Origin: Candidatus Bathyarchaeota archaeon
GTDB taxonomy: Archaea; Thermoproteota; Bathyarchaeia; Bathyarchaeales; Bathycorpusculaceae
Direction: 5' to 3'
Length of the DNA: 64,000 nt
NCBI GenBank assembly: GCA_963811105.1
Contig: CAWEPZ010000002.1
Span: 416,001 to 480,000 of the forward strand
In this document: positions 1 to 64,000 of the stretch, in pieces
Position numbering within the stretch: the stretch's first letter is position 1
Layout: each line of letters begins with the position of its first letter
Program-made: the position numbers and the translations under genes
Notes under the pieces: generated by a model
What the model was told of the DNA's origin: nothing
Databases searched by the model: none
The model's input: the letters and a program-made list of their open reading frames with translations, nothing else

Positions 1-517
1 CATCTCATTAACTGAGAAGATGAATAAGACAGGGTACTCGGCGTATCTGCTTAACCTTGGAAGTACACAACAAGAGATACCTAACAATGGCGTTACAAGT
101 ACCTCTTATCTTGCACAACTATTAAGCAAGCCAGAGGTCAAAGTTGGAGACTCAGTTGAGGTTCCCTTTCCCAGTGGCAATTCAAGCATTGGGATAACCG
201 GAGACTTAACGATGACTTTCAAAGGCATACAAGACCTTACGGTTCCCGCAGGAACATTCAAGGTATTTAGAATCGATATAACTAGTAACAGTCTAAAGAT
301 GAACTACAACTTGCCAATGGGCAGTTTAAGCAACTTTATACCAGCCAATATCACAATGAGCTTAGATATGAACTCTCAAATGTACATTGAATATGGAACA
401 ATGCGGCAGATAAAATCAAGTATGCAAGAAACGGTTTCGATGCAATCGGCAACACTGAACTACGGAATGAGTACGAATATGGACATGACGCTCGTAGAAC
501 ATATTGCACCTTCTTAG
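1..517 (+). CDS. hypothetical protein, 5'-partial (VPAGTF beta-rich motif)
   Basis: Frame is open from the window edge (ISLTEKMNK...); contains TVPAGTFKVFRI. Confidence 0.6.
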   Translation, partial: ISLTEKMNKTGYSAYLLNLGSTQQEIPNNGVTSTSYLAQLLSKPEVKVGDSVEVPFPSGNSSIGITGDLTMTFKGIQDLTVPAGTFKVFRIDITSNSLKMNYNLPMGSLSNFIPANITMSLDMNSQMYIEYGTMRQIKSSMQETVSMQSATLNYGMSTNMDMTLVEHIAPS

Positions 518-530
518 GAGATGGATTACA

Positions 531-1001
531 ATGGCGATAAGACTGTTTGATGCAACTCTAATCGGCTTAATCCTAATTTCCCTACTCTTTTTAGGGATGG
601 CATTTCTGCTCATTGATATTCCGATATTTAATGCTATTAACCCATTTTTAATACAAATGTCTGTTTTGGGCATGTTTTTAGGCTTGATATTTGGATTGAT
701 TGTTGGATATTGGTATACTAAACAACAACTAGGAATATTGGCAGAAAAGATTGAATTCAAAGGGCTTGGATTAAGAAAAATGTACTATGCATTGTTTTTG
801 GGTTTTGCAATATTTCTGGTTTACTCTTTTTTTGTGTTCTATTATCATTCAGTTGTTTTAGGTGATAGTTTAATTACCTTTGTTATTTCAGCTATTTTTA
901 CAGCTTATGTAATAAGATTAATTCTTGTGTCTTCATGGGAAAAGAGAGCAAAAAAAACTATAATTATGGCTCCAAACAAGTTATACACTGTTCCCAAATA
1001 A
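531..1001 (+). CDS. hypothetical 4-TM membrane protein
   Basis: Four hydrophobic segments; ATG at 531 with AGGAG upstream. Confidence 0.7.
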   Translation: MAIRLFDATLIGLILISLLFLGMAFLLIDIPIFNAINPFLIQMSVLGMFLGLIFGLIVGYWYTKQQLGILAEKIEFKGLGLRKMYYALFLGFAIFLVYSFFVFYYHSVVLGDSLITFVISAIFTAYVIRLILVSSWEKRAKKTIIMAPNKLYTVPK

Positions 1002-1016
1002 TCCTTGGATCTATTT

Positions 1017-1103
1017 GTGTGTGGGGAATTAGGCACTACATACGAGAGGAGCAGGAACCTTAGGCTGCTTAGTCAGGAACCCCGGGGCTTGCCCCGGGGA
1101 GTT
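1017..1103 (+). mobile_element. orphan IS200/IS605-type right end (tnpB omegaRNA-like remnant)
   Basis: TGTGGGGA...AGCAGGAA...AGGAA followed by hairpin CCCCGGGG-CTTG-CCCCGGGG (1080-1099) and AGT; typical layout of tnpB 3' ends; no tnpB ORF present. Confidence 0.55.
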
Positions 1104-1484
1104 CTATTTTCTATGGATCAATTGCGGTCTTCTTCGTTGATTATCTATAATTATTGATAATTTAATTTCCTCCACTTAGTTCAATCGGATTCAATGTGTT
1201 AAAGAAAAATGCTCTCAAAATGAAGTTCAATCGCCTTTAATATGGCTAAATTATATTTTTGCTGCATTATATTGTATGCTGCCGATGTTTTACCTGAGAC
1301 ATTTAAGGTAAAAACTTCTTTTTAAGCCAAATACCCGAAACAATCAGGTCATTTGTCAATGAAGTTGGTCCTAATCCTGATAGGGCTTGGATGTTTGAAT
1401 ATACTGGCGATCTAAAAACGGAATCACCGAAGGTTTAACCAAGTTGTACCAGAAAAATCCTGCAGTTCCTCTTGGAGTATTTAG

Positions 1485-1680
1485 GTGAATTTGACTTAAC
1501 ATGAGCTGCAGATTTTAAGGTTGAAGGTTGACGGACTTTCCGATTAAAAGATTGCTCGCAAGCTAAAGATGAAAACGCCCAAAATAACCCGTTATAAAAA
1601 GAATGCTCTAAAGAAGCCTTGAGCGGGCTATGGCTGATTTAGAATTTATCAATGGGCTCAAATTTCGGAGGTCGCCTCAA
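1485..1680 (+). pseudogene. decayed LuxR/sigma-like HTH protein
   Basis: Reads LT*HELQILRLKVDGLSD*KIARKLKM...KNALKK with internal stops and a frameshift. Confidence 0.45.
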
Positions 1681-2158
1681 TCTGCGATGAACAATCTTTC
1701 AAGGCTTTGTCTGTCAAATAAACATAAGAATTTGGCATTTAACAAGACATTATGAGTTTAACTCGAATTTTTGATGAGGGCTAAGGATAGAAGATATAGC
1801 CAACTTGGGAACATTCACAGATTGCACAGTAGTTAAGCCACAAAATCGCTGGTGGATGTTTGCCAGCGGATTTGACCAGACACATCTAAAAACACGCGTG
1901 TTTCTTGTAGTTTACCCATCCTGTTTGAACCATTGGTATATCTTAAACAACACCAACAACGCCAAATTACCAAATCCTACGCCTATAATTACGAATAACC
2001 CTGACCAGACAAAGTAATCGTACCCAGGCTTCCCAACAATTATAATAAAAATTCCAACAAACGCCAATGACGGAAGCAATAAGCATCATTACTTTTGGAT
2101 TCGCTTTTGACGTCTTACCTTTAGAGTAAATAATAAATGGCTACTTCTTTTTTATCGG

Positions 2159-2563
2159 TTATTCTTTTTCATTTATTGCCATTATTGAGAATTTTATTTG
2201 TTTAACTGGTTTGTTGGCTTTAAGCGCATCAATTAAGCGTCGGAGGCGCTCAGAAGAACCCTTGACCACCATGACTTCTAAGCAGCTTGTTTCAGACAGG
2301 TGAGAATGTAGGTATGCCGTTATCATGTCTTCAAACTCATGCTGTAATCGGAATAGTTCCTTATTCTCTTCAGCTTTTTCATATAGAACCGTTATTGTTG
2401 CAATAACGTTTCCCTTGATTTTGCCTAGTTTAATGTATTGTGTGAGGTACATACGTACTGCTTGCCGGACTACTTCTGATCGGTTGACGCCTCGATCTTC
2501 TCCGAGAATGGTATCTAGTTGTTCCAGTAATTCTTTAGGTAATGAAAGACTAATTATGCTCAC
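2159..2563 (-). CDS. nikR: NikR-like CopG/RHH metal-responsive regulator
   Basis: N-terminal IISLSLP..LL..LD..NRSEVVRQA RHH; C-terminal QHEF, HSH, CLEV metal-binding motifs. Confidence 0.85.
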   Translation of the reverse strand: MSIISLSLPKELLEQLDTILGEDRGVNRSEVVRQAVRMYLTQYIKLGKIKGNVIATITVLYEKAEENKELFRLQHEFEDMITAYLHSHLSETSCLEVMVVKGSSERLRRLIDALKANKPVKQIKFSIMAINEKE

Positions 2564-2694
2564 TAAACTTCACCTTAACTTTAGCTAATTTGTTTTGTTA
2601 GATGCTTGACTTAAATATTGTCTTCATTTCGCCTTAAAATCAAGAATTTGTCTACATAGTTTTGTGACTGTTTTGCAGGTAGCAAAATGCTTCA

Positions 2695-2724
2695 GTTATT
2701 AAAAAAAGTGCAAAATTTAATAAC
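2695..2724. promoter_or_regulatory. palindromic operator candidate for the NikR-like regulator
   Basis: Perfect inverted repeat GTTATTAAA-N12-TTTAATAAC between the divergent nikR and znuA-like genes. Confidence 0.55.
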
Positions 2725-2767
2725 ACTTAATAAATAGTGCTGCTATTTTAATAAAACTGAGATTTAG

Positions 2768-3706
2768 ATGCGAAAAATTACCTATTTAGCTATTGTGGCA
2801 TTAGTAATAGTACTTATTGCTGGAATAGTCATAGGTATATATCTGTTAAATCGTCCGGGAAATAGCTCAAGTTCTCAGTTAAAGATCCTTGCAACATTTT
2901 ATCCCCTTTATGATTTTGCCCAAAATGTGGGGGGCGATAAAGTAAATGTTTCAATACTTGTACCTGAAACAGTAGATGTACACGCTTTTGAACCAACGCC
3001 ATCTTCCATTGCAGAAGTATCAAGCGCAAACGTAATCATTTATAATGGAGCGGGATTAGAACCATGGATTCAAGACGTAATTGGTGCAGCTGAAAACACG
3101 AAACTTGTGCAAGTAGACTCAAGCCAAGGAATCAATCTCGTTCCAGTACCATCACAATTTCAAAGGGGTAACCAAACAATTGACCCTCACATCTGGCTTG
3201 ATCCCCTAAATGCAAAACAACAGGTCAACAATATCCTTCAAGGATTAATCAAAGCTGACCCAGCTGATAGCCAATATTTTACCCAAAATGCCCAAACCTA
3301 TGACGCTAAACTCGACAACTTGAACACTTTAGCCATCAATGCAACTACGAACACAGCGACGAAATACTTTGTAACCTTCCATGAAGCCTTCGCCTACTTC
3401 GCAAAGCAATATAACGTTACTCAACTTGCGATTTCAGGTCCATTCGAGGAAGAACCAACGCCCACTGATATCCAGAACGTAATTAGTGCAATTAACCAAT
3501 ATCACCTCAAATATGTCGGCTTTGAATCGCTTGAAAACCAAGCAATATCCCAGTCCATAGGTAGCCAAACAAACGCGACTCTCATCAACATGAACCCCAT
3601 CGAAGGACTAACAACAGAAGAAAAAGCTGCAGGAGACAACTACGTCACTCTTATGCAACAGGACATAAATAACATTCATTTGGCGTTGACAAATGTCGGA
3701 ACCTAA
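2768..3706 (+). CDS. znuA: ZnuA/TroA-family metal ABC transporter substrate-binding protein
   Basis: N-terminal TM anchor; HAFEPTP, YNGAGLEPW, DPHIWLDP, HEAFAYFA motifs. Confidence 0.92.
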   Translation: MRKITYLAIVALVIVLIAGIVIGIYLLNRPGNSSSSQLKILATFYPLYDFAQNVGGDKVNVSILVPETVDVHAFEPTPSSIAEVSSANVIIYNGAGLEPWIQDVIGAAENTKLVQVDSSQGINLVPVPSQFQRGNQTIDPHIWLDPLNAKQQVNNILQGLIKADPADSQYFTQNAQTYDAKLDNLNTLAINATTNTATKYFVTFHEAFAYFAKQYNVTQLAISGPFEEEPTPTDIQNVISAINQYHLKYVGFESLENQAISQSIGSQTNATLINMNPIEGLTTEEKAAGDNYVTLMQQDINNIHLALTNVGT

Positions 3707-4454
3707 ACCAATCGTCGAAATACGCGATCTCAGCGTTAAGTATCCAAACGGAGTCATGGCTCTCGAAGGCATCAACTTGGACGTAAAACCAAAAGATCTC
3801 ATTGCGCTGATAGGACCCAATGGCGCTGGAAAATCAACGCTCCTAAAAGTTATTCTCGGCTTGACAAAAGCAACAAGCGGCACAATCAAGCTTTTTGGGA
3901 ACTCGGACTTGGGTAAAAATCTCAAGTATGTCGGTTATGTGCCTCAAAGTGCTCAAGCAAGGGATCCAAACTTGCCCTTTAGCGTATATGAGACAGTCAT
4001 GCTTGGAAGAACTCCAGTCGCCGGGCTATTTCACGGGATGAAGGATGAGGACAGGCAGAAGGTTGAGGAAACGCTCAAACTCTTTGGTATTTATGAGCTC
4101 AAAGATAGAAAAATAGGTCAACTCTCCGGTGGGCAGTCTCAACGTGTTTTTTTGGCTAAAGCCATGGTTGCCGAACCTAAGCTGCTCTTGCTTGATGAGC
4201 CGACAAGCGGAGTGGATACTACTTCAAAAAAGGAGTTCTATAACGTTCTTGACCGATTAAACAAGGAGCGGGGAATAACTGTAATTTTATCCTCGCATGA
4301 TATAGGCGTTATAACAAAGATAGCCAATAGAGTTCTTTGCGTAAACAGGTCACAGTTCTTCTGCGGCGAAAATGAAGATTTTGCAGCCGACATTGAGATT
4401 CATAAAGTGTATGATCACCCAGTGGAGCTTATGGAACATGATGATCATCCTTGA
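3693..4454 (+). CDS. znuC: metal ABC transporter ATP-binding protein
   Basis: Walker A GPNGAGKST, signature LSGGQSQR, Walker B LLLLDEP, H-loop SSHD. Confidence 0.92.
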   Translation: MSEPKPIVEIRDLSVKYPNGVMALEGINLDVKPKDLIALIGPNGAGKSTLLKVILGLTKATSGTIKLFGNSDLGKNLKYVGYVPQSAQARDPNLPFSVYETVMLGRTPVAGLFHGMKDEDRQKVEETLKLFGIYELKDRKIGQLSGGQSQRVFLAKAMVAEPKLLLLDEPTSGVDTTSKKEFYNVLDRLNKERGITVILSSHDIGVITKIANRVLCVNRSQFFCGENEDFAADIEIHKVYDHPVELMEHDDHP

Positions 4455-5274
4455 TGTTCTTTCTTTGCTTCAAGCGCCTTTTATTCAACGTGCGTTCATC
4501 ATAAGTATAATTATCGCTGTTCTCAGCTCTATTCTCAGCATTTTTATTGTTTTAAAGAAAATTTCGCTCATAGGCGATGGATTATCTCATACGGCATTTG
4601 GAGGCTTAGCTCTCGGCTACTACCTTAGTGTTTTTCCTTTATGGATAGCTGGAATTACCGTTGTTTTAGGTTCGATAGGAATTAACAAAGCGCTGCGTTC
4701 AACCAAGATTTCTGGTGACGCAGCTGTGGCAGTTTTTCTTCAGTTGGGTCTTGCAGGAGGCATAACTTTGTTGAGCCTTTCAAGGGGTTTTGGTGTTAAT
4801 CTTGAGAGCTTGCTTTTCGGAAGTATTCTGATAGTAAACATGGACCAAATTATAACAGCTGCGGTTGTTGCAGCAATAGCCCTGAGCATAATTTTCATAT
4901 TCTTCAAGGAAATGGTTTACATAACTTTTGATGAAACACAAGCCCGAGCTTCGGGAATCAAAACATGGGTTTTTGACTATCTCTTAAGCATTCTAGCTGG
5001 AGTTGTCGTAATTATTGCCATACCTATAGTTGGTGTACTCTTAATTTCAGCACTCCTTGTTTTGCCCGCATTAATAAGCACTCAAGTTACAAAATCATTT
5101 AGACAAACTGTGATACTATCGCCAATAATTGGCCTAATCACTGTAATATTCGGTATACTGGCATCAGTCATTTTGGACGCAGCGCCTGGAGGAACAATTG
5201 TTCTAGTTGGTTTAGCGATTCTTGCAATAGTTTTTGCGGGAAAAAGAATCCAAGGCCTTGTAACAAAATACTAG
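4438..5274 (+). CDS. znuB: metal ABC transporter permease (ABC-3 family)
   Basis: IGDGLSHTAFGG, LFGSIL, VGVLLISALLVLPA motifs; multi-TM; start placed at ATG 4438. Confidence 0.9.
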   Translation: MMIILDVLSLLQAPFIQRAFIISIIIAVLSSILSIFIVLKKISLIGDGLSHTAFGGLALGYYLSVFPLWIAGITVVLGSIGINKALRSTKISGDAAVAVFLQLGLAGGITLLSLSRGFGVNLESLLFGSILIVNMDQIITAAVVAAIALSIIFIFFKEMVYITFDETQARASGIKTWVFDYLLSILAGVVVIIAIPIVGVLLISALLVLPALISTQVTKSFRQTVILSPIIGLITVIFGILASVILDAAPGGTIVLVGLAILAIVFAGKRIQGLVTKY

Positions 5275-5860
5275 AGGAAGATAAGTTAATTTTAAATCTA
5301 AAAGCGAAGGCAAAAAAAAAACAAACACAAAATTTTAGAGCCCAAATTAGCGCACTAATAGATCTTTTTTTGAGGTTGATTCTAAAGTAATGCTTCCTTT
5401 GATTGATTGGCTTGTTTTTAGTTGTGTTTATTGATTTACTTATTATTCATTGTTTTTTTGGGTAAAGTAGCTTCTTGACGCCTGTTTTCAGATTGTAAGC
5501 CGTACTTAGTCTCTTGGTTGGAAGTTGAAGCATTGAAAACTGTTAGTTTAGAGGGGCTGTTAGAAAAATTTTCTAAGCGTGTTTCTAAGTTGCCAAGCAT
5601 GTTTCAAGAGGTTTTTTTGAAGATTTGGAAACGGCAATTCAGCATCGCTTGATTCTCGATACAGTCTTTTGGGAAAACACGAATTTAGAATCTAGCGAAC
5701 TGAGAAGCAATTTAGCTTGTTTTCTAGAGGAAAAGAGCTCTATTTTTACGCGTTACAAATTAAATCAAGTTTCATTTTCACTCATCCCTCTACTGCCACG
5801 CACTGCAGTATCTTCACTCACTTTTTAAGCGTTTAAGAAATATGAATGAGCCTCAAGTGA

Positions 5861-6094
5861 TTGCATTTGAAAAATAAAACCGCAGGACTACCCGAAGAGG
5901 AAGATCTCTTAGTAGATTTAACGTTTCATGAAGTTCCAGCCTCGATTTTAACCGAGTTTGTGGAAAAAATCGTTAGACCCTGCTATAAAGGCAACTTGAA
6001 TGTTGCTATCCAAGATCTAATTTATAGAGCCATAACCGAACGAGATTTCGTCCTATCCCATGTTACTTATGTTCAGAATTCTGTGAAGGCTTAG
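5861..6094 (+). CDS. hypothetical protein
   Basis: 77-aa ORF at the head of a co-oriented run of small genes. Confidence 0.5.
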   Translation: MHLKNKTAGLPEEEDLLVDLTFHEVPASILTEFVEKIVRPCYKGNLNVAIQDLIYRAITERDFVLSHVTYVQNSVKA

Positions 6095-6099
6095 TTGAG

Positions 6100-6410
6100 T
6101 TGGGTAAGACTGTTCCTTCGTATCGTATGGCTTTGGAGTTTGAGATTCATATAGGTGGAAAGGCTTTAGAAATGCTTTGCCAAGCGAGGAAGCACGAGTT
6201 GCCTTTGATGAGTTGATGGATATGTGTAGGTATAATGGGACGGCAAGTGGGGCAGCGTGTAACCTGATAATCTTTGAGCCTATGGTGATGTCGATTCTGT
6301 TAGGTCAGCAAAAGATGTTGCGGGAACTCGAGTACAAGCTAAACGATGTAATTTGGCAAAAAATATGTGCTCAACCTCAAACGGAGACTTCACAGAACCC
6401 GTTCGATTAA
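6100..6410 (+). pseudogene. MGKTVPSYR-type small archaeal protein (family often found next to PolB2), frameshifted
   Basis: TTG 6100 gives MGKTVPSYRMALEFEIH; a frameshift near 6150 joins it to RWKGFRNALPSEEARVAFDELMDMCR (ORF 6177-6410). Confidence 0.55.
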
Positions 6411-6533
6411 ATAGGTTTGTGCCTTTTTTTTGACAGTTTTTTGTTGGTGTATTAGGGCTAGTATCGTTAATGCAATATTAAGACATAAAAGCAATTAGTA
6501 TACTACACGATTGGTGTACTGGGTTGACTGCTT

Positions 6534-7001
6534 TTGAGTAAGCAAGATTTTAAGCTTTTGGAGGATGTTAAGCCAGGTGATCTCATTTCTGTTGATTGGT
6601 GTGATGCATCTACTGGGAAAAGTAGTATTAACGGTGGTGCTGTTGATGTTCCGGTGCAGAGCTGGGGTATTTTTCTTGGAGTAATAGCAGGCTGTGTTCA
6701 ACACATCATTTTGGCCCTGAATAGTTTCTCTTTCACTGATACCGTCTTTGACCTAGATTACACCTCTATCCCAGTAGGGTGGACAGTAGGAGTAAAAGTT
6801 CTAGTTCCCGCAAACGTAAACAGAGAAATTGTAGACTGCATGATTCACAGCTCCGCCAAAAGCAATTCAGGACAGTCTCGCTCAAGCATAATCTTATCCA
6901 ATCTCTTAAGCCCACGCTCACCACGGATATTCATGTATCATCGAATGCAGAGAGTGAGGATGAGGATGCCTTGGCAGAAAATCTTATTAAGCGTGCCCTG
7001 A
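6534..7001 (+). CDS. hypothetical protein of a provirus-like module
   Basis: PGDLISVDWCDASTGKS...VDVPVQSWGIF; first gene of the module partly repeated at 43.5 kb. Confidence 0.55.
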   Translation: MSKQDFKLLEDVKPGDLISVDWCDASTGKSSINGGAVDVPVQSWGIFLGVIAGCVQHIILALNSFSFTDTVFDLDYTSIPVGWTVGVKVLVPANVNREIVDCMIHSSAKSNSGQSRSSIILSNLLSPRSPRIFMYHRMQRVRMRMPWQKILLSVP

Positions 7002-7220
7002 CTCGACGCCTACAAATCGGTGGCCGCGCAACACCTGAAGTTGAATTGCCATGAACGCCTAGTTCTGGGCGTGGAATTTGCGATTGCAAAGACCGTTTGC
7101 CTCTCGTTTCTGGAGGTTGCTCGTATGGCTTTTTTGGGCAGTTGGAATAGTAAAGTTTTCGCAGCTATCTCAGGCCTAAATGGAATTATTATCGGGCTAT
7201 TTGTGGAGAAAAAAAATTGA
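6975..7220 (+). pseudogene. small 2-TM protein of the provirus-like module (frameshifted)
   Basis: LIKRALTRR...PEVELP joined across a frameshift to LVLGVEFAIAKTVCLSFLEV...WNSKVFAAISGL. Confidence 0.45.
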
Positions 7221-7553
7221 TGTTTACCGGGTGGAATCAAGCTTAATGGCGAGGGGCAAACCTTGGAGTGTTGAAGATGAAAGGCAACTTCGACAGCTCT
7301 TAACAGAAAAAAGTCTATGCGTTCAATTGCAAAGGTCCTGGGCAAAAGCCTTACCTCTGTATAAATGAAAACATCTCGCTTAGGCTTAGTAGTTGTTGAT
7401 GAGAGTGAAAAAAACACGCCATCAACAACTACCTTTGATAAGTTAGTTTTGCCAGCTGAGTTGCCTTCAATTGAGGAAGGACTCAAGACTTTAGCTGGAG
7501 CCTTGAAAGTGCTTGAAACGCAGAATTTGGATAAGACGGATGTTTTGCGTTTA
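7142..7553 (+). repeat. dispersed direct repeat copy 1 (paralog at 43521-43984)
   Basis: Long near-identical stretch including atgaaaacatctcgcttaggcttagtagttgttgatgagagtgaaaaaaacacgccatcaacaactacctttgataagtta. Confidence 0.9.
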
Positions 7554-7697
7554 CACAACATCATCCAGAGCGTGAAGGTGTACCAGGAGCTCATAGCGCA
7601 ATACGTCGATTATAGGGGCCTTGAGGCTGAATTGTTAGAATGGAGGGAGAAGTATGCGGATCTCACAAAAGAATCCGCGAACCCTCCGGCCAAATAA
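7246..7697 (+). pseudogene. HTH-containing protein (MARGKPWSVEDERQL), broken; possible terminase small subunit-like
   Basis: Frameshift near 7310 and stop at 7362 relative to the paralog at 43675. Confidence 0.55.
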
Positions 7698-8030
7698 ATT
7701 CATTGATACCCGAGACTTAACTCGCCAGGATATTGCCTCTTTACAGACGGATAGAACGCTGATTCACTATTTGACACTATAGCAGTATCCCTAGCAGTAT
7801 TATAATGATGCCGATGACAACAACGATGAGCCCTATCTTCAAGATGGCCTTAATGATTTTTATGCCAACGAAGATTCCTACAACTAGCAACAGAAATCCA
7901 AGCAAAAGCAATAACAAATTCATTCATATCGCCTAAAAAAATTAATCTGTGATCACATTTAAGTGTATATGCTGTGTCTGAATTGATAAGCATCCATGGA
8001 TTCTTATCCAAAGTATTTGGGTTCGTGCTG

Positions 8031-8084
8031 TGAAGCTGAGGATGGGAATTGAACCCATAACACGCTGGCGACATCGCCAATTCT
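8031..8084 (-). repeat. tRNA 3'-half-like remnant (repeat family motif A)
   Basis: Minus strand reads TGGCGATGTCGCCA hairpin, then ATGGG-TTCAATT-CCCAT T-arm, then CCTCAGC-T acceptor-like strand. Confidence 0.55.
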
Positions 8085-8261
8085 TAATATTCTACGCAGT
8101 CTTTTTCTCTTTTTTGAAACTCTTCTGGATAATGGCAGATCCCAGCTAAGTTGTTCTATAGCTTTAGGTGGCAATCGGTGGCTGACTTGGGACTTTTCTG
8201 TATTCCCTTTTTTACAAAAATTTTTAAGAAACGCCCGCGGCATAAAAGGTGTGGAGTTCGA

Positions 8262-8678
8262 ATGGTTGAGTATTACCAATTACCTTTGCCATCCAGAATT
8301 CCAAAATCGATAATTATATTAGTGGTTTTACTGGTCATCGCAGCAGTAGTGGCTATTCTGCTTTCTCCTTTTCTATCACATGGTCCTGCTGGAAGCCTAT
8401 TTATAACTTTAACTTTGGGGATTTTAACCCTAATTTCCTATATCATCGTCCGCAGCACAGGCCTCAAAGACCAACGCTCTCCAAGACAAAAACGGGTAAC
8501 TACTCTTCTATGCTCTGGTTTTGCGAGCTTTTTTAGCTATGCCGCTTTATCTGTTGTCTTGATGGGTCACCCTATGCATTTTCCGTCTAATCTGCCGCTA
8601 TTGTTAGCCGTAGTCTTAGGTGCTGCCTTAACTGCGTTGATTGCAGACAGTGCTTCAAAGAAGATTGGCTTGTACTAA
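8262..8678 (+). CDS. hypothetical 4-TM membrane protein
   Basis: Hydrophobic helices; likely start MVEYYQ inside ORF 8151-8678. Confidence 0.65.
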   Translation: MVEYYQLPLPSRIPKSIIILVVLLVIAAVVAILLSPFLSHGPAGSLFITLTLGILTLISYIIVRSTGLKDQRSPRQKRVTTLLCSGFASFFSYAALSVVLMGHPMHFPSNLPLLLAVVLGAALTALIADSASKKIGLY

Positions 8679-9235
8679 CTGACGCATAGTCAAGCCTAAA
8701 TGTAACAATAACAAACCAAAGCATACGATAATGGAGCCTCATTATAGGGGTGATTAAAACCGCTTATCTTCTTTTCTCTGCGTTTGAGCAGCCCTATGAT
8801 TGTCGCCCTGTAATGCCCTTTTATGCTAATTTTCATTTTTTAGTTGTCGTTTGGTGATCACAGGAACCAAGTGTTGCGTTGGCTTACCGTTGTCAGCGAC
8901 TGGAATCATTATAACGGGGTTTAAGCTAGATTTGTATATTATCAGCAATATACAGTAATGGCGCTAACTATTTATCAAGAATACCGAGATTTGAAAATCA
9001 TGAGCTCCACCAAGGGGATTTACTCTTTCTCCATTTAAGAAAATATGTAAGGAATAACGAGTGACTAAAATGCTGTTCTGTTTCACCCCCTTCAACCAAA
9101 AGTTGGGAGTGCGGTTTTCAAAGTTGACACATAAAAGCGGTAGAAACGAGGTGCTAAATCAGAAGAGATTCGCAGCCAATGGGCAGGCCCAACTTTTGGC
9201 GATATAGCCACAGGTTGGGGATGTATCCAAAAGAG

Positions 9236-9420
9236 CTGGGATGGGCTTTTGAGTTGAAGTACGATTCCCTACCCCGTTTAGACTTCAAGGAAGTGTTTTT
9301 CATGGCAATTACCGATCCTCCAGTAGCTTGACTGGCTTATAAAATTGAGCATCACCCGCCACCTTGGGATTGGATTCGAACCCTCTGAGTAGGGAGATGT
9401 CACTCGCATTCCCCATTTTT
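9236..9420. repeat. intergenic repeat family unit (motifs B-C-A)
   Basis: B: TTGAAGT(9254)..ACTTCAA(9288) hairpin; C: GATCCTCCAGTA..TGAGCATC (9314-9353); A: GGATTCGAACCC..GGAGATGTCACTCGCA (9372-9408). Confidence 0.75.
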
Positions 9421-9596
9421 TCCATTTTTCAGTTCGAATTTTGTGCATAGAGGTAAGACTGGGTTGAGAGATGAGTTTAAATTGTGGCGGTTTGATAGCG
9501 AGTCAAGCGAGGTCATTTTCTTGTTACTGCAATGCGACACCAACATTATCTTATTACGTTTAGATACGACTAAACAGGCAAGAGGAGAGAAGTTGT

Positions 9597-10274
9597 TTGC
9601 GAAGTCAAGTTGATTTGTATACAAACATCCACAAGGGTCAGCGTGTTAGGTTCTTCATGATTAGCAAATTAGCTGGAAGCCTGAATGCAAATGATCAAAA
9701 TGCCCTTATTGCACTCGAAAATGAACTCGTATCATTCCAAGAACATATGTATCTCCACGCAGGACACGAAGAGAAGGTAGTTCATCCTTTGCTTTCCCAA
9801 AGAGTCCCAGGAGGGGCAAACAGATTAAATGAGGATCACCGCATTATGCGCAGACAATTCGAAGAACTTGTAGCGTGCTTTGCAGAAATAAAGGAAAAGC
9901 CAACAGATTTTGAAAAACGTGAAGAGCAATGCCTGGAGTTCTACCTCGCTTGGAACAGGTTCCTATCTTTCTACTTCGATCATATAAACTATGAAGAAGA
10001 ATACGTTATGCCAACACTATGGAAACTCTGCACTTCCGATGAGTTGGCCGACACGTTCAGGAAAGTCCTGGCGGATCAAACACCAAAAGAGCTTATAGAT
10101 AGCTACGGGATGATGCTTCCAGCCACCAGTCCAGCAGAGAGAGTTATGATTCTCAAACGGGGTCAAGCGACAATGCCTCCAGAAGTTTTCCAGGGAACTC
10201 TAAAAGTTGCAGAACATGTCCTGACTCCCGATGAATGGGTTTCAGTAAAGAAGATACTAAAACTCGAAGCCTAA
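9597..10274 (+). CDS. hemerythrin-domain protein
   Basis: H, HxxxEE (HAGHEE), EDH and HINYEE metal ligand pattern. Confidence 0.85.
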   Translation: MRSQVDLYTNIHKGQRVRFFMISKLAGSLNANDQNALIALENELVSFQEHMYLHAGHEEKVVHPLLSQRVPGGANRLNEDHRIMRRQFEELVACFAEIKEKPTDFEKREEQCLEFYLAWNRFLSFYFDHINYEEEYVMPTLWKLCTSDELADTFRKVLADQTPKELIDSYGMMLPATSPAERVMILKRGQATMPPEVFQGTLKVAEHVLTPDEWVSVKKILKLEA

Positions 10275-10369
10275 AGTCAGAAACTTTCTAGCGCAAATTC
10301 CCCTAAACTTGAAAAAGCTTTCATAATGAAACAGGCTTCTCAGGGTTAAATTTTCACCACCTGGCGAAT

Positions 10370-10522
10370 TGGGCAGCCGTGGCATCCGAACCCTCTATGC
10401 ATGGAGATGTCACCCGCAAATCTCCCCTTTTGTTTTCTTACGAAAAAGTAAAAACTTCTTTTCAGTTCTGGGAGATGGCTTCTGATTTGAAGTATGATCC
10501 CCTACCCGCTTAGGCTTCAAGG
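10370..10522. repeat. intergenic repeat family unit (motifs A and B)
   Basis: GAACCCTCT..GGAGATGTCACCCGCA matches 9378-9408; CTGGGA..GGCTT.TGA.TTGAAGTATGATCCCCTACCCGCTTAGGCTTCAAGG matches 9236-9290. Confidence 0.75.
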
Positions 10523-10637
10523 GATTGGTCTCCACACTACTTCTCAGGCCAACCTTTTGCTATTTGGCAGTGGCGTATTTCGGCTTCATCGGTGTTTTTT
10601 CAGGTTTCCCGTGTTGCTGTCTGGGGTTTAGTAGATA

Positions 10638-11537
10638 TTATATTAGTTTTGGAAGGCCAAAGTTCTTTGACCAGAACATTGCAGTATCTCTTTTCATTTC
10701 ATATATTCTCGATAGCTCGCCATAGCAGCACATATCACATTTCGAGCAATCATCTTTCTCTATATGCCTTATCATGCAGTCATTTCTCTGTTTACCGTTA
10801 GCCATTACAGAAACAAGAAGCCACGGGTAACAATTCTTATTTTTTCCTACAGTCTGAAGATAGGACAATGAACTTAGTACTTTGGGGTATTTCTTTTTCA
10901 AACCAATAATATTCTCTGCAACCGCCCTCCTTTGTTCGGCATCTAATGCAACATCCTGAATGTCGCCATATTGGTATTCAAAATTGAACATCAAACCAAA
11001 CACAGGATTTGAATCGGAAAAGTATTTGCACATTGCTTCTACATCATTTGAGTTTGTTTTCGATATGGTGGAAAGGACGATTATTTTCTTATCGGAGTTC
11101 TCCATTATGGTTTTTGTCGCCTTTTCAAAGTGCCCCTGTCCCCTTATCGTATTATCTGATTTTTCCATCCCATCTATAGAAATCCAAAAGACATCCGGAT
11201 TTATTCCCGAAATATTTTGAGTTCCGTTTGTTATGTAAATAGCGAACATGTTTTTTGATTTTATGTATTCCACTATCTCTTTTATGCCACTATACAAGGT
11301 TGGCTCGCCGCCTTCAATTACTATGGCAACTGCACCTTTTTCATACAGATCGTCAATGATGTCTGTCCATTCTTCTAATGGCAGATCTTTGGTTATCTTA
11401 TTGGTCCAAGTGCAGTGTTTGCAGTGCAGATTGCATCTTTGTGTTATTTTTATTGCTGCGGCAATGGGTGACCTGTCCCTTAGTAGTCTCCATTTCAATT
11501 GCCGTTGGTAGTAATACAATTTACTCTTTCGGTTCAT
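10638..11537 (-). CDS. radical SAM protein with Cys-rich C-terminus
   Basis: CNLHCKHC (CxxxCxxC), GGEP, TNGT, SIDG, RGQG; C-terminal CSKCDMCC. Confidence 0.9.
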   Translation of the reverse strand: MNRKSKLYYYQRQLKWRLLRDRSPIAAAIKITQRCNLHCKHCTWTNKITKDLPLEEWTDIIDDLYEKGAVAIVIEGGEPTLYSGIKEIVEYIKSKNMFAIYITNGTQNISGINPDVFWISIDGMEKSDNTIRGQGHFEKATKTIMENSDKKIIVLSTISKTNSNDVEAMCKYFSDSNPVFGLMFNFEYQYGDIQDVALDAEQRRAVAENIIGLKKKYPKVLSSLSYLQTVGKNKNCYPWLLVSVMANGKQRNDCMIRHIEKDDCSKCDMCCYGELSRIYEMKRDTAMFWSKNFGLPKLI

Positions 11538-12534
11538 CTTTAATTCTCGATTTTCCTGTCTTTAATTTTATCAGAAAGTTGAAAATAGGATCGTTATGAT
11601 AAGGAAGCCCCCAATAGTCACGATACACCATCAGGCATGTTTCAGAATCACGGTCCCTTAATGCGTGCATTAACGGAACTTGGCTACAGCCGCAATGTTT
11701 GCATTCTGCTTCTGCACCATAGGCACAGTGATATTTGTATTTGCCGTCCGCCGCATAGAACTTGAATACTTTCTTGGTTATGCACTTTTCAAGGGAATTC
11801 CAGCATCCGATACCGCCATCACTTTTCATGTAGTGCCCGACACGTTCCGTAAAAAATATCTTGTTGCCAAACTCTTTGCGAAAATTGACAATTTCATCAA
11901 TTACTCCATTCCTTTCTTCCAAAGTAATCTTTTCCATGTTGCCATCCTGTTTCACGCTTGGACAAAAGAAACAAAAGTATATTCCCCTGACATTCTTGCG
12001 GTGAATGAAGTTTTCAACTATTTCTCTCAAATGGTCTTTGTTTGACTTGCAAACGGTAACATGAACCATTACCTTTGTTGATTGTTTGTCCAGTATTTCA
12101 GTTACCTTCCCGAATGTTCCTTTTCCACGTATGCTGTCATGAATACTCTCCGGTCCATCGATGGAGAGTGCATACATTGCGTTGTTTACGGGGGGGTATC
12201 CCAACGTACCATTTGTAAAAATCAATGTAAAATCAAAAATCTTGCCGGCTTCTGCACATATTTTTGGCCTTAGGAGCGGCTCTCCACCCAAAAGGTAAAT
12301 TATCTTCAATCCATCTCGGCGAAGACCTTTCATAAGATCTATCATTTGTTCATCGTTCAGGTCTGGATTTTTTTCTTGACGTCCCCAATAGCAATGTGTG
12401 CAGTGGAGATTGCATTTGTTGGTTATATCCAAACCACCACCAAAAAATTTTTCGTCATCAAGATAGTTAAAAAAATTCCAAGCGGTCTTTAATCGCCCAA
12501 CTGTTTGCATAACCATAACATAATAGATTTCCAC
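11521..12534 (-). CDS. radical SAM protein with Cys-rich C-terminus
   Basis: CNLHCTHC, GGEPLLR, TNGT, SIDG..HDSIRGKG; C-terminal CKHCGC. Confidence 0.9.
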   Translation of the reverse strand: MEIYYVMVMQTVGRLKTAWNFFNYLDDEKFFGGGLDITNKCNLHCTHCYWGRQEKNPDLNDEQMIDLMKGLRRDGLKIIYLLGGEPLLRPKICAEAGKIFDFTLIFTNGTLGYPPVNNAMYALSIDGPESIHDSIRGKGTFGKVTEILDKQSTKVMVHVTVCKSNKDHLREIVENFIHRKNVRGIYFCFFCPSVKQDGNMEKITLEERNGVIDEIVNFRKEFGNKIFFTERVGHYMKSDGGIGCWNSLEKCITKKVFKFYAADGKYKYHCAYGAEAECKHCGCSQVPLMHALRDRDSETCLMVYRDYWGLPYHNDPIFNFLIKLKTGKSRIKDEPKE

Positions 12535-13068
12535 TTAAACACTTTATCTGTTTTGCGACTTATTGGGTTGGTCTCGAAGGATGTCTGTTCTGTAGCACAT
12601 GCTGAGCGAGATACTTTAGATAGCGAATTTTACTTATGCTGTGGCTACTGAATTTCAATGCTTGCGCTATTCGCTTTTTGGGGAAAAGCTTTCTTTGGAT
12701 TTTTGAATGAGTTCCTTAAAGGATTCTCATAAGCTTTTAGATCCACACCTAAAGCGGTCTAGTCACTACCAGGTTGACCCCGACAAAGGTACGTGTTTTT
12801 ATTGCTAACGGTTCTGTAAAGAAAAGCTGGGACCTGCTTAACTGCAATGTGGTTTTGCATCTTGGTTTATTTAGTTGATTTTATGACTCCGTTTTGAAAA
12901 TTTGAGGAAGAAATCCACTTTTGTCACTAAAAATTTTTGTCTCGATTTCAAATATATTGACTAATAAACCATCATTTCGCATATTTAATCAAAATAACCT
13001 TAATTACAACTTTAAAAAATGGGGCCGGAGGGGATCCTAGCCCCAATTTATCAGTAAAAAGACCTGTT

Positions 13069-13180
13069 GATCCTCCAGTATCATAACAGGCTTGTAAGAA
13101 TGAGCATCCGCATGATAGACGTTGAGGGGCTTGGATTTGAACCTTTAACCCGTTGAGACATCACTCGCATATCCTCTTTT
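13069..13180. repeat. intergenic repeat family unit (motifs C-A)
   Basis: GATCCTCCAGTA identical to 9314; TGAGCATC; GGATTTGAACC..GAGACATCACTCGCAT. Confidence 0.75.
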
Positions 13181-13270
13181 TCTGGTTTATCATTATTTCC
13201 CCAGGGTAACAGGGAGTAATTAATGCTTATTTAATTACTTCGAGAATCAGTTATTGGAGATTTTGTCTTT

Positions 13271-13624
13271 ATGCAATCAATAAGTCTAGCTCTTCCCATT
13301 TTGGCAGGCAAAACCGAAGCGGCAAAAGCAGTGTTCAAGACTATAAAAGATGAAAAATGGAAAGACTACCAAAGAGTTCAGAAGAATGCGGGAGTGGAGA
13401 AAGAACGCGACTTCTTGCAAATAACACCCATGGGCGATATGCTGTTGCTCTACATAGAATCAAAAGACATTCAAAAAACTTTCATGACGTTTTCAGCATC
13501 TAAAGACCCATTCGACCTATGGTTCGTAGAAGAAATGAAGAAAAATACAGGTGTAGATTTCAGTCAGCCGATGTCAGGTCCTCTGCCAGAACTATTAATT
13601 TCATATGACAAATCTATTCTGTAA
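13271..13624 (+). CDS. small dimeric alpha-beta barrel-like protein (DUF6176-like)
   Basis: LPILAGKTE..GVEKERDFLQ..S.DPFDLWF pattern; GGAGA RBS. Confidence 0.6.
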   Translation: MQSISLALPILAGKTEAAKAVFKTIKDEKWKDYQRVQKNAGVEKERDFLQITPMGDMLLLYIESKDIQKTFMTFSASKDPFDLWFVEEMKKNTGVDFSQPMSGPLPELLISYDKSIL

Positions 13625-13674
13625 CTGTAACAATAATTTTCTTTAGAAAAGAATCGTAAAGGAGGACAGATTTT

Positions 13675-14076
13675 ATGTCGAAAAAAATGCAAACTCAAGA
13701 CTCACATCATGAAGAACTTGTTAAGGGACTTCATGACCAACTGAAGCAGATCTTTGATTCATCGGAACAAGCAATTTACCTCTATTTAGACGACAGCCAC
13801 AAAGTATGTAACGAGAAGTTTGCCGAGATGCAAGGTTATAATTCACCCGAAGAATGGGCAAAAGTTGAAAATCCCTTAGAAGTTGGCGTTGACAAAACGA
13901 GTCAGGATGCTGTGGTTTCTGCCTATCGAGATGCTATGGAGAAACTGGTAGGTTCAAAGATAGATGTTAAACTAAAGAAGAAGGCTGGCGGCACTTTAGA
14001 CGCTTCTATCATAATGGTGCCAGTTGCGTATCAAGAACACTTGTTTGCTCTCCACTTCATCTCAGAGAAGAAATAA
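13675..14076 (+). CDS. stand-alone PAS-like domain protein
   Basis: QIFDSSEQAIY..CNEKFAEMQGY..PEEW; GGAGG RBS. Confidence 0.6.
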   Translation: MSKKMQTQDSHHEELVKGLHDQLKQIFDSSEQAIYLYLDDSHKVCNEKFAEMQGYNSPEEWAKVENPLEVGVDKTSQDAVVSAYRDAMEKLVGSKIDVKLKKKAGGTLDASIIMVPVAYQEHLFALHFISEKK

Positions 14077-14168
14077 TACAGAATTATGTTGGCAATTCCC
14101 TTGATAATTATGCCACAAGTACTAACCAAAGAGTAATACCGAAACCGGCAATCAAAAGCCGTTTAGCA

Positions 14169-14573
14169 CTAGCGGGACTTGGAAGCGTTCAGTTTCACAG
14201 CGGCATGAATGAGAGCTTTAAAGGCTTCCTCGTCAATCTTCTCGCCTTCATGGATGTCGATGGCGCGCCTGACGGTCCCAGGCTGGTTGAATATGTGAGA
14301 GGGGTCATCTAGCGAAGCACCCTTGAAGAAAGTGAGCTTGACCACGTTCTTGTAGGTCTCGCCTGTGCAGATGCCGCCGTTGTGGGACCAGACTGGAGTT
14401 CCGGGATTTGTTGGCTTCACCCACTTCCACCCTTCAACTATTTCTGGGTCCGCCTCCTTGATGAGCCGGCGCACTTTGGCTAACGTTTCTCCGCGCCAAT
14501 CGCTCAGTTCCTGAATTCTAGCGTCGATAAGCTGTGAAGGAGACTTATCTTTCTTCGCACTACTTTGTGCCAT
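14169..14573 (-). CDS. DUF1801 (YdhG-like) protein
   Basis: DWRGETLA..LIKEADPEIVEGWKW..GTPVW..KLTFFKGASLDDP. Confidence 0.9.
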   Translation of the reverse strand: MAQSSAKKDKSPSQLIDARIQELSDWRGETLAKVRRLIKEADPEIVEGWKWVKPTNPGTPVWSHNGGICTGETYKNVVKLTFFKGASLDDPSHIFNQPGTVRRAIDIHEGEKIDEEAFKALIHAAVKLNASKSR

Positions 14574-14704
14574 GTTCTTCCCTTGTCACTATTTCCTAAT
14601 TAAGTACTTAGTTACCTATCCTTATTTGCTCTGCATATTATTTATACCCGTACTTATTAGGGGAAGTCTACTTAATTTCTCAAACCCACGCGCTATTTGG
14701 CAAA

Positions 14705-15154
14705 ATGCAACCGACATACTATTATTTGTTGAGAAAGTATACAATAAAGAGATCGGAAGAGGCGTTGGTCTTGGAAGTAGAAAACGTATTCAAAATAGCA
14801 ATGACCTACTCCAGAGTTCGCGAGTTCCTGACAAGCAAGGGTTGGGAATTCCAAGGAAAGAATGTGGAAATGGAGATGGACTCGTTCAAAAACAAGAAGA
14901 CGGGGAAGAAGGTGTTCGTCGAGGACATTTCGGAGGACTTTCCAGTGACCTTTCTTATGGGCGAGCTTAGCGTGCCGGAGTTCAGTATCATTGCCAGTGA
15001 ATTGACGCCAGAAATCCAGTTACTGGAAGTTGACAGTAGTTGGGAAGGTAAACCGACGACCATCGTGGTTGCGATGACAGAAGAGCAAGTTAGGAACATG
15101 TTCGGCAGAAGAACGAAGATGAGAAAACTTGCGGTTCACAAAAAGCTCGTCTGA
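14705..15154 (+). CDS. hypothetical protein
   Basis: 149-aa ORF with coding-like composition; true start may be downstream. Confidence 0.55.
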   Translation: MQPTYYYLLRKYTIKRSEEALVLEVENVFKIAMTYSRVREFLTSKGWEFQGKNVEMEMDSFKNKKTGKKVFVEDISEDFPVTFLMGELSVPEFSIIASELTPEIQLLEVDSSWEGKPTTIVVAMTEEQVRNMFGRRTKMRKLAVHKKLV

Positions 15155-15301
15155 GTGATCTCTTTCAGAGAATTATTCCTCAGCCTCATCACCCAGCAGG
15201 AAGCCTACTTTTTTAGCTAACTTAGTTGAGAAACCATAACACAAAACGAACGCTAAATCTTATTAAAGCTACCAGCCTATGGACTACTAAAGAGGCTTCC
15301 A

Positions 15302-15751
15302 ATGAATCAAGAAAACAAAATATGCCTATTCTCTCTATCCAAGAAAGACCCTACATTTAGAAGCGCTGTATCAATTAGTCGACCAATTGAATGGTTAAAC
15401 GGTAAGAAAAACCCACCGCACAGATATTATTTCCGAACCATTGCACCCGTTTCTTTACCAAAAGGTTCGAAATTACTTTTTTCATTTGAAAACTTGATTT
15501 TTGGGGAAGCCATTATAAAAGAGGGAATTCAGATTTTACAGAAATCAGATATGAAAATACCAGAGACCTTTTCTGGGTATTATAAAAAATTTTGCGTTTT
15601 TAACCCTGATAGCATCCGCATTTATCGATTTTACCCTACAAAAAGTGAATTGCTGGAAAACGAAAAATTCGCTGACTATCAATTTTCACAGTTATTCAGC
15701 TACCTAAACTTAGAACAGTATACTGAGATCTTAAAAATAGCCGAGCGTTAA
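15302..15751 (+). CDS. hypothetical protein, possible PUA/EVE-like nucleic-acid-binding fold
   Basis: YYFR..LPKGSKLLFSFENLIFGEAII..F.PDSIRIY pattern. Confidence 0.5.
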   Translation: MNQENKICLFSLSKKDPTFRSAVSISRPIEWLNGKKNPPHRYYFRTIAPVSLPKGSKLLFSFENLIFGEAIIKEGIQILQKSDMKIPETFSGYYKKFCVFNPDSIRIYRFYPTKSELLENEKFADYQFSQLFSYLNLEQYTEILKIAER

Positions 15752-16005
15752 TCATCAAGCAAAGGAATCATACCGTTTGGGGGTAAGTCCGGGTCCGACT
15801 CAGCCCACAACTACTCGATTGTTTAACTCAACGGTTTTGAACCCATTTGGGCCCAGCGGTCCCCACTATAACTTAACGCGCAAACTCTATTCTTGCAACA
15901 AAAAGTGTGAACAGTCAACTATCGCGCATGGGAATTGGCGATGATCGATAGGGAAAAGCTTGTACACACTAACTCAATTGTTAAATTCTTAGAAAAGTGA
16001 CTTAA

Positions 16006-16213
16006 CTGAGTGTTTGCGTTTTTTCATCGTTGTGTGTTCAAAGCTTATTTTTCAATTGACTCATGCATGAGTACATGTTCGGCTTTATCGTAGGCATTCC
16101 AATGAATTAGCTCTTAGAAAAAAGCTTGAGGAATCCCGTGTCGACACTTCAAAAACAAGAATCGTTGACAGAGCGAAATTCCTGACGAAATGCGCATGAA
16201 AATGAACAGTTTA
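16006..16213 (+). mobile_element. MITE-like internally deleted IS701-family element
   Basis: 16006-16100 matches the reverse complement of 59670-59764 (IS end plus MFGFI.GIP transposase start); 16185-16210 matches the other IS end at 58487-58516. Confidence 0.8.
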
Positions 16214-16215
16214 TT

Positions 16216-18738
16216 TTAGATGGCTTGAGCTGCTTTATTTTGGATTGTTATGTTTCTGAAGTAAGCACGGTCGTTGAATGAACCACCATTATCTAAATCA
16301 AATTCAGGCACAGAGACCACTTGATCTTTTGCAACATTGACAGTAACTGTTTTTTGCATATTGTCGTCGTCAGGGTTAAGAGTACCTGTCAATTTAACGT
16401 CAACTGACAAATCACTCGTTCTTATTTTTACATCTATTTCCAGTCTTCCCACAACATCTCCAACGGAAGCTTCATCACGCGCAACATCTTCAAGTCTCGT
16501 ATTATTTGCGTCAGACATGTCGCATATCCACACGCCATTTTTCTGGTCGAAAACTGGCACCCCGCTTTGAACAAAAAGAGTTTTGTTTGGATATTCATCT
16601 GCGTGATCAGCCCCAGTTAAGTAAACGTCATCTACGCGAATCCAACCTTTGACAATAACGTTTCTCATACACTCAGGGGGATCAAGCAACGTTATTACTT
16701 GGTAAGTATTGGTGTTTGGCTGAATTGTACTAGTTGTTATTTCGCCATAGCATATCTTTCCATTGTTTGGGTTTTCCCATCTGGCGACAACTTTGTATTG
16801 ACCACCAGACTTAACTTGTAATGCAAAGCTTGGAACATAGTGATTAGAATTGAGAACGATTCGACTTATTGTGTTATAGCAACTTGCGTTGACGTAGGCC
16901 CCTTCCACAACTGTCCCTTGATATTTAACGTCTCCAGAAATAATGGCTGTGCCCGTGCTTTTGACGAGAACGCATTTTGGTCTTCGGAATACACCTACGC
17001 AGAGCGCAACGGGTCTATTGAAACCGTATAATCCCCAATTTCCATCTGTGCTGGCTATAACTGGTGGATCCCAGAACATGTGAATGTTATCAGGACTAAC
17101 TGCACGACCAACACCCGGCGCATCCGCCCAGTTACTGGAATCTACTTGAATAGTGTTTCCTTTGGCGTCTACGCAATGCGTATCCCCAGGAAACCCTCGG
17201 CAACAGTCGAAAGCGAAAGCATTGCACATCTGGTTAGCAATATCATCAGGCATATCATAGAGCCATTCAATAAGATCTGCAAGAGTAATTGCGCCCAAAG
17301 CACCTCCCAAAATAGGATTAAGCAAAGCTCCAAGAGCCGCAGTACCCGCAGCGGCAGCCAAAATAAAAGCGGTCCTACCAACAATATCGAGAGCAGATTG
17401 AACTACTCCAGGCATCCCCGCCTTAACACTGTCATAAACTTGTTGTGAGATGTTATCGCTAAGCCATTTGGCCGCTTTCTTTCTTGATTCAGCATCGTAA
17501 AAATATAGTCCATCTATAGTGTAAGGGTCAGTAACATCTCCTAAGTAGTCAGGCGCTATTGTTCTAACGCAGTTTCCATGTGCATCGCCAAGTGCTTCCT
17601 GAGGCGATTCAACAGTATCAAGATGAATTTTGTTCCACCCTAATTTCGAACCTTTTTCATTAACCATACGAACTGCTTGCCAAACAAACGAGGAGCAAAC
17701 GGCCGGCATCGTGGGCACTTTGATCCAATTCAGTTTGGAAGGATCTGACCAATCAATCCACTTGCCTGGATTAATAGTGTCGGATTCAGGTTGGGCATTA
17801 AGCATTTGCTGTATTGGACCTTGGTAGTCTAGTACTTCGCCTACTACCGCATTTGTATAGCAATAGAATCGATAATGTGTGTACATCTGCATTGCCATGT
17901 CAGCAACATGTTCAAGGGCTGACTTAACGTAGTCGTTTTCAAGAATTGGACAAGGCTTTACGACTAACGCAGGAAACCAAGTTTGACCATCGTCAGAGAC
18001 GGGGTCAAATGAAAGTGCATCTATAGTATATGCATTTTTGGGGTTGCTCGAACTTTCCATATCAGGCAAATCTGCCCCTTTATAACTGTCTGTTAAATTT
18101 GGCAAGTGTTTTCCGGAGCCATACCTGTCAGCCATGAAAGCTTGTTCAATTGACTGAGTTATGCTTCCCGGCCAGCCGTATCTCACATGGTCATCGTTGA
18201 GACCGTCGGTGGGTGCTGGTTTGCCAAGTATGTCTCCAGTATAGTACTCTTTGGCGTTGAGTCTACTTTGGGATCCTGGGCAGTGTCTAATCAAATTTAA
18301 GTCTCTCACCATAATGCCCATATGTGAGTAATGCTGCGGTGGGTTGAGCTCATGCAGAAGACCTCCAATTATGCCGCCTGCACCACCTGGTGTAAGAATT
18401 AGGTGACCCTTGTATGCATTTGCGATGTATACATCCTTGACGTTTATTTCGTCTCCAGAATATGAGCAAGTAAGTGTGGGGTCTGTTGGGCAATCATCAC
18501 AATTGCAAGGCAATGGTTGCGGTTGATTGACAGGTTTGCGACGGTAGCTTGGCTCGCAAATTTTTATTGGCTCACAATTCTTCGGAACTCTGTTTTTTGA
18601 CTTATTCAACTTTTTTTTTGTTGATGGGTTTACTTTGGTATTTGAAGATTTTTTTGCCTGCGAAAAATTAACCTTCGGTTCTTCTTCTATATTAATACGT
18701 TTCAAAAATAACCCCAAATGAAATGTAACGAGAAACAA
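16216..18738 (-). CDS. large protein with permuted papain-like (NlpC/P60, YiiX-type) catalytic motifs, hydrophobic hairpin and beta-rich C-terminus
   Basis: HYSHMGIMV precedes VCSSFVW (His-before-Cys order); AFILAAAAGTAALGALLNPILGGALGAITL; start uncertain. Confidence 0.6.
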   Translation of the reverse strand: MFLVTFHLGLFLKRINIEEEPKVNFSQAKKSSNTKVNPSTKKKLNKSKNRVPKNCEPIKICEPSYRRKPVNQPQPLPCNCDDCPTDPTLTCSYSGDEINVKDVYIANAYKGHLILTPGGAGGIIGGLLHELNPPQHYSHMGIMVRDLNLIRHCPGSQSRLNAKEYYTGDILGKPAPTDGLNDDHVRYGWPGSITQSIEQAFMADRYGSGKHLPNLTDSYKGADLPDMESSSNPKNAYTIDALSFDPVSDDGQTWFPALVVKPCPILENDYVKSALEHVADMAMQMYTHYRFYCYTNAVVGEVLDYQGPIQQMLNAQPESDTINPGKWIDWSDPSKLNWIKVPTMPAVCSSFVWQAVRMVNEKGSKLGWNKIHLDTVESPQEALGDAHGNCVRTIAPDYLGDVTDPYTIDGLYFYDAESRKKAAKWLSDNISQQVYDSVKAGMPGVVQSALDIVGRTAFILAAAAGTAALGALLNPILGGALGAITLADLIEWLYDMPDDIANQMCNAFAFDCCRGFPGDTHCVDAKGNTIQVDSSNWADAPGVGRAVSPDNIHMFWDPPVIASTDGNWGLYGFNRPVALCVGVFRRPKCVLVKSTGTAIISGDVKYQGTVVEGAYVNASCYNTISRIVLNSNHYVPSFALQVKSGGQYKVVARWENPNNGKICYGEITTSTIQPNTNTYQVITLLDPPECMRNVIVKGWIRVDDVYLTGADHADEYPNKTLFVQSGVPVFDQKNGVWICDMSDANNTRLEDVARDEASVGDVVGRLEIDVKIRTSDLSVDVKLTGTLNPDDDNMQKTVTVNVAKDQVVSVPEFDLDNGGSFNDRAYFRNITIQNKAAQAI

Positions 18739-19004
18739 TTTAAAGATTCCTTAATACATCCTACTCACTAATCTGTTCTCCCTTTCCTCTATATTTTTCC
18801 TCGAAGATCTTTCAATACATTTCGCGATATTTTCGAATTACCCAGAAAGTTTTATGAAAAATATGCAAAGTTTTTTCAATCGTCTGGTTCCAAAATTATT
18901 TAGATTTAAATCAAAAACGGTTTAACTTTCTGTGGGATTTGAACCTGAATTATGGTGCGATTATGTTGCGGTCGCCGAGTTGCAAATCTAAACAGATTCA
19001 AGAT

Positions 19005-19817
19005 TCATAATCTCTTTTTAGCTTTGAAAAATTCCGTTAACACTGGAGCAATGGCTTCTGAGGTTATTGCATGCGTTTGATTCTCTATTGTTCGAAACTT
19101 TGCGTTAGGGATTGCTCTGCTAAGGGTTAGTGTTGTTTGTTTAATGAAAGGTAAACCAGCACCACCATGCATGACTAGTGTTGAAGCTGTTATACGTGAT
19201 ACACGTTCAGTGGGTACTGAACGGTCCGCACCCATCGCGGCAGCGTCATACATTAGGGTGGGCGCTACAGCCTCAAACATTGACCACATGGGGGATTTGC
19301 GCATGCCCTCAATTTGATCCGCAGGTGTACCGACAAACGTCATAAAGAGTGCCACCGCATCACCTCTGCTACCAGCAGCCAAGAACTGCGTAAGATGTTT
19401 ATTGTATTCCCTCCATTCTTCAGAGGCTGTTTCGCCGGACTTATATGGTGCCTCATAAACTGCTAGCTTCTTGACCTTAGCGCTGAGCTTGATTGCCGCC
19501 TCAATCGCCAAACATCCACCTGAGGAGACGCCATACAGATATGCCAACCCACTAATGCTATCTATCAGCGCTTCAATATCCTCGATTTCACGTTCAAGTG
19601 AATATGGTTTGTTATCACCGCTGTCGCCTCGCCCTCGTCGGTCGTACGTGATCACAGTGAAATGTGGTGAAAGTAGCTTAGCCAATTCGGGCATAGGTCC
19701 GAACGATCGAAAACCCAATGCTCCATCGATGAGTATGACCGTTGGTCCCTGACCTTGCTTGTCGTACGCGATTTCTGTACCGTCTTTTGAAAATAATTTG
19801 TTCATGTTATTTTCCAC
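19005..19817 (-). CDS. alpha/beta hydrolase
   Basis: SKDGTEIAY, YDRRGRGDS, nucleophile elbow GVSSGG, C-terminal H. Confidence 0.9.
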   Translation of the reverse strand: MENNMNKLFSKDGTEIAYDKQGQGPTVILIDGALGFRSFGPMPELAKLLSPHFTVITYDRRGRGDSGDNKPYSLEREIEDIEALIDSISGLAYLYGVSSGGCLAIEAAIKLSAKVKKLAVYEAPYKSGETASEEWREYNKHLTQFLAAGSRGDAVALFMTFVGTPADQIEGMRKSPMWSMFEAVAPTLMYDAAAMGADRSVPTERVSRITASTLVMHGGAGLPFIKQTTLTLSRAIPNAKFRTIENQTHAITSEAIAPVLTEFFKAKKRL

Positions 19818-19866
19818 ACATTTTTTTCCTTTAGACAGTTAGGCGCTATCGGTCGGATAAAATCCT

Positions 19867-20310
19867 TTAAGAGAAGGCTCCGGTTGCGTTCGGTGCGTTC
19901 TGAGGAACCATTTGAGTGATATCCCAATATTCCACAATTTTGTCTCCACTGAAACGGAAAAGATGAACTTGCCTTAAGCCTCCTGCACTTGGATTAGAAC
20001 CTGAGATTTGAGTATGCACTGCAACCAGATCATCATCAGCAAGAACCTGCCTGATAATAAGCTTAAAATCAGCCGTCGACCCCTGTATTATTCCTTGTGC
20101 GCCTTGTTTTTGCACGGCAATCATTGCATCAATTAATTCCTTCATGCCACCCACGGTATATGGATTGTGAGTCTTACATTCAGGCGCAAAAAACGGTAGT
20201 CCATCCTTTGGTCTTCCCGAACCAACTAAATTAAAAAACTCAATTGCGATATCTTTACGGACTTTATTAACGTCGTTTTTAGGTACCTCAAAAAGTGTTT
20301 TGCTATTCAT
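19867..20310 (-). CDS. SnoaL/NTF2-like protein
   Basis: HNP, VLADDDLVAVH, HLFRFSGDKIVEYWD. Confidence 0.88.
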   Translation of the reverse strand: MNSKTLFEVPKNDVNKVRKDIAIEFFNLVGSGRPKDGLPFFAPECKTHNPYTVGGMKELIDAMIAVQKQGAQGIIQGSTADFKLIIRQVLADDDLVAVHTQISGSNPSAGGLRQVHLFRFSGDKIVEYWDITQMVPQNAPNATGAFS

Positions 20311-20353
20311 TTTTACACCTAAAAAAGGTTAGAAATTAAGAATATTTAAGCGT

Positions 20354-20602
20354 TTATGGCTTAGCTAAAACACCGACTACTTTGATCCTTTCCAGGACAT
20401 CTTCGGCGTGAGGGGCAATGTCCATCTGCTCCGTTAAATCTTCGCCCGCTCCATGACCTAAGTGATCCCCTCCTATCCACTGGGAGGAGTCGGTCACATC
20501 GTAGACCTTACCTTTGTAAGCAACATATGCAGACTTGTCCTCTTTTCCATTAAACGTACTTAATTCTTGAATAGTGAATTCGTGTTCTTTTTCTCGGTCC
20601 AT
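20354..20602 (-). CDS. cytochrome b5-like heme/steroid-binding protein
   Basis: FTIQEL..FNG..AYVAYKGKVYDVT..W..GDH..H.AG.DLT..APH. Confidence 0.9.
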   Translation of the reverse strand: MDREKEHEFTIQELSTFNGKEDKSAYVAYKGKVYDVTDSSQWIGGDHLGHGAGEDLTEQMDIAPHAEDVLERIKVVGVLAKP

Positions 20603-20785
20603 GTGCTTTCATCTCGTATGTTTGGTTAATATTCAACATTATATTAACTTTGGAAGCAATAACTCTCTGTTGTTGCTAATTAGCAATCACACAAAACAAA
20701 ATCAATCTGTTAACTACTTCTCACATAATTTATGGTTCTAATTTATCTTCTTTTGCTATAACGATTACAGACAAATTCTGAACTC

Positions 20786-21010
20786 TTAACAAAATTTCTT
20801 ATTCAACGCGTCAGCTTTTGAACCACCATGTAAAGCTATAAGATCAGCTATCTCAGCTCTCTGCATTTCTTCTTCTGTTTTTGGATCAATTCCACCTTGA
20901 ACGTTTAGTTCGCTTGGATCGACAGTCTCTTCTTTCTTGGAAATGAAGATACAGTTGTAACAGTTGGTTCCAATAACTTTTTGTTGTCCCATAAAAAAAA
21001 TCCATATCAA
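20786..21010 (-). CDS. hypothetical protein
   Basis: 74-aa ORF co-oriented with its neighbours; CYNC motif. Confidence 0.4.
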   Translation of the reverse strand: MIWIFFMGQQKVIGTNCYNCIFISKKEETVDPSELNVQGGIDPKTEEEMQRAEIADLIALHGGSKADALNKKFC

Positions 21011-21060
21011 ATTACCTCAGTGTCCAATTTAAGGAATGCGTCAAATCGCTCTACATTGTT

Positions 21061-21828
21061 TTAAGCTATAATTTTGGTAAGAAACAATACTAAAAAAAAT
21101 CCAATTAGGAAGAAACTGATCGTAACGATTGGGCGATTCATTCTATAGGCATCAGGTAGGAGCGTTCCCCCACCTATGTAAAAGAAGCTACCGACTAGAA
21201 AGGATAAAGAAAAAACTAAAAAATATTCCTGAATTGCACCAAAAAGAGTGGCGGCAGCACCTATAACTGGAGCTATGGCGTCCACAAATAGCAGTCTAAT
21301 GGAAGATTTTAATGAATTGCCAGAATTTAGCATAAGAGCTAATGTACTTATGCCATCGCAAAAATCATGCGAAACCACTGCTATCGCCACAACTATTCCT
21401 AAGCCCAATTGAAGTTGAAAGCTTAAACCTATCGCAAGACCTTCAAGAAATCCATGCGAACAAAACTCCAATGTAGCGAGCAATCCAATTCTCGGCTGAA
21501 GACTACTTTTTGTCATTGTGTGCTTCTTAATGTGAAACATAGAGAAAACACGTTCAAGGGCAAAGAGAAAAACAAATCCGAAAGTACCTGTTAGCAGAAG
21601 TTTGTCTAAAGAGATTTGCGCTTTGGGTGCAAGTGTTAATATTTCGGGCAAAAGGTCGAATGATGCAAGTGCAATAAAGAAGCCCGCTGATAATGCACAA
21701 ACAATTCCAATGTTGGTCTTAAATTTTTTTATGAATATGCCTGCAGATAACGTTGCCACAAATGCTATACTAGCGGACAGTAGTATTGGCAGAGTATTCA
21801 TTTGGTTGATATCCTTAATTTGAGTCAA
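21061..21828 (-). CDS. ZIP-family metal transporter
   Basis: SAGFFIALASFDLLPE, HGFLEGLAIG, SHDFCDG. Confidence 0.9.
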   Translation of the reverse strand: MTQIKDINQMNTLPILLSASIAFVATLSAGIFIKKFKTNIGIVCALSAGFFIALASFDLLPEILTLAPKAQISLDKLLLTGTFGFVFLFALERVFSMFHIKKHTMTKSSLQPRIGLLATLEFCSHGFLEGLAIGLSFQLQLGLGIVVAIAVVSHDFCDGISTLALMLNSGNSLKSSIRLLFVDAIAPVIGAAATLFGAIQEYFLVFSLSFLVGSFFYIGGGTLLPDAYRMNRPIVTISFFLIGFFLVLFLTKIIA

Positions 21829-21832
21829 AAAT

Positions 21833-22384
21833 TTAGAAGTATTCTATGCTGCAGGCAAATGGTCGCGTTTCTGGGGTTCTGACTTCTTTGCTCTCAAGTA
21901 GGTCATCTAAAGCGTTTCGTAAATCACTTTTTGTTACTTTGGAAGGGTCACGAGAATCATCCACTCGTCCTCTATATCGCAGTTTCCTATGATTATCAAG
22001 AACAAACGCATGCAAGGTAACAAGGGCGCCGTAGCTTTTTGCAACTGATTGATCTTCATCTTTTATGTAAGGAAAATTAAGATGTCTGTCCTCTGCCATG
22101 TCAATCATTTGCGATAATGCTTCAGTTGAAAAAAAGTATTGGTTGTCCGAGTTTACGCCGATAAGCTGTACGCTTTTTGGTCCATATTCATTTTGGATTG
22201 CCTCTAGCCTATCGGTGTATACCCTTGCTGTTGGGCATCGATTAGCCATGAAGAGTAGAATTATTATTTGTTTGTCATCGAAGTTAGATAGTGAATATTT
22301 TTTGCCGTCAACCGCTGGCAAGTTTGTGAAGGATGGTGCTTTTTGCCCAATTTCGAATGGGTAAGTTATAGAAAAAAGGGCCAA
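21833..22384 (-). CDS. thioredoxin-fold AhpC/TSA-family protein
   Basis: IGQKAPSF..DGKKYSL, NRCP, FPYIKDEDQSVAKSYGA, YRGRVDD, CSI. Confidence 0.88.
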   Translation of the reverse strand: MALFSITYPFEIGQKAPSFTNLPAVDGKKYSLSNFDDKQIIILLFMANRCPTARVYTDRLEAIQNEYGPKSVQLIGVNSDNQYFFSTEALSQMIDMAEDRHLNFPYIKDEDQSVAKSYGALVTLHAFVLDNHRKLRYRGRVDDSRDPSKVTKSDLRNALDDLLESKEVRTPETRPFACSIEYF

Positions 22385-22405
22385 AACTGTAGTCTCACTG
22401 CTTTT

Positions 22406-22942
22406 TTAGAACTTGTTTGGGAATTGTTTGATTACGCCTTCGGAGAGAGTGTCTGCTATGAGCATGCCTTCTGTGAAGTACTCATCGAGTTTTTTGATGT
22501 CTTCTGAGTAGTTTTTGGATAGTCTTGCTGTCGCAAATTCTTTTATCAATTGCAAATGTAGATGCAGAAGATCTGCAGCATCTTTCTTTGGCCAATTTGG
22601 ATTAGCGGAAGCCAAAAAAGCCGCAATATCATCTGCGTTGGCAATCCATTTTTTGTCGCTTTCGGCGAATTTCTTTTGGTCACCAGACTTTGCTGCTGCC
22701 ACAACTTCTGTGGCAATTATTATGTGCTGTTTAAGAAGGTCGGTTAGTTTGTTTCCTGCTTCCTTTCCGTAGTATGGGACTATGGCGTTTCCAATGTCTT
22801 CTTGGTTTCTAAGTAATCTACCTGCAACGGTTTGGGCGTCTGGGATATCGGCGAAGGCTGAGGTGATGTATAGTCGTGTATATACAGTATGGTCCATCCA
22901 AAGTCTACGCATCGCTTGTTTGAGAGATTGACTTGCTGACAT
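22406..22942 (-). CDS. conserved all-helical protein (MRxLWxDH family)
   Basis: MRRLWMDHTVYTR, RLLRNQEDIGNAI.PYYG, His-rich helices, QFPNKF end. Confidence 0.75.
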   Translation of the reverse strand: MSASQSLKQAMRRLWMDHTVYTRLYITSAFADIPDAQTVAGRLLRNQEDIGNAIVPYYGKEAGNKLTDLLKQHIIIATEVVAAAKSGDQKKFAESDKKWIANADDIAAFLASANPNWPKKDAADLLHLHLQLIKEFATARLSKNYSEDIKKLDEYFTEGMLIADTLSEGVIKQFPNKF

Positions 22943-23025
22943 AAAATCACACGTGTGCAGAGGAAGAAAGGGCTATTTAAGCGGTTGTGGCTGTACGTAA
23001 ACAACAACAAAAGCGATTTTTTTGT

Positions 23026-23193
23026 TTATTTGTCCAAAATGCTTTTGGCATCTAACATGTATTTTTCAGGGTCTTCATCAAACTCTAACTTGCACATAGG
23101 TCCGCAGAAATAGTAAGTTTTGTCTTTGTACTCTGATTTCCATTTTGAAGTTTTCTCATCGACATTCATTCCACAAACAACATCTGTTTCCAA
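23026..23193 (-). CDS. YHS-domain protein (55 aa, not in ORF track)
   Basis: TTG start; METDVVCGMNVD...YKDKTYYFCGPMCKLEFDEDPEKY. Confidence 0.85.
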   Translation of the reverse strand: METDVVCGMNVDEKTSKWKSEYKDKTYYFCGPMCKLEFDEDPEKYMLDAKSILDK

Positions 23194-23422
23194 AAGTTTC
23201 CCTTGTCTTATATGAAAAGAAAGCGTTATTTCTTTTTCTATTCACAGGACCCTTGTTATCAATTCTCTGATGAATTAACGAAAGCATCTTCGAAGAATAG
23301 TTCTATTTAATGACCTCTTGACTTTTTGTATTTTGCTGCTTCTTGGTTTTTTTTGTTTGTAGTAGGTGGTTTGATAAGCCTACTCTTACTTGGCGTTTAC
23401 GCATTAAAAATAGTAAGTTGGG

Positions 23423-24532
23423 CATGACTTACTCCAAATGGGCAGGACGACCCACCTCAATCTGCGAAATAAATGGTATAACTGCTTAAGCGGTTTTAAT
23501 TTCCCATTTCAAACAAACTTTTTCGTGCCGTTACTTTGTAGGCTAGAATTATAGGCTTACTCTCAGCCTCTGTTGTGCTGTAAAAGCCAAACAGCATACG
23601 CGGAGGTGAAAGTAAGCCTGGAATACAATAATACAGCTTTCAATTTAGACTTAGCTGGGATCATCCAAGAAATCAACACCCAGTCAAAGCTGCAACTTAC
23701 ACAGCAAATCGAGAAATACCAACAACAAATAATAGCTTATCTCTGTGGTCCAAAGTACTCACGTAATCATACATTCAAGAGAGCAGGCACTTACACAAAA
23801 GAGTTAACGACCTCACTTGGAACCACTCGCTTCAAAGCGCAAAAAATCAGAAGAAGAACCGACAACACCCTCACTTGCCCCATCATTGAATGTTTAGATG
23901 TTAAACGACGTAGACGCCAACCATCTTCAACTTTGCATTCTACACGCAATTAAGTACTTGCTATTCACTCTGTGGGGCGAAGGCATGAGCAAAGATGACA
24001 GAGCAAAAGTCAAAGTCGCAGTAAAAGAAGCACTCTTCACTCTGGTAAACTCAACCAAGAAGCATCTGGAAGACAAAGACTACGATAGTCTGCAAGAGAG
24101 AATCGACAAAACTCTAAAGACGCTAAACGAAATGGCCAGACAACTACAAGACGACGGCTACAATAGGGCCGCAGAATTTCTAAAAAAGAACAGCCGGTTC
24201 GTCTTAACCTTTGCTCAGCTTGCGCTTTTGGGCATAAGGATACCCTACACTACTAACAAAATTGAACGGCTCATGGGAGAAGTCTCCAAACGCTGCAAAC
24301 ATAAGTGGATGCACTGGTCCACAGTAGGCCTCAAAGACATCCTTACAATCGTACTCGTAAGATACACAAACAAACCACTCTACGAAGACTTCAAAAAAGC
24401 ATATATCCACAACACAATCATTCACTAGAACAGCATACAGCACAACTCTAACCTACAACTGCACAGCACCAACTTTTTTGTTTTTGTTCATCAACCAACA
24501 AGGCTTCACCGTATTTTTCCAAGTAAGTCAGG
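23423..24532 (+). mobile_element. ISH6/IS256-like insertion sequence, internally deleted transposase pseudogene
   Basis: Fragments 23573-23953 (KRAGTY.K.LTTSLG) and 23898-24428 (LQLCILH, YTTNKIERLMGEVSKRCKHKWMHWS); imperfect ends CATGACTTACT / AGTAAGTCAGG. Confidence 0.7.
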
Positions 24533-24968
24533 TGTGCTCAGGTGGTTTAGTGATTGAGGATCGCCGATTTTTTTGGCATATATGCTTCACCCAGGCACTA
24601 AAGGCGCGTTCCTTATCAAGCGTGCAGCACACTGCTTGAAGCAGGGTCTCAAGCAGATATACACTATGATTTGGAATATGCGATAAAGTCTTGAAGGTCT
24701 AATAAACATTCAAATTTAGAGGCGATTTTTCTGGCGGTATCCAAACTGCTTTGCTTTTAACTGCCTCTCGCTTGGAAGTCAAAGGACAGGGTAAACCTAA
24801 AGCTTTAAGCAAGCTTTTCGCGGTTTTTCCAGTCTCTTCCATGCCGTCCCTGATTAGACCCACCCTTTACTTGCTTTTTGAAATAAGAGTGACTTTGTTG
24901 TCGTCTTGTCACAGTCACATATACTTAAGAAAGCTTGAACCCGCTTATAGATTGTTAAGGTGTAAATT

Positions 24969-25151
24969 ATGCGCAAAAAAGAAACTCAGCAGCCTCACAC
25001 GTCGGGAGCGCCGTCATCTCAAGAGATACCAATGAGTGGAATAGAACCAAGCCAGATTCCTTGTCCAGACTGCGGAAAAACCTTCAAGACCCACTCGGAA
25101 ATGGAGAGACACAGAGATACAACACACCATGAAACAAAAGGACACGAGTAA
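24969..25151 (+). CDS. small C2H2 zinc-finger protein
   Basis: CPDCGKTFKTHSEMERHRDTTH; possible start at 25032. Confidence 0.75.
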   Translation: MRKKETQQPHTSGAPSSQEIPMSGIEPSQIPCPDCGKTFKTHSEMERHRDTTHHETKGHE

Positions 25152-25342
25152 TAACCACTAAGTTAAAACTCAACAAAATCTGCAAATTCAAACGAACTTT
25201 TGGTCTTGACTAACGTTCGCCAAGGTCTCTTGACTAATTAGCAATTATTAATTATTTCAATGACTGGCTTAAGCGGATCCTCCGAAGGCAGACTTTCTGT
25301 GATTTGTAAGAGAATGATTCTATTTTTCAAGAATAGTCAAAA

Positions 25343-27085
25343 CTACGTTTTGCAGGCTAAGGGCAATCTAACTGTGAAAGTTGAACCTTTGCCCTTTTCA
25401 GACTCCACAGCAATGGTTCCGTTGTGTACTTGCACAAATTTTTGGCAAATCGCAAGTCCAATGCCCATACCCTTAATCTTTGTGGTATAGAATGGTTTGA
25501 ATAATTGTGCCCTGATTTCGTTTGGAATGCCTTTTCCTGTGTCTTTGAAAGCAACTTCAACAAAACCATTAAATTCTCCGGTGGTAATCGTAAGTATCCC
25601 GTTTTGGGACATGGCGTCCACCGCGTTTTCAATGAGGTTTTGGAACACACGATTTAATTGATTAGCATCTACTCTTAACAACGGCACTTGTTTAAATTGC
25701 CGCTGGACAGCTACCCCGTCGGGTATTTTCATGTTTCGCAGGCTTTCATCGATCAAAATGTTCATGTCTGCTTGACTACGCAAGGGTTCCCTGTCGGTTG
25801 TATAATCTTTTAATTCAAGAACGATGTTGTCAGCATATGCAAGACTCTCTTCTATGATGGTGAGCATTTTCTGAGCTTTGGCCATATCTGGAACAAAAGA
25901 TGAAGGCTTTGCATGCTGTATAACGCTTTTAGCAAGGTAAGTTGCGTTCCGTATATATTGCAAGGGATTGGCCAAATCATGCCCCACCATTGTTGCAGCC
26001 TCACCAACAGAGGCTAAGCGCTCTGCTTTGATTAGTTTTTCTTGCATTTGCTTTTGCGTAGTTATGTCATGAACTACACAAGTAAAGCCTAGATTTTGGC
26101 TTTGTTTACCTTCAACGGCAGAACCTGCGAATTCAACCATTCGAATCTCACCCGATTTTACCCTAAAAGCTACCTCAAAATCTTCAAGTTTTTTATCCTT
26201 TTTCAATGCCGCCAACGCAAACATTCCTTGATGCTCATCACTAAAAAAGTTGAATAATGATTTTCCATTCAATTCTTCAGGGGAAAAACTCGTCAATTCT
26301 ACAAACGAATTGTTAACTCGAAAAATAATGCCTTGGTTGTCGGTGAGGATAAGTGAATCTGGCATGATTTCAATGAGGTTTTCTGCGGCTAAAGCAGGGT
26401 TCAAACTAAACAGGTAATACTTCCATATTGCATAGCCCACAAAAATGCTCACAAACATCGTTGAAATATTGCCTAAGGGTAGATCGTTAATATTGAAATA
26501 TGGAGGAATTACTGTTGTGGCTATGTTTACGATAAAGGGGATTGCAAAACCTACTGTCACGAGTTTTATCGGGTCTTGGTTAAATTTTTCCTTTGTGCGA
26601 TAATAGTATTTTATGCATACAAAGAGGGATAGAACACCAAGTATCACACCCCAAATGTTTCCAATCACATAGAAGTAGGGATTTGATGGAACGCTATACG
26701 TGAAGCCGAAAAATTCAGAAATAATAGGTCCAGATATTAAACCAGTTGTTAAATCAAGAATGGATAGGAAAACTGCTGGAGCATAAATCACCGCGTAGCT
26801 TGCTTTATGGTTGAGTAACCTATTTTTAGTAAAAACTAAGCTGAAGTGAAACAGAAGTGCTAAGCTGAAAGGCCAAAGGAAACTTGTTTTGTTCCAGATG
26901 TGTGCTTCATTTGTGTTGACCGAGTTACGCATCAAGAAATCAGTAAGTGCCCAATAAGACGCGAAAAGAAAAGTAAGCGTAAAAAGCTTGTTTAATCTTT
27001 CTTTTCTGTTCAGTTGATAAACAAGGATCCCTATGACTAGGCATACTACACTTGAAAGCAGTAAGAGCCCCGTGTATATATTCAT
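25343..27085 (-). CDS. membrane sensor histidine kinase (7TM + PAS + HisKA + HATPase)
   Basis: Seven TM segments, PAS, MVGHDLANPL H-box, NLIENAVDAM, DTGKGI, GMGIGL. Confidence 0.93.
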   Translation of the reverse strand: MNIYTGLLLLSSVVCLVIGILVYQLNRKERLNKLFTLTFLFASYWALTDFLMRNSVNTNEAHIWNKTSFLWPFSLALLFHFSLVFTKNRLLNHKASYAVIYAPAVFLSILDLTTGLISGPIISEFFGFTYSVPSNPYFYVIGNIWGVILGVLSLFVCIKYYYRTKEKFNQDPIKLVTVGFAIPFIVNIATTVIPPYFNINDLPLGNISTMFVSIFVGYAIWKYYLFSLNPALAAENLIEIMPDSLILTDNQGIIFRVNNSFVELTSFSPEELNGKSLFNFFSDEHQGMFALAALKKDKKLEDFEVAFRVKSGEIRMVEFAGSAVEGKQSQNLGFTCVVHDITTQKQMQEKLIKAERLASVGEAATMVGHDLANPLQYIRNATYLAKSVIQHAKPSSFVPDMAKAQKMLTIIEESLAYADNIVLELKDYTTDREPLRSQADMNILIDESLRNMKIPDGVAVQRQFKQVPLLRVDANQLNRVFQNLIENAVDAMSQNGILTITTGEFNGFVEVAFKDTGKGIPNEIRAQLFKPFYTTKIKGMGIGLAICQKFVQVHNGTIAVESEKGKGSTFTVRLPLACKT

Positions 27086-27234
27086 CTATTCATTTCCCAA
27101 CTGTTTACTTTCGGATTTTTTATGTGGCTGAGGCATGCGCCAAACCAAATTAATTTCCTGTTTTTCTCTTTAAGTGTTAAGAGATTGATTCGAGTCGAAA
27201 CATACACTAGTCTTTGCAGACTTGATATCCCCGT

Positions 27235-30200
27235 TTATGCGGTTTGATAGTTTTCTTTTCCACTCTTGTTTAGTTTAGGAATGGTTATAGTGAATTTGGC
27301 TCCTTTGCTTGGTTCTCCGTTCTCTTCAATTCCCCAACCATAAACATCTATCATTTTTTTGGTTAGGAATAGCCCGAAGCCTGTGCTGCCGCCTGTGCTG
27401 AAGCCCTCCGAGAAGAGTTTAGGTTTATTCTCAGTTGAAATTCCTACACCGTCATCTTCATAAACCAATTTTAGGCTGTCTTGACTAGTTTTTTCGCAGT
27501 GCACTTTTATGGTTGTGGTTTTTTGTCCGTATTTACTTGTGTTGTCAATGAAATTGTAGAATAGTTGCCTTAGAAATGAATCTGCCAAAACTGTTAAGCC
27601 GTGGCATTCGTTTATTATTTTTGCAAGTGAGCCGGAGAAAAGGGTGGTTGCTTCGTTTAGTTTGGCCTCAACGTCGATGTACGTTAATTCTTCTGCGCCT
27701 AGTTGTTCATACATTTTGGCGAACTCAAAAATTCTAACCGTTTCCTTAACGGCCTGCTCCATCTTGCTGAGACCCTCCATAATGTCTGCTTGATCCGCGT
27801 GTTTTTTCTTAAGCAAATACGCATATCCAGTTACTGCAGAAAGCTTATTGCGGACATCATGTCTAGTTAAACTGCCCACCACACGCAACTTCTCATTCAT
27901 CAGCTCAATTCGTTGGTTGCTTTCTTCTAGTTTCTTCTCATTTTTTTTGCGTTCAGTAATGTCCACGAAGAATGCAACTGTCGAAACGAACTTCCCGTCC
28001 TTGAATATAGGGCAGGCGTTGCCACTTACGACAATCTCCTTCCCATCTTTAGTAACGAAAACAGTCTCAACGTCACGAATACATGTTCCATTCATGACTT
28101 GCTTAAAGACATTCATGCAATATTGAAGGTGATCTTTTTGAATCGTATTCATTATAGTGATCCCTTCAAGGTCCATGTCAGTGTAACCTAACGTTTTTTT
28201 CCATTCTTCATTAACAAAGACGTACTTGCCCTGAGCATCAACGGATTGAACAAGTACATTAGCCGCAGTAAGTAAAGTTCTGTGTTTTTCTTCAGCCTGC
28301 TTAAGATCCGCCTCAGCTTGTTTGCGTTCAATGGTTTTTCCTAATCGTTCTGCGACGACATTTATTAAATTTCTTTCTTCGATCATAAATGGGCCTTCAC
28401 CAACAACAGGCCTTTCTTCAAGGTAGCTGATCTCGACAAAACCGGTTCTTTTTCCATTTACATTAATGTCAGATTGCAGTATCCATTGCGTTTCATTGAA
28501 GTTTTTCGTTGAAAATGTTTGATTTTCAACAACTATTTTCGCGCAGGCAATATCAGGATACTGCATTGCAAGAGGAAGCAGTTTAACTGTTTCTATCAAA
28601 GCATTTTTTAATAAAACGTCTGATTTCTCAAAAATCTTTGAAATACCGTAAATGCAGTTGAGCTCTTTAACCCGCTCACCCATGTCATGAAGAAGCCTGC
28701 TTTGTTCGTCCTGAGCTTTCTTGAGTTCAGTGACGTCTCTAACTGTAGCTTGCAAAACATCTCGGTTATTTAAATGCAATCTAGTTAGAAGCACATCCGC
28801 TGGAAAAGTTGTTCCATCTGTTCGTTTATGAATCCAAAAGAAACTATCCTTGCCTGTCGACAGGGCTTTTTTGATGTGGTTATTTGCTAATTCAAGAGAA
28901 GATGAACCATCGGGCTGCAAAGTAGGTGACAAATCTGCCGGGTGGTTCTTCGTGAACTCTTCTACCGACGTATAGCCAAACAGTGACAGAGTGGCAGTGT
29001 TACAGTCAAAAAACCCTTTTTCGTCAAGCAGCATTAATGCATCCATTGATGACTCAAAAGTGGTTTCGTATTTCTCTTGACTTTCCCGTAGTTTCTCTTC
29101 CGCAGCTTTGCGCTCGGAGATATCTCTAGCTTCGCTTAAGACCAAATTTTGGTCGTCGAATTCGATGACTTGTGCATGTATTTCAACAGGTATTACTGTT
29201 TTGTCTTTGCACAAGTTCGCGGCTTCAAATGTAGCCTCGCCATTGTCGAGTAACTCTTTCATTTGAGATCCAAAAAATTCTGATTTGCTTGGTACCTCTA
29301 AGTCTTGAATGCTTAGCGCTTGGAATTCTTCTTTTGTATAGCCTCTTGTCTTGTGAGCTGCCTCGTTGAAATAGAAAAGTTTTCCATCTAAATCATGCAC
29401 CATTATCGAGTCTGAAGCTGCATCAAATAGATTTGCTGAAATATGCATCTCCATTTCCGCTAGCTTAAGTGTAGTTATGTCTTTGGCAATGTGAATAACC
29501 TGAGCGATTTCACCTCGGTCATCTAGAATAGGCGATGTAGTTACCAATAGTGGTATGCCTAAGTTTGGGTCGTTGACTTCTTCGGTGACTATTTGCTTTG
29601 TTTCAAAAGTTTTTGTAGCGGGACAATTACACCAAGGCGCCTTCGTGCCGTGTACGATTTCGTAACAATGCTTGCCAATTAATTCCTCAGGCTCTTTCTT
29701 AAAGGCATCACAGGTGGCTTTGTTAACTTTGGTGATAACCCGGTTCTTATCCATGACAAACAACAGGTCGCCAATACCATCAAAAATCCCGCGGATTTCA
29801 TTGGATTTGGCTTTCTCCTCTATTTCGCATTGTTTGCGTTCTGAGGTATCTCTGAAAAAACCTACCAAACATTCTTGGTTCCAAATACGTGACACTTTGC
29901 TAGTAACATCACAATAAACCACTTTTCCATCTTTTCTCAAAACTGGAATGTCGCTCGCAAGAATCACTTTTCCCTTAGTTTGGTTTGCAAACTCGCCAAC
30001 TGCATTAGACAAATCTTCTCTAGGATGAATATCATCCACCCCCAACAAGAGCAGTTCCTTCAACGAGTAACCTGTCAATTCACACATCGCGAAATTAGCA
30101 AAAACAAAACTCTTAGTCTTAACATCAGCAACTAGAATACCCTCAGACGCGCCTTCAAAGATTGTTCTAAAGCGCTCTTCCGACTCTCGCAACGCCTCTC

Positions 30201-31383
30201 TCTCCCTTTTCATTTCGCCCTCAGCTTTTTTGCGCTCTGCAATATTCCGGCTCACTCCCAGGAAGGCTTTGGGTTTTCCATCTCTGTTTCGAAGCACAGT
30301 GAAATTAACTTCGGTCCAAACTGTTGAGCCATCCTTACAATACTGTTCTAATTCATAATAGTTTGAAGGAACCGCTCCTGTTTCCCAAAAACGTTGCAAG
30401 TCTTCAAGAACTATTCGCGCAGAGTCTGGAGTTAAGGCTTCCACCATTGATTGACGTAATACATCGTCTGGGGCGTAGCCTCTTAGCTGTAAGACAGATG
30501 GGCTCACATATGTGAAACGGCCCTCTAAATCCATCGTCCAAATCACATCATGCACATTATCTGCTAGTAGACGATAGTGTGACTCGCTTTGAGTTATTGC
30601 CTCTTCAGCTTTCTTGGATTCGGTTATGTCTGTTAAGTTGCTTACGATTTGCTTTAATTTGCTGTTTTCCCATAACTGGGAAAAGGTGTGGTTAACCCAT
30701 TTTGTTTCGCCTTGTTTGGTTAAAATTCTGTATTCTAAGGTTTCACTTAACTTGGTTGTTAATGCCGATTGAAAGACTTTCTGCACTCTTTCAAGGTCAT
30801 CTGCGTGAATAATCCAAGGGATTTTCCCTACCAATTCGTTGGGTTCATAGCCTAAGACGTTTTTGCAAGATGGGCTTAAGAAAAGAACTACTCCGTCCGC
30901 TTGAGTGAGCATTATGACGTCTTTGCTGTTAGTTACCAAGTTCTTGAAGCGTTCTTCACTTTGCCTAAGCATCTCTTGCGCAATTCTTTTTTCAAAACTA
31001 TTTAAAATAACGTGTTTAAGTTCACCATAGACTGTCTCGGGGGTGCCTTGCTTGTTGATGTATCCGTCTGCGCCTAGGTTTAATGCTTCTACGGCTACTT
31101 CCTCTCTTCCTTTACCAGTAAAAAGTATAAAGGGAATTTCGTTTTTTGATTTACGCAACTCCATTAGGAATTGGAGCCCATCTTTTTTAGGCATCTCATA
31201 ATCAGAAACTACAACATCAAAATTTCCAGCTGCCAGTTTCTTGAAGGCATCCTCCACACAACACGCGTTGTCAATTTCAAAGTTGCCCATATCCATTAGA
31301 ATCTGCTTAGAAATCTCCAGCGAAGACGGGTCATCATCAACATGCAAAACATGAATAGCGCTATTTTTGTTTGACGGCGCCAA
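27235..31383 (-). CDS. hybrid receiver / multi-PAS / GAF-like histidine kinase
   Basis: REC (HVDDD, SDYEMP, FTGKG), about 7 PAS/PAC repeats, ERVKELNCIYGIS segment, TRHDVRNKL, DDGVGI, GFGLF. Confidence 0.93.
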   Translation of the reverse strand: MAPSNKNSAIHVLHVDDDPSSLEISKQILMDMGNFEIDNACCVEDAFKKLAAGNFDVVVSDYEMPKKDGLQFLMELRKSKNEIPFILFTGKGREEVAVEALNLGADGYINKQGTPETVYGELKHVILNSFEKRIAQEMLRQSEERFKNLVTNSKDVIMLTQADGVVLFLSPSCKNVLGYEPNELVGKIPWIIHADDLERVQKVFQSALTTKLSETLEYRILTKQGETKWVNHTFSQLWENSKLKQIVSNLTDITESKKAEEAITQSESHYRLLADNVHDVIWTMDLEGRFTYVSPSVLQLRGYAPDDVLRQSMVEALTPDSARIVLEDLQRFWETGAVPSNYYELEQYCKDGSTVWTEVNFTVLRNRDGKPKAFLGVSRNIAERKKAEGEMKREREALRESEERFRTIFEGASEGILVADVKTKSFVFANFAMCELTGYSLKELLLLGVDDIHPREDLSNAVGEFANQTKGKVILASDIPVLRKDGKVVYCDVTSKVSRIWNQECLVGFFRDTSERKQCEIEEKAKSNEIRGIFDGIGDLLFVMDKNRVITKVNKATCDAFKKEPEELIGKHCYEIVHGTKAPWCNCPATKTFETKQIVTEEVNDPNLGIPLLVTTSPILDDRGEIAQVIHIAKDITTLKLAEMEMHISANLFDAASDSIMVHDLDGKLFYFNEAAHKTRGYTKEEFQALSIQDLEVPSKSEFFGSQMKELLDNGEATFEAANLCKDKTVIPVEIHAQVIEFDDQNLVLSEARDISERKAAEEKLRESQEKYETTFESSMDALMLLDEKGFFDCNTATLSLFGYTSVEEFTKNHPADLSPTLQPDGSSSLELANNHIKKALSTGKDSFFWIHKRTDGTTFPADVLLTRLHLNNRDVLQATVRDVTELKKAQDEQSRLLHDMGERVKELNCIYGISKIFEKSDVLLKNALIETVKLLPLAMQYPDIACAKIVVENQTFSTKNFNETQWILQSDINVNGKRTGFVEISYLEERPVVGEGPFMIEERNLINVVAERLGKTIERKQAEADLKQAEEKHRTLLTAANVLVQSVDAQGKYVFVNEEWKKTLGYTDMDLEGITIMNTIQKDHLQYCMNVFKQVMNGTCIRDVETVFVTKDGKEIVVSGNACPIFKDGKFVSTVAFFVDITERKKNEKKLEESNQRIELMNEKLRVVGSLTRHDVRNKLSAVTGYAYLLKKKHADQADIMEGLSKMEQAVKETVRIFEFAKMYEQLGAEELTYIDVEAKLNEATTLFSGSLAKIINECHGLTVLADSFLRQLFYNFIDNTSKYGQKTTTIKVHCEKTSQDSLKLVYEDDGVGISTENKPKLFSEGFSTGGSTGFGLFLTKKMIDVYGWGIEENGEPSKGAKFTITIPKLNKSGKENYQTA

Positions 31384-31639
31384 ATCAGCTACTTCTACAC
31401 CTATTCCGTTCTGATCGAGGTGTTGTATTATCCTTACCCCAACTTAACTAGTTAATGAATTTGTAATAAGTCAGTTATGAATTTAGAATACTCAAACGCA
31501 GACTACTTCAATTAGAGACAGAATTGAAAAAGCATGCGTTTGCACGCTTATCGTGAAGGTTCTTAAAGAAAAAACTATAGTTTTTCGTTTCTTGCCTTAA
31601 CTTTCACTTTTTTTTAACATTGCTCATGGTCGCTGCATT

Positions 31640-31825
31640 TAACCGGTTTTGAGGAATTGAATTTTGATGAACGGACAATTTTTATTGCGCACTAAGCAGC
31701 CTGTGCAGTGTGATACTTCGCCCCTTTCTTGTAAGGCACTCCTGTAAATAGGACAGATAGGCTTTGCAGATTCCACAGTTCATGCCACACGGCGCAATAA
31801 ACCCAAAAGTAAACACTTTAGCCAT
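31640..31825 (-). pseudogene. DUF3795-like Cys-rich protein remnant
   Basis: IAPCGMNCGICKAYL, frameshift, then HCTGCLVRNKNCPFIK. Confidence 0.6.
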
Positions 31826-31960
31826 GTCTCTCTAATGATTGGAAAAATTAATTAGAATTACACAATTAAAGAGGATTTGCAAAAAGAGAACCCCGGTTTA
31901 GGATCACGAAAATATGATTAAATATAGAAAACGCAGTAGATAGAATTGTGGTGCACTTTG

Positions 31961-32520
31961 TTACTGTTGTTGACTGTTTGCAAATCTTCTTTCAAATACG
32001 CACAGTAATTGTCTTCTATCCTGTCGCAGTATCCTATTTCTATTGCTTTGGGACTTAGCACTCCGTATTCTGTGCAGCCTAGCATCCACATTAATATAAG
32101 CTAGTTCAACTCGCCCATTGGAGGCAAAATATTCCTTCTCGCCAATCTCAACCACTAGTTTGCTCATACTACATAGAAAATCAGTGAAATCATCACTCTT
32201 CTTCAACCCATGGTCTGTAACCCTCTTCTCCAACTCCCACGCAACATGTTCCTGCAAAGAGTTGCCAGAAGCAGGTTCTACGGTGAATTTGTCGCTTGAA
32301 AATAAGGTTCACAGCTTGTAAGTAGTTTTGCTTTTGACTAACCGCTCCTGTTTTGGATCAACCATACCCTGAAACTAAAAACAACTTCATCATGAATTCT
32401 GTCTATAATGAGAAAATGCCCGCTCTTTACGTCATCAAGACCTCTGACAAAATGGTAATAATCTGGCAAGGCTGTCTTGATTTGTTCTGGTTTGCATTTG
32501 AAAACAGCAACGCACCATTT
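31961..32520 (-). pseudogene. broken hypothetical protein
   Basis: Coding-like fragments (DYYHFVRGLDDVKSGHFLIIDR...; ORF 31961-32257) interrupted by frameshifts. Confidence 0.4.
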
Positions 32521-32589
32521 ATTAGCAACTGATATTTAACATCGAAAATCGGTGTCTTCAGCTTTCTATTTAAATATATGCACCCGCGA

Positions 32590-33213
32590 TTATTTGAGTT
32601 TCATTGGTTGCCGCAGAACTGTTTTCAGTTTTTCAGACGCTACTCTACGAGGATCACTCAGGTATATTTCATGGTGCTTGCCTGTTAACATGCCCTCGTT
32701 CTTTCTTATGAATTCATGAATATTTTGAATGGTTGGGCCTTCATTCGAAAAGGGTCCAAAATACATTATCTGAGCCGCTGAGCCCTCATGAAAGCTTTCA
32801 AACCGAATTTTTGATAGAGCCGGTATGACTTTCTTTTTCTTCAGTTCTTCAATTGCTTTGGCAACAGATTCTTTAGTCACGTGTTCGGGCTGCATTATCA
32901 TTGCGGTCCACTTCCACTTGCTTTTGTCTTCGGCGAATTTTGACATGTCATCAGCCCACCATAACCCTCCAAGAGGCATAACTGAGTAATCCACTTTATC
33001 GGTCTTCTTAATCATAAATTTGAGCGTGTAAGAGAGGCTAAATAGTGCTTCTATTGCTTCCTTGTATTCTTGAGATGTGTTAGGGTCGCCTGAACCGTCT
33101 ATCATTAAAAAATTCATTTGTGGAACTTCAACGATAGCAACCTCTTTTGCAGAAGGATTGTATAGACTTTTGAATTCTTTTTTCAAATCTATTTTTTCCA
33201 AAAGATTCACCAC
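32590..33213 (-). CDS. GyrI-like small-molecule-binding protein
   Basis: FLMIDGSGDPN, PLGGLWW, WTAMIMQP, HHEIYLSDPRR..LKTVLRQP. Confidence 0.9.
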   Translation of the reverse strand: MVNLLEKIDLKKEFKSLYNPSAKEVAIVEVPQMNFLMIDGSGDPNTSQEYKEAIEALFSLSYTLKFMIKKTDKVDYSVMPLGGLWWADDMSKFAEDKSKWKWTAMIMQPEHVTKESVAKAIEELKKKKVIPALSKIRFESFHEGSAAQIMYFGPFSNEGPTIQNIHEFIRKNEGMLTGKHHEIYLSDPRRVASEKLKTVLRQPMKLK

Positions 33214-33732
33214 ACTGTTTGTTCTGAATACTTTGTAATGTTCAGGGATTTATTTTTAGCGCTTACTTTTTCGCCGGATTACTCATAAGCTCGCGCTGAA
33301 CCTCGCTGAGTTGGCCTCCCAATTTCCTTCTCAAAACTTTCTTTTTTTACATTTTTGCATAATTGCGAATAATTTCTCCAATAGTGTCTCTATCATAAGA
33401 AGTAAGACCGGTTATCACACGTCCATATCATCATATGTAGCATAAGTGAACGGGTAAATCCTCATTCTTATTAGGGTTTCCACATTTCCATAATTCATAA
33501 TCTGACGAACATATCGTTCAGGCTCGTTTTCTGCTCAACTAAAACTGGAGTCATCTCTTCTCAACTCCATATTAAGTTGGTAATCTAACAATATTAAGTT
33601 TGATTTCCAATAAAGTGAGTTGAGCTGAATTTAGTGCGTGTACTTTTTGTCATATGGATTGTGTTTTTAAAACACACAGCAGCTGATACGTGCCCGTTTG
33701 CCCACAAATTTTTCAATACCTTTTGAAGATAA

Positions 33733-34800
33733 TTAGCATTTGGGTATGGATGATGGTTGCTGCTGAGATATGCAGTGAATTGCCCCAAATCCACAAATCA
33801 AAGCCATGCAATCTACGCCAACAACTTTTCTTTCAGGGAATAGATTTTGAAGGATAGATAGGGCGGTTTTGTCGTTTTCCGATTTGAATGTTGGAACCAA
33901 AACTGTTTTGTTTCCTATGTAGAAGTTTGTGTAGCTTGCAGGCAGTCTTTGTTTGTTGCATTCAACTTTTCCTGGCATAGGTAATTTCACTATGTTCAGT
34001 TTTTTGCCGTCTTGATCTTTGGATTCTAAGAGTATTTCATAGTTTTTTCTTAGTACGTCTGCGTTTTCGTCTTTTCCTTCTTCGTAAGCGCAAACTACTG
34101 TGGTCGAGTTAACAAAACGGGCTAGATCGTCAACGTGACCATCTGTATCGTCTCCAGCAATGCCCCATTTTAACCAAATGATATGAGTTACGCCCAAGTA
34201 ATCTTGCAGGTACTTTTCGATTTTGGCTTTACCAAACCCAGCGTTCCTATTCTTGTTCAGTAGGCATTGCTCCGTCGTGAGCAATGTTCCTTTTCCGTTA
34301 ACATCTATTGAGCCACCTTCCAAAACAATGCCTGGCTCAAAACAACTCAAGTGCATCTGACGGTTTATCACGTGGGGTATCTCTGCATCCTTTAATAGAT
34401 CTTCGTATTTTTGTCCCCAAGAATTAAAATTCCAATGAACCATCGCCAACTCTTCATTAGCATTTCGAACAAAAATCGGGCCGTAGTCCCTGAACCATAC
34501 ATCCGCGTAATCGAATACAAAAAAACGTATCCTTTTCAAGTCAATATTACTTTTTTCAAACAGGTCTGTTATTCTTTTTTTCATAGGCTCGTCTTTGACG
34601 AAGAGATTTACGTACTCGTCTTTGTGGAGCAACTTTATAATTTGAAAGTAGGTTTCTTCGACTTTTTCAACGCCTGATATGAATGTTGTGGGGTCATGCG
34701 GCCACGCCAGCCAAATTGCCTCGTGTCTGCACCATTCCGCAGGCATGCAATATCCTATTTCCCGTGGTGTCTTGTTTGAACAGATGTTTTCAATCTTCAT
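33733..34800 (-). CDS. aguA: agmatine deiminase
   Basis: MPAEW, WFRDYGP, LEGGSI..NG.GTLLTT, DDTDGHVD, ASYTNFY, GAIHCISQQ. Confidence 0.95.
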   Translation of the reverse strand: MKIENICSNKTPREIGYCMPAEWCRHEAIWLAWPHDPTTFISGVEKVEETYFQIIKLLHKDEYVNLFVKDEPMKKRITDLFEKSNIDLKRIRFFVFDYADVWFRDYGPIFVRNANEELAMVHWNFNSWGQKYEDLLKDAEIPHVINRQMHLSCFEPGIVLEGGSIDVNGKGTLLTTEQCLLNKNRNAGFGKAKIEKYLQDYLGVTHIIWLKWGIAGDDTDGHVDDLARFVNSTTVVCAYEEGKDENADVLRKNYEILLESKDQDGKKLNIVKLPMPGKVECNKQRLPASYTNFYIGNKTVLVPTFKSENDKTALSILQNLFPERKVVGVDCMALICGFGAIHCISQQQPSSIPKC

Positions 34801-34809
34801 TTTGGTACC

Positions 34810-35671
34810 TCAAGGCTTGTCTTTGATTAGCGGATTGTATGTATCTGGTCTTCGATTTTTAAGGAAACCCCATCCTTCCTGGATTTGCTTGTTCTTGTCT
34901 AGATTTACCTTAACGATTAACGTTTCCTCTTTAGTGTAGCTTGCTTCTCCAAGCACTTTCCCAAAAGAATCGCAAACAAAGGAGCCGCCCCAAAACTGCA
35001 GCTCTCCCTCTTGGCCAACTCGGTTTACCGCAGCGACATGTACTCCGTTTGCTATGGCGTGGGCGCGCTGTATTGTTTTCCATGCGTCATGCCAATCTCC
35101 ATCGGTTGAGTCAGAGCATTTGACGGATCCGATTGCTGTAGGGTAGAAAATAATTTCGGCGCCTTTCAGTGTGTTGATTCTTGCCGCTTCAGGGAACCAT
35201 TGATCATAGCAAATCAGCACCCCAACCCGAGCGTAGCGGGTTTTATGTACACAATAGCCTTGGTCGCCGGCTTCAAAATAATCCTTTTCATAAAAAAGTG
35301 GATCCTCCGGGATGTGCATCTTACGGTACGAGCCAAGAATCTGTCCATCTGCATCAATTACTACAGCGGAGTTGTAGTATTTCCCGTTTGCAGCCTTTTC
35401 AAACAAAGGTGCAATTATAACTATTTTTTTCAGTTTCGCTAGCTCCTGAGAAAACCCTTGTTGACTCTCCCGGAACAGTCTCAGATAGCTCATGAACATC
35501 CTTTTTTTCTTCTTGAGGAAAATATTTGGTTCTATAAAGTTCTTGAAGGCACACAATTTGAGCGCCCTTTGAGGCTGCTCCTTTTATTTTTTCGACAGTT
35601 TTCTTCATGTTTTCTACTATGTCATCTGAAACTGCAGTTTGGATAAGCCCAACGGTTACGGTTTTTGTCAT
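34810..35671 (-). CDS. aguB: N-carbamoylputrescine amidase (nitrilase superfamily), one frameshift near 35450
   Basis: Catalytic E (LQEL), K (YRKMHIP), C (ICYDQWFPE); the two overlapping ORFs join. Confidence 0.85.
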
Positions 35672-35777
35672 TATTTTTCCTTAACCGCAATAATGTAAGA
35701 CTTAGTGGTAATAACTTTTCTGGGATGAGACAAAGAAAAACAAGAAAACATGCCAAAATAAATGCATAACTCTACAC

Positions 35778-35978
35778 TTATGTCGGTGGTCGGTTCGCAC
35801 TTTTTCCGAATGTAGCTGTCCGCCTGACGCCCAATTGCCTTTTGGCGCTTCGTAAATGATTATACTGACTGCATCTTTGGGACCCCAAATCTTCGAAAAC
35901 TTTGGTGAATCCTTCGACTGTCTTCTTTTTGTTCTCGGCATTCATGCCTTCCCAAACTGAAACTTGAATTACAGGCAT
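35778..35978 (-). CDS. 4-oxalocrotonate tautomerase family protein, frameshift near 35880
   Basis: N-terminal Pro (MPVIQV); alternative frame PKDAVSIIIYEAPKGNWASGG. Confidence 0.8.
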   Translation of the reverse strand: MPVIQVSVWEGMNAENKKKTVEGFTKVFEDLGSQRCSQYNHLRSAKRQLGVRRTATFGKSANRPPT

Positions 35979-36408
35979 TTGCTTCTAATTGCTATAATCT
36001 CTTCGCTGTTGAGCCTCTCTGTAGGCAACATCTGGTTAATCGGATTAGTCCTCGGTTTGGTAGGCGGCATTCTCGCGTTAGCTAAGAAATAATTGATTTG
36101 TTTTAAAAACTGGCTAATAAAATCAATTTTTATTTAATTTGTTGAAATGTCAATTGTTGACAGAGTTTCAGCGAAGGTTTTAACTTGGTGTTTTGGGTTG
36201 CTTTCTTAAAGATTATTCTATTAGAGTCAATAAAAGTCTCTTTGGTGGAAGAGTGGTTTTTGTTGCTAACTGAGAAAGTAACATTCCAGAAGGTGCTTAA
36301 GAAAATCAATTGAAATAATCTATCTTTTCTAGTATTAGTTTGTCACTCTTTAAATATGGAAAGGTAATTTGGTAATCCAGCAGTAACAAGAATCTAGGCG
36401 TAAATTGG

Positions 36409-37431
36409 ATGGAAAGAAAAGATTACCTCCAAACTCCAGTCAAACATATAAAAATCGACGGGGCACAAACCGTTGACCAGCTGATGCAACAATTCAAGAA
36501 ATCAGGCGCATTGGGTGCTGGACGCTTAGCTACAGCCTGCGACATTTACGAGAAAATGCTTAAAGATAAAGATTGCACGGTTTTTTTGGCGCTTTCAGGC
36601 GCAGTCGTTCCGGCAGGCATGCGCACAATCATTACTGATTTGATAAGGAAAAAGCTTGTTGATGTAATTGTCAGCACAGGTGCATGTATGGTACACGATG
36701 CCATTGAAGCTGTAGGTGGGCACCATTACATCGGTGGCTGGACAGTAAACGACGCGGAACTTTACCGGTATCATCTTTTTCGTATATACGATATTTTTGT
36801 CCCTGAAGAAGACTATGTCCGACTAGACTTCAAGCTGTCAGAAATGTACGATGACATCGCATTAGAGCGCAAAGGAGAGAGTTTAGCTTCAAACGAGTTC
36901 AGCTGGGAAATAGGAAAACGTCTCACAGATAAAGACTCAATTTTGCGAGCAGCTTATGAAGAAAATGTTCCAATTTTCTTGCCAGCGGTTCGCGACTCAG
37001 AATTTGGCTTTATCCACTGGCTCCATTCTTCCCAGGAAAAGAAGAAGCCTGTACTTTTGGTTGATGCCTTCAAAGATGTTCCAACCATCTGCAACATCTG
37101 CGCTAAATCACCCAAAAATGGTATGATAGTTATAGGCGGGGGAGTGCCACGTAATACCATCCAATCCTCAGCGTTGGCATCCAAGAAAGGGCTAGACTAC
37201 GCTGTAGTCATCACTTTGGATCGTCCTGAAACAGGAGGCTTATCAGGTTCAACTCTAGAGGAGACAGTGAGTTGGGGAAAAATGAAGGGCGAAGCAGACC
37301 ATGTAATGGTGATTGGCGAGGCATTGATGGTTTTTCCATTCTTAGTTGCCTCCGTAACTGAAAGATTAGGACCAAGTTTTAGTCGCAGCCCATTTCTGAA
37401 ACTTGAGAAATCCACAGCTAAAGGAAGCTAA
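36409..37431 (+). CDS. dys: deoxyhypusine synthase (or DHS-like homospermidine synthase)
   Basis: LSGAVVPAG, STGA..HD, RIYD, PAVRDS, GGGVPRN, TGGLSG, SWGK catalytic Lys. Confidence 0.9.
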   Translation: MERKDYLQTPVKHIKIDGAQTVDQLMQQFKKSGALGAGRLATACDIYEKMLKDKDCTVFLALSGAVVPAGMRTIITDLIRKKLVDVIVSTGACMVHDAIEAVGGHHYIGGWTVNDAELYRYHLFRIYDIFVPEEDYVRLDFKLSEMYDDIALERKGESLASNEFSWEIGKRLTDKDSILRAAYEENVPIFLPAVRDSEFGFIHWLHSSQEKKKPVLLVDAFKDVPTICNICAKSPKNGMIVIGGGVPRNTIQSSALASKKGLDYAVVITLDRPETGGLSGSTLEETVSWGKMKGEADHVMVIGEALMVFPFLVASVTERLGPSFSRSPFLKLEKSTAKGS

Positions 37432-37435
37432 AAAG

Positions 37436-37654
37436 ATGAAGGGCAAAGGCGAGGAAAAGTACTGCGGCAACTGCGACAGCCACAACTCTTTTCAATACCC
37501 CACGAAAGTTTTCTGCTCCACCAGACACGCCCAAAGCTTAAATGCCATTGTAGAAACGCTTTGGCATTGTGAAAGTTGGAATCGGGTCAGCCAGGAATGC
37601 TACTGCGTTCGAGAAGCAAAAAAGATTAATGGCGTCGAATTGGGACAGCATTAA
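37436..37654 (+). CDS. small Cys-rich protein
   Basis: YCGNCDSH..FC..HC..ECYCVREA. Confidence 0.6.
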   Translation: MKGKGEEKYCGNCDSHNSFQYPTKVFCSTRHAQSLNAIVETLWHCESWNRVSQECYCVREAKKINGVELGQH

Positions 37655-37690
37655 AGTTAAATAATTAAGCTACTTTAATCGCAATGTCGC

Positions 37691-37766
37691 AGCCCGGTGG
37701 TGTAGTGGTCAAGCATAGGGGCCTCTGGAGCCTCTGACGAGAGTTCGAATCTCTCCCGGGCTACCA
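37691..37766 (+). tRNA. tRNA-Gln (anticodon CTG)
   Basis: Acceptor AGCCCGG/CCGGGCT (A1-U72), anticodon arm GGGGC-CTCTGGA-GCCTC, T-arm GAGAG-TTCGAAT-CTCTC, encoded CCA, no intron. Confidence 0.97.
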
Positions 37767-38657
37767 TCTTTAGCATGTGATTTATGCTTTCTAAAATGGT
37801 GAACGTGGGACTCGCCATTTCCTTTTTTCTTTTTTTCTACAGTAGTCAGGAGGTTTTTTGATTGAATCAGAAGGAGAATGAAGTTACAGCCGTGGCTTTG
37901 CGAATTTTCCTTGTTGGTTTGTCTTTTACTTTTGATGCTAATTTTCAGCAGCTTGAAGAGATTACGAAGAGGGCTTTGGGTGCTGTCGAATCGGAGGTTC
38001 TCAATTATTGAGTGAACCTCTCTACACTGAAGAGGTTGAGACCTTTTGCAATAAGAAGCGCTGTCAAGTCTCGATTTCTCTGCGTGCACCAGAGCAGCCT
38101 AAAAGGAATATGATTTCGGGTGTTCCCTAATCTTGCACTTGTGAAGATGCTTGCGGCAAAGGTACTTTGTGCCTTTTGAAAGCTAAACAAATCTACTGGG
38201 AGAAGCGAAGATGAAGAGTGCTGTGCGTGGCAAATTGTTTGTTTTTTAAGAAGTGAAGCTAGCAAAGACTGGACTGCTGCGGATTATCCTAAAGATTGCG
38301 TCTTCTTAATTGGCGTTTTAGTCGGCTGAATGTTGAAGAGGAAATGAGACGGTGCATAAATCGCAAGCATACTCAGGAATTTGCTTTTCAATTTAAGGTC
38401 TTTCGCATAATGAACGAAACTTTCTTGGGTTCTGCCATAACTTGTTTCCCTTCATTAAATAGAACATAAATATAAAATAGTAAAATGATTTGATGAATCT
38501 TACGAAATAAGTATTTGTGGTAGTTTACCTACAACCACAAACGCTATTGAATCCGATACGGATGACTTAATTCTTGAAGATAACAAATAAGCCAAGTAAG
38601 CGTCGTGTTGCAAGTTCAAAAATCAACGAGTCAAATAAAAAATCGTTTTGATCTTGA

Positions 38658-41600
38658 TTGTGTAGGAATAAAGAAATGTCAACTCTCCACAGGGTTGATA
38701 AAGCAGGGAAAACCTTGAAAACAAGCTTTAAGAAATTATTTACTTTTGTTCTGATTCTGACGATAATTGTCCTTGTTCTTTTTTCTGAAACTGGGTTTGT
38801 TAAAGCAAAAACCTTGAACACTGAAATGGTGTTAAGTGCAGTTCCAAACCCAGCTGGAGTTCTTCAGACCATTAATATTACCATGTGGATCTGGCCAATC
38901 CCACCCACAAGCTCTGATAGGTACAATAATATTTTACTAAGAATTATCGCACCTGATGGAACAACTCAAACCACCCAAGGTTTAGTTTCAACATCTTCTG
39001 GTTTGGTTAATTCAACATATATACCAAGGACAGTGGGTACTTACAATTTTCAAGCTACCTATAATGGAGGAATATTTGCCTCAACGAACAACACCTACTC
39101 AGCCTGCCAGAGCCAAAACCGAATAGTAATCGTACAACAAACTCCAAATAACACGCGCAACTACATCGAACCAACAGCCATTGTGGACAACGTACCAGTT
39201 ACAGGAAGTTCAAACCAAACTCTAACATTTGCAGGCCATGGAACAGATATTGGTGGCTCTATCATAAATTATACTTGGACAAGCAGTATAGATGGGGTTC
39301 TAAATCATAATAGCAAGTTTACCATCAGCAATCTTTCAGTTGGCACTCACAGGATTTCATTTCAAGTAGAAGATAACGATAACTTATGGTCAACACCTGA
39401 TATCAGAACATTGATAATAAACCCACCAACTCCAAATGTTGCTCCAACGGCAACTGTAGATTCGGTTGCTCCTAATCCTGCTCCGTTTGGGCAATCCGTA
39501 AGTTTTGTGGGTCATGGGAATGATTCAGATGGCAATATTGTAAGTTATAATTGGACTTCTAGCATTGATGGCTTTCTCAGTTCGTCTAGAAGTTTTTCAA
39601 CATCAGCTCTTTCGGTTGGCACTCACAGGATTTCATTTCAAGTAGAAGATAACGATAACTTATGGTCAACACCTGATATCAGAACATTGATAATAAACCC
39701 ACCAACTCCAAATGTTGCTCCAACGGCAACTGTAGATTCGGTTGCTCCTAATCCTGCTCCGTTTGGGCAATCCGTAAGTTTTGTGGGTCATGGGAATGAT
39801 TCAGATGGCAATATTGTAAGTTATAATTGGACTTCTAGGCATTGATGGCTTTCTCAGGTTGCGTCTTAACAATAGTAAGTTTTTCAACATCAGCTCTTTC
39901 GGTTGGCACTCACAGGATTTCATTTCAAGTAGAAGATAACGATAACTTATGGTCAACACCTGATATCAGAACATTGATAATAAACCCACCAACTCCAAAT
40001 GTTGCTCCAACGGCAACTGTAGATTCGGTTGCTCCTAATCCTGCTCCGTTTGGGCAATCCGTAAGTTTTGTGGGTCATGGGAATGATTCAGATGGCAATA
40101 TTGTAAGTTATAATTGGACTTCTAGCATTGATGGCTTTCTCAGTTCGTCTAGAAGTTTTTCAACATCAGCTCTTTCGGTTGGCACTCACAGGATTTCATT
40201 TCAAGTAGAAGATAACGATAACTTATGGTCAACACCTGATATCAGAACATTGATAATAAACCCACCAACTCCAAATGTTGCTCCAACGGCAACTGTAGAT
40301 TCGGTTGCTCCTAATCCTGCTCCGTTTGGGCAATCCGTAAGTTTTGTGGGTCATGGGAATGATTCAGATGGCAATATTGTAAGTTATAATTGGACTTCTA
40401 GCATTGATGGCTTTCTCAGTTCGTCTAGAAGTTTTTCAACATCAGCTCTTTCGGTTGGCACTCACACCATTTATTTTCAAGTTGAAGCTCGCGAAAGCAA
40501 CAGCAACTTAGTTTGGTCAGAAGCGACCACACAAACTCTCACAATCAATGGAAACAGGACGCCGCTTTTCCTCGTTCTCGTTGCGATTTTAATAATTGCA
40601 TTAATCGGAATTGCCTATTACCTAACTTACTTGGTTCGACCTTCGCTAAAAAAAATTGAGAAGGATTCCCTAAAGAGGCATACGCAAGAGGCAAAGAAAG
40701 AAGCAGAAGAAGAAAAGGAAAAAGAAAGAGACAAAAAAGAGAAAAAAGCTTTTTTAAAGTTAGAGATTAAAGTTCCGCCGAGGGTTTGGGAGTCAGAGTC
40801 TGCAATGGCTGAAGGCAAAGTCCTAAATGAAGGTGTAGCTGCAGCTGAAGACGTGCAAATTTCTGCAGCTGCAACACCAGGGTTAATTTTAGACAAAAGC
40901 GGAATGAAATTTTCTGAACTCCAACCCCTTGAAGAGAAATCTGTAGTCTTTCCTTTTGTTGCGAGCAATCAAATAAAGCGCGGAAACTATAAACTAAGAT
41001 TTGAGATTAAAAGCAAACAGACCTCAAGTCGAGTTAAGGATCGTTCTTTGCGCGCAATAAAGATAGGCTTGCTGTCCGATAGTGGTGGTCAAAAAAACGC
41101 GGATTTACTGAAGGGATGGTTTAAGGAACACTCATTCACATGGGACGAATTGACTGGTGCCGATAACTTTTTGAAGCTCTTAGAATTTGACCTTATTGTC
41201 GTAGCCTACGAATCAGATTTGCCGCCAAAATGGGTAAAGAACATCTCTAACTTCGTCGACCAAAGTCAATCCTTGCTTGTGATAGACAAAATAAAAACCA
41301 CCAGCATGGAACTAATTTCCCAAACATTAGGCTATAGTAGTATGACCTTTGAAGATTTTGACTCCGTTGAGAGATCACTTGTAATCTCAGACAATCAGCA
41401 CGAAGCAACTAGAACATTGCGAGTAGGCGATAAAATACCATTCAACGGACGCTGCAGCAGCATATGCACTTCAAGTGTTGATAAAGGACAGATTCTTGCA
41501 AACCAAATAATAAACAAGAAAACAGAGGAAGGGCCATCAAAGACTTTTCCAGCGATCGTGGCCAATAATTATGGCGAAGGAAGAGTTATTTACCTGAATT

Positions 41601-41695
41601 TTTGCCTTGAACAATCCGTGCTTGAGCACAACGAAATTCTACTGAGCTTTTTCAACTGGTTGATTTCTCCAAAACACATCAGGGAAACTGAATGA
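38658..41695 (+). CDS. membrane-anchored surface protein: signal peptide, Ig-like + about 5 PKD domains, TM, charged linker, CARDB-like and GATase-like C-terminal domains
   Basis: PKD motif VSFVGHGNDSDGNIVSYNWTSSIDG..GTHRISFQVED; TM PLFLVLVAILIIALIGIAYYL; split into two ORFs only by 11 scattered extra bases at 39835-39880. Confidence 0.8.
39341..40465 (+). repeat. four tandem 276-bp (92-aa) PKD-coding repeats
   Basis: TGGCACTCAC recurs at 39341, 39617, 39904, 40180 and 40456 (periods 276, 287, 276, 276); copies look otherwise identical. Confidence 0.95.
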
Positions 41696-41764
41696 AAGCG
41701 AACGTGAGCCAAATCGGTCGTTACAAAGACTGTTTCGTTTCTTAAATAATCTTTAGGTAAACTT

Positions 41765-42150
41765 GGCATTGGGACAGAACTGTTTTGAGTTAATTCGGAT
41801 CACATAGAGGTTGTGAAGGAAACGTTTGAGAAGAGCGCCATCTCTTGTCGGTCTGCCCTTCTCTCCCGTACTGTTCTGCCAAATCTTCCCTTGTAAGAAG
41901 AAAAGCCGCTTTCACACAGATTCCTATGGAAATATTCTGCGAGAAAATCAATCAGCGAAGCCGCCATCCGAATCAAAATAGGCGCCAATCACCAATACTA
42001 GCGATGTTTTTCTTAAGAACCAAAAACAAAGACACCGCCCGATCAAACATCTTTAACTTTTCTTGCGCTAAAGTACTTCTCAAACTTATTGAATTAAGAT
42101 AACAAAGAAAATGACAAAATTTTCCACCACACACGGCACTTCTGACCTAA
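41765..42150 (-). mobile_element. DDE transposase 3' remnant with IS end
   Basis: HRNLCESGFSSYKGRFG motif; end GGCATTGGGACAGAA resembles the TIR of the IS at 53806. Confidence 0.6.
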
Positions 42151-42299
42151 TTCTACAATTTGTTGCCTTAAATATGACCATAAAATTAATTACAGTAATT
42201 TAATACAATTTACTAGGTAGGTTTAGCTAATCGAGAAAGATAGGAACAAGCTGGTTCGAGGATACAGTAATTCCTGCCCTCTAATCAAAAAAAGATTTT

Positions 42300-43043
42300 A
42301 TGGTAAATTACGGGAGTCAAAATAAAATGGGCGAAGAAAAAAATTTTGTTACCGCATTTCAAATTCATAAAGGCAAAGTCTTCACTTCAGATCAGAAAAA
42401 GATAGGTATAATTGTTAACTTAATTATTGATCCCGAAATGGACTTTGCAGCTAGATTGCTTATCTTTCCTGAGGAGAAGCCCTGGTGGATAGATTGGTTA
42501 AGTCAAAGGGGACAAGAAATGTCTTTGGATCTAATTAAGCAAGTTTTGCCAGAGGAAACTGATAAAATCCTCAAGGATGTGGCAGAGAAAGGACCTGACG
42601 TCGCATTGCAATTGTGGAAAGAACATCTCAAAAGGCGGAAATGCTACTTGGTTTCCTTGCTGGAAATTAGCAAAATTGATGGGCAAACAGTTCATTTAAA
42701 GTCAAGTTTAAACCAAATTGAGACAGGCTACGGCGACATAGCTACGAATGAAAATGAAATTGCCTTTTTCGACGAAGATGCTTTGTCAAGCGACGAAAAC
42801 AAAACCCTCTTGTCAATAACACTCGAGTTACCGAATTTCAAGGGAAAAAAAGTCTCTGACCAACAAGGTGGAAAAGGTAGAATCTTTAACATCCAGTTGG
42901 ACACCACGAGAGGACAGGTAACCAACATAATTGTTCAGACCGTAGGGGAAAACCCTGGAAACCACATCATCAGCTCAAAGGATTTTGATTGGTCAACCTT
43001 CGAAACTACAACAAACTTAGCGATTGCACCAATTCAAAAATAG
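42300..43043 (+). CDS. protein with two PRC-barrel-like domains
   Basis: GKVFTSDQKKIGIIVNLIID and GKKVSDQQGGKGRIFNIQLD..GQVTNIIV. Confidence 0.65.
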   Translation: MVNYGSQNKMGEEKNFVTAFQIHKGKVFTSDQKKIGIIVNLIIDPEMDFAARLLIFPEEKPWWIDWLSQRGQEMSLDLIKQVLPEETDKILKDVAEKGPDVALQLWKEHLKRRKCYLVSLLEISKIDGQTVHLKSSLNQIETGYGDIATNENEIAFFDEDALSSDENKTLLSITLELPNFKGKKVSDQQGGKGRIFNIQLDTTRGQVTNIIVQTVGENPGNHIISSKDFDWSTFETTTNLAIAPIQK

Positions 43044-43161
43044 TTATCAAAAAAGGGAAAAACACTGCAATGAGCTGCCCATGCAGCTTGTTGAAAAATT
43101 TCTTACTTTTCAATATAGAGGTGTGCATAATTTTAAATCTAGTTAGCGCCTTTTTGTCTTT

Positions 43162-43510
43162 ATGGAAGCCTGCGAAGTTGTCAGGCTTTTCGTCAACAAA
43201 GCAATCGTTCCAATCGAGCCTAAAAGAAGAGGAAACCCTGGTCATGGAAGAGTCAAAGCACTCAGAGTTCTAGTCTACGCTAGGCTGAAGGATTAGAAAA
43301 CGACACTCGAGTAGTTGAACATTTAAAGAAGCACCCGTACGCTTGTAGAACACTCTGTTTATGCAACCAGACGGAACTACTGTTGGAAGGTGGTGGAGAC
43401 GCTACCTAAGTATTCTGGAGCAGACTTTCGTTAAAATAGTTGATATGCTTCAACTGATCGGTGTGAAGAATAAGACGAAGTCAGCGTTTAGAAAGCGGGT
43501 TGTTGATTTG
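43162..43510 (+). mobile_element. IS5/IS1182-like transposase N-terminal remnant
   Basis: KRRGNPG..LRVLVYARLKG/LENDTRVVEHL..PDGTTVGRWWRR, frameshifted and truncated. Confidence 0.6.
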
Positions 43511-43520
43511 GATGTTAACC

Positions 43521-43984
43521 TTGGAACAGTGAAGTTTTCGCAGCCATCACAGGCCTAACCGAAATTATTATGGGGCTATTTGTGGGGAAAAAAACTTGAT
43601 TCTTAACGGGTGGAACAGAATCATCAGCGAAAAGCAACCGCGCAAGAAGTCTGCAGCAGGACCCGAAGACCTTAATGGCGAAGGGCAAACTTTGGACAGT
43701 TGAGGATGAAAGGCAACTTCGACAACTCTTAATAGAAAAAAAGCCTCGGCGTTCTATTGCAAAGGTCCTGGGCAAAACCCTTACCTCTGTACGAATGAAA
43801 ACATCTCGCTTAGGCTTAGTAGTTGTTGATGAGAGTGAAAAAAACACGCCATCAACAACTACCTTTGATAAGTTAATTTTGCCAATTGAGTTGCCTTCAA
43901 TTGAGCAAGAACTCAAGACCTTAGTCGGAGCTTTGAAAGGTCTTGAAGCGCCGAATTTGGATAAGACTGATGTTTTGCGTTTAC
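43521..43984 (+). repeat. dispersed direct repeat copy 2 of the provirus-like module
   Basis: Aligns with 7142-7553, with a roughly 50-bp indel upstream of the HTH start. Confidence 0.9.
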
Positions 43985-44130
43985 GCGGGATGCTGAAAGG
44001 TGAGGGGTTACTTAATCTAGAACCCATATTCACAGGTAGATTTTCTAACATTAAATTAAACTTTGAAAATTATCTTTTGGTTGATATATTAACAGAAATA
44101 GAAGTAGAGAAAAAAATCGATTTTTCCTAA
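43675..44130 (+). CDS. HTH-containing protein (MAKGKLWTVEDERQL), C-terminus replaced
   Basis: WT.EDE..L..IAKVLGKTLTSVRMK..RLGL HTH; diverges from its paralog after DVLRL. Confidence 0.55.
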   Translation: MAKGKLWTVEDERQLRQLLIEKKPRRSIAKVLGKTLTSVRMKTSRLGLVVVDESEKNTPSTTTFDKLILPIELPSIEQELKTLVGALKGLEAPNLDKTDVLRLRGMLKGEGLLNLEPIFTGRFSNIKLNFENYLLVDILTEIEVEKKIDFS

Positions 44131-44694
44131 TAGCAGTTTTTTCTTTTACTAAATTAAAGCTACTTCATAAGCAAACTATTAAACTGGCGGAAAAAGAATC
44201 GTCCGTGCATCAACCTTCTACTTTTCTTATGGCCGTTAGTTGGAAGGACAACAACAGTTGAAGAATTATGTTTTGTTGTTCTTTCAGCATTGTTTATTGA
44301 GCTTTGGTAGTAGTAGTAGTCGTTGCTGCAAATTTCAACTATACTACTGCTTCTCTTGTTTGAAAAACCTGTTTTTTTACCGATCTGTGAATTTGTTTTA
44401 TGCTATGGTTGAATTGTTAGAAGAAACGCGATTTTTTTTGGCTTTCTTCTTCTTTTAAAGATTAGGTTGAATTGAAAATAAGATAGTTACAAGCCTGAGC
44501 ACGTGTCCAGCGGGCAAAATGGGCTATTTATTATGAGGAATAAGAAAGCCAGAAGCGTCTCGTTTGGGTCCACTGTAATTTTGAAGACGAACAGACTTTT
44601 ATAGAAAATACAAACCCCGTTTGCAAAATAGTGGAATAGGCTGCAATGGGAAAAACGTAAATAGCAACGTTAACATTTGAACTCCATGTTTTAT

Positions 44695-44779
44695 GAAAAA
44701 GCTTAAATGCGTTCTAAACTATCACATAAGTTAGGTATCGTAAGAATTCTACCTTTATAATTGAGAAACATTTAGGAGA
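44695..44779 (+). promoter_or_regulatory. candidate BRE/TATA promoter and RBS of the CIS operon
   Basis: GAAAAAGCTTAAAT at 44695-44708; AGGAG at 44775-44779 before the sheath ATG. Confidence 0.4.
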
Positions 44780-44787
44780 AGAATGTT

Positions 44788-46902
44788 ATGTCTTTAACAC
44801 CAACATATCCGGGCGTTTATATCCAAGAACTCCCAAGTGGAGTCAGAACCATAACAGGCGTAAGTACCTCAATAACCGCCTTTATCGGAAGCGCAAAAAT
44901 GGGACCAACCGATAAAGCAACATTAATTCACAGTTTTGGAGAATTTGAATCAATTTTTGGAGGACTGTGGACTCAAAGCAAGATGAGTTATGCTGTTTAT
45001 CAATATTTTCTAAATGGAGGACAAGATGCTTTAATTATCAGAGTATTCCAAGAGAAGCTCATTGCTGTGCCGTCTGCGTCAACAACCACAGCGCTGCAAA
45101 TGCCATCAGGAATTTCAAGTATTGCAACATCAATTACGGTTGCATCTGACGCTGGATTTCCTTCAGCAACACCTTTCTACATCAACATAGGCAGCGAGAT
45201 CCTTAAAGTTACAAATGTTGGATCGCCCACTGTTGGATTGCCCAACACCAACTGGACTGTCCAGCGTGGTCAACTTGGCACAACTGCTGCTTCAGCCGTT
45301 GATGGTGCAACAGTAACTCTTGCCACGACAAGCAATAGTGAAGGAACTGCTACCTTCAGAGTAGAATTAGTCACGCCTTCACAAGATAATAACAGTGTAG
45401 CTGTAAACACACCGTTACTAGATAGTAACAACAAAAATGTCTACCTATATCTAATAGCTGCCTATCCTGGAGCATGGGGACAGAATATTGAATTCGAAAT
45501 AGATATCGGATCAGGAAATGTCGATGAAACCCTTCTTCGTTCGGACCCGAGTCTCTTTAGTTTAACAATTAAGTTGTATGACTCTTACACTCGGAAATAT
45601 CATTCCGGAAATTCGGGCAGTTTAGATACTCAACCAGGCAACTTGCTTCTAACCGAGAAATTCCAAAATTTATCTTTATCCGCTGGAAGCCCCAACTTCG
45701 CTGCAACGGTTTTGAAGCAGAGATCAAAGCTTCTCAGAGTACCCCAAGTTGATTCTAAAGTTGTTGGAAACGATATTCCTCCTTCCCCAACACAGCTTCC
45801 GCCTCCTGCATCACCCCCTTCTTCATTTGCGTATACCTTCCAAACAACGGATACAAACAAAAAAGCTGTGATCCAACTAGTTGGATACACAACCAATGAC
45901 GCGTCAACAATTGGTTCTTCCCTTGACTTAACGACAACACAAGCAACTGGCGATGACGGAGGCACATTGACCTCCTTGAACATTAACGGAAAGACACCTA
46001 AAACAGGCTTTCACGCTTTAGAGGATGCGGACATATTCAATCTTCTTTGTATCCCTCCGTACAATGATAACGAAAACTCGTACAACGGTGCCCTTTATAG
46101 CACAGTATATACAGCCGCCCAATCATATTGTGTTGATAGAAGAGCCATTCTTATTGTAGATCCCCCATCAGATTGGAATTCAAAAAGTGACGTTACTGAC
46201 TCGACCAAAGGCGTTGATGTACCATTGCTTACGCGCAATGCTAATGCCGCCATTTTCTTTCCCCGCATAACCATGGCAGATCCGCTCAATAATGGACAAT
46301 TAATGGAATATGTTCCATGTGGGGAAGTTGCGGGAGTTATCGCTTCAACCGATAGTACACGTGGCATTTGGAAGGCTCCAGCAGGCATCGAAGCAACCTT
46401 GAACGGTGTTTCGGATCTCACTATGAACGGCACTAAAGTGAGGCTGACTGACAAAGAAAATGGCGACTTGAACCCCTTAGGTGTAAATTGCTTAAGAATT
46501 ATGCCTGTTGTTGGACCTGTTGTTTGGGGTTCACGCACAATGAGAGGAGCCGATAGACTTGCCGATCAATGGAAGTATCTCCCAGTTAGACGAACTGCTC
46601 TTTATATCGAAGAGAGCTTATACAGGGGAATCCAATGGGTCGTGTTTGAGCCTAATGACGAGCCGCTTTGGTCGCAAATCCGCCTAAATGTCGGAGCATT
46701 CATGCACGGGCTGTTTATTAAGGGAGCTTTCCAAGGAAGTACGCCGAAGGATGCGTATTTTGTGAAGTGTGATTCGGAAACAACAACTCAAACTGACATC
46801 AACAATGGAATTGTAAATATTGTTGTGGGATTTGCGCCGCTAAAGCCTGCAGAGTTTGTTATACTTAAAATTCAGCAAATGGCTGGTCAGGAGGTATCTT
46901 AA
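44788..46902 (+). CDS. contractile injection system tail sheath protein (Afp2/3/4-like)
   Basis: TYPGVYIQE..TSITAFIG, GIWKAPAG, LNPLGVNCLR, WKYLPVRR, VFEPNDEPLW, GFAPLKPAEFV. Confidence 0.96.
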   Translation: MSLTPTYPGVYIQELPSGVRTITGVSTSITAFIGSAKMGPTDKATLIHSFGEFESIFGGLWTQSKMSYAVYQYFLNGGQDALIIRVFQEKLIAVPSASTTTALQMPSGISSIATSITVASDAGFPSATPFYINIGSEILKVTNVGSPTVGLPNTNWTVQRGQLGTTAASAVDGATVTLATTSNSEGTATFRVELVTPSQDNNSVAVNTPLLDSNNKNVYLYLIAAYPGAWGQNIEFEIDIGSGNVDETLLRSDPSLFSLTIKLYDSYTRKYHSGNSGSLDTQPGNLLLTEKFQNLSLSAGSPNFAATVLKQRSKLLRVPQVDSKVVGNDIPPSPTQLPPPASPPSSFAYTFQTTDTNKKAVIQLVGYTTNDASTIGSSLDLTTTQATGDDGGTLTSLNINGKTPKTGFHALEDADIFNLLCIPPYNDNENSYNGALYSTVYTAAQSYCVDRRAILIVDPPSDWNSKSDVTDSTKGVDVPLLTRNANAAIFFPRITMADPLNNGQLMEYVPCGEVAGVIASTDSTRGIWKAPAGIEATLNGVSDLTMNGTKVRLTDKENGDLNPLGVNCLRIMPVVGPVVWGSRTMRGADRLADQWKYLPVRRTALYIEESLYRGIQWVVFEPNDEPLWSQIRLNVGAFMHGLFIKGAFQGSTPKDAYFVKCDSETTTQTDINNGIVNIVVGFAPLKPAEFVILKIQQMAGQEVS

Positions 46903-47411
46903 TGCAGTTTTCTGTGAATACTGGTCGTTTTGATCCGTACAAGAATTTCAAGTTCAAAATAAAATGGGATGGTAAATACGTTGCGGGAATGAGCAAAATG
47001 ACTGCTCTTAAACGAACCACGGAGGTCGTTAAGCACAGGGAGGGGGGCGATCATAGTTCAAGTCGTAAGTCTCCTGGTAAAACTGAGTACGATGCGATTA
47101 CTCTTGAAAGAGGAGTTACTCATGATCCAGAGTTCGAAAACTGGGCTAGTAAGGTTTGGAATTACAGTGCAGGCGGCGGTTCTGAGGTTTCTTTGAAGGA
47201 TTTCCGCAAAGACATTATAATTGAGCTACTAAATGAAGCTGGACAGAAGGTAATCGCATACAAGGTTTATCGATGCTGGGTTTCTGAGTATCAACCGCTT
47301 CCTGATCTTGATGCCAACGCGAACGCAGTTGCTATTCAGCACATTAAGATCGAGAACGAAGGTTGGGAACGAGATACATCGGTAACTGAGCCGACAGAAC
47401 CGAGCTTATGA
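46902..47411 (+). CDS. tail tube protein (T4 gp19 / Afp1/5-like)
   Basis: DPYKNFKF, HREGG..KSPG..YDAITLERG, FRKDIIIELLNEAG, LDANANAVAI. Confidence 0.95.
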   Translation: MQFSVNTGRFDPYKNFKFKIKWDGKYVAGMSKMTALKRTTEVVKHREGGDHSSSRKSPGKTEYDAITLERGVTHDPEFENWASKVWNYSAGGGSEVSLKDFRKDIIIELLNEAGQKVIAYKVYRCWVSEYQPLPDLDANANAVAIQHIKIENEGWERDTSVTEPTEPSL

Positions 47412-47418
47412 TTAGAAG

Positions 47419-48264
47419 GTGGAGAATTCTAGTACGCGTCGAACAATTGTTGCCTTCATGCATGGGACATCATATAAAGGTAACTTATTGAAAAAAGCGG
47501 AGCTACGCGAAATTAATGGATACGACCAAGAACTGCTGCTCGAGAATACCTCGGTTTCAACTATCGTCCAAATGAAGTCTCTGCTTGCAAACACCGCTGA
47601 TTTTGGAAATCAAATCGAGCCAAGAGAAAAAGAAAACGTATTGGATAACTTGGCGATTGGCGATCTTGCTGTTCTAATTTTAGAGCTTCGAAAAATGACG
47701 TTTGGAGATACTTTGCAATGTATTATTAATTGTCCCTCATGTAAAGAAATTATGTCAGCTGATATTTCGCTCGCTCAACTCTTGCAAAAGCCAAATAACG
47801 CTGATCCTAAAAGTGTTTATGACGTGAAAGTCGCGGATTTTACTTTGAAGATGAGACCGATCACGGGGGTTGACCTAACTTCGGTAATTGGAAAAGATGA
47901 AACGGCTGCAATGGAACAATTGGTTACATCTTGTATTCTTGAGTCTATTCCAAGACTTCCAGAGAAGTTGGGCGATCAACTCTTAACGAAAATTAGCGTC
48001 AAGTTGAGTGAAATAGACCCAAAAGCCGATATTCTCTTAGATCTCACATGTCCTAGCTGTAACTATAGGTTCCAAGCTCCCTTTGTTCCGGAAGATTTCT
48101 TTTTACGCGAACTTGACGCAAGAAAATCTCAGTTTGAAGGAGAAGTACATTGGATTGCCTTCAATTATCATTGGAGCGAAGATGAAATTCTCTCCTTGCC
48201 CTTGAGCAAACGCAAAAAATACGTCGATTTAATTAACAGAACCCTTTCGGGAGAAAATGTGTAA
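47419..48264 (+). CDS. CIS assembly/baseplate-associated protein (gp26-like, CxxC pairs, DUF6760-like tail)
   Basis: LREING.D, IGDL..LILELRK.TFG, CPSC x2, EVHWIAFNYHWSEDEILSLP. Confidence 0.8.
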   Translation: MENSSTRRTIVAFMHGTSYKGNLLKKAELREINGYDQELLLENTSVSTIVQMKSLLANTADFGNQIEPREKENVLDNLAIGDLAVLILELRKMTFGDTLQCIINCPSCKEIMSADISLAQLLQKPNNADPKSVYDVKVADFTLKMRPITGVDLTSVIGKDETAAMEQLVTSCILESIPRLPEKLGDQLLTKISVKLSEIDPKADILLDLTCPSCNYRFQAPFVPEDFFLRELDARKSQFEGEVHWIAFNYHWSEDEILSLPLSKRKKYVDLINRTLSGENV

Positions 48265-49214
48265 TGGATCAATTCATGAACCACCTATTAACAAGAGCCA
48301 ACAAAAAAAAGAATGAACCCAACATAATGCCTATTTTTGCGCCTGAAATGATACCAGAAACTCTTAAGGTCCCTCAGCATATGTTAACAGATGCAAATCC
48401 GAGATCCAATGTTTCAAGCTTCGAGAACACTTTACCTCTTGAACAACGTCAAGCACAGGGTCAAGAACTATCTGATAAATCACAACACTCGTCCATTTCT
48501 GCAGTTCCATTTGAAAGCAAAAATGAACCCGAGATGTTAGTACCTCATGCTGAAAAGGTAGTTCACAACAACGTATCAACTGATTTTGAATCGACTCATG
48601 AGGCGCTTACTCTGCCTCAAACAAATCCCGAACAACAACAAACACGAGGTCAAGAATTATCCAATAAATCATTACAAACATCCATCCGGCCAATTCCGCT
48701 TGAAGTCGAAAATGAACTAACGACGTTGCCTGCTAGAGAAGAAAAAAGGACAGATAATAACGAAGTAACTAAAAACTTTGAGGCGAAAACCAAACAATCT
48801 ATTCTGCCCAAATCGCATGTTTCAATTAAAGGTGAATATCAAGAAGGATCTATTTCATCAAATAAGCAAGATTCTGAAAATGCAACTTCTATTCCAGAAA
48901 AAATTTTGAGAAACACAAAGGGTGAAGTCGCAAATCACATTAGACCTTTCATGCCTAATCACCTCGAGGAAGCTCAAATAAAACCTATCATACCATTAGG
49001 GGAAAAGATTGCGCCCTCGACAAAATACCAAAGTTCTAAAACAAAGGAAATGAAAAGTAGTTTAGCGGCTGAAAACCTTGAGCCAACAGTAACAATAAGC
49101 ATTGGAAGAATCGAGGTGCGAGCGATAATGCCTGAAAAAACACCTGAAAAAGAGGTTCGCCCTTCTTTATCTCTAGATGACTATCTAAGACAACGACGCG
49201 AGGGAACGCAATGA
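48264..49214 (+). CDS. low-complexity CIS accessory protein
   Basis: Disordered body with internal GQELS.KS repeat; C-terminus PTVTISIGRIEVRA...SLDDYL. Confidence 0.7.
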   Translation: MDQFMNHLLTRANKKKNEPNIMPIFAPEMIPETLKVPQHMLTDANPRSNVSSFENTLPLEQRQAQGQELSDKSQHSSISAVPFESKNEPEMLVPHAEKVVHNNVSTDFESTHEALTLPQTNPEQQQTRGQELSNKSLQTSIRPIPLEVENELTTLPAREEKRTDNNEVTKNFEAKTKQSILPKSHVSIKGEYQEGSISSNKQDSENATSIPEKILRNTKGEVANHIRPFMPNHLEEAQIKPIIPLGEKIAPSTKYQSSKTKEMKSSLAAENLEPTVTISIGRIEVRAIMPEKTPEKEVRPSLSLDDYLRQRREGTQ

Positions 49215-50515
49215 GCAATTATCTGGCCATCGCAACAGTTACCGAAGCTTTGATTCAGCTTCTTAATCCAGTAACTGGTGTGTCGAATACATTGATTGAT
49301 GCTGAACCGCCAGACATGGCTATTCCAAAAAATACCACAAATAGACTGAACATCTTTTTGTATCAGGTTACAGAGAATCAGGGTTACAAGAATTCAGATC
49401 TTCCTACAAGAAATACCGACGGTATATTGGTCAAAAGACCCCTGCTGGGTTTAGATTTACATTACATGATTACTGCTTTGGGAACTGATGATTTACACGC
49501 CCAAATTGTGTTGGCTTATGCTATGCAGATTCTTCATGAAACTCCCTATCTTACCCGCGAATTCATCAACAAAGCAGTTCAATTGGCGCCGACGACCTTG
49601 GGAGAATCTGACCTGGCCAATCAAGTTGAAATGATAAAAATCACCCATCAGAACATGTCGCTTGAAGAAATAAGCAAACTTTGGTCATCTTTTTTCCAGA
49701 CAAACTACAGGCTTTCAACGACCTATCAGGTTACAGTTGTATTGCTTGAAAGCAAAATGGAAACCAAGCCAACTTTGCCGGTTCTAATACCTCAAGTAAC
49801 TACAGTGCAATTGAAACAGCCCATCATACAGCAAGTGCAACCACAGATTCTGGAGTACAATCCTAGCGACCCAACAGTACTCACTCTTATAGGCTTAAAT
49901 TTCCAAGCAGACGATGTGACAGTTCAAATTGGAAATGAAAAACCAGTTCCAACTACCAGTAATTCCGACACAGAAATCAAAATTACAATCCCAACTAGTG
50001 TAACTCCTGGGGTAAAGACTGTCCAGGTCATTCAAAGATCAGATTTGCCGATTGGCTCTTCGACCTCTTCGGCGATTGTGCAGCAGGTTCCACATAACAT
50101 GTTCAAATCAAACGTTGCCGCTTTTGTTTTGGCGCCGAAAATTACCAACGTCAATGGCAATAATATCAGTAGCACAAACGCGATACCAGTAGTACACAAC
50201 CCTGATCCAAAGTCGAGTGTCCCAGATTTGACACTAATATTTGCACCCTTTATCAATCCGTCTCAACAAGTCTCCTTTCTAGTAGGTGATTTCGAATTAC
50301 TGATTCCTCAACAAACTTCAACAAACCCCATAAATTCACTCGCCATAAACCTCTCTAGTTATCCTCAGATGCTCCAGTCGATAACCAATTTTTCAGGCAA
50401 AAAATATTTGCTAAGAATCAGGGTTGACGGAGCAGAAAGCTTGCTTACTGTTGATACAGATAAGTCCTCGCCAACTTATGGGCAATTCATTGCCCCGGTA
50501 ATTTCGGTGACATAA
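49211..50515 (+). CDS. DUF4255 (Afp16/Pvc16 cap/terminator) with IPT/TIG-like extension
   Basis: MSNYLAIATVT, LNIFLYQVTEN, LDLHYMITA, LEEISKLWS, YQVTVVL; C-terminal LRIRVDGAES. Confidence 0.92.
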   Translation: MSNYLAIATVTEALIQLLNPVTGVSNTLIDAEPPDMAIPKNTTNRLNIFLYQVTENQGYKNSDLPTRNTDGILVKRPLLGLDLHYMITALGTDDLHAQIVLAYAMQILHETPYLTREFINKAVQLAPTTLGESDLANQVEMIKITHQNMSLEEISKLWSSFFQTNYRLSTTYQVTVVLLESKMETKPTLPVLIPQVTTVQLKQPIIQQVQPQILEYNPSDPTVLTLIGLNFQADDVTVQIGNEKPVPTTSNSDTEIKITIPTSVTPGVKTVQVIQRSDLPIGSSTSSAIVQQVPHNMFKSNVAAFVLAPKITNVNGNNISSTNAIPVVHNPDPKSSVPDLTLIFAPFINPSQQVSFLVGDFELLIPQQTSTNPINSLAINLSSYPQMLQSITNFSGKKYLLRIRVDGAESLLTVDTDKSSPTYGQFIAPVISVT

Positions 50516-52462
50516 TTGACCTCTGAGAACTGGGTTCAAAGAAATCAAGAATACCTCACCGCATGCATTAACAATATTAAATCTCAACTCAAGAAACATA
50601 GTAATCCTGCTGAAAATATGGGAATGAACGAGGTTTCTAAACTTCCTTTGTGGACGCTTGAGATCCCTGCGGCTATTGATGGTTTGTGTATTCGCTTTGG
50701 ATTATCTAAATTCGAGAAGTCCCTCTTGCTTTTATGCGCTGCTGTCGAGTTGGACTCAGAGACGGCGCAACTTTGTGCTTCTGCTAAAGGGATTTCAAGT
50801 TCAGTATATCCTACTTTTGGGTTGGCTTTGGTGTTATTTGAGGATGCACATTGGAGCGCCCTTACACCTGCTTCACCTCTTAGACGTTTTAGATTAATCG
50901 AAACATTAGATTCTCAAAGCCTTACACTAAAAGATAGCCGGCTTAGAATCAACGAAAGAATCCTTCATTACCTTACAGGCATTTCCTACCTTGAACCGCA
51001 ACTCAATGGCATACTAATTCCAGTTTATGAAAACTCAGAGTTGTTAGATTCCCACCGATCCGTTGTTGAAAAAATCTTACTTTTGTTGCAAAACGGCGAA
51101 CGCAAAATGCCTCTTGTGCAACTTTTGGGGGCAGAGGAATCAAAGCTCACCGTCGCCAAGAATGCTTGTTCACAACTTGGATTGAATCTTTGGCAGATGG
51201 ATGGAGAATTCATTCCATCTAAGTACGACGAAATTGAGGCGCTAATTAGAGTTTGGTGCCGTGAGGCAGCGCTTCTTGATTCGGGGCTTTATATTTCCGC
51301 AGAAGATGTTGAACCTGCAACACAGAAAATAATAAGACGATTCATCGAGCAAATTCCGGGTCTGGTATTCATAGGCGTTCGCGAACCTTGGGCATCAATG
51401 AAACTTCAGACCATTTCTATCCAAATAAAAAAACCAACGAAAAGTGAACAACAAAAACTTTGGAGCGCTCTTCTCGCTCTGGGCCTCGAAGAACCAGATC
51501 AAAAAGAAATATCTAACATCACAGGCCAATTCAACCTAAGCGCTCAGTCAATCCACGAATCCAGCAAGACAGCGTTTAAACTTTCAAAAAACAATTCAGA
51601 GATCTACAAAACACTGTGGAATACTTGTCGAACAGCAAACCGACCCAGACTATCAGAACTCGCACAAGAAATAATTCCTACTGCAACAATGAAGGACCTA
51701 GTGCTTCCAGAAAAAGAAAAACAGCTTTTAAACGAAATAGCCATTCACGTAGCACAACGCTCCAAGGTGTACGGTGAGTGGGGTTTTGAAGCAAAGAGCA
51801 GCAGAGGACTCGGAATCACTGTATTGTTCTCTGGTCCAAGCGGAACAGGAAAAACAATGGCAGCTGACGTGCTAGCCAACGAGCTTCAACTTGATCTATT
51901 TCGTATCGATTTGTCATCTGTAGTTAGCAAGTACATTGGCGAAACAGAAAAGAATCTGCGACGAGTTTTTGACGCCGCTGAAGGCGGAGGCGCTATACTA
52001 TTCTTCGATGAGGCGGATGCGCTTTTTGGAAAGAGAAGCGAAGTGAAAGATAGCCATGATCGTTACGCAAACATAGAAGTCAGCTATCTTCTCCAGAGAA
52101 TGGAAAACTACAGCGGACTAGCAATACTTTCCACCAACATGAAGAAAGCTTTAGATCCAGCTTTCACTAGGCGAATCAGGTTTATGGTGGAGTTTCCATT
52201 TCCTGACCAGAAGAGTAGAGAAGAAATATGGAAACATGTTTTTCCAGCAAATACTCCCATAACTGACCTCAAACTAAAATGCTTAGCGAATCTAAATATT
52301 ACTGGTGGAAACATTCATAACATGGCTTTATATGCGTCTTTCCTTGCAGCAAATGAAGGTATTCCTGTGAATATGAAACATCTTAAGAGAGCGGCACAAG
52401 TTGAATTTGATAAATTGGAGAGACCCTTAATCCAGTCTGAACTGGAAGGCTGGTCAAGATGA
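50516..52462 (+). CDS. CIS AAA+ ATPase (Afp15/Pvc15-like)
   Basis: FGLS.FE..LLLLC N-terminus; GPSGTGKT, VSKYIGETEKNL, FFDEADALFGKRSEVKDSHDRYAN. Confidence 0.95.
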   Translation: MTSENWVQRNQEYLTACINNIKSQLKKHSNPAENMGMNEVSKLPLWTLEIPAAIDGLCIRFGLSKFEKSLLLLCAAVELDSETAQLCASAKGISSSVYPTFGLALVLFEDAHWSALTPASPLRRFRLIETLDSQSLTLKDSRLRINERILHYLTGISYLEPQLNGILIPVYENSELLDSHRSVVEKILLLLQNGERKMPLVQLLGAEESKLTVAKNACSQLGLNLWQMDGEFIPSKYDEIEALIRVWCREAALLDSGLYISAEDVEPATQKIIRRFIEQIPGLVFIGVREPWASMKLQTISIQIKKPTKSEQQKLWSALLALGLEEPDQKEISNITGQFNLSAQSIHESSKTAFKLSKNNSEIYKTLWNTCRTANRPRLSELAQEIIPTATMKDLVLPEKEKQLLNEIAIHVAQRSKVYGEWGFEAKSSRGLGITVLFSGPSGTGKTMAADVLANELQLDLFRIDLSSVVSKYIGETEKNLRRVFDAAEGGGAILFFDEADALFGKRSEVKDSHDRYANIEVSYLLQRMENYSGLAILSTNMKKALDPAFTRRIRFMVEFPFPDQKSREEIWKHVFPANTPITDLKLKCLANLNITGGNIHNMALYASFLAANEGIPVNMKHLKRAAQVEFDKLERPLIQSELEGWSR

Positions 52463-52722
52463 AGACGAAAATCGAAATAGGTACGCTTGTCCTTGAGGGT
52501 TTCGACTATCATGATCATTTGCGGATAAGCGGCGCTTTAGAAAAAGAATTGGTAAGGATAGTAAGTAAGAATGGAATATCTGAAAAGCGACCTAACCTAC
52601 AAGCGAAGTCCGCATTGTTAATGCCTTTATCTTTCACCGCACCATTAGACATGAACCCAAGTAAAATAGGCTCTGAAATCGCTAGATGCATCTACGCCGG
52701 AATGAAATTGTGGACAAATTAG
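52459..52722 (+). CDS. small CIS-associated protein
   Basis: IEIGTLVLEGF..ALEKEL..IGSEIARCIY; coupled to the ATPase stop codon. Confidence 0.7.
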   Translation: MKTKIEIGTLVLEGFDYHDHLRISGALEKELVRIVSKNGISEKRPNLQAKSALLMPLSFTAPLDMNPSKIGSEIARCIYAGMKLWTN

Positions 52723-53071
52723 ATATTACACATAAATTGAACCTTCTTACAGCGAAGAAACCATCTACTCACTTAGCTCGGTCACTGGAAGTATTCTTAT
52801 CAACGATGTAGCGACGAAAATCACAATTGGGAGAACGAAAGTTGTAGAGTCCTCGAAAATGGAGTAACGAACTGAAGCTCGGGCCTAGAACTGAGACCAA
52901 GCCTTTTCCTCCTGCACTTTCAGCATCAGCGCCTCGACGGCCCGGCTTGTCTGAAAATGTAGTTTTTATAGCCCATTTTGTTTTTCCAAATTTTTTTTTA
53001 ACCCCATCAATAACAAATTGATAAATGAGAGGCAAACAATTTCTAGTTCATCAGGTGATTATTATTCATTA

Positions 53072-53578
53072 CTTTTTGGAAAGAGAAGCGAAATGAAAGA
53101 TAGCCATGATCGTTACGCAAACATAGAAGTTAGCTATCTTCTCCAAAGAGTGGAAAACTACAGCGGGCTAGCAATACTTTCCCACCAACATGAAGAAAGC
53201 TTTAGATCCAGCTTTCACTAGGCAAATCAGATTCATTGTAGAGTTTCCCTTCCCAGAACAAAAAGCCGCGAGGAAATATGGAAACACGTTTTTCCATCAA
53301 ATGCGCCCATCACAGATCTCAACTTAAAATGCTTTTCGAACCCTAACCTCAAAGGCGGACACGTATATGACATCGCTTTGTACGCGGCGTTCTTAATACC
53401 CCATGAAAAACATACCTGTAAACATGAAACACTTAGAGAGGGCAGCGCGGGTTGAATACAAAAGATTGGAACGAACCCTAATTTGGTCAGAGCTGGAAGG
53501 CTGTAAGACGAAGATCAAAGTCCACATTGGAACCCTCATCCTTGAAGGATTTGATTATCAAGGCAACCTACGATAGGG
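53072..53578 (+). pseudogene. degraded duplicate of the ATPase 3' end and the small gene 5' end (copy of about 52022-52530)
   Basis: LFGKRSEMKDSHDRYANIEVSYLLQR, frameshifts, then KIKVHIGTLILEGFDY. Confidence 0.9.
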
Positions 53579-53805
53579 AAAACGATTGAAAAATAGTTGT
53601 TTATACTGGATCGAAAAGAACCATATCACCAAAGATTTTGTACGAGAAAAGACTGTTCTAAATATTTTTGCACCGCTATTTCAGGCTTTATCTGAAAAAA
53701 AATCCCGCACAAGTGGAAACTGAAGTAGACCGCTCAATATATCACGGTCTTATTTGGAGATGTAAAATTGAAGAAAGACAAGTTTATAAGTTTATAATAG
53801 GCATT

Positions 53806-55273
53806 GACTTTGGGACAAAATTATTTTATCCATGCTTCCCTAGCAACTATGCCTTCTAGGTAGTAAAGATAGCATAAGCGTTTTAGGTTGTAGTCGCATT
53901 GTCTGGCAAAGGCTTCTTGGTCTTTGCGGGAGGCAAGTTTCTTTCTAAGAGGAATAAGGCAGTGTCTTTTCTGTGTTGAAAACGCGCCTTCAATGTTTGA
54001 ACGTTTATGGTACTCTTGGAGCCATTTCTGAGAATCAGAAAGCTAATCTTCCAACATCTTGCGCCAAGAGAGACGCTCCCTTTCTGGCGCAGTGTAATCC
54101 CCAGCTTAGGATAGAAATGCGGCAGAGCCCCAGATCTGCAGTCAGGCTGCAATTATACCGCGAAAGATAAGCTGAATCCGCAGAAACCAAGTCTATATGT
54201 TCATAGCGTTGTGCTGTCTCTCCAAGCAGCTTCTCAAAGTAGGGAGACTCATGATCGGTTGGGTTTTGGGCAAAAGCGTATGCCGAAACTATCTTGTAGG
54301 TGAGGTCCACCATCACCAATATTTTCTCATAGCCCTTTGAGGTATTGCCTTTTTGCCTGTCATTTTCGCAGTTTTTCTTGCATGAAGTTGAAAGACCGGT
54401 TGCATCTGGACCGAAAACATGTTCCAGCTCCCTTACCGGGTCATTGGTTAACTCGAAGACCTCGTTTAGGATTTGCCTGACTTTGGCGTCGTCGGAGGCT
54501 CGCTCTATGGTTTTGTATGAGAACAATTCTTTGATTTGCAGTTTTTCTTTGAAGAGCAGCAGGTAGCTTTGGGTAACACGGTTGCTTGAGCCCAAATACT
54601 GTGCCTCCATAACTGCCTTGGCCTGGCTCTGCAAGGTTAGTTTTTGGTCTTCCTGACCCTGAGTGTTTTGAGGGCTCTTCTACGCCCAGGTCGTTTGCTG
54701 CTTTATTGGCGATGTCACGTATGAGGTTTAGCATGTCGTTTGCTTCGTTTATCTGGGCTTGGTCATAGCTTGGCCAGTCAATTGGTTTTTGCTCTTTGGG
54801 CGTGTACTTGAAGTTGTCTGCTTTGAGATCGGCTACGAATGTGTTTAGTTGCTGCTGGGTTTTGTTTTTCGTGTTATCGCCTGCTACTTTGTTGTACCAG
54901 CATGCTTATATATTTTATGCGTGTTATCTACGCATATATGAAAGCTGAACTACTCGCCTTTCGAATCTACAAAAAAGATAGCGCATCAACTAAAAATAAC
55001 CAGGCGTTAATGAACCGTTTTGTGCAGAAATTCTATGGACAAGACACCACAAATCACAAGGGCAAATACCGTTTCCACAGGCACGGCTTTCTGGAAGACA
55101 TTGCTCATATTAAACTAATAAGAGGCGTGATAATTCTGCGGGAAGAAGACGTTGAGCGCGTTATGAAATTCCTAAGCGAGTACGACGCCGAGGTTCACAT
55201 ACGTGACATCACACCCACGCCTGAAGACGAGAAAAATCTAGCAAACAAGGACTAATATTTTTGTCCCAAAGCC
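53806..55273 (-). mobile_element. IS5/ISNCY-like insertion sequence with frameshifted DDE transposase and a passenger gene
   Basis: TIRs GACTTTGGGACAAAATTATT / AATATTTTTGTCCCAAAGCC (18/20 match); flanks TAGGCATT / (T)TAGGTATT; DWPSYDQAQ, DATGLS, ADSAY, YHKRSNIE motifs. Confidence 0.85.
54938..55255 (+). CDS. small IS passenger protein, function unknown
   Basis: 105 aa from ATG 54938; RFVQKFYG..GKY....GFL..I..IKLIRGVII; lies inside the TIRs. Confidence 0.7.
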   Translation: MKAELLAFRIYKKDSASTKNNQALMNRFVQKFYGQDTTNHKGKYRFHRHGFLEDIAHIKLIRGVIILREEDVERVMKFLSEYDAEVHIRDITPTPEDEKNLANKD

Positions 55274-55337
55274 TTAGGTATTACTCTCGATATGACCCGT
55301 ATTAAACATAGACTTTGTTCTTATATTAGGCCGGATG

Positions 55338-58300
55338 TTAGGCTTTTTTAAGAATGTGGCGCTTGACCAATTCTTCAACTATTGTTGGTATTTGTCCTTT
55401 GATTATATCGGCTGCGGCAGCTATGGTGGCTCGTTGTTTTGGGTCGGTTAGCTGCAGGATAGTTTTCTTCATGAAGTCTTCACCAAGAGCTGTCGGTGCA
55501 GGTACGTAGTCCCACACTCGTTTCATTAGGACCGCTTTGTTAAGGGCCCCTTTTGAGTTAACGGCATTAAGGATGTTGACTTGTGACTGTGCCACGGCCA
55601 GTTTGGCGATTTTCATTGTTTCTTTGCTGAGGTATCCGTCACCTGTGACTTGCCATTTGTCTCCTCTCGCGTTTTCAACTAAAACTCCATTCTTGTTGAG
55701 GTTGTCGTGAACTATTAAAGCCGCAGAATTCAGCAGTGTGGGCTGGCCTTCTTTACTTTTATAGATTCCTTGCAAAAGCTTTGAAAAGCGCGAAGGGCTA
55801 TCGATATTCGGTCGGAAAATCACTCCTTTCCATTCAACTGTTTCATATTGAGAAAGGAGATCTGAGACTTTCGTGTCTGCCCATGCAGCTTTGGCAACTT
55901 CATCGAAAAAGTTCTCAAGTGCTTCGGAGTCAGAAAGTGCCTGTTTCAGCTTATTCATGACATCTTGCTTGTTAAACATGTGGCCGCTAGCGAATGCATC
56001 TGTCAAGAAATGGTCTGCGAACCCGTTGAGTGCTAACGCCTTGTTTTTGTCACCCAGTTGGGCTGCATCTAGAGCTTGCGAATGATACTCTTCCCATGTA
56101 GTTTTGTTGTTTTCGCCTGAATTCCCCGTGGAAGACGCCAGAATAGACGGGTTAGAGGGGCTAAAGTGCCCAACGTTACTCTCCGCCAGCTTGAGGTACT
56201 CGCCGCCGGTAGCCTTTTGCCAGTCTTCAGTACCCACAGAACTGTGGTTTGCTCTTTGCTTCCTAATCAGATCTCTAAGTTCAATCAATTTACCTGGGTC
56301 TGCCTTAAGCATGTCTAAAGGTGTCCTAAAAAAATCACCCATAGTGATTACCTCTCCATATGTGAGGTCGACTCCGTTAACCTTGACTATTTGTGCTTTC
56401 GTCGGTTCGTTTTTGCCTGTGTCCTCACGATTTTCGCCTGAGACTGCAAGTTTTCCAGTTGGGATAATGACTTTGACGCCTCTGTCAAATCCTTTAATAA
56501 TCTTATTGGTTCTGGGAACCTTCCAGGCTCCAACTGATTTAGAGTTACTATCTGCGATGGATTCTTCAGAAACGCCGAACTTAGAGGCAAGGTAAACTAT
56601 GGTGTCGCCAGGAATAACTACCCTTTCGCCTGCGTTAAAGCCATAAATCTTCTCGCCTAAGGGCGTTTCCCAGCCTCTTATGAGGGAAGCGTTCCTAGCT
56701 AGAAGGAATTCTAGCGGTACATCATATTTAGCTGCAATGGCTTGGGGCATTTCTCCTCTAGCGACAACATGCGTTTCTGGCTCGACAAAGTACGGTATTA
56801 GTTCAGGACCTATAAGACCCTCAACCTCTCCGAGTATGGCATGTTCATAAGTCGAGTATCTCTGGACTAAGTAGCCTCCAGACAACTGATGAACAGACCT
56901 CAATTGCTTTGGTTCTTTCACATAGCCCAACACTTGGCCAATTATTGTTTTTGGGGCTGACTGTTGCAAGACGTGAGCTAGCTCATGCGCCAGTAATCGC
57001 TGTCCAACGCTTGACTGTGGCGCATGCTGCCCCGTGCCAAATACCACATTCTGTCCGACGCTATATGCTTGCGCGTTTATTGCCCGTGCTGATTCTGCGG
57101 CTTTGGCATCCGTATGCACGCGCACTTGGCCAAAGTCGTGACCGAAGCGTGGCTCCATGAATGCACGCGTTGCGGCATCGAGCGGTTGACCCGATGATTG
57201 CAAAACTTCATCAACGATTGATGGTGCAACAGCGCCGTCCACTGGCTTCAATCCGCTTTCGGCTTTGCGTTGTAGCGGAGTCGTCTCCTCCTTTTCCTCC
57301 GTCTCGCTCGGCGCGTTGGAAGAAGTCAGAGGCTGCAACTCCAATTGCTGATCAAGGAGGCGGATGGTTTTCGGTTGGAATGGCGATTCAAACGTCGGAA
57401 GCCTCAGTCCGGTATGAGGCTCGTCCTTCGGCACTGGATAAGTTGGAATGAGCGGGTGCCCGTCAGTTCCCGGCAGCGCTCCGAAGCTATTCAGCGTGTA
57501 GCTCTCAATAGCTTCCTGTTCCTGTTTCTGCTGGATGTCTTCCGCGGAGCCGGGCTTGTATTTCATCCCGGCGCGGAATTTCTCCTGTTCGGCAGCTATT
57601 CGTGCTGTCTCTGCGCGATAGCGCTTCGAGTCCGTCTTCTTTTCGCCTTTCGGCGAATAGCTGAAGGTGATAGCGGCCTTCGTGGGATGATCAACCGCCC
57701 CCTCGTAAGTGATCTTCACCGACAGTCCGGGCCAGATGCTATCGAGCGGGATATCGGGAATTTGCGCGGGTAGATCCGTGTGGGTTGCGGCAAGCGCGGA
57801 GACCACTCCTACCGCCAACGCCCCCATACTGACTTTTCCCGGCAGAGTGTCGATGAAGCTCTCGGCGCTATTGACAAGCGGATCCTGATTGACGGCGTCG
57901 GTTAACTTTTTCCAAAATTCGGTCTCCATTAACGTCTCCAGAAACGCCCCACCCGTCTTCTTCGCCGCTTCTTCATAATTGTTCGGATTGGGCGCAGGCT
58001 GATCGCCCGGCCAGCCTCCCGGCGTCTGCCGTTGCACCGTTCCAAGCATAATGTTGGAAATAGACCACGATGGCATGCGTCGTTCGGTCATCACAACTTC
58101 CGCCACCCGGTCCGCTTCCTGCTCGTAAATGTCTCCAGGTTGGTTGATGACGAGTTTTTTTTGTATTTTTTGGGGGCAGGCATGTGGAGTTGTTTTTAGT
58201 GGACATGTAGCCGTAGCGTCTTTTGAGAATGAATTGTTTTCTGCGGCAGGATAGATTGGGAAGTTGCCGAATCGCAGGTTTACTCCGGGGTTGTTGTTTT

Positions 58301-58421
58301 CGTTTGTGAGGTTTGTCTTGGGCTCGCTTTGTTTTGTCATGAAAAATGTATGGTGAGCTCTCATTGTTGATTTATCTGCAACTTTTTTTTGTACAGGTTC
58401 AAAACTCATTTCTTGTTCCAA
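55338..58421 (-). CDS. candidate CIS effector: DUF4157 + 2x LysM + zinc metallo-phospholipase C-like domain
   Basis: QPGDIYEQEADRVAE; SGQPLDAATRAFMEPRFGHDFGQVRVH..LLAHELAHVLQQ; LysM HVVARGE..AIAAKYDV..LLARN; YGEVITMGDFF, FADHFLTDAFASGH, HD.LN..GV.V.NARG..W...GDG. Confidence 0.85.
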   Translation of the reverse strand: MEQEMSFEPVQKKVADKSTMRAHHTFFMTKQSEPKTNLTNENNNPGVNLRFGNFPIYPAAENNSFSKDATATCPLKTTPHACPQKIQKKLVINQPGDIYEQEADRVAEVVMTERRMPSWSISNIMLGTVQRQTPGGWPGDQPAPNPNNYEEAAKKTGGAFLETLMETEFWKKLTDAVNQDPLVNSAESFIDTLPGKVSMGALAVGVVSALAATHTDLPAQIPDIPLDSIWPGLSVKITYEGAVDHPTKAAITFSYSPKGEKKTDSKRYRAETARIAAEQEKFRAGMKYKPGSAEDIQQKQEQEAIESYTLNSFGALPGTDGHPLIPTYPVPKDEPHTGLRLPTFESPFQPKTIRLLDQQLELQPLTSSNAPSETEEKEETTPLQRKAESGLKPVDGAVAPSIVDEVLQSSGQPLDAATRAFMEPRFGHDFGQVRVHTDAKAAESARAINAQAYSVGQNVVFGTGQHAPQSSVGQRLLAHELAHVLQQSAPKTIIGQVLGYVKEPKQLRSVHQLSGGYLVQRYSTYEHAILGEVEGLIGPELIPYFVEPETHVVARGEMPQAIAAKYDVPLEFLLARNASLIRGWETPLGEKIYGFNAGERVVIPGDTIVYLASKFGVSEESIADSNSKSVGAWKVPRTNKIIKGFDRGVKVIIPTGKLAVSGENREDTGKNEPTKAQIVKVNGVDLTYGEVITMGDFFRTPLDMLKADPGKLIELRDLIRKQRANHSSVGTEDWQKATGGEYLKLAESNVGHFSPSNPSILASSTGNSGENNKTTWEEYHSQALDAAQLGDKNKALALNGFADHFLTDAFASGHMFNKQDVMNKLKQALSDSEALENFFDEVAKAAWADTKVSDLLSQYETVEWKGVIFRPNIDSPSRFSKLLQGIYKSKEGQPTLLNSAALIVHDNLNKNGVLVENARGDKWQVTGDGYLSKETMKIAKLAVAQSQVNILNAVNSKGALNKAVLMKRVWDYVPAPTALGEDFMKKTILQLTDPKQRATIAAAADIIKGQIPTIVEELVKRHILKKA

Positions 58422-58486
58422 TTAATAATCTGCTTTTTAAGGAATTAAAAGCTTGTCCCGATAGTCTAAAACATAAATTAAAGTAA

Positions 58487-59764
58487 CTGACTGTTTGCAT
58501 TTTCACGTTATTTCGTGTTTATGATTCACAGTATGCTTTTGTTTGTTAGTTTTGTGTTTCTTATTTTGAGTATGAAAAGGTGCATGGCTTTTCTCCTTAC
58601 CCACTCAACGTGGCCTCGATAGAGGGAAGACTCTTCACAACAGGATACCTAAGAAGCCTACGCCTTAAAACGTCAAGGAGAATACAGGCCAAGGCGACTA
58701 GGTGCGCGTGTATGAGCGCCGCTTCGCTCTCCCTAAACCTGTATTCCCCAAAGCCTAAGGCTTTAGCCTCCTTATAGAAGCATTCTGTTCTATGCCTCTC
58801 TAACGCATGCCCCAAAATCACCTCAACACAACAACCCATCAGATCAGTACACAGAAAATGAACATCCTTAGTGCCTGCCTTAACGTTCATCACGATGGAG
58901 AAATAACCCATCTTAGGCATGAAAACATCAGCCTTAAAGGCAGAATAAACCTCGCCCTTCACCACCACATTAAAGAAACCACCCTCTGAACGAACCTTAT
59001 CAAAGAGCTCGTTTAAACGGTACCTTTTATCCTCGTAAAACACGATTCTGTTGCTCTTAATCTCGCCTACCCAACTATATGCGTGAGATCTGCATTTTGA
59101 CGCCATCTCCTGGCAGGTGAACCAGGAATCCCACAGTCAAATCGTCTTCTTCACCAATGGAGTGTGCTCATCGAGGATGTCGCATGCTAACTGCAGCCTC
59201 GTTTTAAACTCGATTCCTTTCTCTTGGCACTTCTTCTGGTTGCCACACAGCTTCAAGCCGTCCGGCACAGCAACTGAGTTGTTTACATAGAGGGATGTGA
59301 CGTATTCGTGGCTTAGCACTGTTCCCATAGTTGAGGAATGATTGTAACCGACCATCTCGGTGCTTTTGCTATACTTGGTATACGGTGTCGTCGATGATTT
59401 TGTACTCAAATGAGCTGTCTATATTTGATTCGCTAAGAAGCATGGTTTTGGCTTGGTTAGTTATTACTTTGCTGTCCCATTTTGGGTCGGTTACGAATCG
59501 GTGAAGGGTGCTTTGGTCTTTTTTGTCAATGAAGAGCTCGTTGATGCTTTTGATGTCGTGTTCTCCTTTGCTGGCGACTATGAGTCCTAGTTTTCTTCTG
59601 CAGAAGTTCTCGAACTGAGGCTTGCTGAAGATGGGCTTGAACTTTGAAAAAAGGTGTTTCAATCGACGGGGAATGCCTGCAATAAATCCGAACATGCAAT
59701 TATGTATGTGTCGATGAAAAAATAAGCTTTGAACACAGAACGACGAAAAAACGCAAACACTCAG
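58487..59764 (-). mobile_element. IS701-family insertion sequence, transposase frameshifted
   Basis: DQSTLHRFV..WD, IIDDT, DSWFT, R...E.FYKEAK.LG..EYR; TIRs CTGACTGTTTGCATTTT / AAAACGCAAACACTCAG; flanks GTAA / GCAA. Confidence 0.85.
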
Positions 59765-59885
59765 GCAATATATGTTGAAGGATTTCAGTTTTATAACCTC
59801 CGATATCTACTGAAACAACAGGGACCATTTGTTTAATGAATAGTTCTAGTGATCGGTGTGCTAATCTAATTGGATCGATTATGTT

Positions 59886-60380
59886 TTAAATTACTTCTAG
59901 AGCTCCGTCATTTATTGAAACGCTGGCAGGAGTTAACTTTACTTTGGCTGAACCGTTGCTAAGTTCTATTCCTGTTATGTCCATGACGATTTTCAGTCCA
60001 GAGGTGGTTTCAACTGTGACGCCTCCTATGCCTGGTAAGTCGCTTAAAGTTATTGTTGCAGTATCTGTCTTTATCACTTTAATGTCGGGAATCGCGGGTG
60101 TCTTAGGGGCTTCTCCTAAGGCCCAAAAACCGCCTGACCAGATGGGGTGTTCAAGTTCTCCTCCTTCAAATTCGATCCAGATGTTTGCGTCCACCGGTGG
60201 TATGAAGAAGAATCCAACACCGTTTCCGGCATATGGCGAACATGGTAAGGCCCAGCCTGTTTCTTCGTCTTCTAGAACGGCTGGAACTTTAGCTCGGATT
60301 CGTCCAAGCATTAATGGATCTGTGTTCTCTGACACTGTTCCTCTGTATTTTCCCAGAAACAGCTTTTTTTCTCCGCTCAT
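59886..60380 (-). CDS. spike protein, gp5/VgrG OB-fold (baseplate assembly protein V)
   Basis: GKYRGTV..NTDP..LGRIRAKVP, WALPC.PYAG, IPPV..NIWIEFEGG...PIWSG. Confidence 0.93.
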   Translation of the reverse strand: MSGEKKLFLGKYRGTVSENTDPLMLGRIRAKVPAVLEDEETGWALPCSPYAGNGVGFFFIPPVDANIWIEFEGGELEHPIWSGGFWALGEAPKTPAIPDIKVIKTDTATITLSDLPGIGGVTVETTSGLKIVMDITGIELSNGSAKVKLTPASVSINDGALEVI

Positions 60381-61516
60381 GTGGGCACCACCGGCGATAT
60401 TGAGCCGAGTCCTTCACGCGTTAGATTGAAGCTTTGCTTATATTCTCCAATTTTTATTTTGTGAGTTACATTTTTGACATAGTAAATCCCATCATAAGAA
60501 TTGCCAATTCCTCTTACGCCAACCAGCCTGCGAGCGCGAAGCACGTCTCCATAAGCAACCGAGTCAATTTCTCCACTCGCACTAACCGCATCAATCGAAT
60601 TATCTGTCTCTGACTGAGCTTTTGAATAAGCCTCCAATGTGTTGAGGCCGTTACCACTAAAATGCTTTTTCCGAACGTTCGGTTGATTCACTAGCCATGC
60701 CGGTTTAAGAGTTAAGGGGATACGAAGGCTGCCCAACGTTTGCACCGGAACTGTTTTGTCCAGAGTTCTGTCATCAACTTTTCCTTTTACAAAATAAGGT
60801 TTGAGTGAATTATATTGAAAGTTGATTGATGTTACGTTCGTTTGAGCGCCCAAATTAGCTGAAAGCGCTGATTGCGGAGGATTTTGCACATTAATTTTAG
60901 GTCCCCAATAGGCTTTGTTAATTCCAGGTACGTCAGTTGGCTCGATATAGAAGCAGTAGCTGTTTTCAGTTGCAAGTTGCTGCACGTACGAAAGATCTGT
61001 TGCTTGCTGAGTAGGCGTATAATCCACGGAAATTGGTACAGACATTGATAATGGCGGAATTACATTTGGCATTAAACCATATTGCGCATATGACAGAATT
61101 ATTTTGTTGACTATTGCCAAGTCTGGCATATTATCGTTTTTATGAATTTTTTCCTCCATATCCATCATCACGCTAATATCTTCGCCAGTTACCACAAAAG
61201 TTGACTTGCCAGGGTCTTGACTAGGGTTAAACTGATGATGAGTAATCATGCCATCAATAAGGACCCTTGGAGTTAAGCCTATTGTGACCATAAGAATTAC
61301 TCGATTGAACGGTGTCAACAAAGGATTGCTAATCAAAGGATCATCAAAAATACCGGTTGGCCCACCTCGTCCCGCTGTGAAGGTTATCTGGAAACCATCT
61401 CGACCTTGGTCTGTATTGGTTATTTCTATCGATTGAATCGCTTGAGTCAATGTGAACGGTACAGGTACGGGAATTGTGGGTCCAATTAGCATGGTGAGGT
61501 GAATTCCAAAACTCAA
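60377..61516 (-). CDS. baseplate hub protein (gp27 / late-control D-like)
   Basis: VLIDG.IT, VTGEDISVMMD, TDLSYV..LA, YGDVLRARRLVGVRG.G.SYDG.YYVK.VTH. Confidence 0.85.
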   Translation of the reverse strand: MSFGIHLTMLIGPTIPVPVPFTLTQAIQSIEITNTDQGRDGFQITFTAGRGGPTGIFDDPLISNPLLTPFNRVILMVTIGLTPRVLIDGMITHHQFNPSQDPGKSTFVVTGEDISVMMDMEEKIHKNDNMPDLAIVNKIILSYAQYGLMPNVIPPLSMSVPISVDYTPTQQATDLSYVQQLATENSYCFYIEPTDVPGINKAYWGPKINVQNPPQSALSANLGAQTNVTSINFQYNSLKPYFVKGKVDDRTLDKTVPVQTLGSLRIPLTLKPAWLVNQPNVRKKHFSGNGLNTLEAYSKAQSETDNSIDAVSASGEIDSVAYGDVLRARRLVGVRGIGNSYDGIYYVKNVTHKIKIGEYKQSFNLTREGLGSISPVVPT

Positions 61517-61520
61517 TCGG

Positions 61521-61808
61521 TCACCGCCCTGGGAGCGGTATAAAAAGCAATTTACCCGGTTCCTTAGTTAAATCCAAAGGATACATTCCGTTGTTCTTGT
61601 CACAAACTCTCCAGAACTGTTCAGGCACACCAAGAGTTCTTGACGTGACTAAATCAATTCTATCTTGAGCCATAACAGTGGTTTGTATAAGTGTAGGCAT
61701 GTTCTCACCTTGAGGAAGAAAACGGCGTTTCTTATACGTAATTATGTTTACGTCTTTTTGGATTGTATCGTTTTCTATGTTTGAATATCGGCTAGTTTGG
61801 TCAAACAT
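61521..61808 (-). CDS. small LysM-like baseplate protein
   Basis: MF..TSRY, YKKRRFLP, DRIDL...LG.PEQFWRVCD.N. Confidence 0.85.
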   Translation of the reverse strand: MFDQTSRYSNIENDTIQKDVNIITYKKRRFLPQGENMPTLIQTTVMAQDRIDLVTSRTLGVPEQFWRVCDKNNGMYPLDLTKEPGKLLFIPLPGR

Positions 61809-61821
61809 CCTTAACTCACAC

Positions 61822-62481
61822 TCAGAAGAGTTTAGCGTTTCCAGATATCATAGAACCCAGATTAGATGCACTTCCAATTGCGGACATAGCTTCCTTTGCA
61901 ACTTGATGAGCAAGAAAAATTGCGTAACCTGGATGGCTCATCTCCAAATCATCGTAAGTTAGAACCCGCAACCCCAACGAAACCTTAGCTCTAATTGGAT
62001 TCAAACTCGAATCGTACGCTTCCTCCGTCACACGGTAATCGGTTATTCGAACTGGCAAGATACGTTTTAGCCCCCAAATAAAAAGTGTAAAAGGTCCCTC
62101 AGGCGGAGTAACTTCAATTGTGCCCAACGCTGCAAGAACAAAGTTCGCTATGACCAGTGCAGATTTTGGATAAAGTATCATCTCAAAAGCCGCAAGCTGA
62201 GGCAAGATTCCTAGATTCTTGGTTATTGCATTTTGATCGGGATGCTCAAGTTGATCTGTAGCGTCCAATTCAACATCGAGACTTATCGTTTCGATTGGTG
62301 CCCCCTTTAGCCTAAAGGCCTCAGATTTCCCTGCTCCTTCACTGCCCGATTGTGGTTTTAAGGTTCGAGTGAGAGTGTCTGGATTGTATTGAAAGACAAT
62401 AATTTGGGGAATCGGGAAAGAAACATCTACCGAAACTATCGCTCCCTTAACAACGCGTGGAGATCCCGGAAAAGTCGACAT
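61822..62481 (-). CDS. CIS tube initiator protein (Afp7-like N-domain)
   Basis: FQYNPDTLTRTL, ELDATD, LFIWG..RILPVRIT...TEEAYD..LNPIRAKV; start MSTFPGSP at 62481 with AGGAG RBS. Confidence 0.88.
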   Translation of the reverse strand: MSTFPGSPRVVKGAIVSVDVSFPIPQIIVFQYNPDTLTRTLKPQSGSEGAGKSEAFRLKGAPIETISLDVELDATDQLEHPDQNAITKNLGILPQLAAFEMILYPKSALVIANFVLAALGTIEVTPPEGPFTLFIWGLKRILPVRITDYRVTEEAYDSSLNPIRAKVSLGLRVLTYDDLEMSHPGYAIFLAHQVAKEAMSAIGSASNLGSMISGNAKLF

Positions 62482-62691
62482 AATTCTCCTATAGACAATA
62501 TTAACTCTTCCTGTATAAAAAAGTAAGTATGAAGCAAAACGTCTTGGTGTCCGTTGAATATTCATTTCGAGAAAACGTGTCCGACTTATAAATCGTATTG
62601 GTCGCCTGCAAAATAGTATCGCAAGATATTAATATCAAGACAAAGAAACTAGATTAGTCGATTTCTATGGGTTTGCAAGTAAATCAGAATT

Positions 62692-62717
62692 TTGACCTGC
62701 CTATTAACCCAGGTCAA
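62692..62717. promoter_or_regulatory. palindrome in the divergent CIS intergenic region
   Basis: TTGACCTG-N10-CAGGTCAA perfect 8-bp inverted repeat. Confidence 0.4.
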
Positions 62718-62820
62718 GCTGTCATTATTATGAGCAAATTATCATTCGATCTCGTCCAGATATTGGATCTTGAAATAGATTGGCGAACATTTAGCAGAAA
62801 AGTTGTTAGAGGATAGGTAT

Positions 62821-63153
62821 ATGCCCGGTTTTCTTCTACACGTGGGAATTGTCGGAATGTGCCCGCATGGTGGGCAGCTGTCCGAGATTACCTCTAATAT
62901 GAGGGTATCCGTTAGCAATCAGAAAGTAGTAACTGTGAATGATACTTTTCTAATTGCTGGGTGCATTCTTAGCATGTCAACACCGCCTAATCCATGTGTC
63001 AACGTCAAATGGGTTGTTCCCGCAACGCGGGTCTTTGTTACTGGTCAGCCTGTTCTCTTGAGCGACAGTGTTGGACTCTGTCAAGCTGCAACTCAAGCTC
63101 CTCAAGGTCCTCCAAACATCGTGAGCACACAACTTAGAGTAAAAGGAATGTAG
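62821..63153 (+). CDS. PAAR-like spike tip protein (DUF4280-like)
   Basis: CPHGG, IAGC, PC..V.W..PATRV...GQPVLL..S.GLC, Q.RVKG. Confidence 0.88.
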   Translation: MPGFLLHVGIVGMCPHGGQLSEITSNMRVSVSNQKVVTVNDTFLIAGCILSMSTPPNPCVNVKWVVPATRVFVTGQPVLLSDSVGLCQAATQAPQGPPNIVSTQLRVKGM

Positions 63154-63159
63154 TGGACT

Positions 63160-63516
63160 ATGCAGTACAATTATCCTTATCAAATTGATAATAATGGTCG
63201 CACAGCAATAGTTGGAGACAATGATCACATTAAGCAAATGATTGAACAAGTGCTCTTTACTTCTCCAGGAGAAAGAGTAAATCGCCCAACTTTTGGTACA
63301 GGATTAAATCAATTGGTTTTTGCTCCTCTTAGCGACGAAATTATTGCCACCGTGCAGTTACTGGTTCAAGGTGCACTACAACAATGGTTAGGGGATCTAA
63401 TTATTATTCAATCTGTTGATGTTTCAAGCGAAGAATCAACTCTGCAAGTTCAGGTTGTGTATACTAACAGACAAACTCAGCAGCAGCAAACTGCACAATT
63501 CACAAGAGGCATATAA
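63160..63516 (+). CDS. GPW/gp25 baseplate wedge / sheath initiator
   Basis: HIKQMIEQVLFTSPGERVNRPTFG.GL..LVF.P. Confidence 0.93.
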   Translation: MQYNYPYQIDNNGRTAIVGDNDHIKQMIEQVLFTSPGERVNRPTFGTGLNQLVFAPLSDEIIATVQLLVQGALQQWLGDLIIIQSVDVSSEESTLQVQVVYTNRQTQQQQTAQFTRGI

Positions 63517-64000
63517 TGAGCAACCAACTAAAATGCGCAAGTCAAAAAAGAGCCATTCAAGTAAATAATAGCACTCTTAATGGCATCGATTACTTGGAAG
63601 TCGTTCCGCCTGCAAACGTTGGCGATCTCCCATTATTGCTGGTTTTTTGTTTTAAATCACTTAAGACTGACGATTATCAGAAGAATGTTCTCATAGAAGG
63701 AGGTGTTCGCATAAGAAACATTGGCGTCGTATGGGCAAAACGCTATCCTTCTACAAACGTAAAGTTAGACGGCACAGAAAACAAAAATATCTCAGACGTA
63801 ATAGGAAATTATCCTCAACAGAACGTTCTTGTGATTCGGCCAACAAGTAATGGAGATTTCTCAAATTATACACTTCGATTAGTAGAATCACCAGATTCAA
63901 CTTTGCCTCTTTCTGATTTTGACTCTGTCCTATCGAGTGTGAGATTCAACTTTAGAGTTGAATGTCCATCCGACATCGACTGTAACGCAAAGACGGTTTG
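63516..64000 (+). CDS. baseplate assembly protein (Afp11/gpJ-like), 3'-partial, not in ORF track
   Basis: ATG overlaps the gp25 stop; LNGIDYLEV, IEGGVRI, GDFSNYTLRLV, FD..LS...FNFRVECPSDIDC. Confidence 0.88.
   Translation, partial: MSNQLKCASQKRAIQVNNSTLNGIDYLEVVPPANVGDLPLLLVFCFKSLKTDDYQKNVLIEGGVRIRNIGVVWAKRYPSTNVKLDGTENKNISDVIGNYPQQNVLVIRPTSNGDFSNYTLRLVESPDSTLPLSDFDSVLSSVRFNFRVECPSDIDCNAKTV

What the first reader, a model, noticed from the sequence alone, without database searches (positions are those of the whole stretch)
44788..64000. Contractile injection system (eCIS) locus in a probable Bathyarchaeia genome
Seen: sheath, tube, assembly protein, DUF4255 cap, AAA+ ATPase, DUF4157 protein, tube initiator, LysM, hub, gp5-OB, PAAR, gp25 and baseplate, with no capsid, portal or terminase among them. 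Established: DUF4255 + AAA ATPase + gp19 tube + DUF4157 define Afp/PVC/MAC-type eCIS. Archaeal CIS are reported mainly from methanogens and haloarchaea. Inference: this is a CIS in a TACK-lineage archaeon, where I know of no characterised example. The structural ORFs are intact while the ISs and pseudogenes fall between them, which suggests it is still under selection.
Basis: partly seen in the sequence, partly recalled or inferred. Interest (0 to 1): 0.9.

Follow-up and report, generated by a model that had tools for sequence, protein, structure and literature searches.

The report
Contractile injection system in a Bathyarchaeia genome
An uncultured soil-type archaeon of the class Bathyarchaeia carries a complete, head-less phage-tail "syringe" with two likely cargo proteins; this is a known kind of machine in a host group where none has been described.

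Summary
Window 44788-64000 is the first 19 kb of a 32.3-kb contractile injection system (CIS) locus that runs 13 kb past the window edge. It encodes sheath, gp19 tube, Pvc16/DUF4255 cap, AAA+ ATPase, tube initiator, hub, gp5-OB spike, PAAR-like protein, gp25, two baseplate-J proteins, a DUF6519 tail fibre and two DUF4157 proteins. All ORFs are intact. An IS701-like element, an IS5 fragment and an ATPase pseudogene lie between genes. No head or packaging gene is on the 667-kb contig, which also carries an archaeal 16S gene.

The host is Bathyarchaeia: it shares a genus with a MAG titled Candidatus Bathycorpusculum, and its EF-2 is 87-95% identical to 'Bathyarchaeia archaeon' proteins.

The cap gene was found in 12 of 40 congeners and 5 of 12 genomes of one sister genus. 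It was found in 0 of 297 other Bathyarchaeia and 0 of 375 other phylum members sampled. The sheath falls in a supported clade with Nitrososphaeria and Thermoproteota sheaths.

The two DUF4157 proteins mirror the AlgoCIS cargo pair Cgo1/Cgo2. One ends in a LysM plus phospholipase-C/P1-nuclease-like domain.

Verdict: a new member of a known kind, of moderate interest. The scan had eCIS notes for methanogens, none for Bathyarchaeia.

The parts
44788..46902 (+). Contractile sheath, 704 aa, carrying an extra insert of about 130 aa (residues ~89-219) compared with ~520-aa relatives
   Evidence: Pfam sheath_1C and sheath_1. 5441 homologues at E<=1e-5. Best solved relative is the Streptomyces CIS sheath 8bky, 3.7e-64. 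Insert inferred from the split matches.
46902..47411 (+). Inner tube protein (gp19 type), 169 aa
   Evidence: Phage_T4_gp19 1.4e-45. TIGR02241 2.4e-44, above its cut-off. Up to 81% identical to bacterial homologues.
47419..48264 (+). gp51-like/DUF6760 protein, 281 aa; putative assembly factor
   Evidence: T4_baseplate 1e-10. phrog_150 'baseplate hub' 1.1e-9. Found in the same position in 73 of 80 bacterial loci. Role is inferred.
48264..49214 (+). Low-complexity 316-aa protein with an internal ~65-aa repeat; putative tail-length (tape-measure) protein
   Evidence: No family hit. Only the C-terminal ~80 aa are conserved, in 2 of 80 loci. Sequence seen. The assignment rests on position only and is inferred.
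49211..50515 (+). Tail terminator/cap (Pvc16_N = DUF4255) with a TIG/Ig domain, 434 aa
   Evidence: Pvc16_N 5e-43 and TIG 3.5e-5. Aligns over residues 1-434 with bacterial homologues.
50516..52462 (+). Afp15/Pvc15-type AAA+ ATPase with an N-terminal winged-helix domain, 648 aa
   Evidence: AAA 7.2e-28 and WHD 6.7e-15. Full-length alignment at 47-49% identity with bacterial eCIS ATPases.
52459..52722 (+). 87-aa ORF whose start overlaps the ATPase stop codon (ATGA); function unknown
   Evidence: Its 5' end is also present in the degenerate duplicate at 53072-53560. No homologue in the 82 loci compared.
53072..53560 (+). Pseudogene remnant: a degenerate copy of the ATPase 3' end plus the orf87 5' end
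   Evidence: 79% nucleotide identity to 52022-52511. Two frames with stop codons.
54035..54734 (-). IS5-family transposase fragment (broken)
   Evidence: NF033579 8.2e-7, below its cut-off, partial coverage. Overlapping out-of-frame ORFs.
55338..58421 (-). Putative cargo A, about 1023 aa (probable start at Met5, 58409). Domains: N-terminal leader, DUF4157 (HExxH), LysM, then a 350-aa C-terminal phospholipase-C/P1-nuclease-like domain.
   Evidence: eCIS_core 3.8e-31 and LysM 1e-6. The leader is 72% identical over 116 aa to cargo B. C-terminal domain: AF2 pLDDT 92; VIA top 6 are all PLC or S1-P1 nucleases, Z 6.4-4.8; Foldseek top 11 are all PLC, E 0.012-0.09.
58410..58458 (-). Conserved A/T-rich promoter-like element directly upstream of cargo A; the same element precedes cargo B
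   Evidence: Alignment of the two upstream regions. Inverted repeat 58099-58458 / 75725-75339 at 78% identity. Promoter function is inferred.
58450..59880 (-). IS701-like element inserted between the spike and cargo A genes; transposase broken into three ORFs
   Evidence: NF033540 and NF049999 partial hits. An 81%-identical copy lies on contig C11 and a fragment at window 16006-16100.
59886..60380 (-). Spike (gp5/VgrG OB-fold), 164 aa
   Evidence: Phage_base_V 7.4e-26. 55-60% identical over its full length to homologues.
60377..61516 (-). Baseplate hub (gp27/gpD position), 379 aa
   Evidence: No Pfam hit. Weak NCBIfam VgrG_rel hit, 3.6e-4. Full-length homologues in canonical position in 23 of 80 loci.
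61521..61808 (-).
   Evidence: No family hit. Conserved in position in 25 of 80 loci and in congener G018.
61822..62565 (-). Tube initiator (CIS_tube), probable true start at Met29 (62481)
   Evidence: CIS_tube 7.2e-5, below its cut-off. Homologues align from residue ~26-29 onward at up to 67% identity.
62803..63153 (+). PAAR-like spike tip protein, probable start at 62821
   Evidence: DUF4280 E 0.02, sub-threshold. Conserved between spike and gp25 in 13 of 80 loci. Inferred.
63160..63516 (+). gp25-like baseplate wedge/sheath initiator, 118 aa
   Evidence: GPW_gp25 5.3e-16.
63516..64000 (+). 5' part of the first baseplate-J (Afp11-like) gene, 923 aa in full. The locus continues off-window (L001 coordinate + 62000): second baseplate-J 1008 aa (L001 4284-7310), 693-aa baseplate/tail protein (7307-9388), DUF6519 tail fibre 1062 aa (9398-12586), 112-aa ORF (12625-12963), and cargo B, a 562-aa DUF4157 protein (13388-15076).
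   Evidence: TIGR02243 scores 250.8 and 201.6 bits, both above the cut-off. DUF6519 6.2e-56. eCIS_core 1.8e-32.

Best explanation
This is a complete, chromosomally encoded contractile injection system of the Afp/PVC (eCIS) superfamily, closest to the widespread 'lineage II' type. It lies in a Bathyarchaeia genome related to Candidatus Bathycorpusculum.

Inferred from homology with solved systems: the hub, spike and PAAR-like tip, together with gp25, two baseplate-J proteins and a 693-aa protein, form a baseplate. This baseplate carries DUF6519-anchored fibres. The tube initiator seeds a gp19 tube, which is wrapped by the sheath and closed by the Pvc16-type cap. The AAA+ ATPase assists assembly or cargo loading. 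When the fibres bind a target, the baseplate rearranges, the sheath contracts and the tube with its spike is driven into the target.

The two DUF4157 proteins share an N-terminal leader and differ in their C-terminal domains. They are most likely the cargo carried in the tube lumen, as shown for AlgoCIS Cgo1/Cgo2. One ends in LysM plus a metal-dependent phospholipase-C/P1-nuclease-like hydrolase domain. The other ends in a second HExxH zinc-protease-like domain.

I take the particle to be released and to act on neighbouring cells, most likely bacteria. That last step is the least certain.

The three gene modules have been reshuffled, and the locus has been invaded by ISs, without breaking any structural gene.
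For: Gene set and integrity. All eCIS core families are present. Every structural protein aligns end to end with homologues. The canonical bacterial order is sheath-tube-gp51like-cap-ATPase-DUF4157-initiator-95-hub-spike-PAAR-gp25-J-J. It is reproduced here as three modules, and divergent or permuted module orders also occur in bacteria (L059, L003) and in congeners G007 and G018.

Not a phage. No head genes are on C2, and housekeeping genes lie on both sides.

Resident in this archaeon. 16S and the locus are on one 667-kb contig. Locus GC is 0.423 against 0.413 for the genome. The inserted IS701-like element has an 81%-identical copy on contig C11. Orthologous pieces occur in two congeners. 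The sheath lies in a starred clade (SH-aLRT 99) with Bathycorpusculum, Thaumarchaeota, Thermoproteota and Nitrososphaera evergladensis sheaths, apart from 79 bacterial rows.

Cargo. The two DUF4157 proteins share 72% identity over a 116-aa leader and 44% over the DUF4157 domain, with unrelated C-termini. This matches the architecture described for the experimentally shown lumen cargo Cgo1/Cgo2 (PMC8894135, passages). The C-terminal domain family is fused to eCIS_core in 25 of 40 homologues scanned and to LysM in 15 of 40.

Fibre. DUF6519 is the eBAP5 baseplate-attachment domain of eCIS fibres (PMC12923769, passages). No multi-TM anchor protein is in the locus.
Against: There are no expression or particle data; no RNA run was found. 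An IS sits between the spike and cargo A genes and may be polar. The tube-initiator module is inverted relative to the canonical order. Three remnants (an ATPase/orf87 copy, a spike 3' piece, and the duplicated DUF4157 5' end) show that the locus has been recombining.

The closest solved sheath belongs to the Streptomyces CIS, which acts inside the cell. The only characterised archaeal CIS is membrane-anchored and T6SS-like (PMC11566945). An extracellular mode is therefore not the default for relatives.

Only one tube gene was found, with no separate Afp5-like adaptor. The phospholipase-C-like assignment rests on middling scores: Z 6.4, Foldseek E 0.012, and Pfam 14.1 bits against a 26.8-bit cut-off. 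How a particle would leave an archaeal cell is unknown.
Confidence: 0.55

Rival explanations
1. The machine is functional but is not released. It works from inside the cell in one of two ways. It could be anchored to the membrane and fire into a touching neighbour (T6SS-like, as in haloarchaea). Or it could fire within the producer as a stress or cell-death device (as in Streptomyces and Anabaena).
For: The closest solved sheaths are 8bky and 8bl4 (E 3.7e-64 and 1.7e-61). These are the models of the cytoplasmic Streptomyces CIS, subtype IId (PMC10066040). The haloarchaeal CIS works as a T6SS (PMC11566945). In the sheath tree the archaeal clade sits next to an actinomycete clade, but with weak support (78). 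No lysis genes were recognised in the locus.
Against: No multi-TM anchor protein lies in or beside the locus (simple hydropathy scan). The haloarchaeal T6SS mode correlates with such a protein. A 1062-aa fibre with the eBAP5 domain and Ig-like repeats is present, as in released eCIS. An anchor encoded elsewhere in the genome was not searched for.
Confidence: 0.3
2. The locus is a decaying relic. Rearrangement and IS invasion have already silenced it, and the intact ORFs only reflect recent inactivation.
For: An IS701-like insertion, an IS5 fragment, an ATPase pseudogene copy, a spike remnant and an inverted module all lie within 32 kb. The cap family was not found in 28 of 40 congeners, so the system is dispensable.
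Against: None of the 17 structural or assembly ORFs, nor either cargo ORF, has a stop or frameshift across about 27 kb of coding sequence, and all match homologues over their full length. All IS and pseudogene material is intergenic. Cargo A keeps the same 45-nt promoter-like element as cargo B just inside the IS boundary. Divergent module orders exist in apparently intact bacterial loci.
Confidence: 0.12
3. It is not the archaeon's own CIS. It is either the tail of a myovirus-type provirus, or bacterial DNA misassembled or misbinned into an archaeal MAG.
For: Seventy-nine of the best 80 species-representative genomes with related sheaths are bacterial by title. The tube is up to 81% identical to bacterial tubes. 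IMG/VR lists related fragments as viral. The bin does contain TerL, capsid and portal-like hits on small contigs.
Against: The locus lies inside a 667-kb contig. On one side is a deoxyhypusine synthase gene that is 78-88% identical to congeners' copies. On the other side, 112 kb away, is the archaeal 16S gene. GC matches the genome, and the locus shares an IS family with contig C11. Cap, ATPase and DUF4157 are eCIS markers and not phage genes (PMC8213781). The longer IMG/VR relatives themselves carry cap plus ATPase (L118, L121, L122, L127). The head-gene hits are all on other contigs.
Confidence: 0.03

Closest known systems
Lineage II eCIS loci of bacteria (dbeCIS/eCIStem classification), in particular the Streptomyces CIS-Sc type (subtype IId)
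   Same: Same gene families, and in the bacterial relatives the same canonical order. The closest solved sheath is CIS-Sc, 8bky/8bl4. Afp6/12/13/14-type genes are divergent or unrecognisable, as reported for lineage II (PMC6899500).
   Different: The host is an archaeon of the Thermoproteota. The genes lie in three modules on alternating strands with IS insertions. The sheath carries an extra ~130-aa insert. The fibre is of the DUF6519/eBAP5 type. Subtype was not assigned against dbeCIS reference sequences, which were not available here.
AlgoCIS of Algoriphagus machipongonensis and its cargo pair Cgo1/Cgo2
   Same: Both have two DUF4157 proteins with a similar N-terminal region, a central DUF4157 domain and different C-terminal domains. 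In both, one of the pair has two HExxH motifs (second motif HELGH seen and supported). In AlgoCIS these proteins fill the tube lumen and are lost on contraction (PMC8894135, passages).
   Different: The AlgoCIS sheath is a distant relative (7adz, 2e-30). Here the two cargo genes lie 17 kb apart on opposite strands. One cargo is about 1020 aa and ends in LysM plus a phospholipase-C/P1-nuclease-like domain. Loading has not been shown.
Haloarchaeal CIS (Halogeometricum borinquense; archaeal T6SS, clade IIa)
   Same: It is the only characterised archaeal CIS. It is also split into subclusters, is spread horizontally, and has bacterial nearest relatives (PMC11566945, passages).
   Different: It comes from a different archaeal phylum and a different clade. 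It depends on a conserved six-TM anchor protein, and no counterpart was seen in this locus.
Afp (Serratia entomophila) and PVC (Photorhabdus), lineage I eCIS
   Same: Shared sheath, tube, cap, ATPase, gp25, baseplate-J and spike families. Pvc2 matches at 1.4e-41 and Afp3 at 5.4e-39.
   Different: There is a single sheath gene, not three. There is no Afp13-type fibre. The cargo is DUF4157-tagged. The gene order differs.

Membership tests
eCIS superfamily (Afp/PVC-like contractile injection systems) | Contractile sheath plus gp19-type tube | tested here: met
   Phage_sheath_1C 9.5e-11 and Phage_T4_gp19 1.4e-45, both above their cut-offs. PDB matches to CIS sheaths.
eCIS superfamily (Afp/PVC-like contractile injection systems) | Pvc16/Afp16-type cap (DUF4255) and Afp15-type AAA+ ATPase in the locus | tested here: met
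   Pvc16_N 147.4 bits (cut-off 27). AAA 98.1 bits (cut-off 21.2).
eCIS superfamily (Afp/PVC-like contractile injection systems) | Afp8-like spike and Afp11-like baseplate-J, the pair that co-occurs in 98.7% of eCIS loci (PMC8213781) | tested here: met
   Phage_base_V 90.7 bits. TIGR02243 250.8 and 201.6 bits, cut-off 155.8. The hub portion is a separate gene that matches no Pfam family and only weakly an NCBIfam VgrG-related model.
eCIS superfamily (Afp/PVC-like contractile injection systems) | DUF4157 (eCIS_core) protein(s) | tested here: met
   Two genes, 107.5 and 111.8 bits, cut-off 22.
eCIS superfamily (Afp/PVC-like contractile injection systems) | No capsid, portal or terminase linked to the tail genes | tested here: met
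   None among the ORFs of window 38-64 kb or of L001. Genome-wide hits lie only on contigs C6, C7, C12 and C15.
eCIS superfamily (Afp/PVC-like contractile injection systems) | Particle is released and acts extracellularly | not testable with these tools
   This needs microscopy or biochemistry. An eBAP5 fibre is present and no TM anchor was seen, but the nearest characterised relatives act inside the cell.
eCIS subtype IId (Streptomyces type) | Placement with IId references in an Afp11 or sheath phylogeny | tested here: inconclusive
   The closest solved sheath is CIS-Sc. In the sheath tree the archaeal clade joins an actinomycete clade with support of only 78. No dbeCIS reference set was available.
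Class Bathyarchaeia (host assignment) | Marker genes and genome kinship place the genome in Bathyarchaeia | tested here: met
   Three of the 4 organism-named EF-2 hits are 'Candidatus Bathyarchaeia archaeon' at 87-95% identity; the fourth is a partial protein with a bacterial label. A same-genus genome, G018, holds a contig identical to a record titled Candidatus Bathycorpusculum sp. (lineage). 16S is 90% identical over nt 1-320 and 97% over the last 71 nt to fragments in that genome. mcrA was not found.
Zinc-dependent phospholipase C / S1-P1 nuclease superfamily (C-terminal domain of cargo A) | Sequence match to the family model at its curated threshold | tested here: not met
   Zn_dep_PLPC E 0.045, 14.1 bits against a 26.8-bit cut-off. 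A PDB profile search found nothing.
Zinc-dependent phospholipase C / S1-P1 nuclease superfamily (C-terminal domain of cargo A) | Shared fold and conserved metal-ligand residues | tested here: inconclusive
   The model has pLDDT 92. The VIA top 6 of 48161 chains all belong to this superfamily, Z 6.4-4.8, with unrelated helical proteins at Z 4.5 or less. The Foldseek top 11 are all PLC but with E >= 0.012. His/Asp columns H113, H165, D169, H175, H266 and D289 are invariant in 39 sequences. That H-x3-D-x5-H is the PLC zinc motif is recalled, not tested.

The most novel reading that the evidence does not exclude
The locus represents an eCIS lineage that circulates among soil Thermoproteota. Bathycorpusculum-like Bathyarchaeia and Nitrososphaeria share one sheath clade. 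Bathyarchaeia would use it as a released weapon against bacteria, delivering a LysM-tagged phospholipase-C/nuclease-like enzyme and a zinc protease. That would be the first injection weapon of a TACK archaeon and the first case of archaeon-to-bacterium injection.
Probability: 0.2. Interest if true: 0.7.

Novelty: new member of a known kind. Interest (0 to 1): 0.42.

Why it matters
Bathyarchaeia are abundant, almost entirely uncultured archaea, and their interactions with other cells are unknown. An intact injection machine with identifiable cargo is a concrete, testable handle on how they compete or interact. It recurred in about a third of the sampled species of one genus and was not found in the rest of the class sampled.

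The result also extends the host range of the eCIS superfamily to a second archaeal lineage beyond methanogens and haloarchaea. It hints at exchange of these loci among soil Thermoproteota.

The C-terminal domain of cargo A belongs to a large family without a Pfam model (926 representative clusters). Most members are fused to the eCIS cargo tag. This family is a candidate new effector family for eCIS biology in general.

Tried and rejected
Methanogen or ammonia-oxidiser host: no mcrA. No archaeal amoA either, but that family rang in no control genome, so the blank is weak.

Expression: the look-up of sequencing runs listed no RNA holder and one DNA run with a 0.06 share of words. I did not lay reads on it. 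This says nothing about expression or habitat.

Literature: Makarova et al. 2019, cited for archaeal CIS, is not held. I could not check what it says about Bathyarchaeota or Thaumarchaeota loci. Supplements of the eCIS catalogues, which list the archaeal loci, are closed.

Mosaic origin of the baseplate module: the hub tree does not pair G000 with congener G018. The AU test does not reject that pairing (p 0.398), so I make no claim. The ATPase tree placed G000 on a long branch with no supported set.

Island boundaries: synteny with congeners G017 and G524 covers only deoxyhypusine synthase plus tRNA-Gln. It breaks on both sides, including right after the tRNA. No integrase was seen. 'Island at tRNA-Gln' remains a hint only.

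PDB sequence searches: none for the cap and none for the cargo A C-terminal profile.

The deoxyhypusine synthase comparison with the Bathycorpusculum genome gave only 32% identity. The genome has three paralogues, so this was not used for taxonomy.

One literature search was badly framed, with min_terms 2, and gave nothing usable.

Full report
THE LOCUS

The window is C2:416001-480000 of a 3.49-Mb, 15-contig genome estimated 96.65% complete with 4.3% contamination. From 44788 onward the + strand carries module A. It comprises:
- sheath (704 aa)
- gp19 tube
- a gp51-like/DUF6760 protein
- a 316-aa low-complexity protein
- a Pvc16_N (=DUF4255) cap with a TIG domain
- an AAA+ ATPase
- a translationally coupled 87-aa ORF

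.

After 2.6 kb of debris, the minus strand carries module B. Read in the direction of transcription it runs tube initiator, a 95-aa protein, hub, gp5-OB spike, an IS701-like element, then a ~1023-aa DUF4157-LysM protein.

Module C starts head to head with the tube initiator. It holds the PAAR-like protein, gp25 and the start of a baseplate-J gene at the window edge.

I fetched the next 18 kb (L001). There the locus continues with:
- two intact TIGR02243/Baseplate_J genes (923 and 1008 aa)
- a 693-aa gene with weak tail-protein hits
- a 1062-aa DUF6519 protein
- a 112-aa ORF
- a second DUF4157 protein (562 aa)

An alpha-amylase and unrelated genes follow. The locus is therefore 32.3 kb, from 44788 to window-equivalent 77076. 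DUF6519 is the 'eBAP5' baseplate-attachment domain of eCIS tail fibres (PMC12923769, passages read).

INTEGRITY AND THE MATERIAL BETWEEN GENES

Every structural protein aligns over its whole length with homologues from other genomes. The only adjustments are later start codons for the tube initiator (Met29), the PAAR-like gene (Met7) and cargo A (Met5).

The inter-module debris has three components. The first is a degenerate copy of the ATPase 3' end plus the orf87 5' end at 53072-53560, 79% identical at the nucleotide level, with stops and a frame change. The second is an IS5-family transposase fragment. The third is an unexplained 138-aa ORF.

The IS701-like element at 58450-59880 has its transposase in three broken ORFs. 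An 81%-identical copy lies on contig C11.

Two further repeats point to past recombination with a second, ~20% diverged eCIS copy. The 5' ends of the two DUF4157 genes form a 78% inverted repeat. An 80% copy of the spike 3' end lies just past the end of the locus.

GENE ORDER COMPARED WITH RELATIVES

I compared 80 species-representative genomes with related sheaths, each with 10-kb flanks. The recurrent order, all on one strand, is sheath-tube-gp51like-(316)-cap-ATPase-DUF4157-initiator-95-hub-spike-PAAR-gp25-J-J.

Counts of loci with a hit fall with distance from the sheath, because the flanks end:

| Gene | Loci with a hit, of 80 |
|---|---|
| tube | 78 |
| gp51-like | 73 |
| ATPase | 62 |
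| cap | 61 |
| DUF4157 | 46 |
| tube initiator | 31 |
| hub | 23 |
| spike | 18 |
| PAAR-like | 13 |
| gp25 | 11 |

Permuted orders exist among apparently intact bacterial loci. A Trueperaceae locus has modules B+C divergent from A. A Hormoscilla locus has C before A, with homologues of the 693-aa protein and the DUF6519 fibre.

The two congeners with orthologous pieces also differ from each other. G018 has B-DUF4157-A. G007 has C-A. Module shuffling is thus a property of the family, not in itself a sign of decay.

NOT A PROPHAGE TAIL

No ORF in window 38-64 kb or in L001 hits a capsid, portal or terminase family. Searching the whole genome gave:
- TerL_ATPase on contigs C6 and C7
- Phage_capsid on C15
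- a sub-threshold portal hit on C12

Nothing was found on C2. IMG/VR does list related sheaths, 162 relatives. The four longer loci with 43-53% sheath identity (L118, L121, L122, L127) carry cap and ATPase genes. They are eCIS fragments filed as viral.

THE HOST

- An archaeal SSU rRNA gene (1489 bits) lies on the same contig, 112 kb beyond the locus.
- A deoxyhypusine synthase gene and tRNA-Gln lie 7-8 kb upstream.
- mcrA was not found.
- EF-2 from contig C3 has 120 listed relatives at 83-96% identity. Only four carry organism names. Three are 'Candidatus Bathyarchaeia archaeon' (95, 94 and 87%). One is a partial protein labelled as a bacterium.
- The ESM Atlas lists Bathyarchaeota as the commonest phylum of the nearest archaeal EF-2 clusters.

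The most direct evidence comes from genome kinship. The only archaeal locus among the 80 best sheath relatives is titled Candidatus Bathycorpusculum sp. (lineage Bathyarchaeia, Bathycorpusculaceae). It is letter-identical to a contig of genome G018. The genome search classes G018 as the same genus as the window's genome. The two genomes' 16S fragments are 90% identical over nt 1-320 and 97% over the last 71 nt.

Chimerism is unlikely. The locus GC is 0.423 against 0.413 for the genome. The locus shares an IS family with contig C11. It is flanked by archaeal genes on both sides.

DISTRIBUTION

I searched for the eCIS-specific cap family PF14065.

| Sample | Other genomes with a hit | Where the hits lie |
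|---|---|---|
| Own family | 8 of 200 | genus g1 4/10, genus g45 4/10, 0 in the 68 other genera |
| Class | 17 of 400 | all in the own family: g1 12/40, g45 5/12; 0 of 297 in other families |
| Phylum | 4 of 400 | all in g1; 0 of 375 outside the own family |

These are samples, and the draws overlap. The family rang in none of the 14 named control genomes, so the only positive control is the window's own gene (1.2e-43).

Cap lengths fall into three groups: about 410-444 aa as here, about 200-250 aa, and about 300-325 aa. This suggests more than one eCIS variant in the genus.

With the sheath as query, 9 of 24 congeners and 0 of 16 genomes from other families of the order matched. Only G007 and G018 are orthologues.

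PHYLOGENY

The sheath tree has 92 rows:
- the window
- the 80 genome loci
- G007
- ten database proteins I chose by hand from the 120 listed: the top four, the five with organism names, and one fn3-bearing protein

The other 110 listed proteins were left out.

An 11-row clade has SH-aLRT support of 99. It holds:
- the window with four unnamed metagenome proteins (up to 76% identity)
- the Bathycorpusculum and G007 sheaths
- one unnamed protein
- the three proteins named Thaumarchaeota archaeon, Thermoproteota archaeon and Candidatus Nitrososphaera evergladensis SR1

The 79 bacterial rows and the two bacterial-named database proteins fall outside it. This points to a Thermoproteota-associated sheath lineage. 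It rests on one gene, on a quick search, and on my selection of rows.

The hub tree does not pair the window with G018, but an AU test does not reject that pairing (p 0.398).

THE TWO DUF4157 PROTEINS

They share 72% identity over the first 116 residues and 44% over the DUF4157 domain with its HExxH motif. Nothing else is shared. Both genes are preceded by the same ~45-nt A/T-rich element. For cargo A, that element lies just inside the IS boundary.

[quoted passage not shown] Those proteins fill the tube lumen and are lost on contraction, and Cgo1 has two HExxH motifs (PMC8894135, passages read). Geller et al. report DUF4157 as an eCIS core domain that sits N-terminal to toxin domains (PMC8213781, passages).

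Cargo B has a second HExxH motif (HELGH) in its C-terminal part. Its nearest Atlas clusters are 'Zinc protease family protein' and hypothetical proteins that partly carry eCIS_core (scores 0.92-0.94, a lead only).

THE C-TERMINAL DOMAIN OF CARGO A

The last 388 residues match 926 representative clusters at E <= 1e-3, 217 of them at <= 1e-30. No Pfam family covers them. Among the 40 top full-length homologues I scanned:

| Domains found | Count, of 40 |
|---|---|
| eCIS_core | 25 |
| LysM | 15 |
| Amidase_3 | 1 |
| Peptidase_C70 plus phage lysozyme | 1 |
| nothing | 11 |

. A 39-sequence alignment has invariant W95, N110, H113, H165, D169, H175, H266 and D289, in fragment numbering.

AlphaFold2 gives a confident, mostly helical model (pLDDT 92.1, pTM 0.88). 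Foldseek finds nothing at E <= 1e-3. Its first 11 rows are all zinc-dependent phospholipases C (E 0.012-0.09, TM 0.15-0.27). The independent VIA search of 48161 chains puts six members of the phospholipase-C/S1-P1-nuclease superfamily on top:
- 1ah7: Z 6.4, rmsd 4.2 over 139 residues
- 1olp: Z 6.2
- 8cqm: Z 6.2
- 8qjl: Z 5.5
- 5fb9: Z 4.8
- 3w52: Z 4.8

Unrelated helical proteins score Z 4.5 or less. Pfam gives a sub-threshold Zn_dep_PLPC hit across H165-D169-H175 (E 0.045).

These are three weak but concordant signals. I put about 60% on a metal-dependent hydrolase of this superfamily, and I cannot separate lipase from nuclease. LysM and the cell-wall hydrolase fusions in relatives suggest bacterial (peptidoglycan) targets. 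Because the architecture is shared with bacterial loci, it need not be an adaptation of this host.

MODE OF ACTION

The locus has a long eBAP5 fibre. A simple hydropathy scan found no multi-TM protein. This favours a released particle. Against that, the nearest solved sheath is the cytoplasmic Streptomyces CIS, subtype IId. The only characterised archaeal CIS works as a membrane-anchored T6SS. No lysis or release genes were recognised. I therefore give the extracellular reading 0.55 and a cell-bound or intracellular mode 0.30.

WHAT IS KNOWN

In the held library:
- 'Bathyarchaeia' + 'contractile' returns one unrelated paper.
- 'Bathyarchaeota' + 'contractile injection system' + 'archaea' returns three.
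- 'Bathyarchae' + 'phage tail-like' returns two.
- 'Nitrososphaera' + 'tail sheath' returns two.

Of these papers I read passages of two. PMC9230969 notes sheath homologues in Bathyarchaeota (a different, 321-aa sheath), Thaumarchaeota (the 521-aa N. evergladensis protein), Asgard and other MAGs, and warns that they need verification; it describes no locus. PMC10547907 mentions a CIS-like assembly protein only within a prophage-region table. The other papers I saw only as search listings, and none has a title on such a locus.

Geller et al. found eCIS in one archaeal phylum among isolate genomes. Chen et al. found 10 archaeal loci among 302 complete archaeal genomes. Which loci those are is in supplements I could not open.

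Makarova et al. 2019, cited for archaeal CIS in several phyla, is not held. It may already list Thermoproteota loci.

VERDICT

This is a well-preserved member of a known machine family in a new host class. Three observations add to it: the patchy within-genus distribution, a Thermoproteota sheath clade, and an unnamed effector-domain family. It is new as a member, not as a kind.

Noticed in passing
G000 contig C11:862888-864444 (locus L105 12888-14444): A second, lone sheath gene (518 aa, Pfam sheath_1 + 1C, 29-42% identical to the locus sheath) sits among housekeeping genes with no other tail gene nearby. Homologues (50-60% identical to it in the three congeners compared) explain the weak sheath hits in 7 of 24 congeners. 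In G013 the homologue is a 382-aa sheath followed by a 150-aa tube gene, set among PQQ beta-propeller proteins, and PQQ proteins also lie near the G000 copy.
   Followed up: partly
window 53072-53560; 58099-58458 with window-equivalent 75339-75725; 59888-60002 with window-equivalent 78080-78194: Three repeats at 78-80% nucleotide identity: ATPase 3' end plus orf87 5' end, the DUF4157 5' ends, and the spike 3' end. They look like leftovers of a second, ~20% diverged eCIS copy that recombined with the resident one.
   Followed up: partly
window 55341-56504 (minus strand), C-terminal domain of the 1027-aa protein: This ~350-aa domain belongs to a large family (926 representative clusters at E<=1e-3) with no Pfam model. 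It is mostly fused to DUF4157 and LysM, and sometimes to peptidoglycan amidase or lysozyme. It is a candidate undescribed eCIS effector family.
   Followed up: partly
G000 contigs C6:26156-26461, C7:9597-9902, C15:10514-11068, C12:28342-28983: Terminase (two near-identical hits on two small contigs), capsid and portal-like hits lie on small contigs of the bin. They may be proviruses or co-binned virus contigs, and are unrelated to the CIS locus.
   Followed up: no
window 38658-41695: Two adjacent PKD-domain surface-protein genes contain 90-96% identical internal DNA repeats (39228-40487). They lie between tRNA-Gln and the CIS locus. Similarity to two congeners ends right after the tRNA gene (37780), a hint of a variable island.
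   Followed up: partly
window 36409-37431 and G000 C11:1433729-1435745: The genome has three deoxyhypusine-synthase-like genes. The window copy is only 31-32% identical to the two on C11, and one of those appears in two pieces.
   Followed up: no
window 25343-31383: A 1382-aa hybrid histidine kinase with a receiver domain and about six PAS domains lies next to a 7TM-PAS histidine kinase. This is unusually rich sensory equipment for a Bathyarchaeia genome, and this genome is the largest among the congeners listed (3.49 Mb against 1.2-3.2 Mb).
   Followed up: no
IMG/VR loci L118, L121, L122, L127: Contigs filed as viral in IMG/VR carry sheath, tube, cap, AAA ATPase and in part DUF4157 genes. They are eCIS fragments rather than viruses.
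   Followed up: partly
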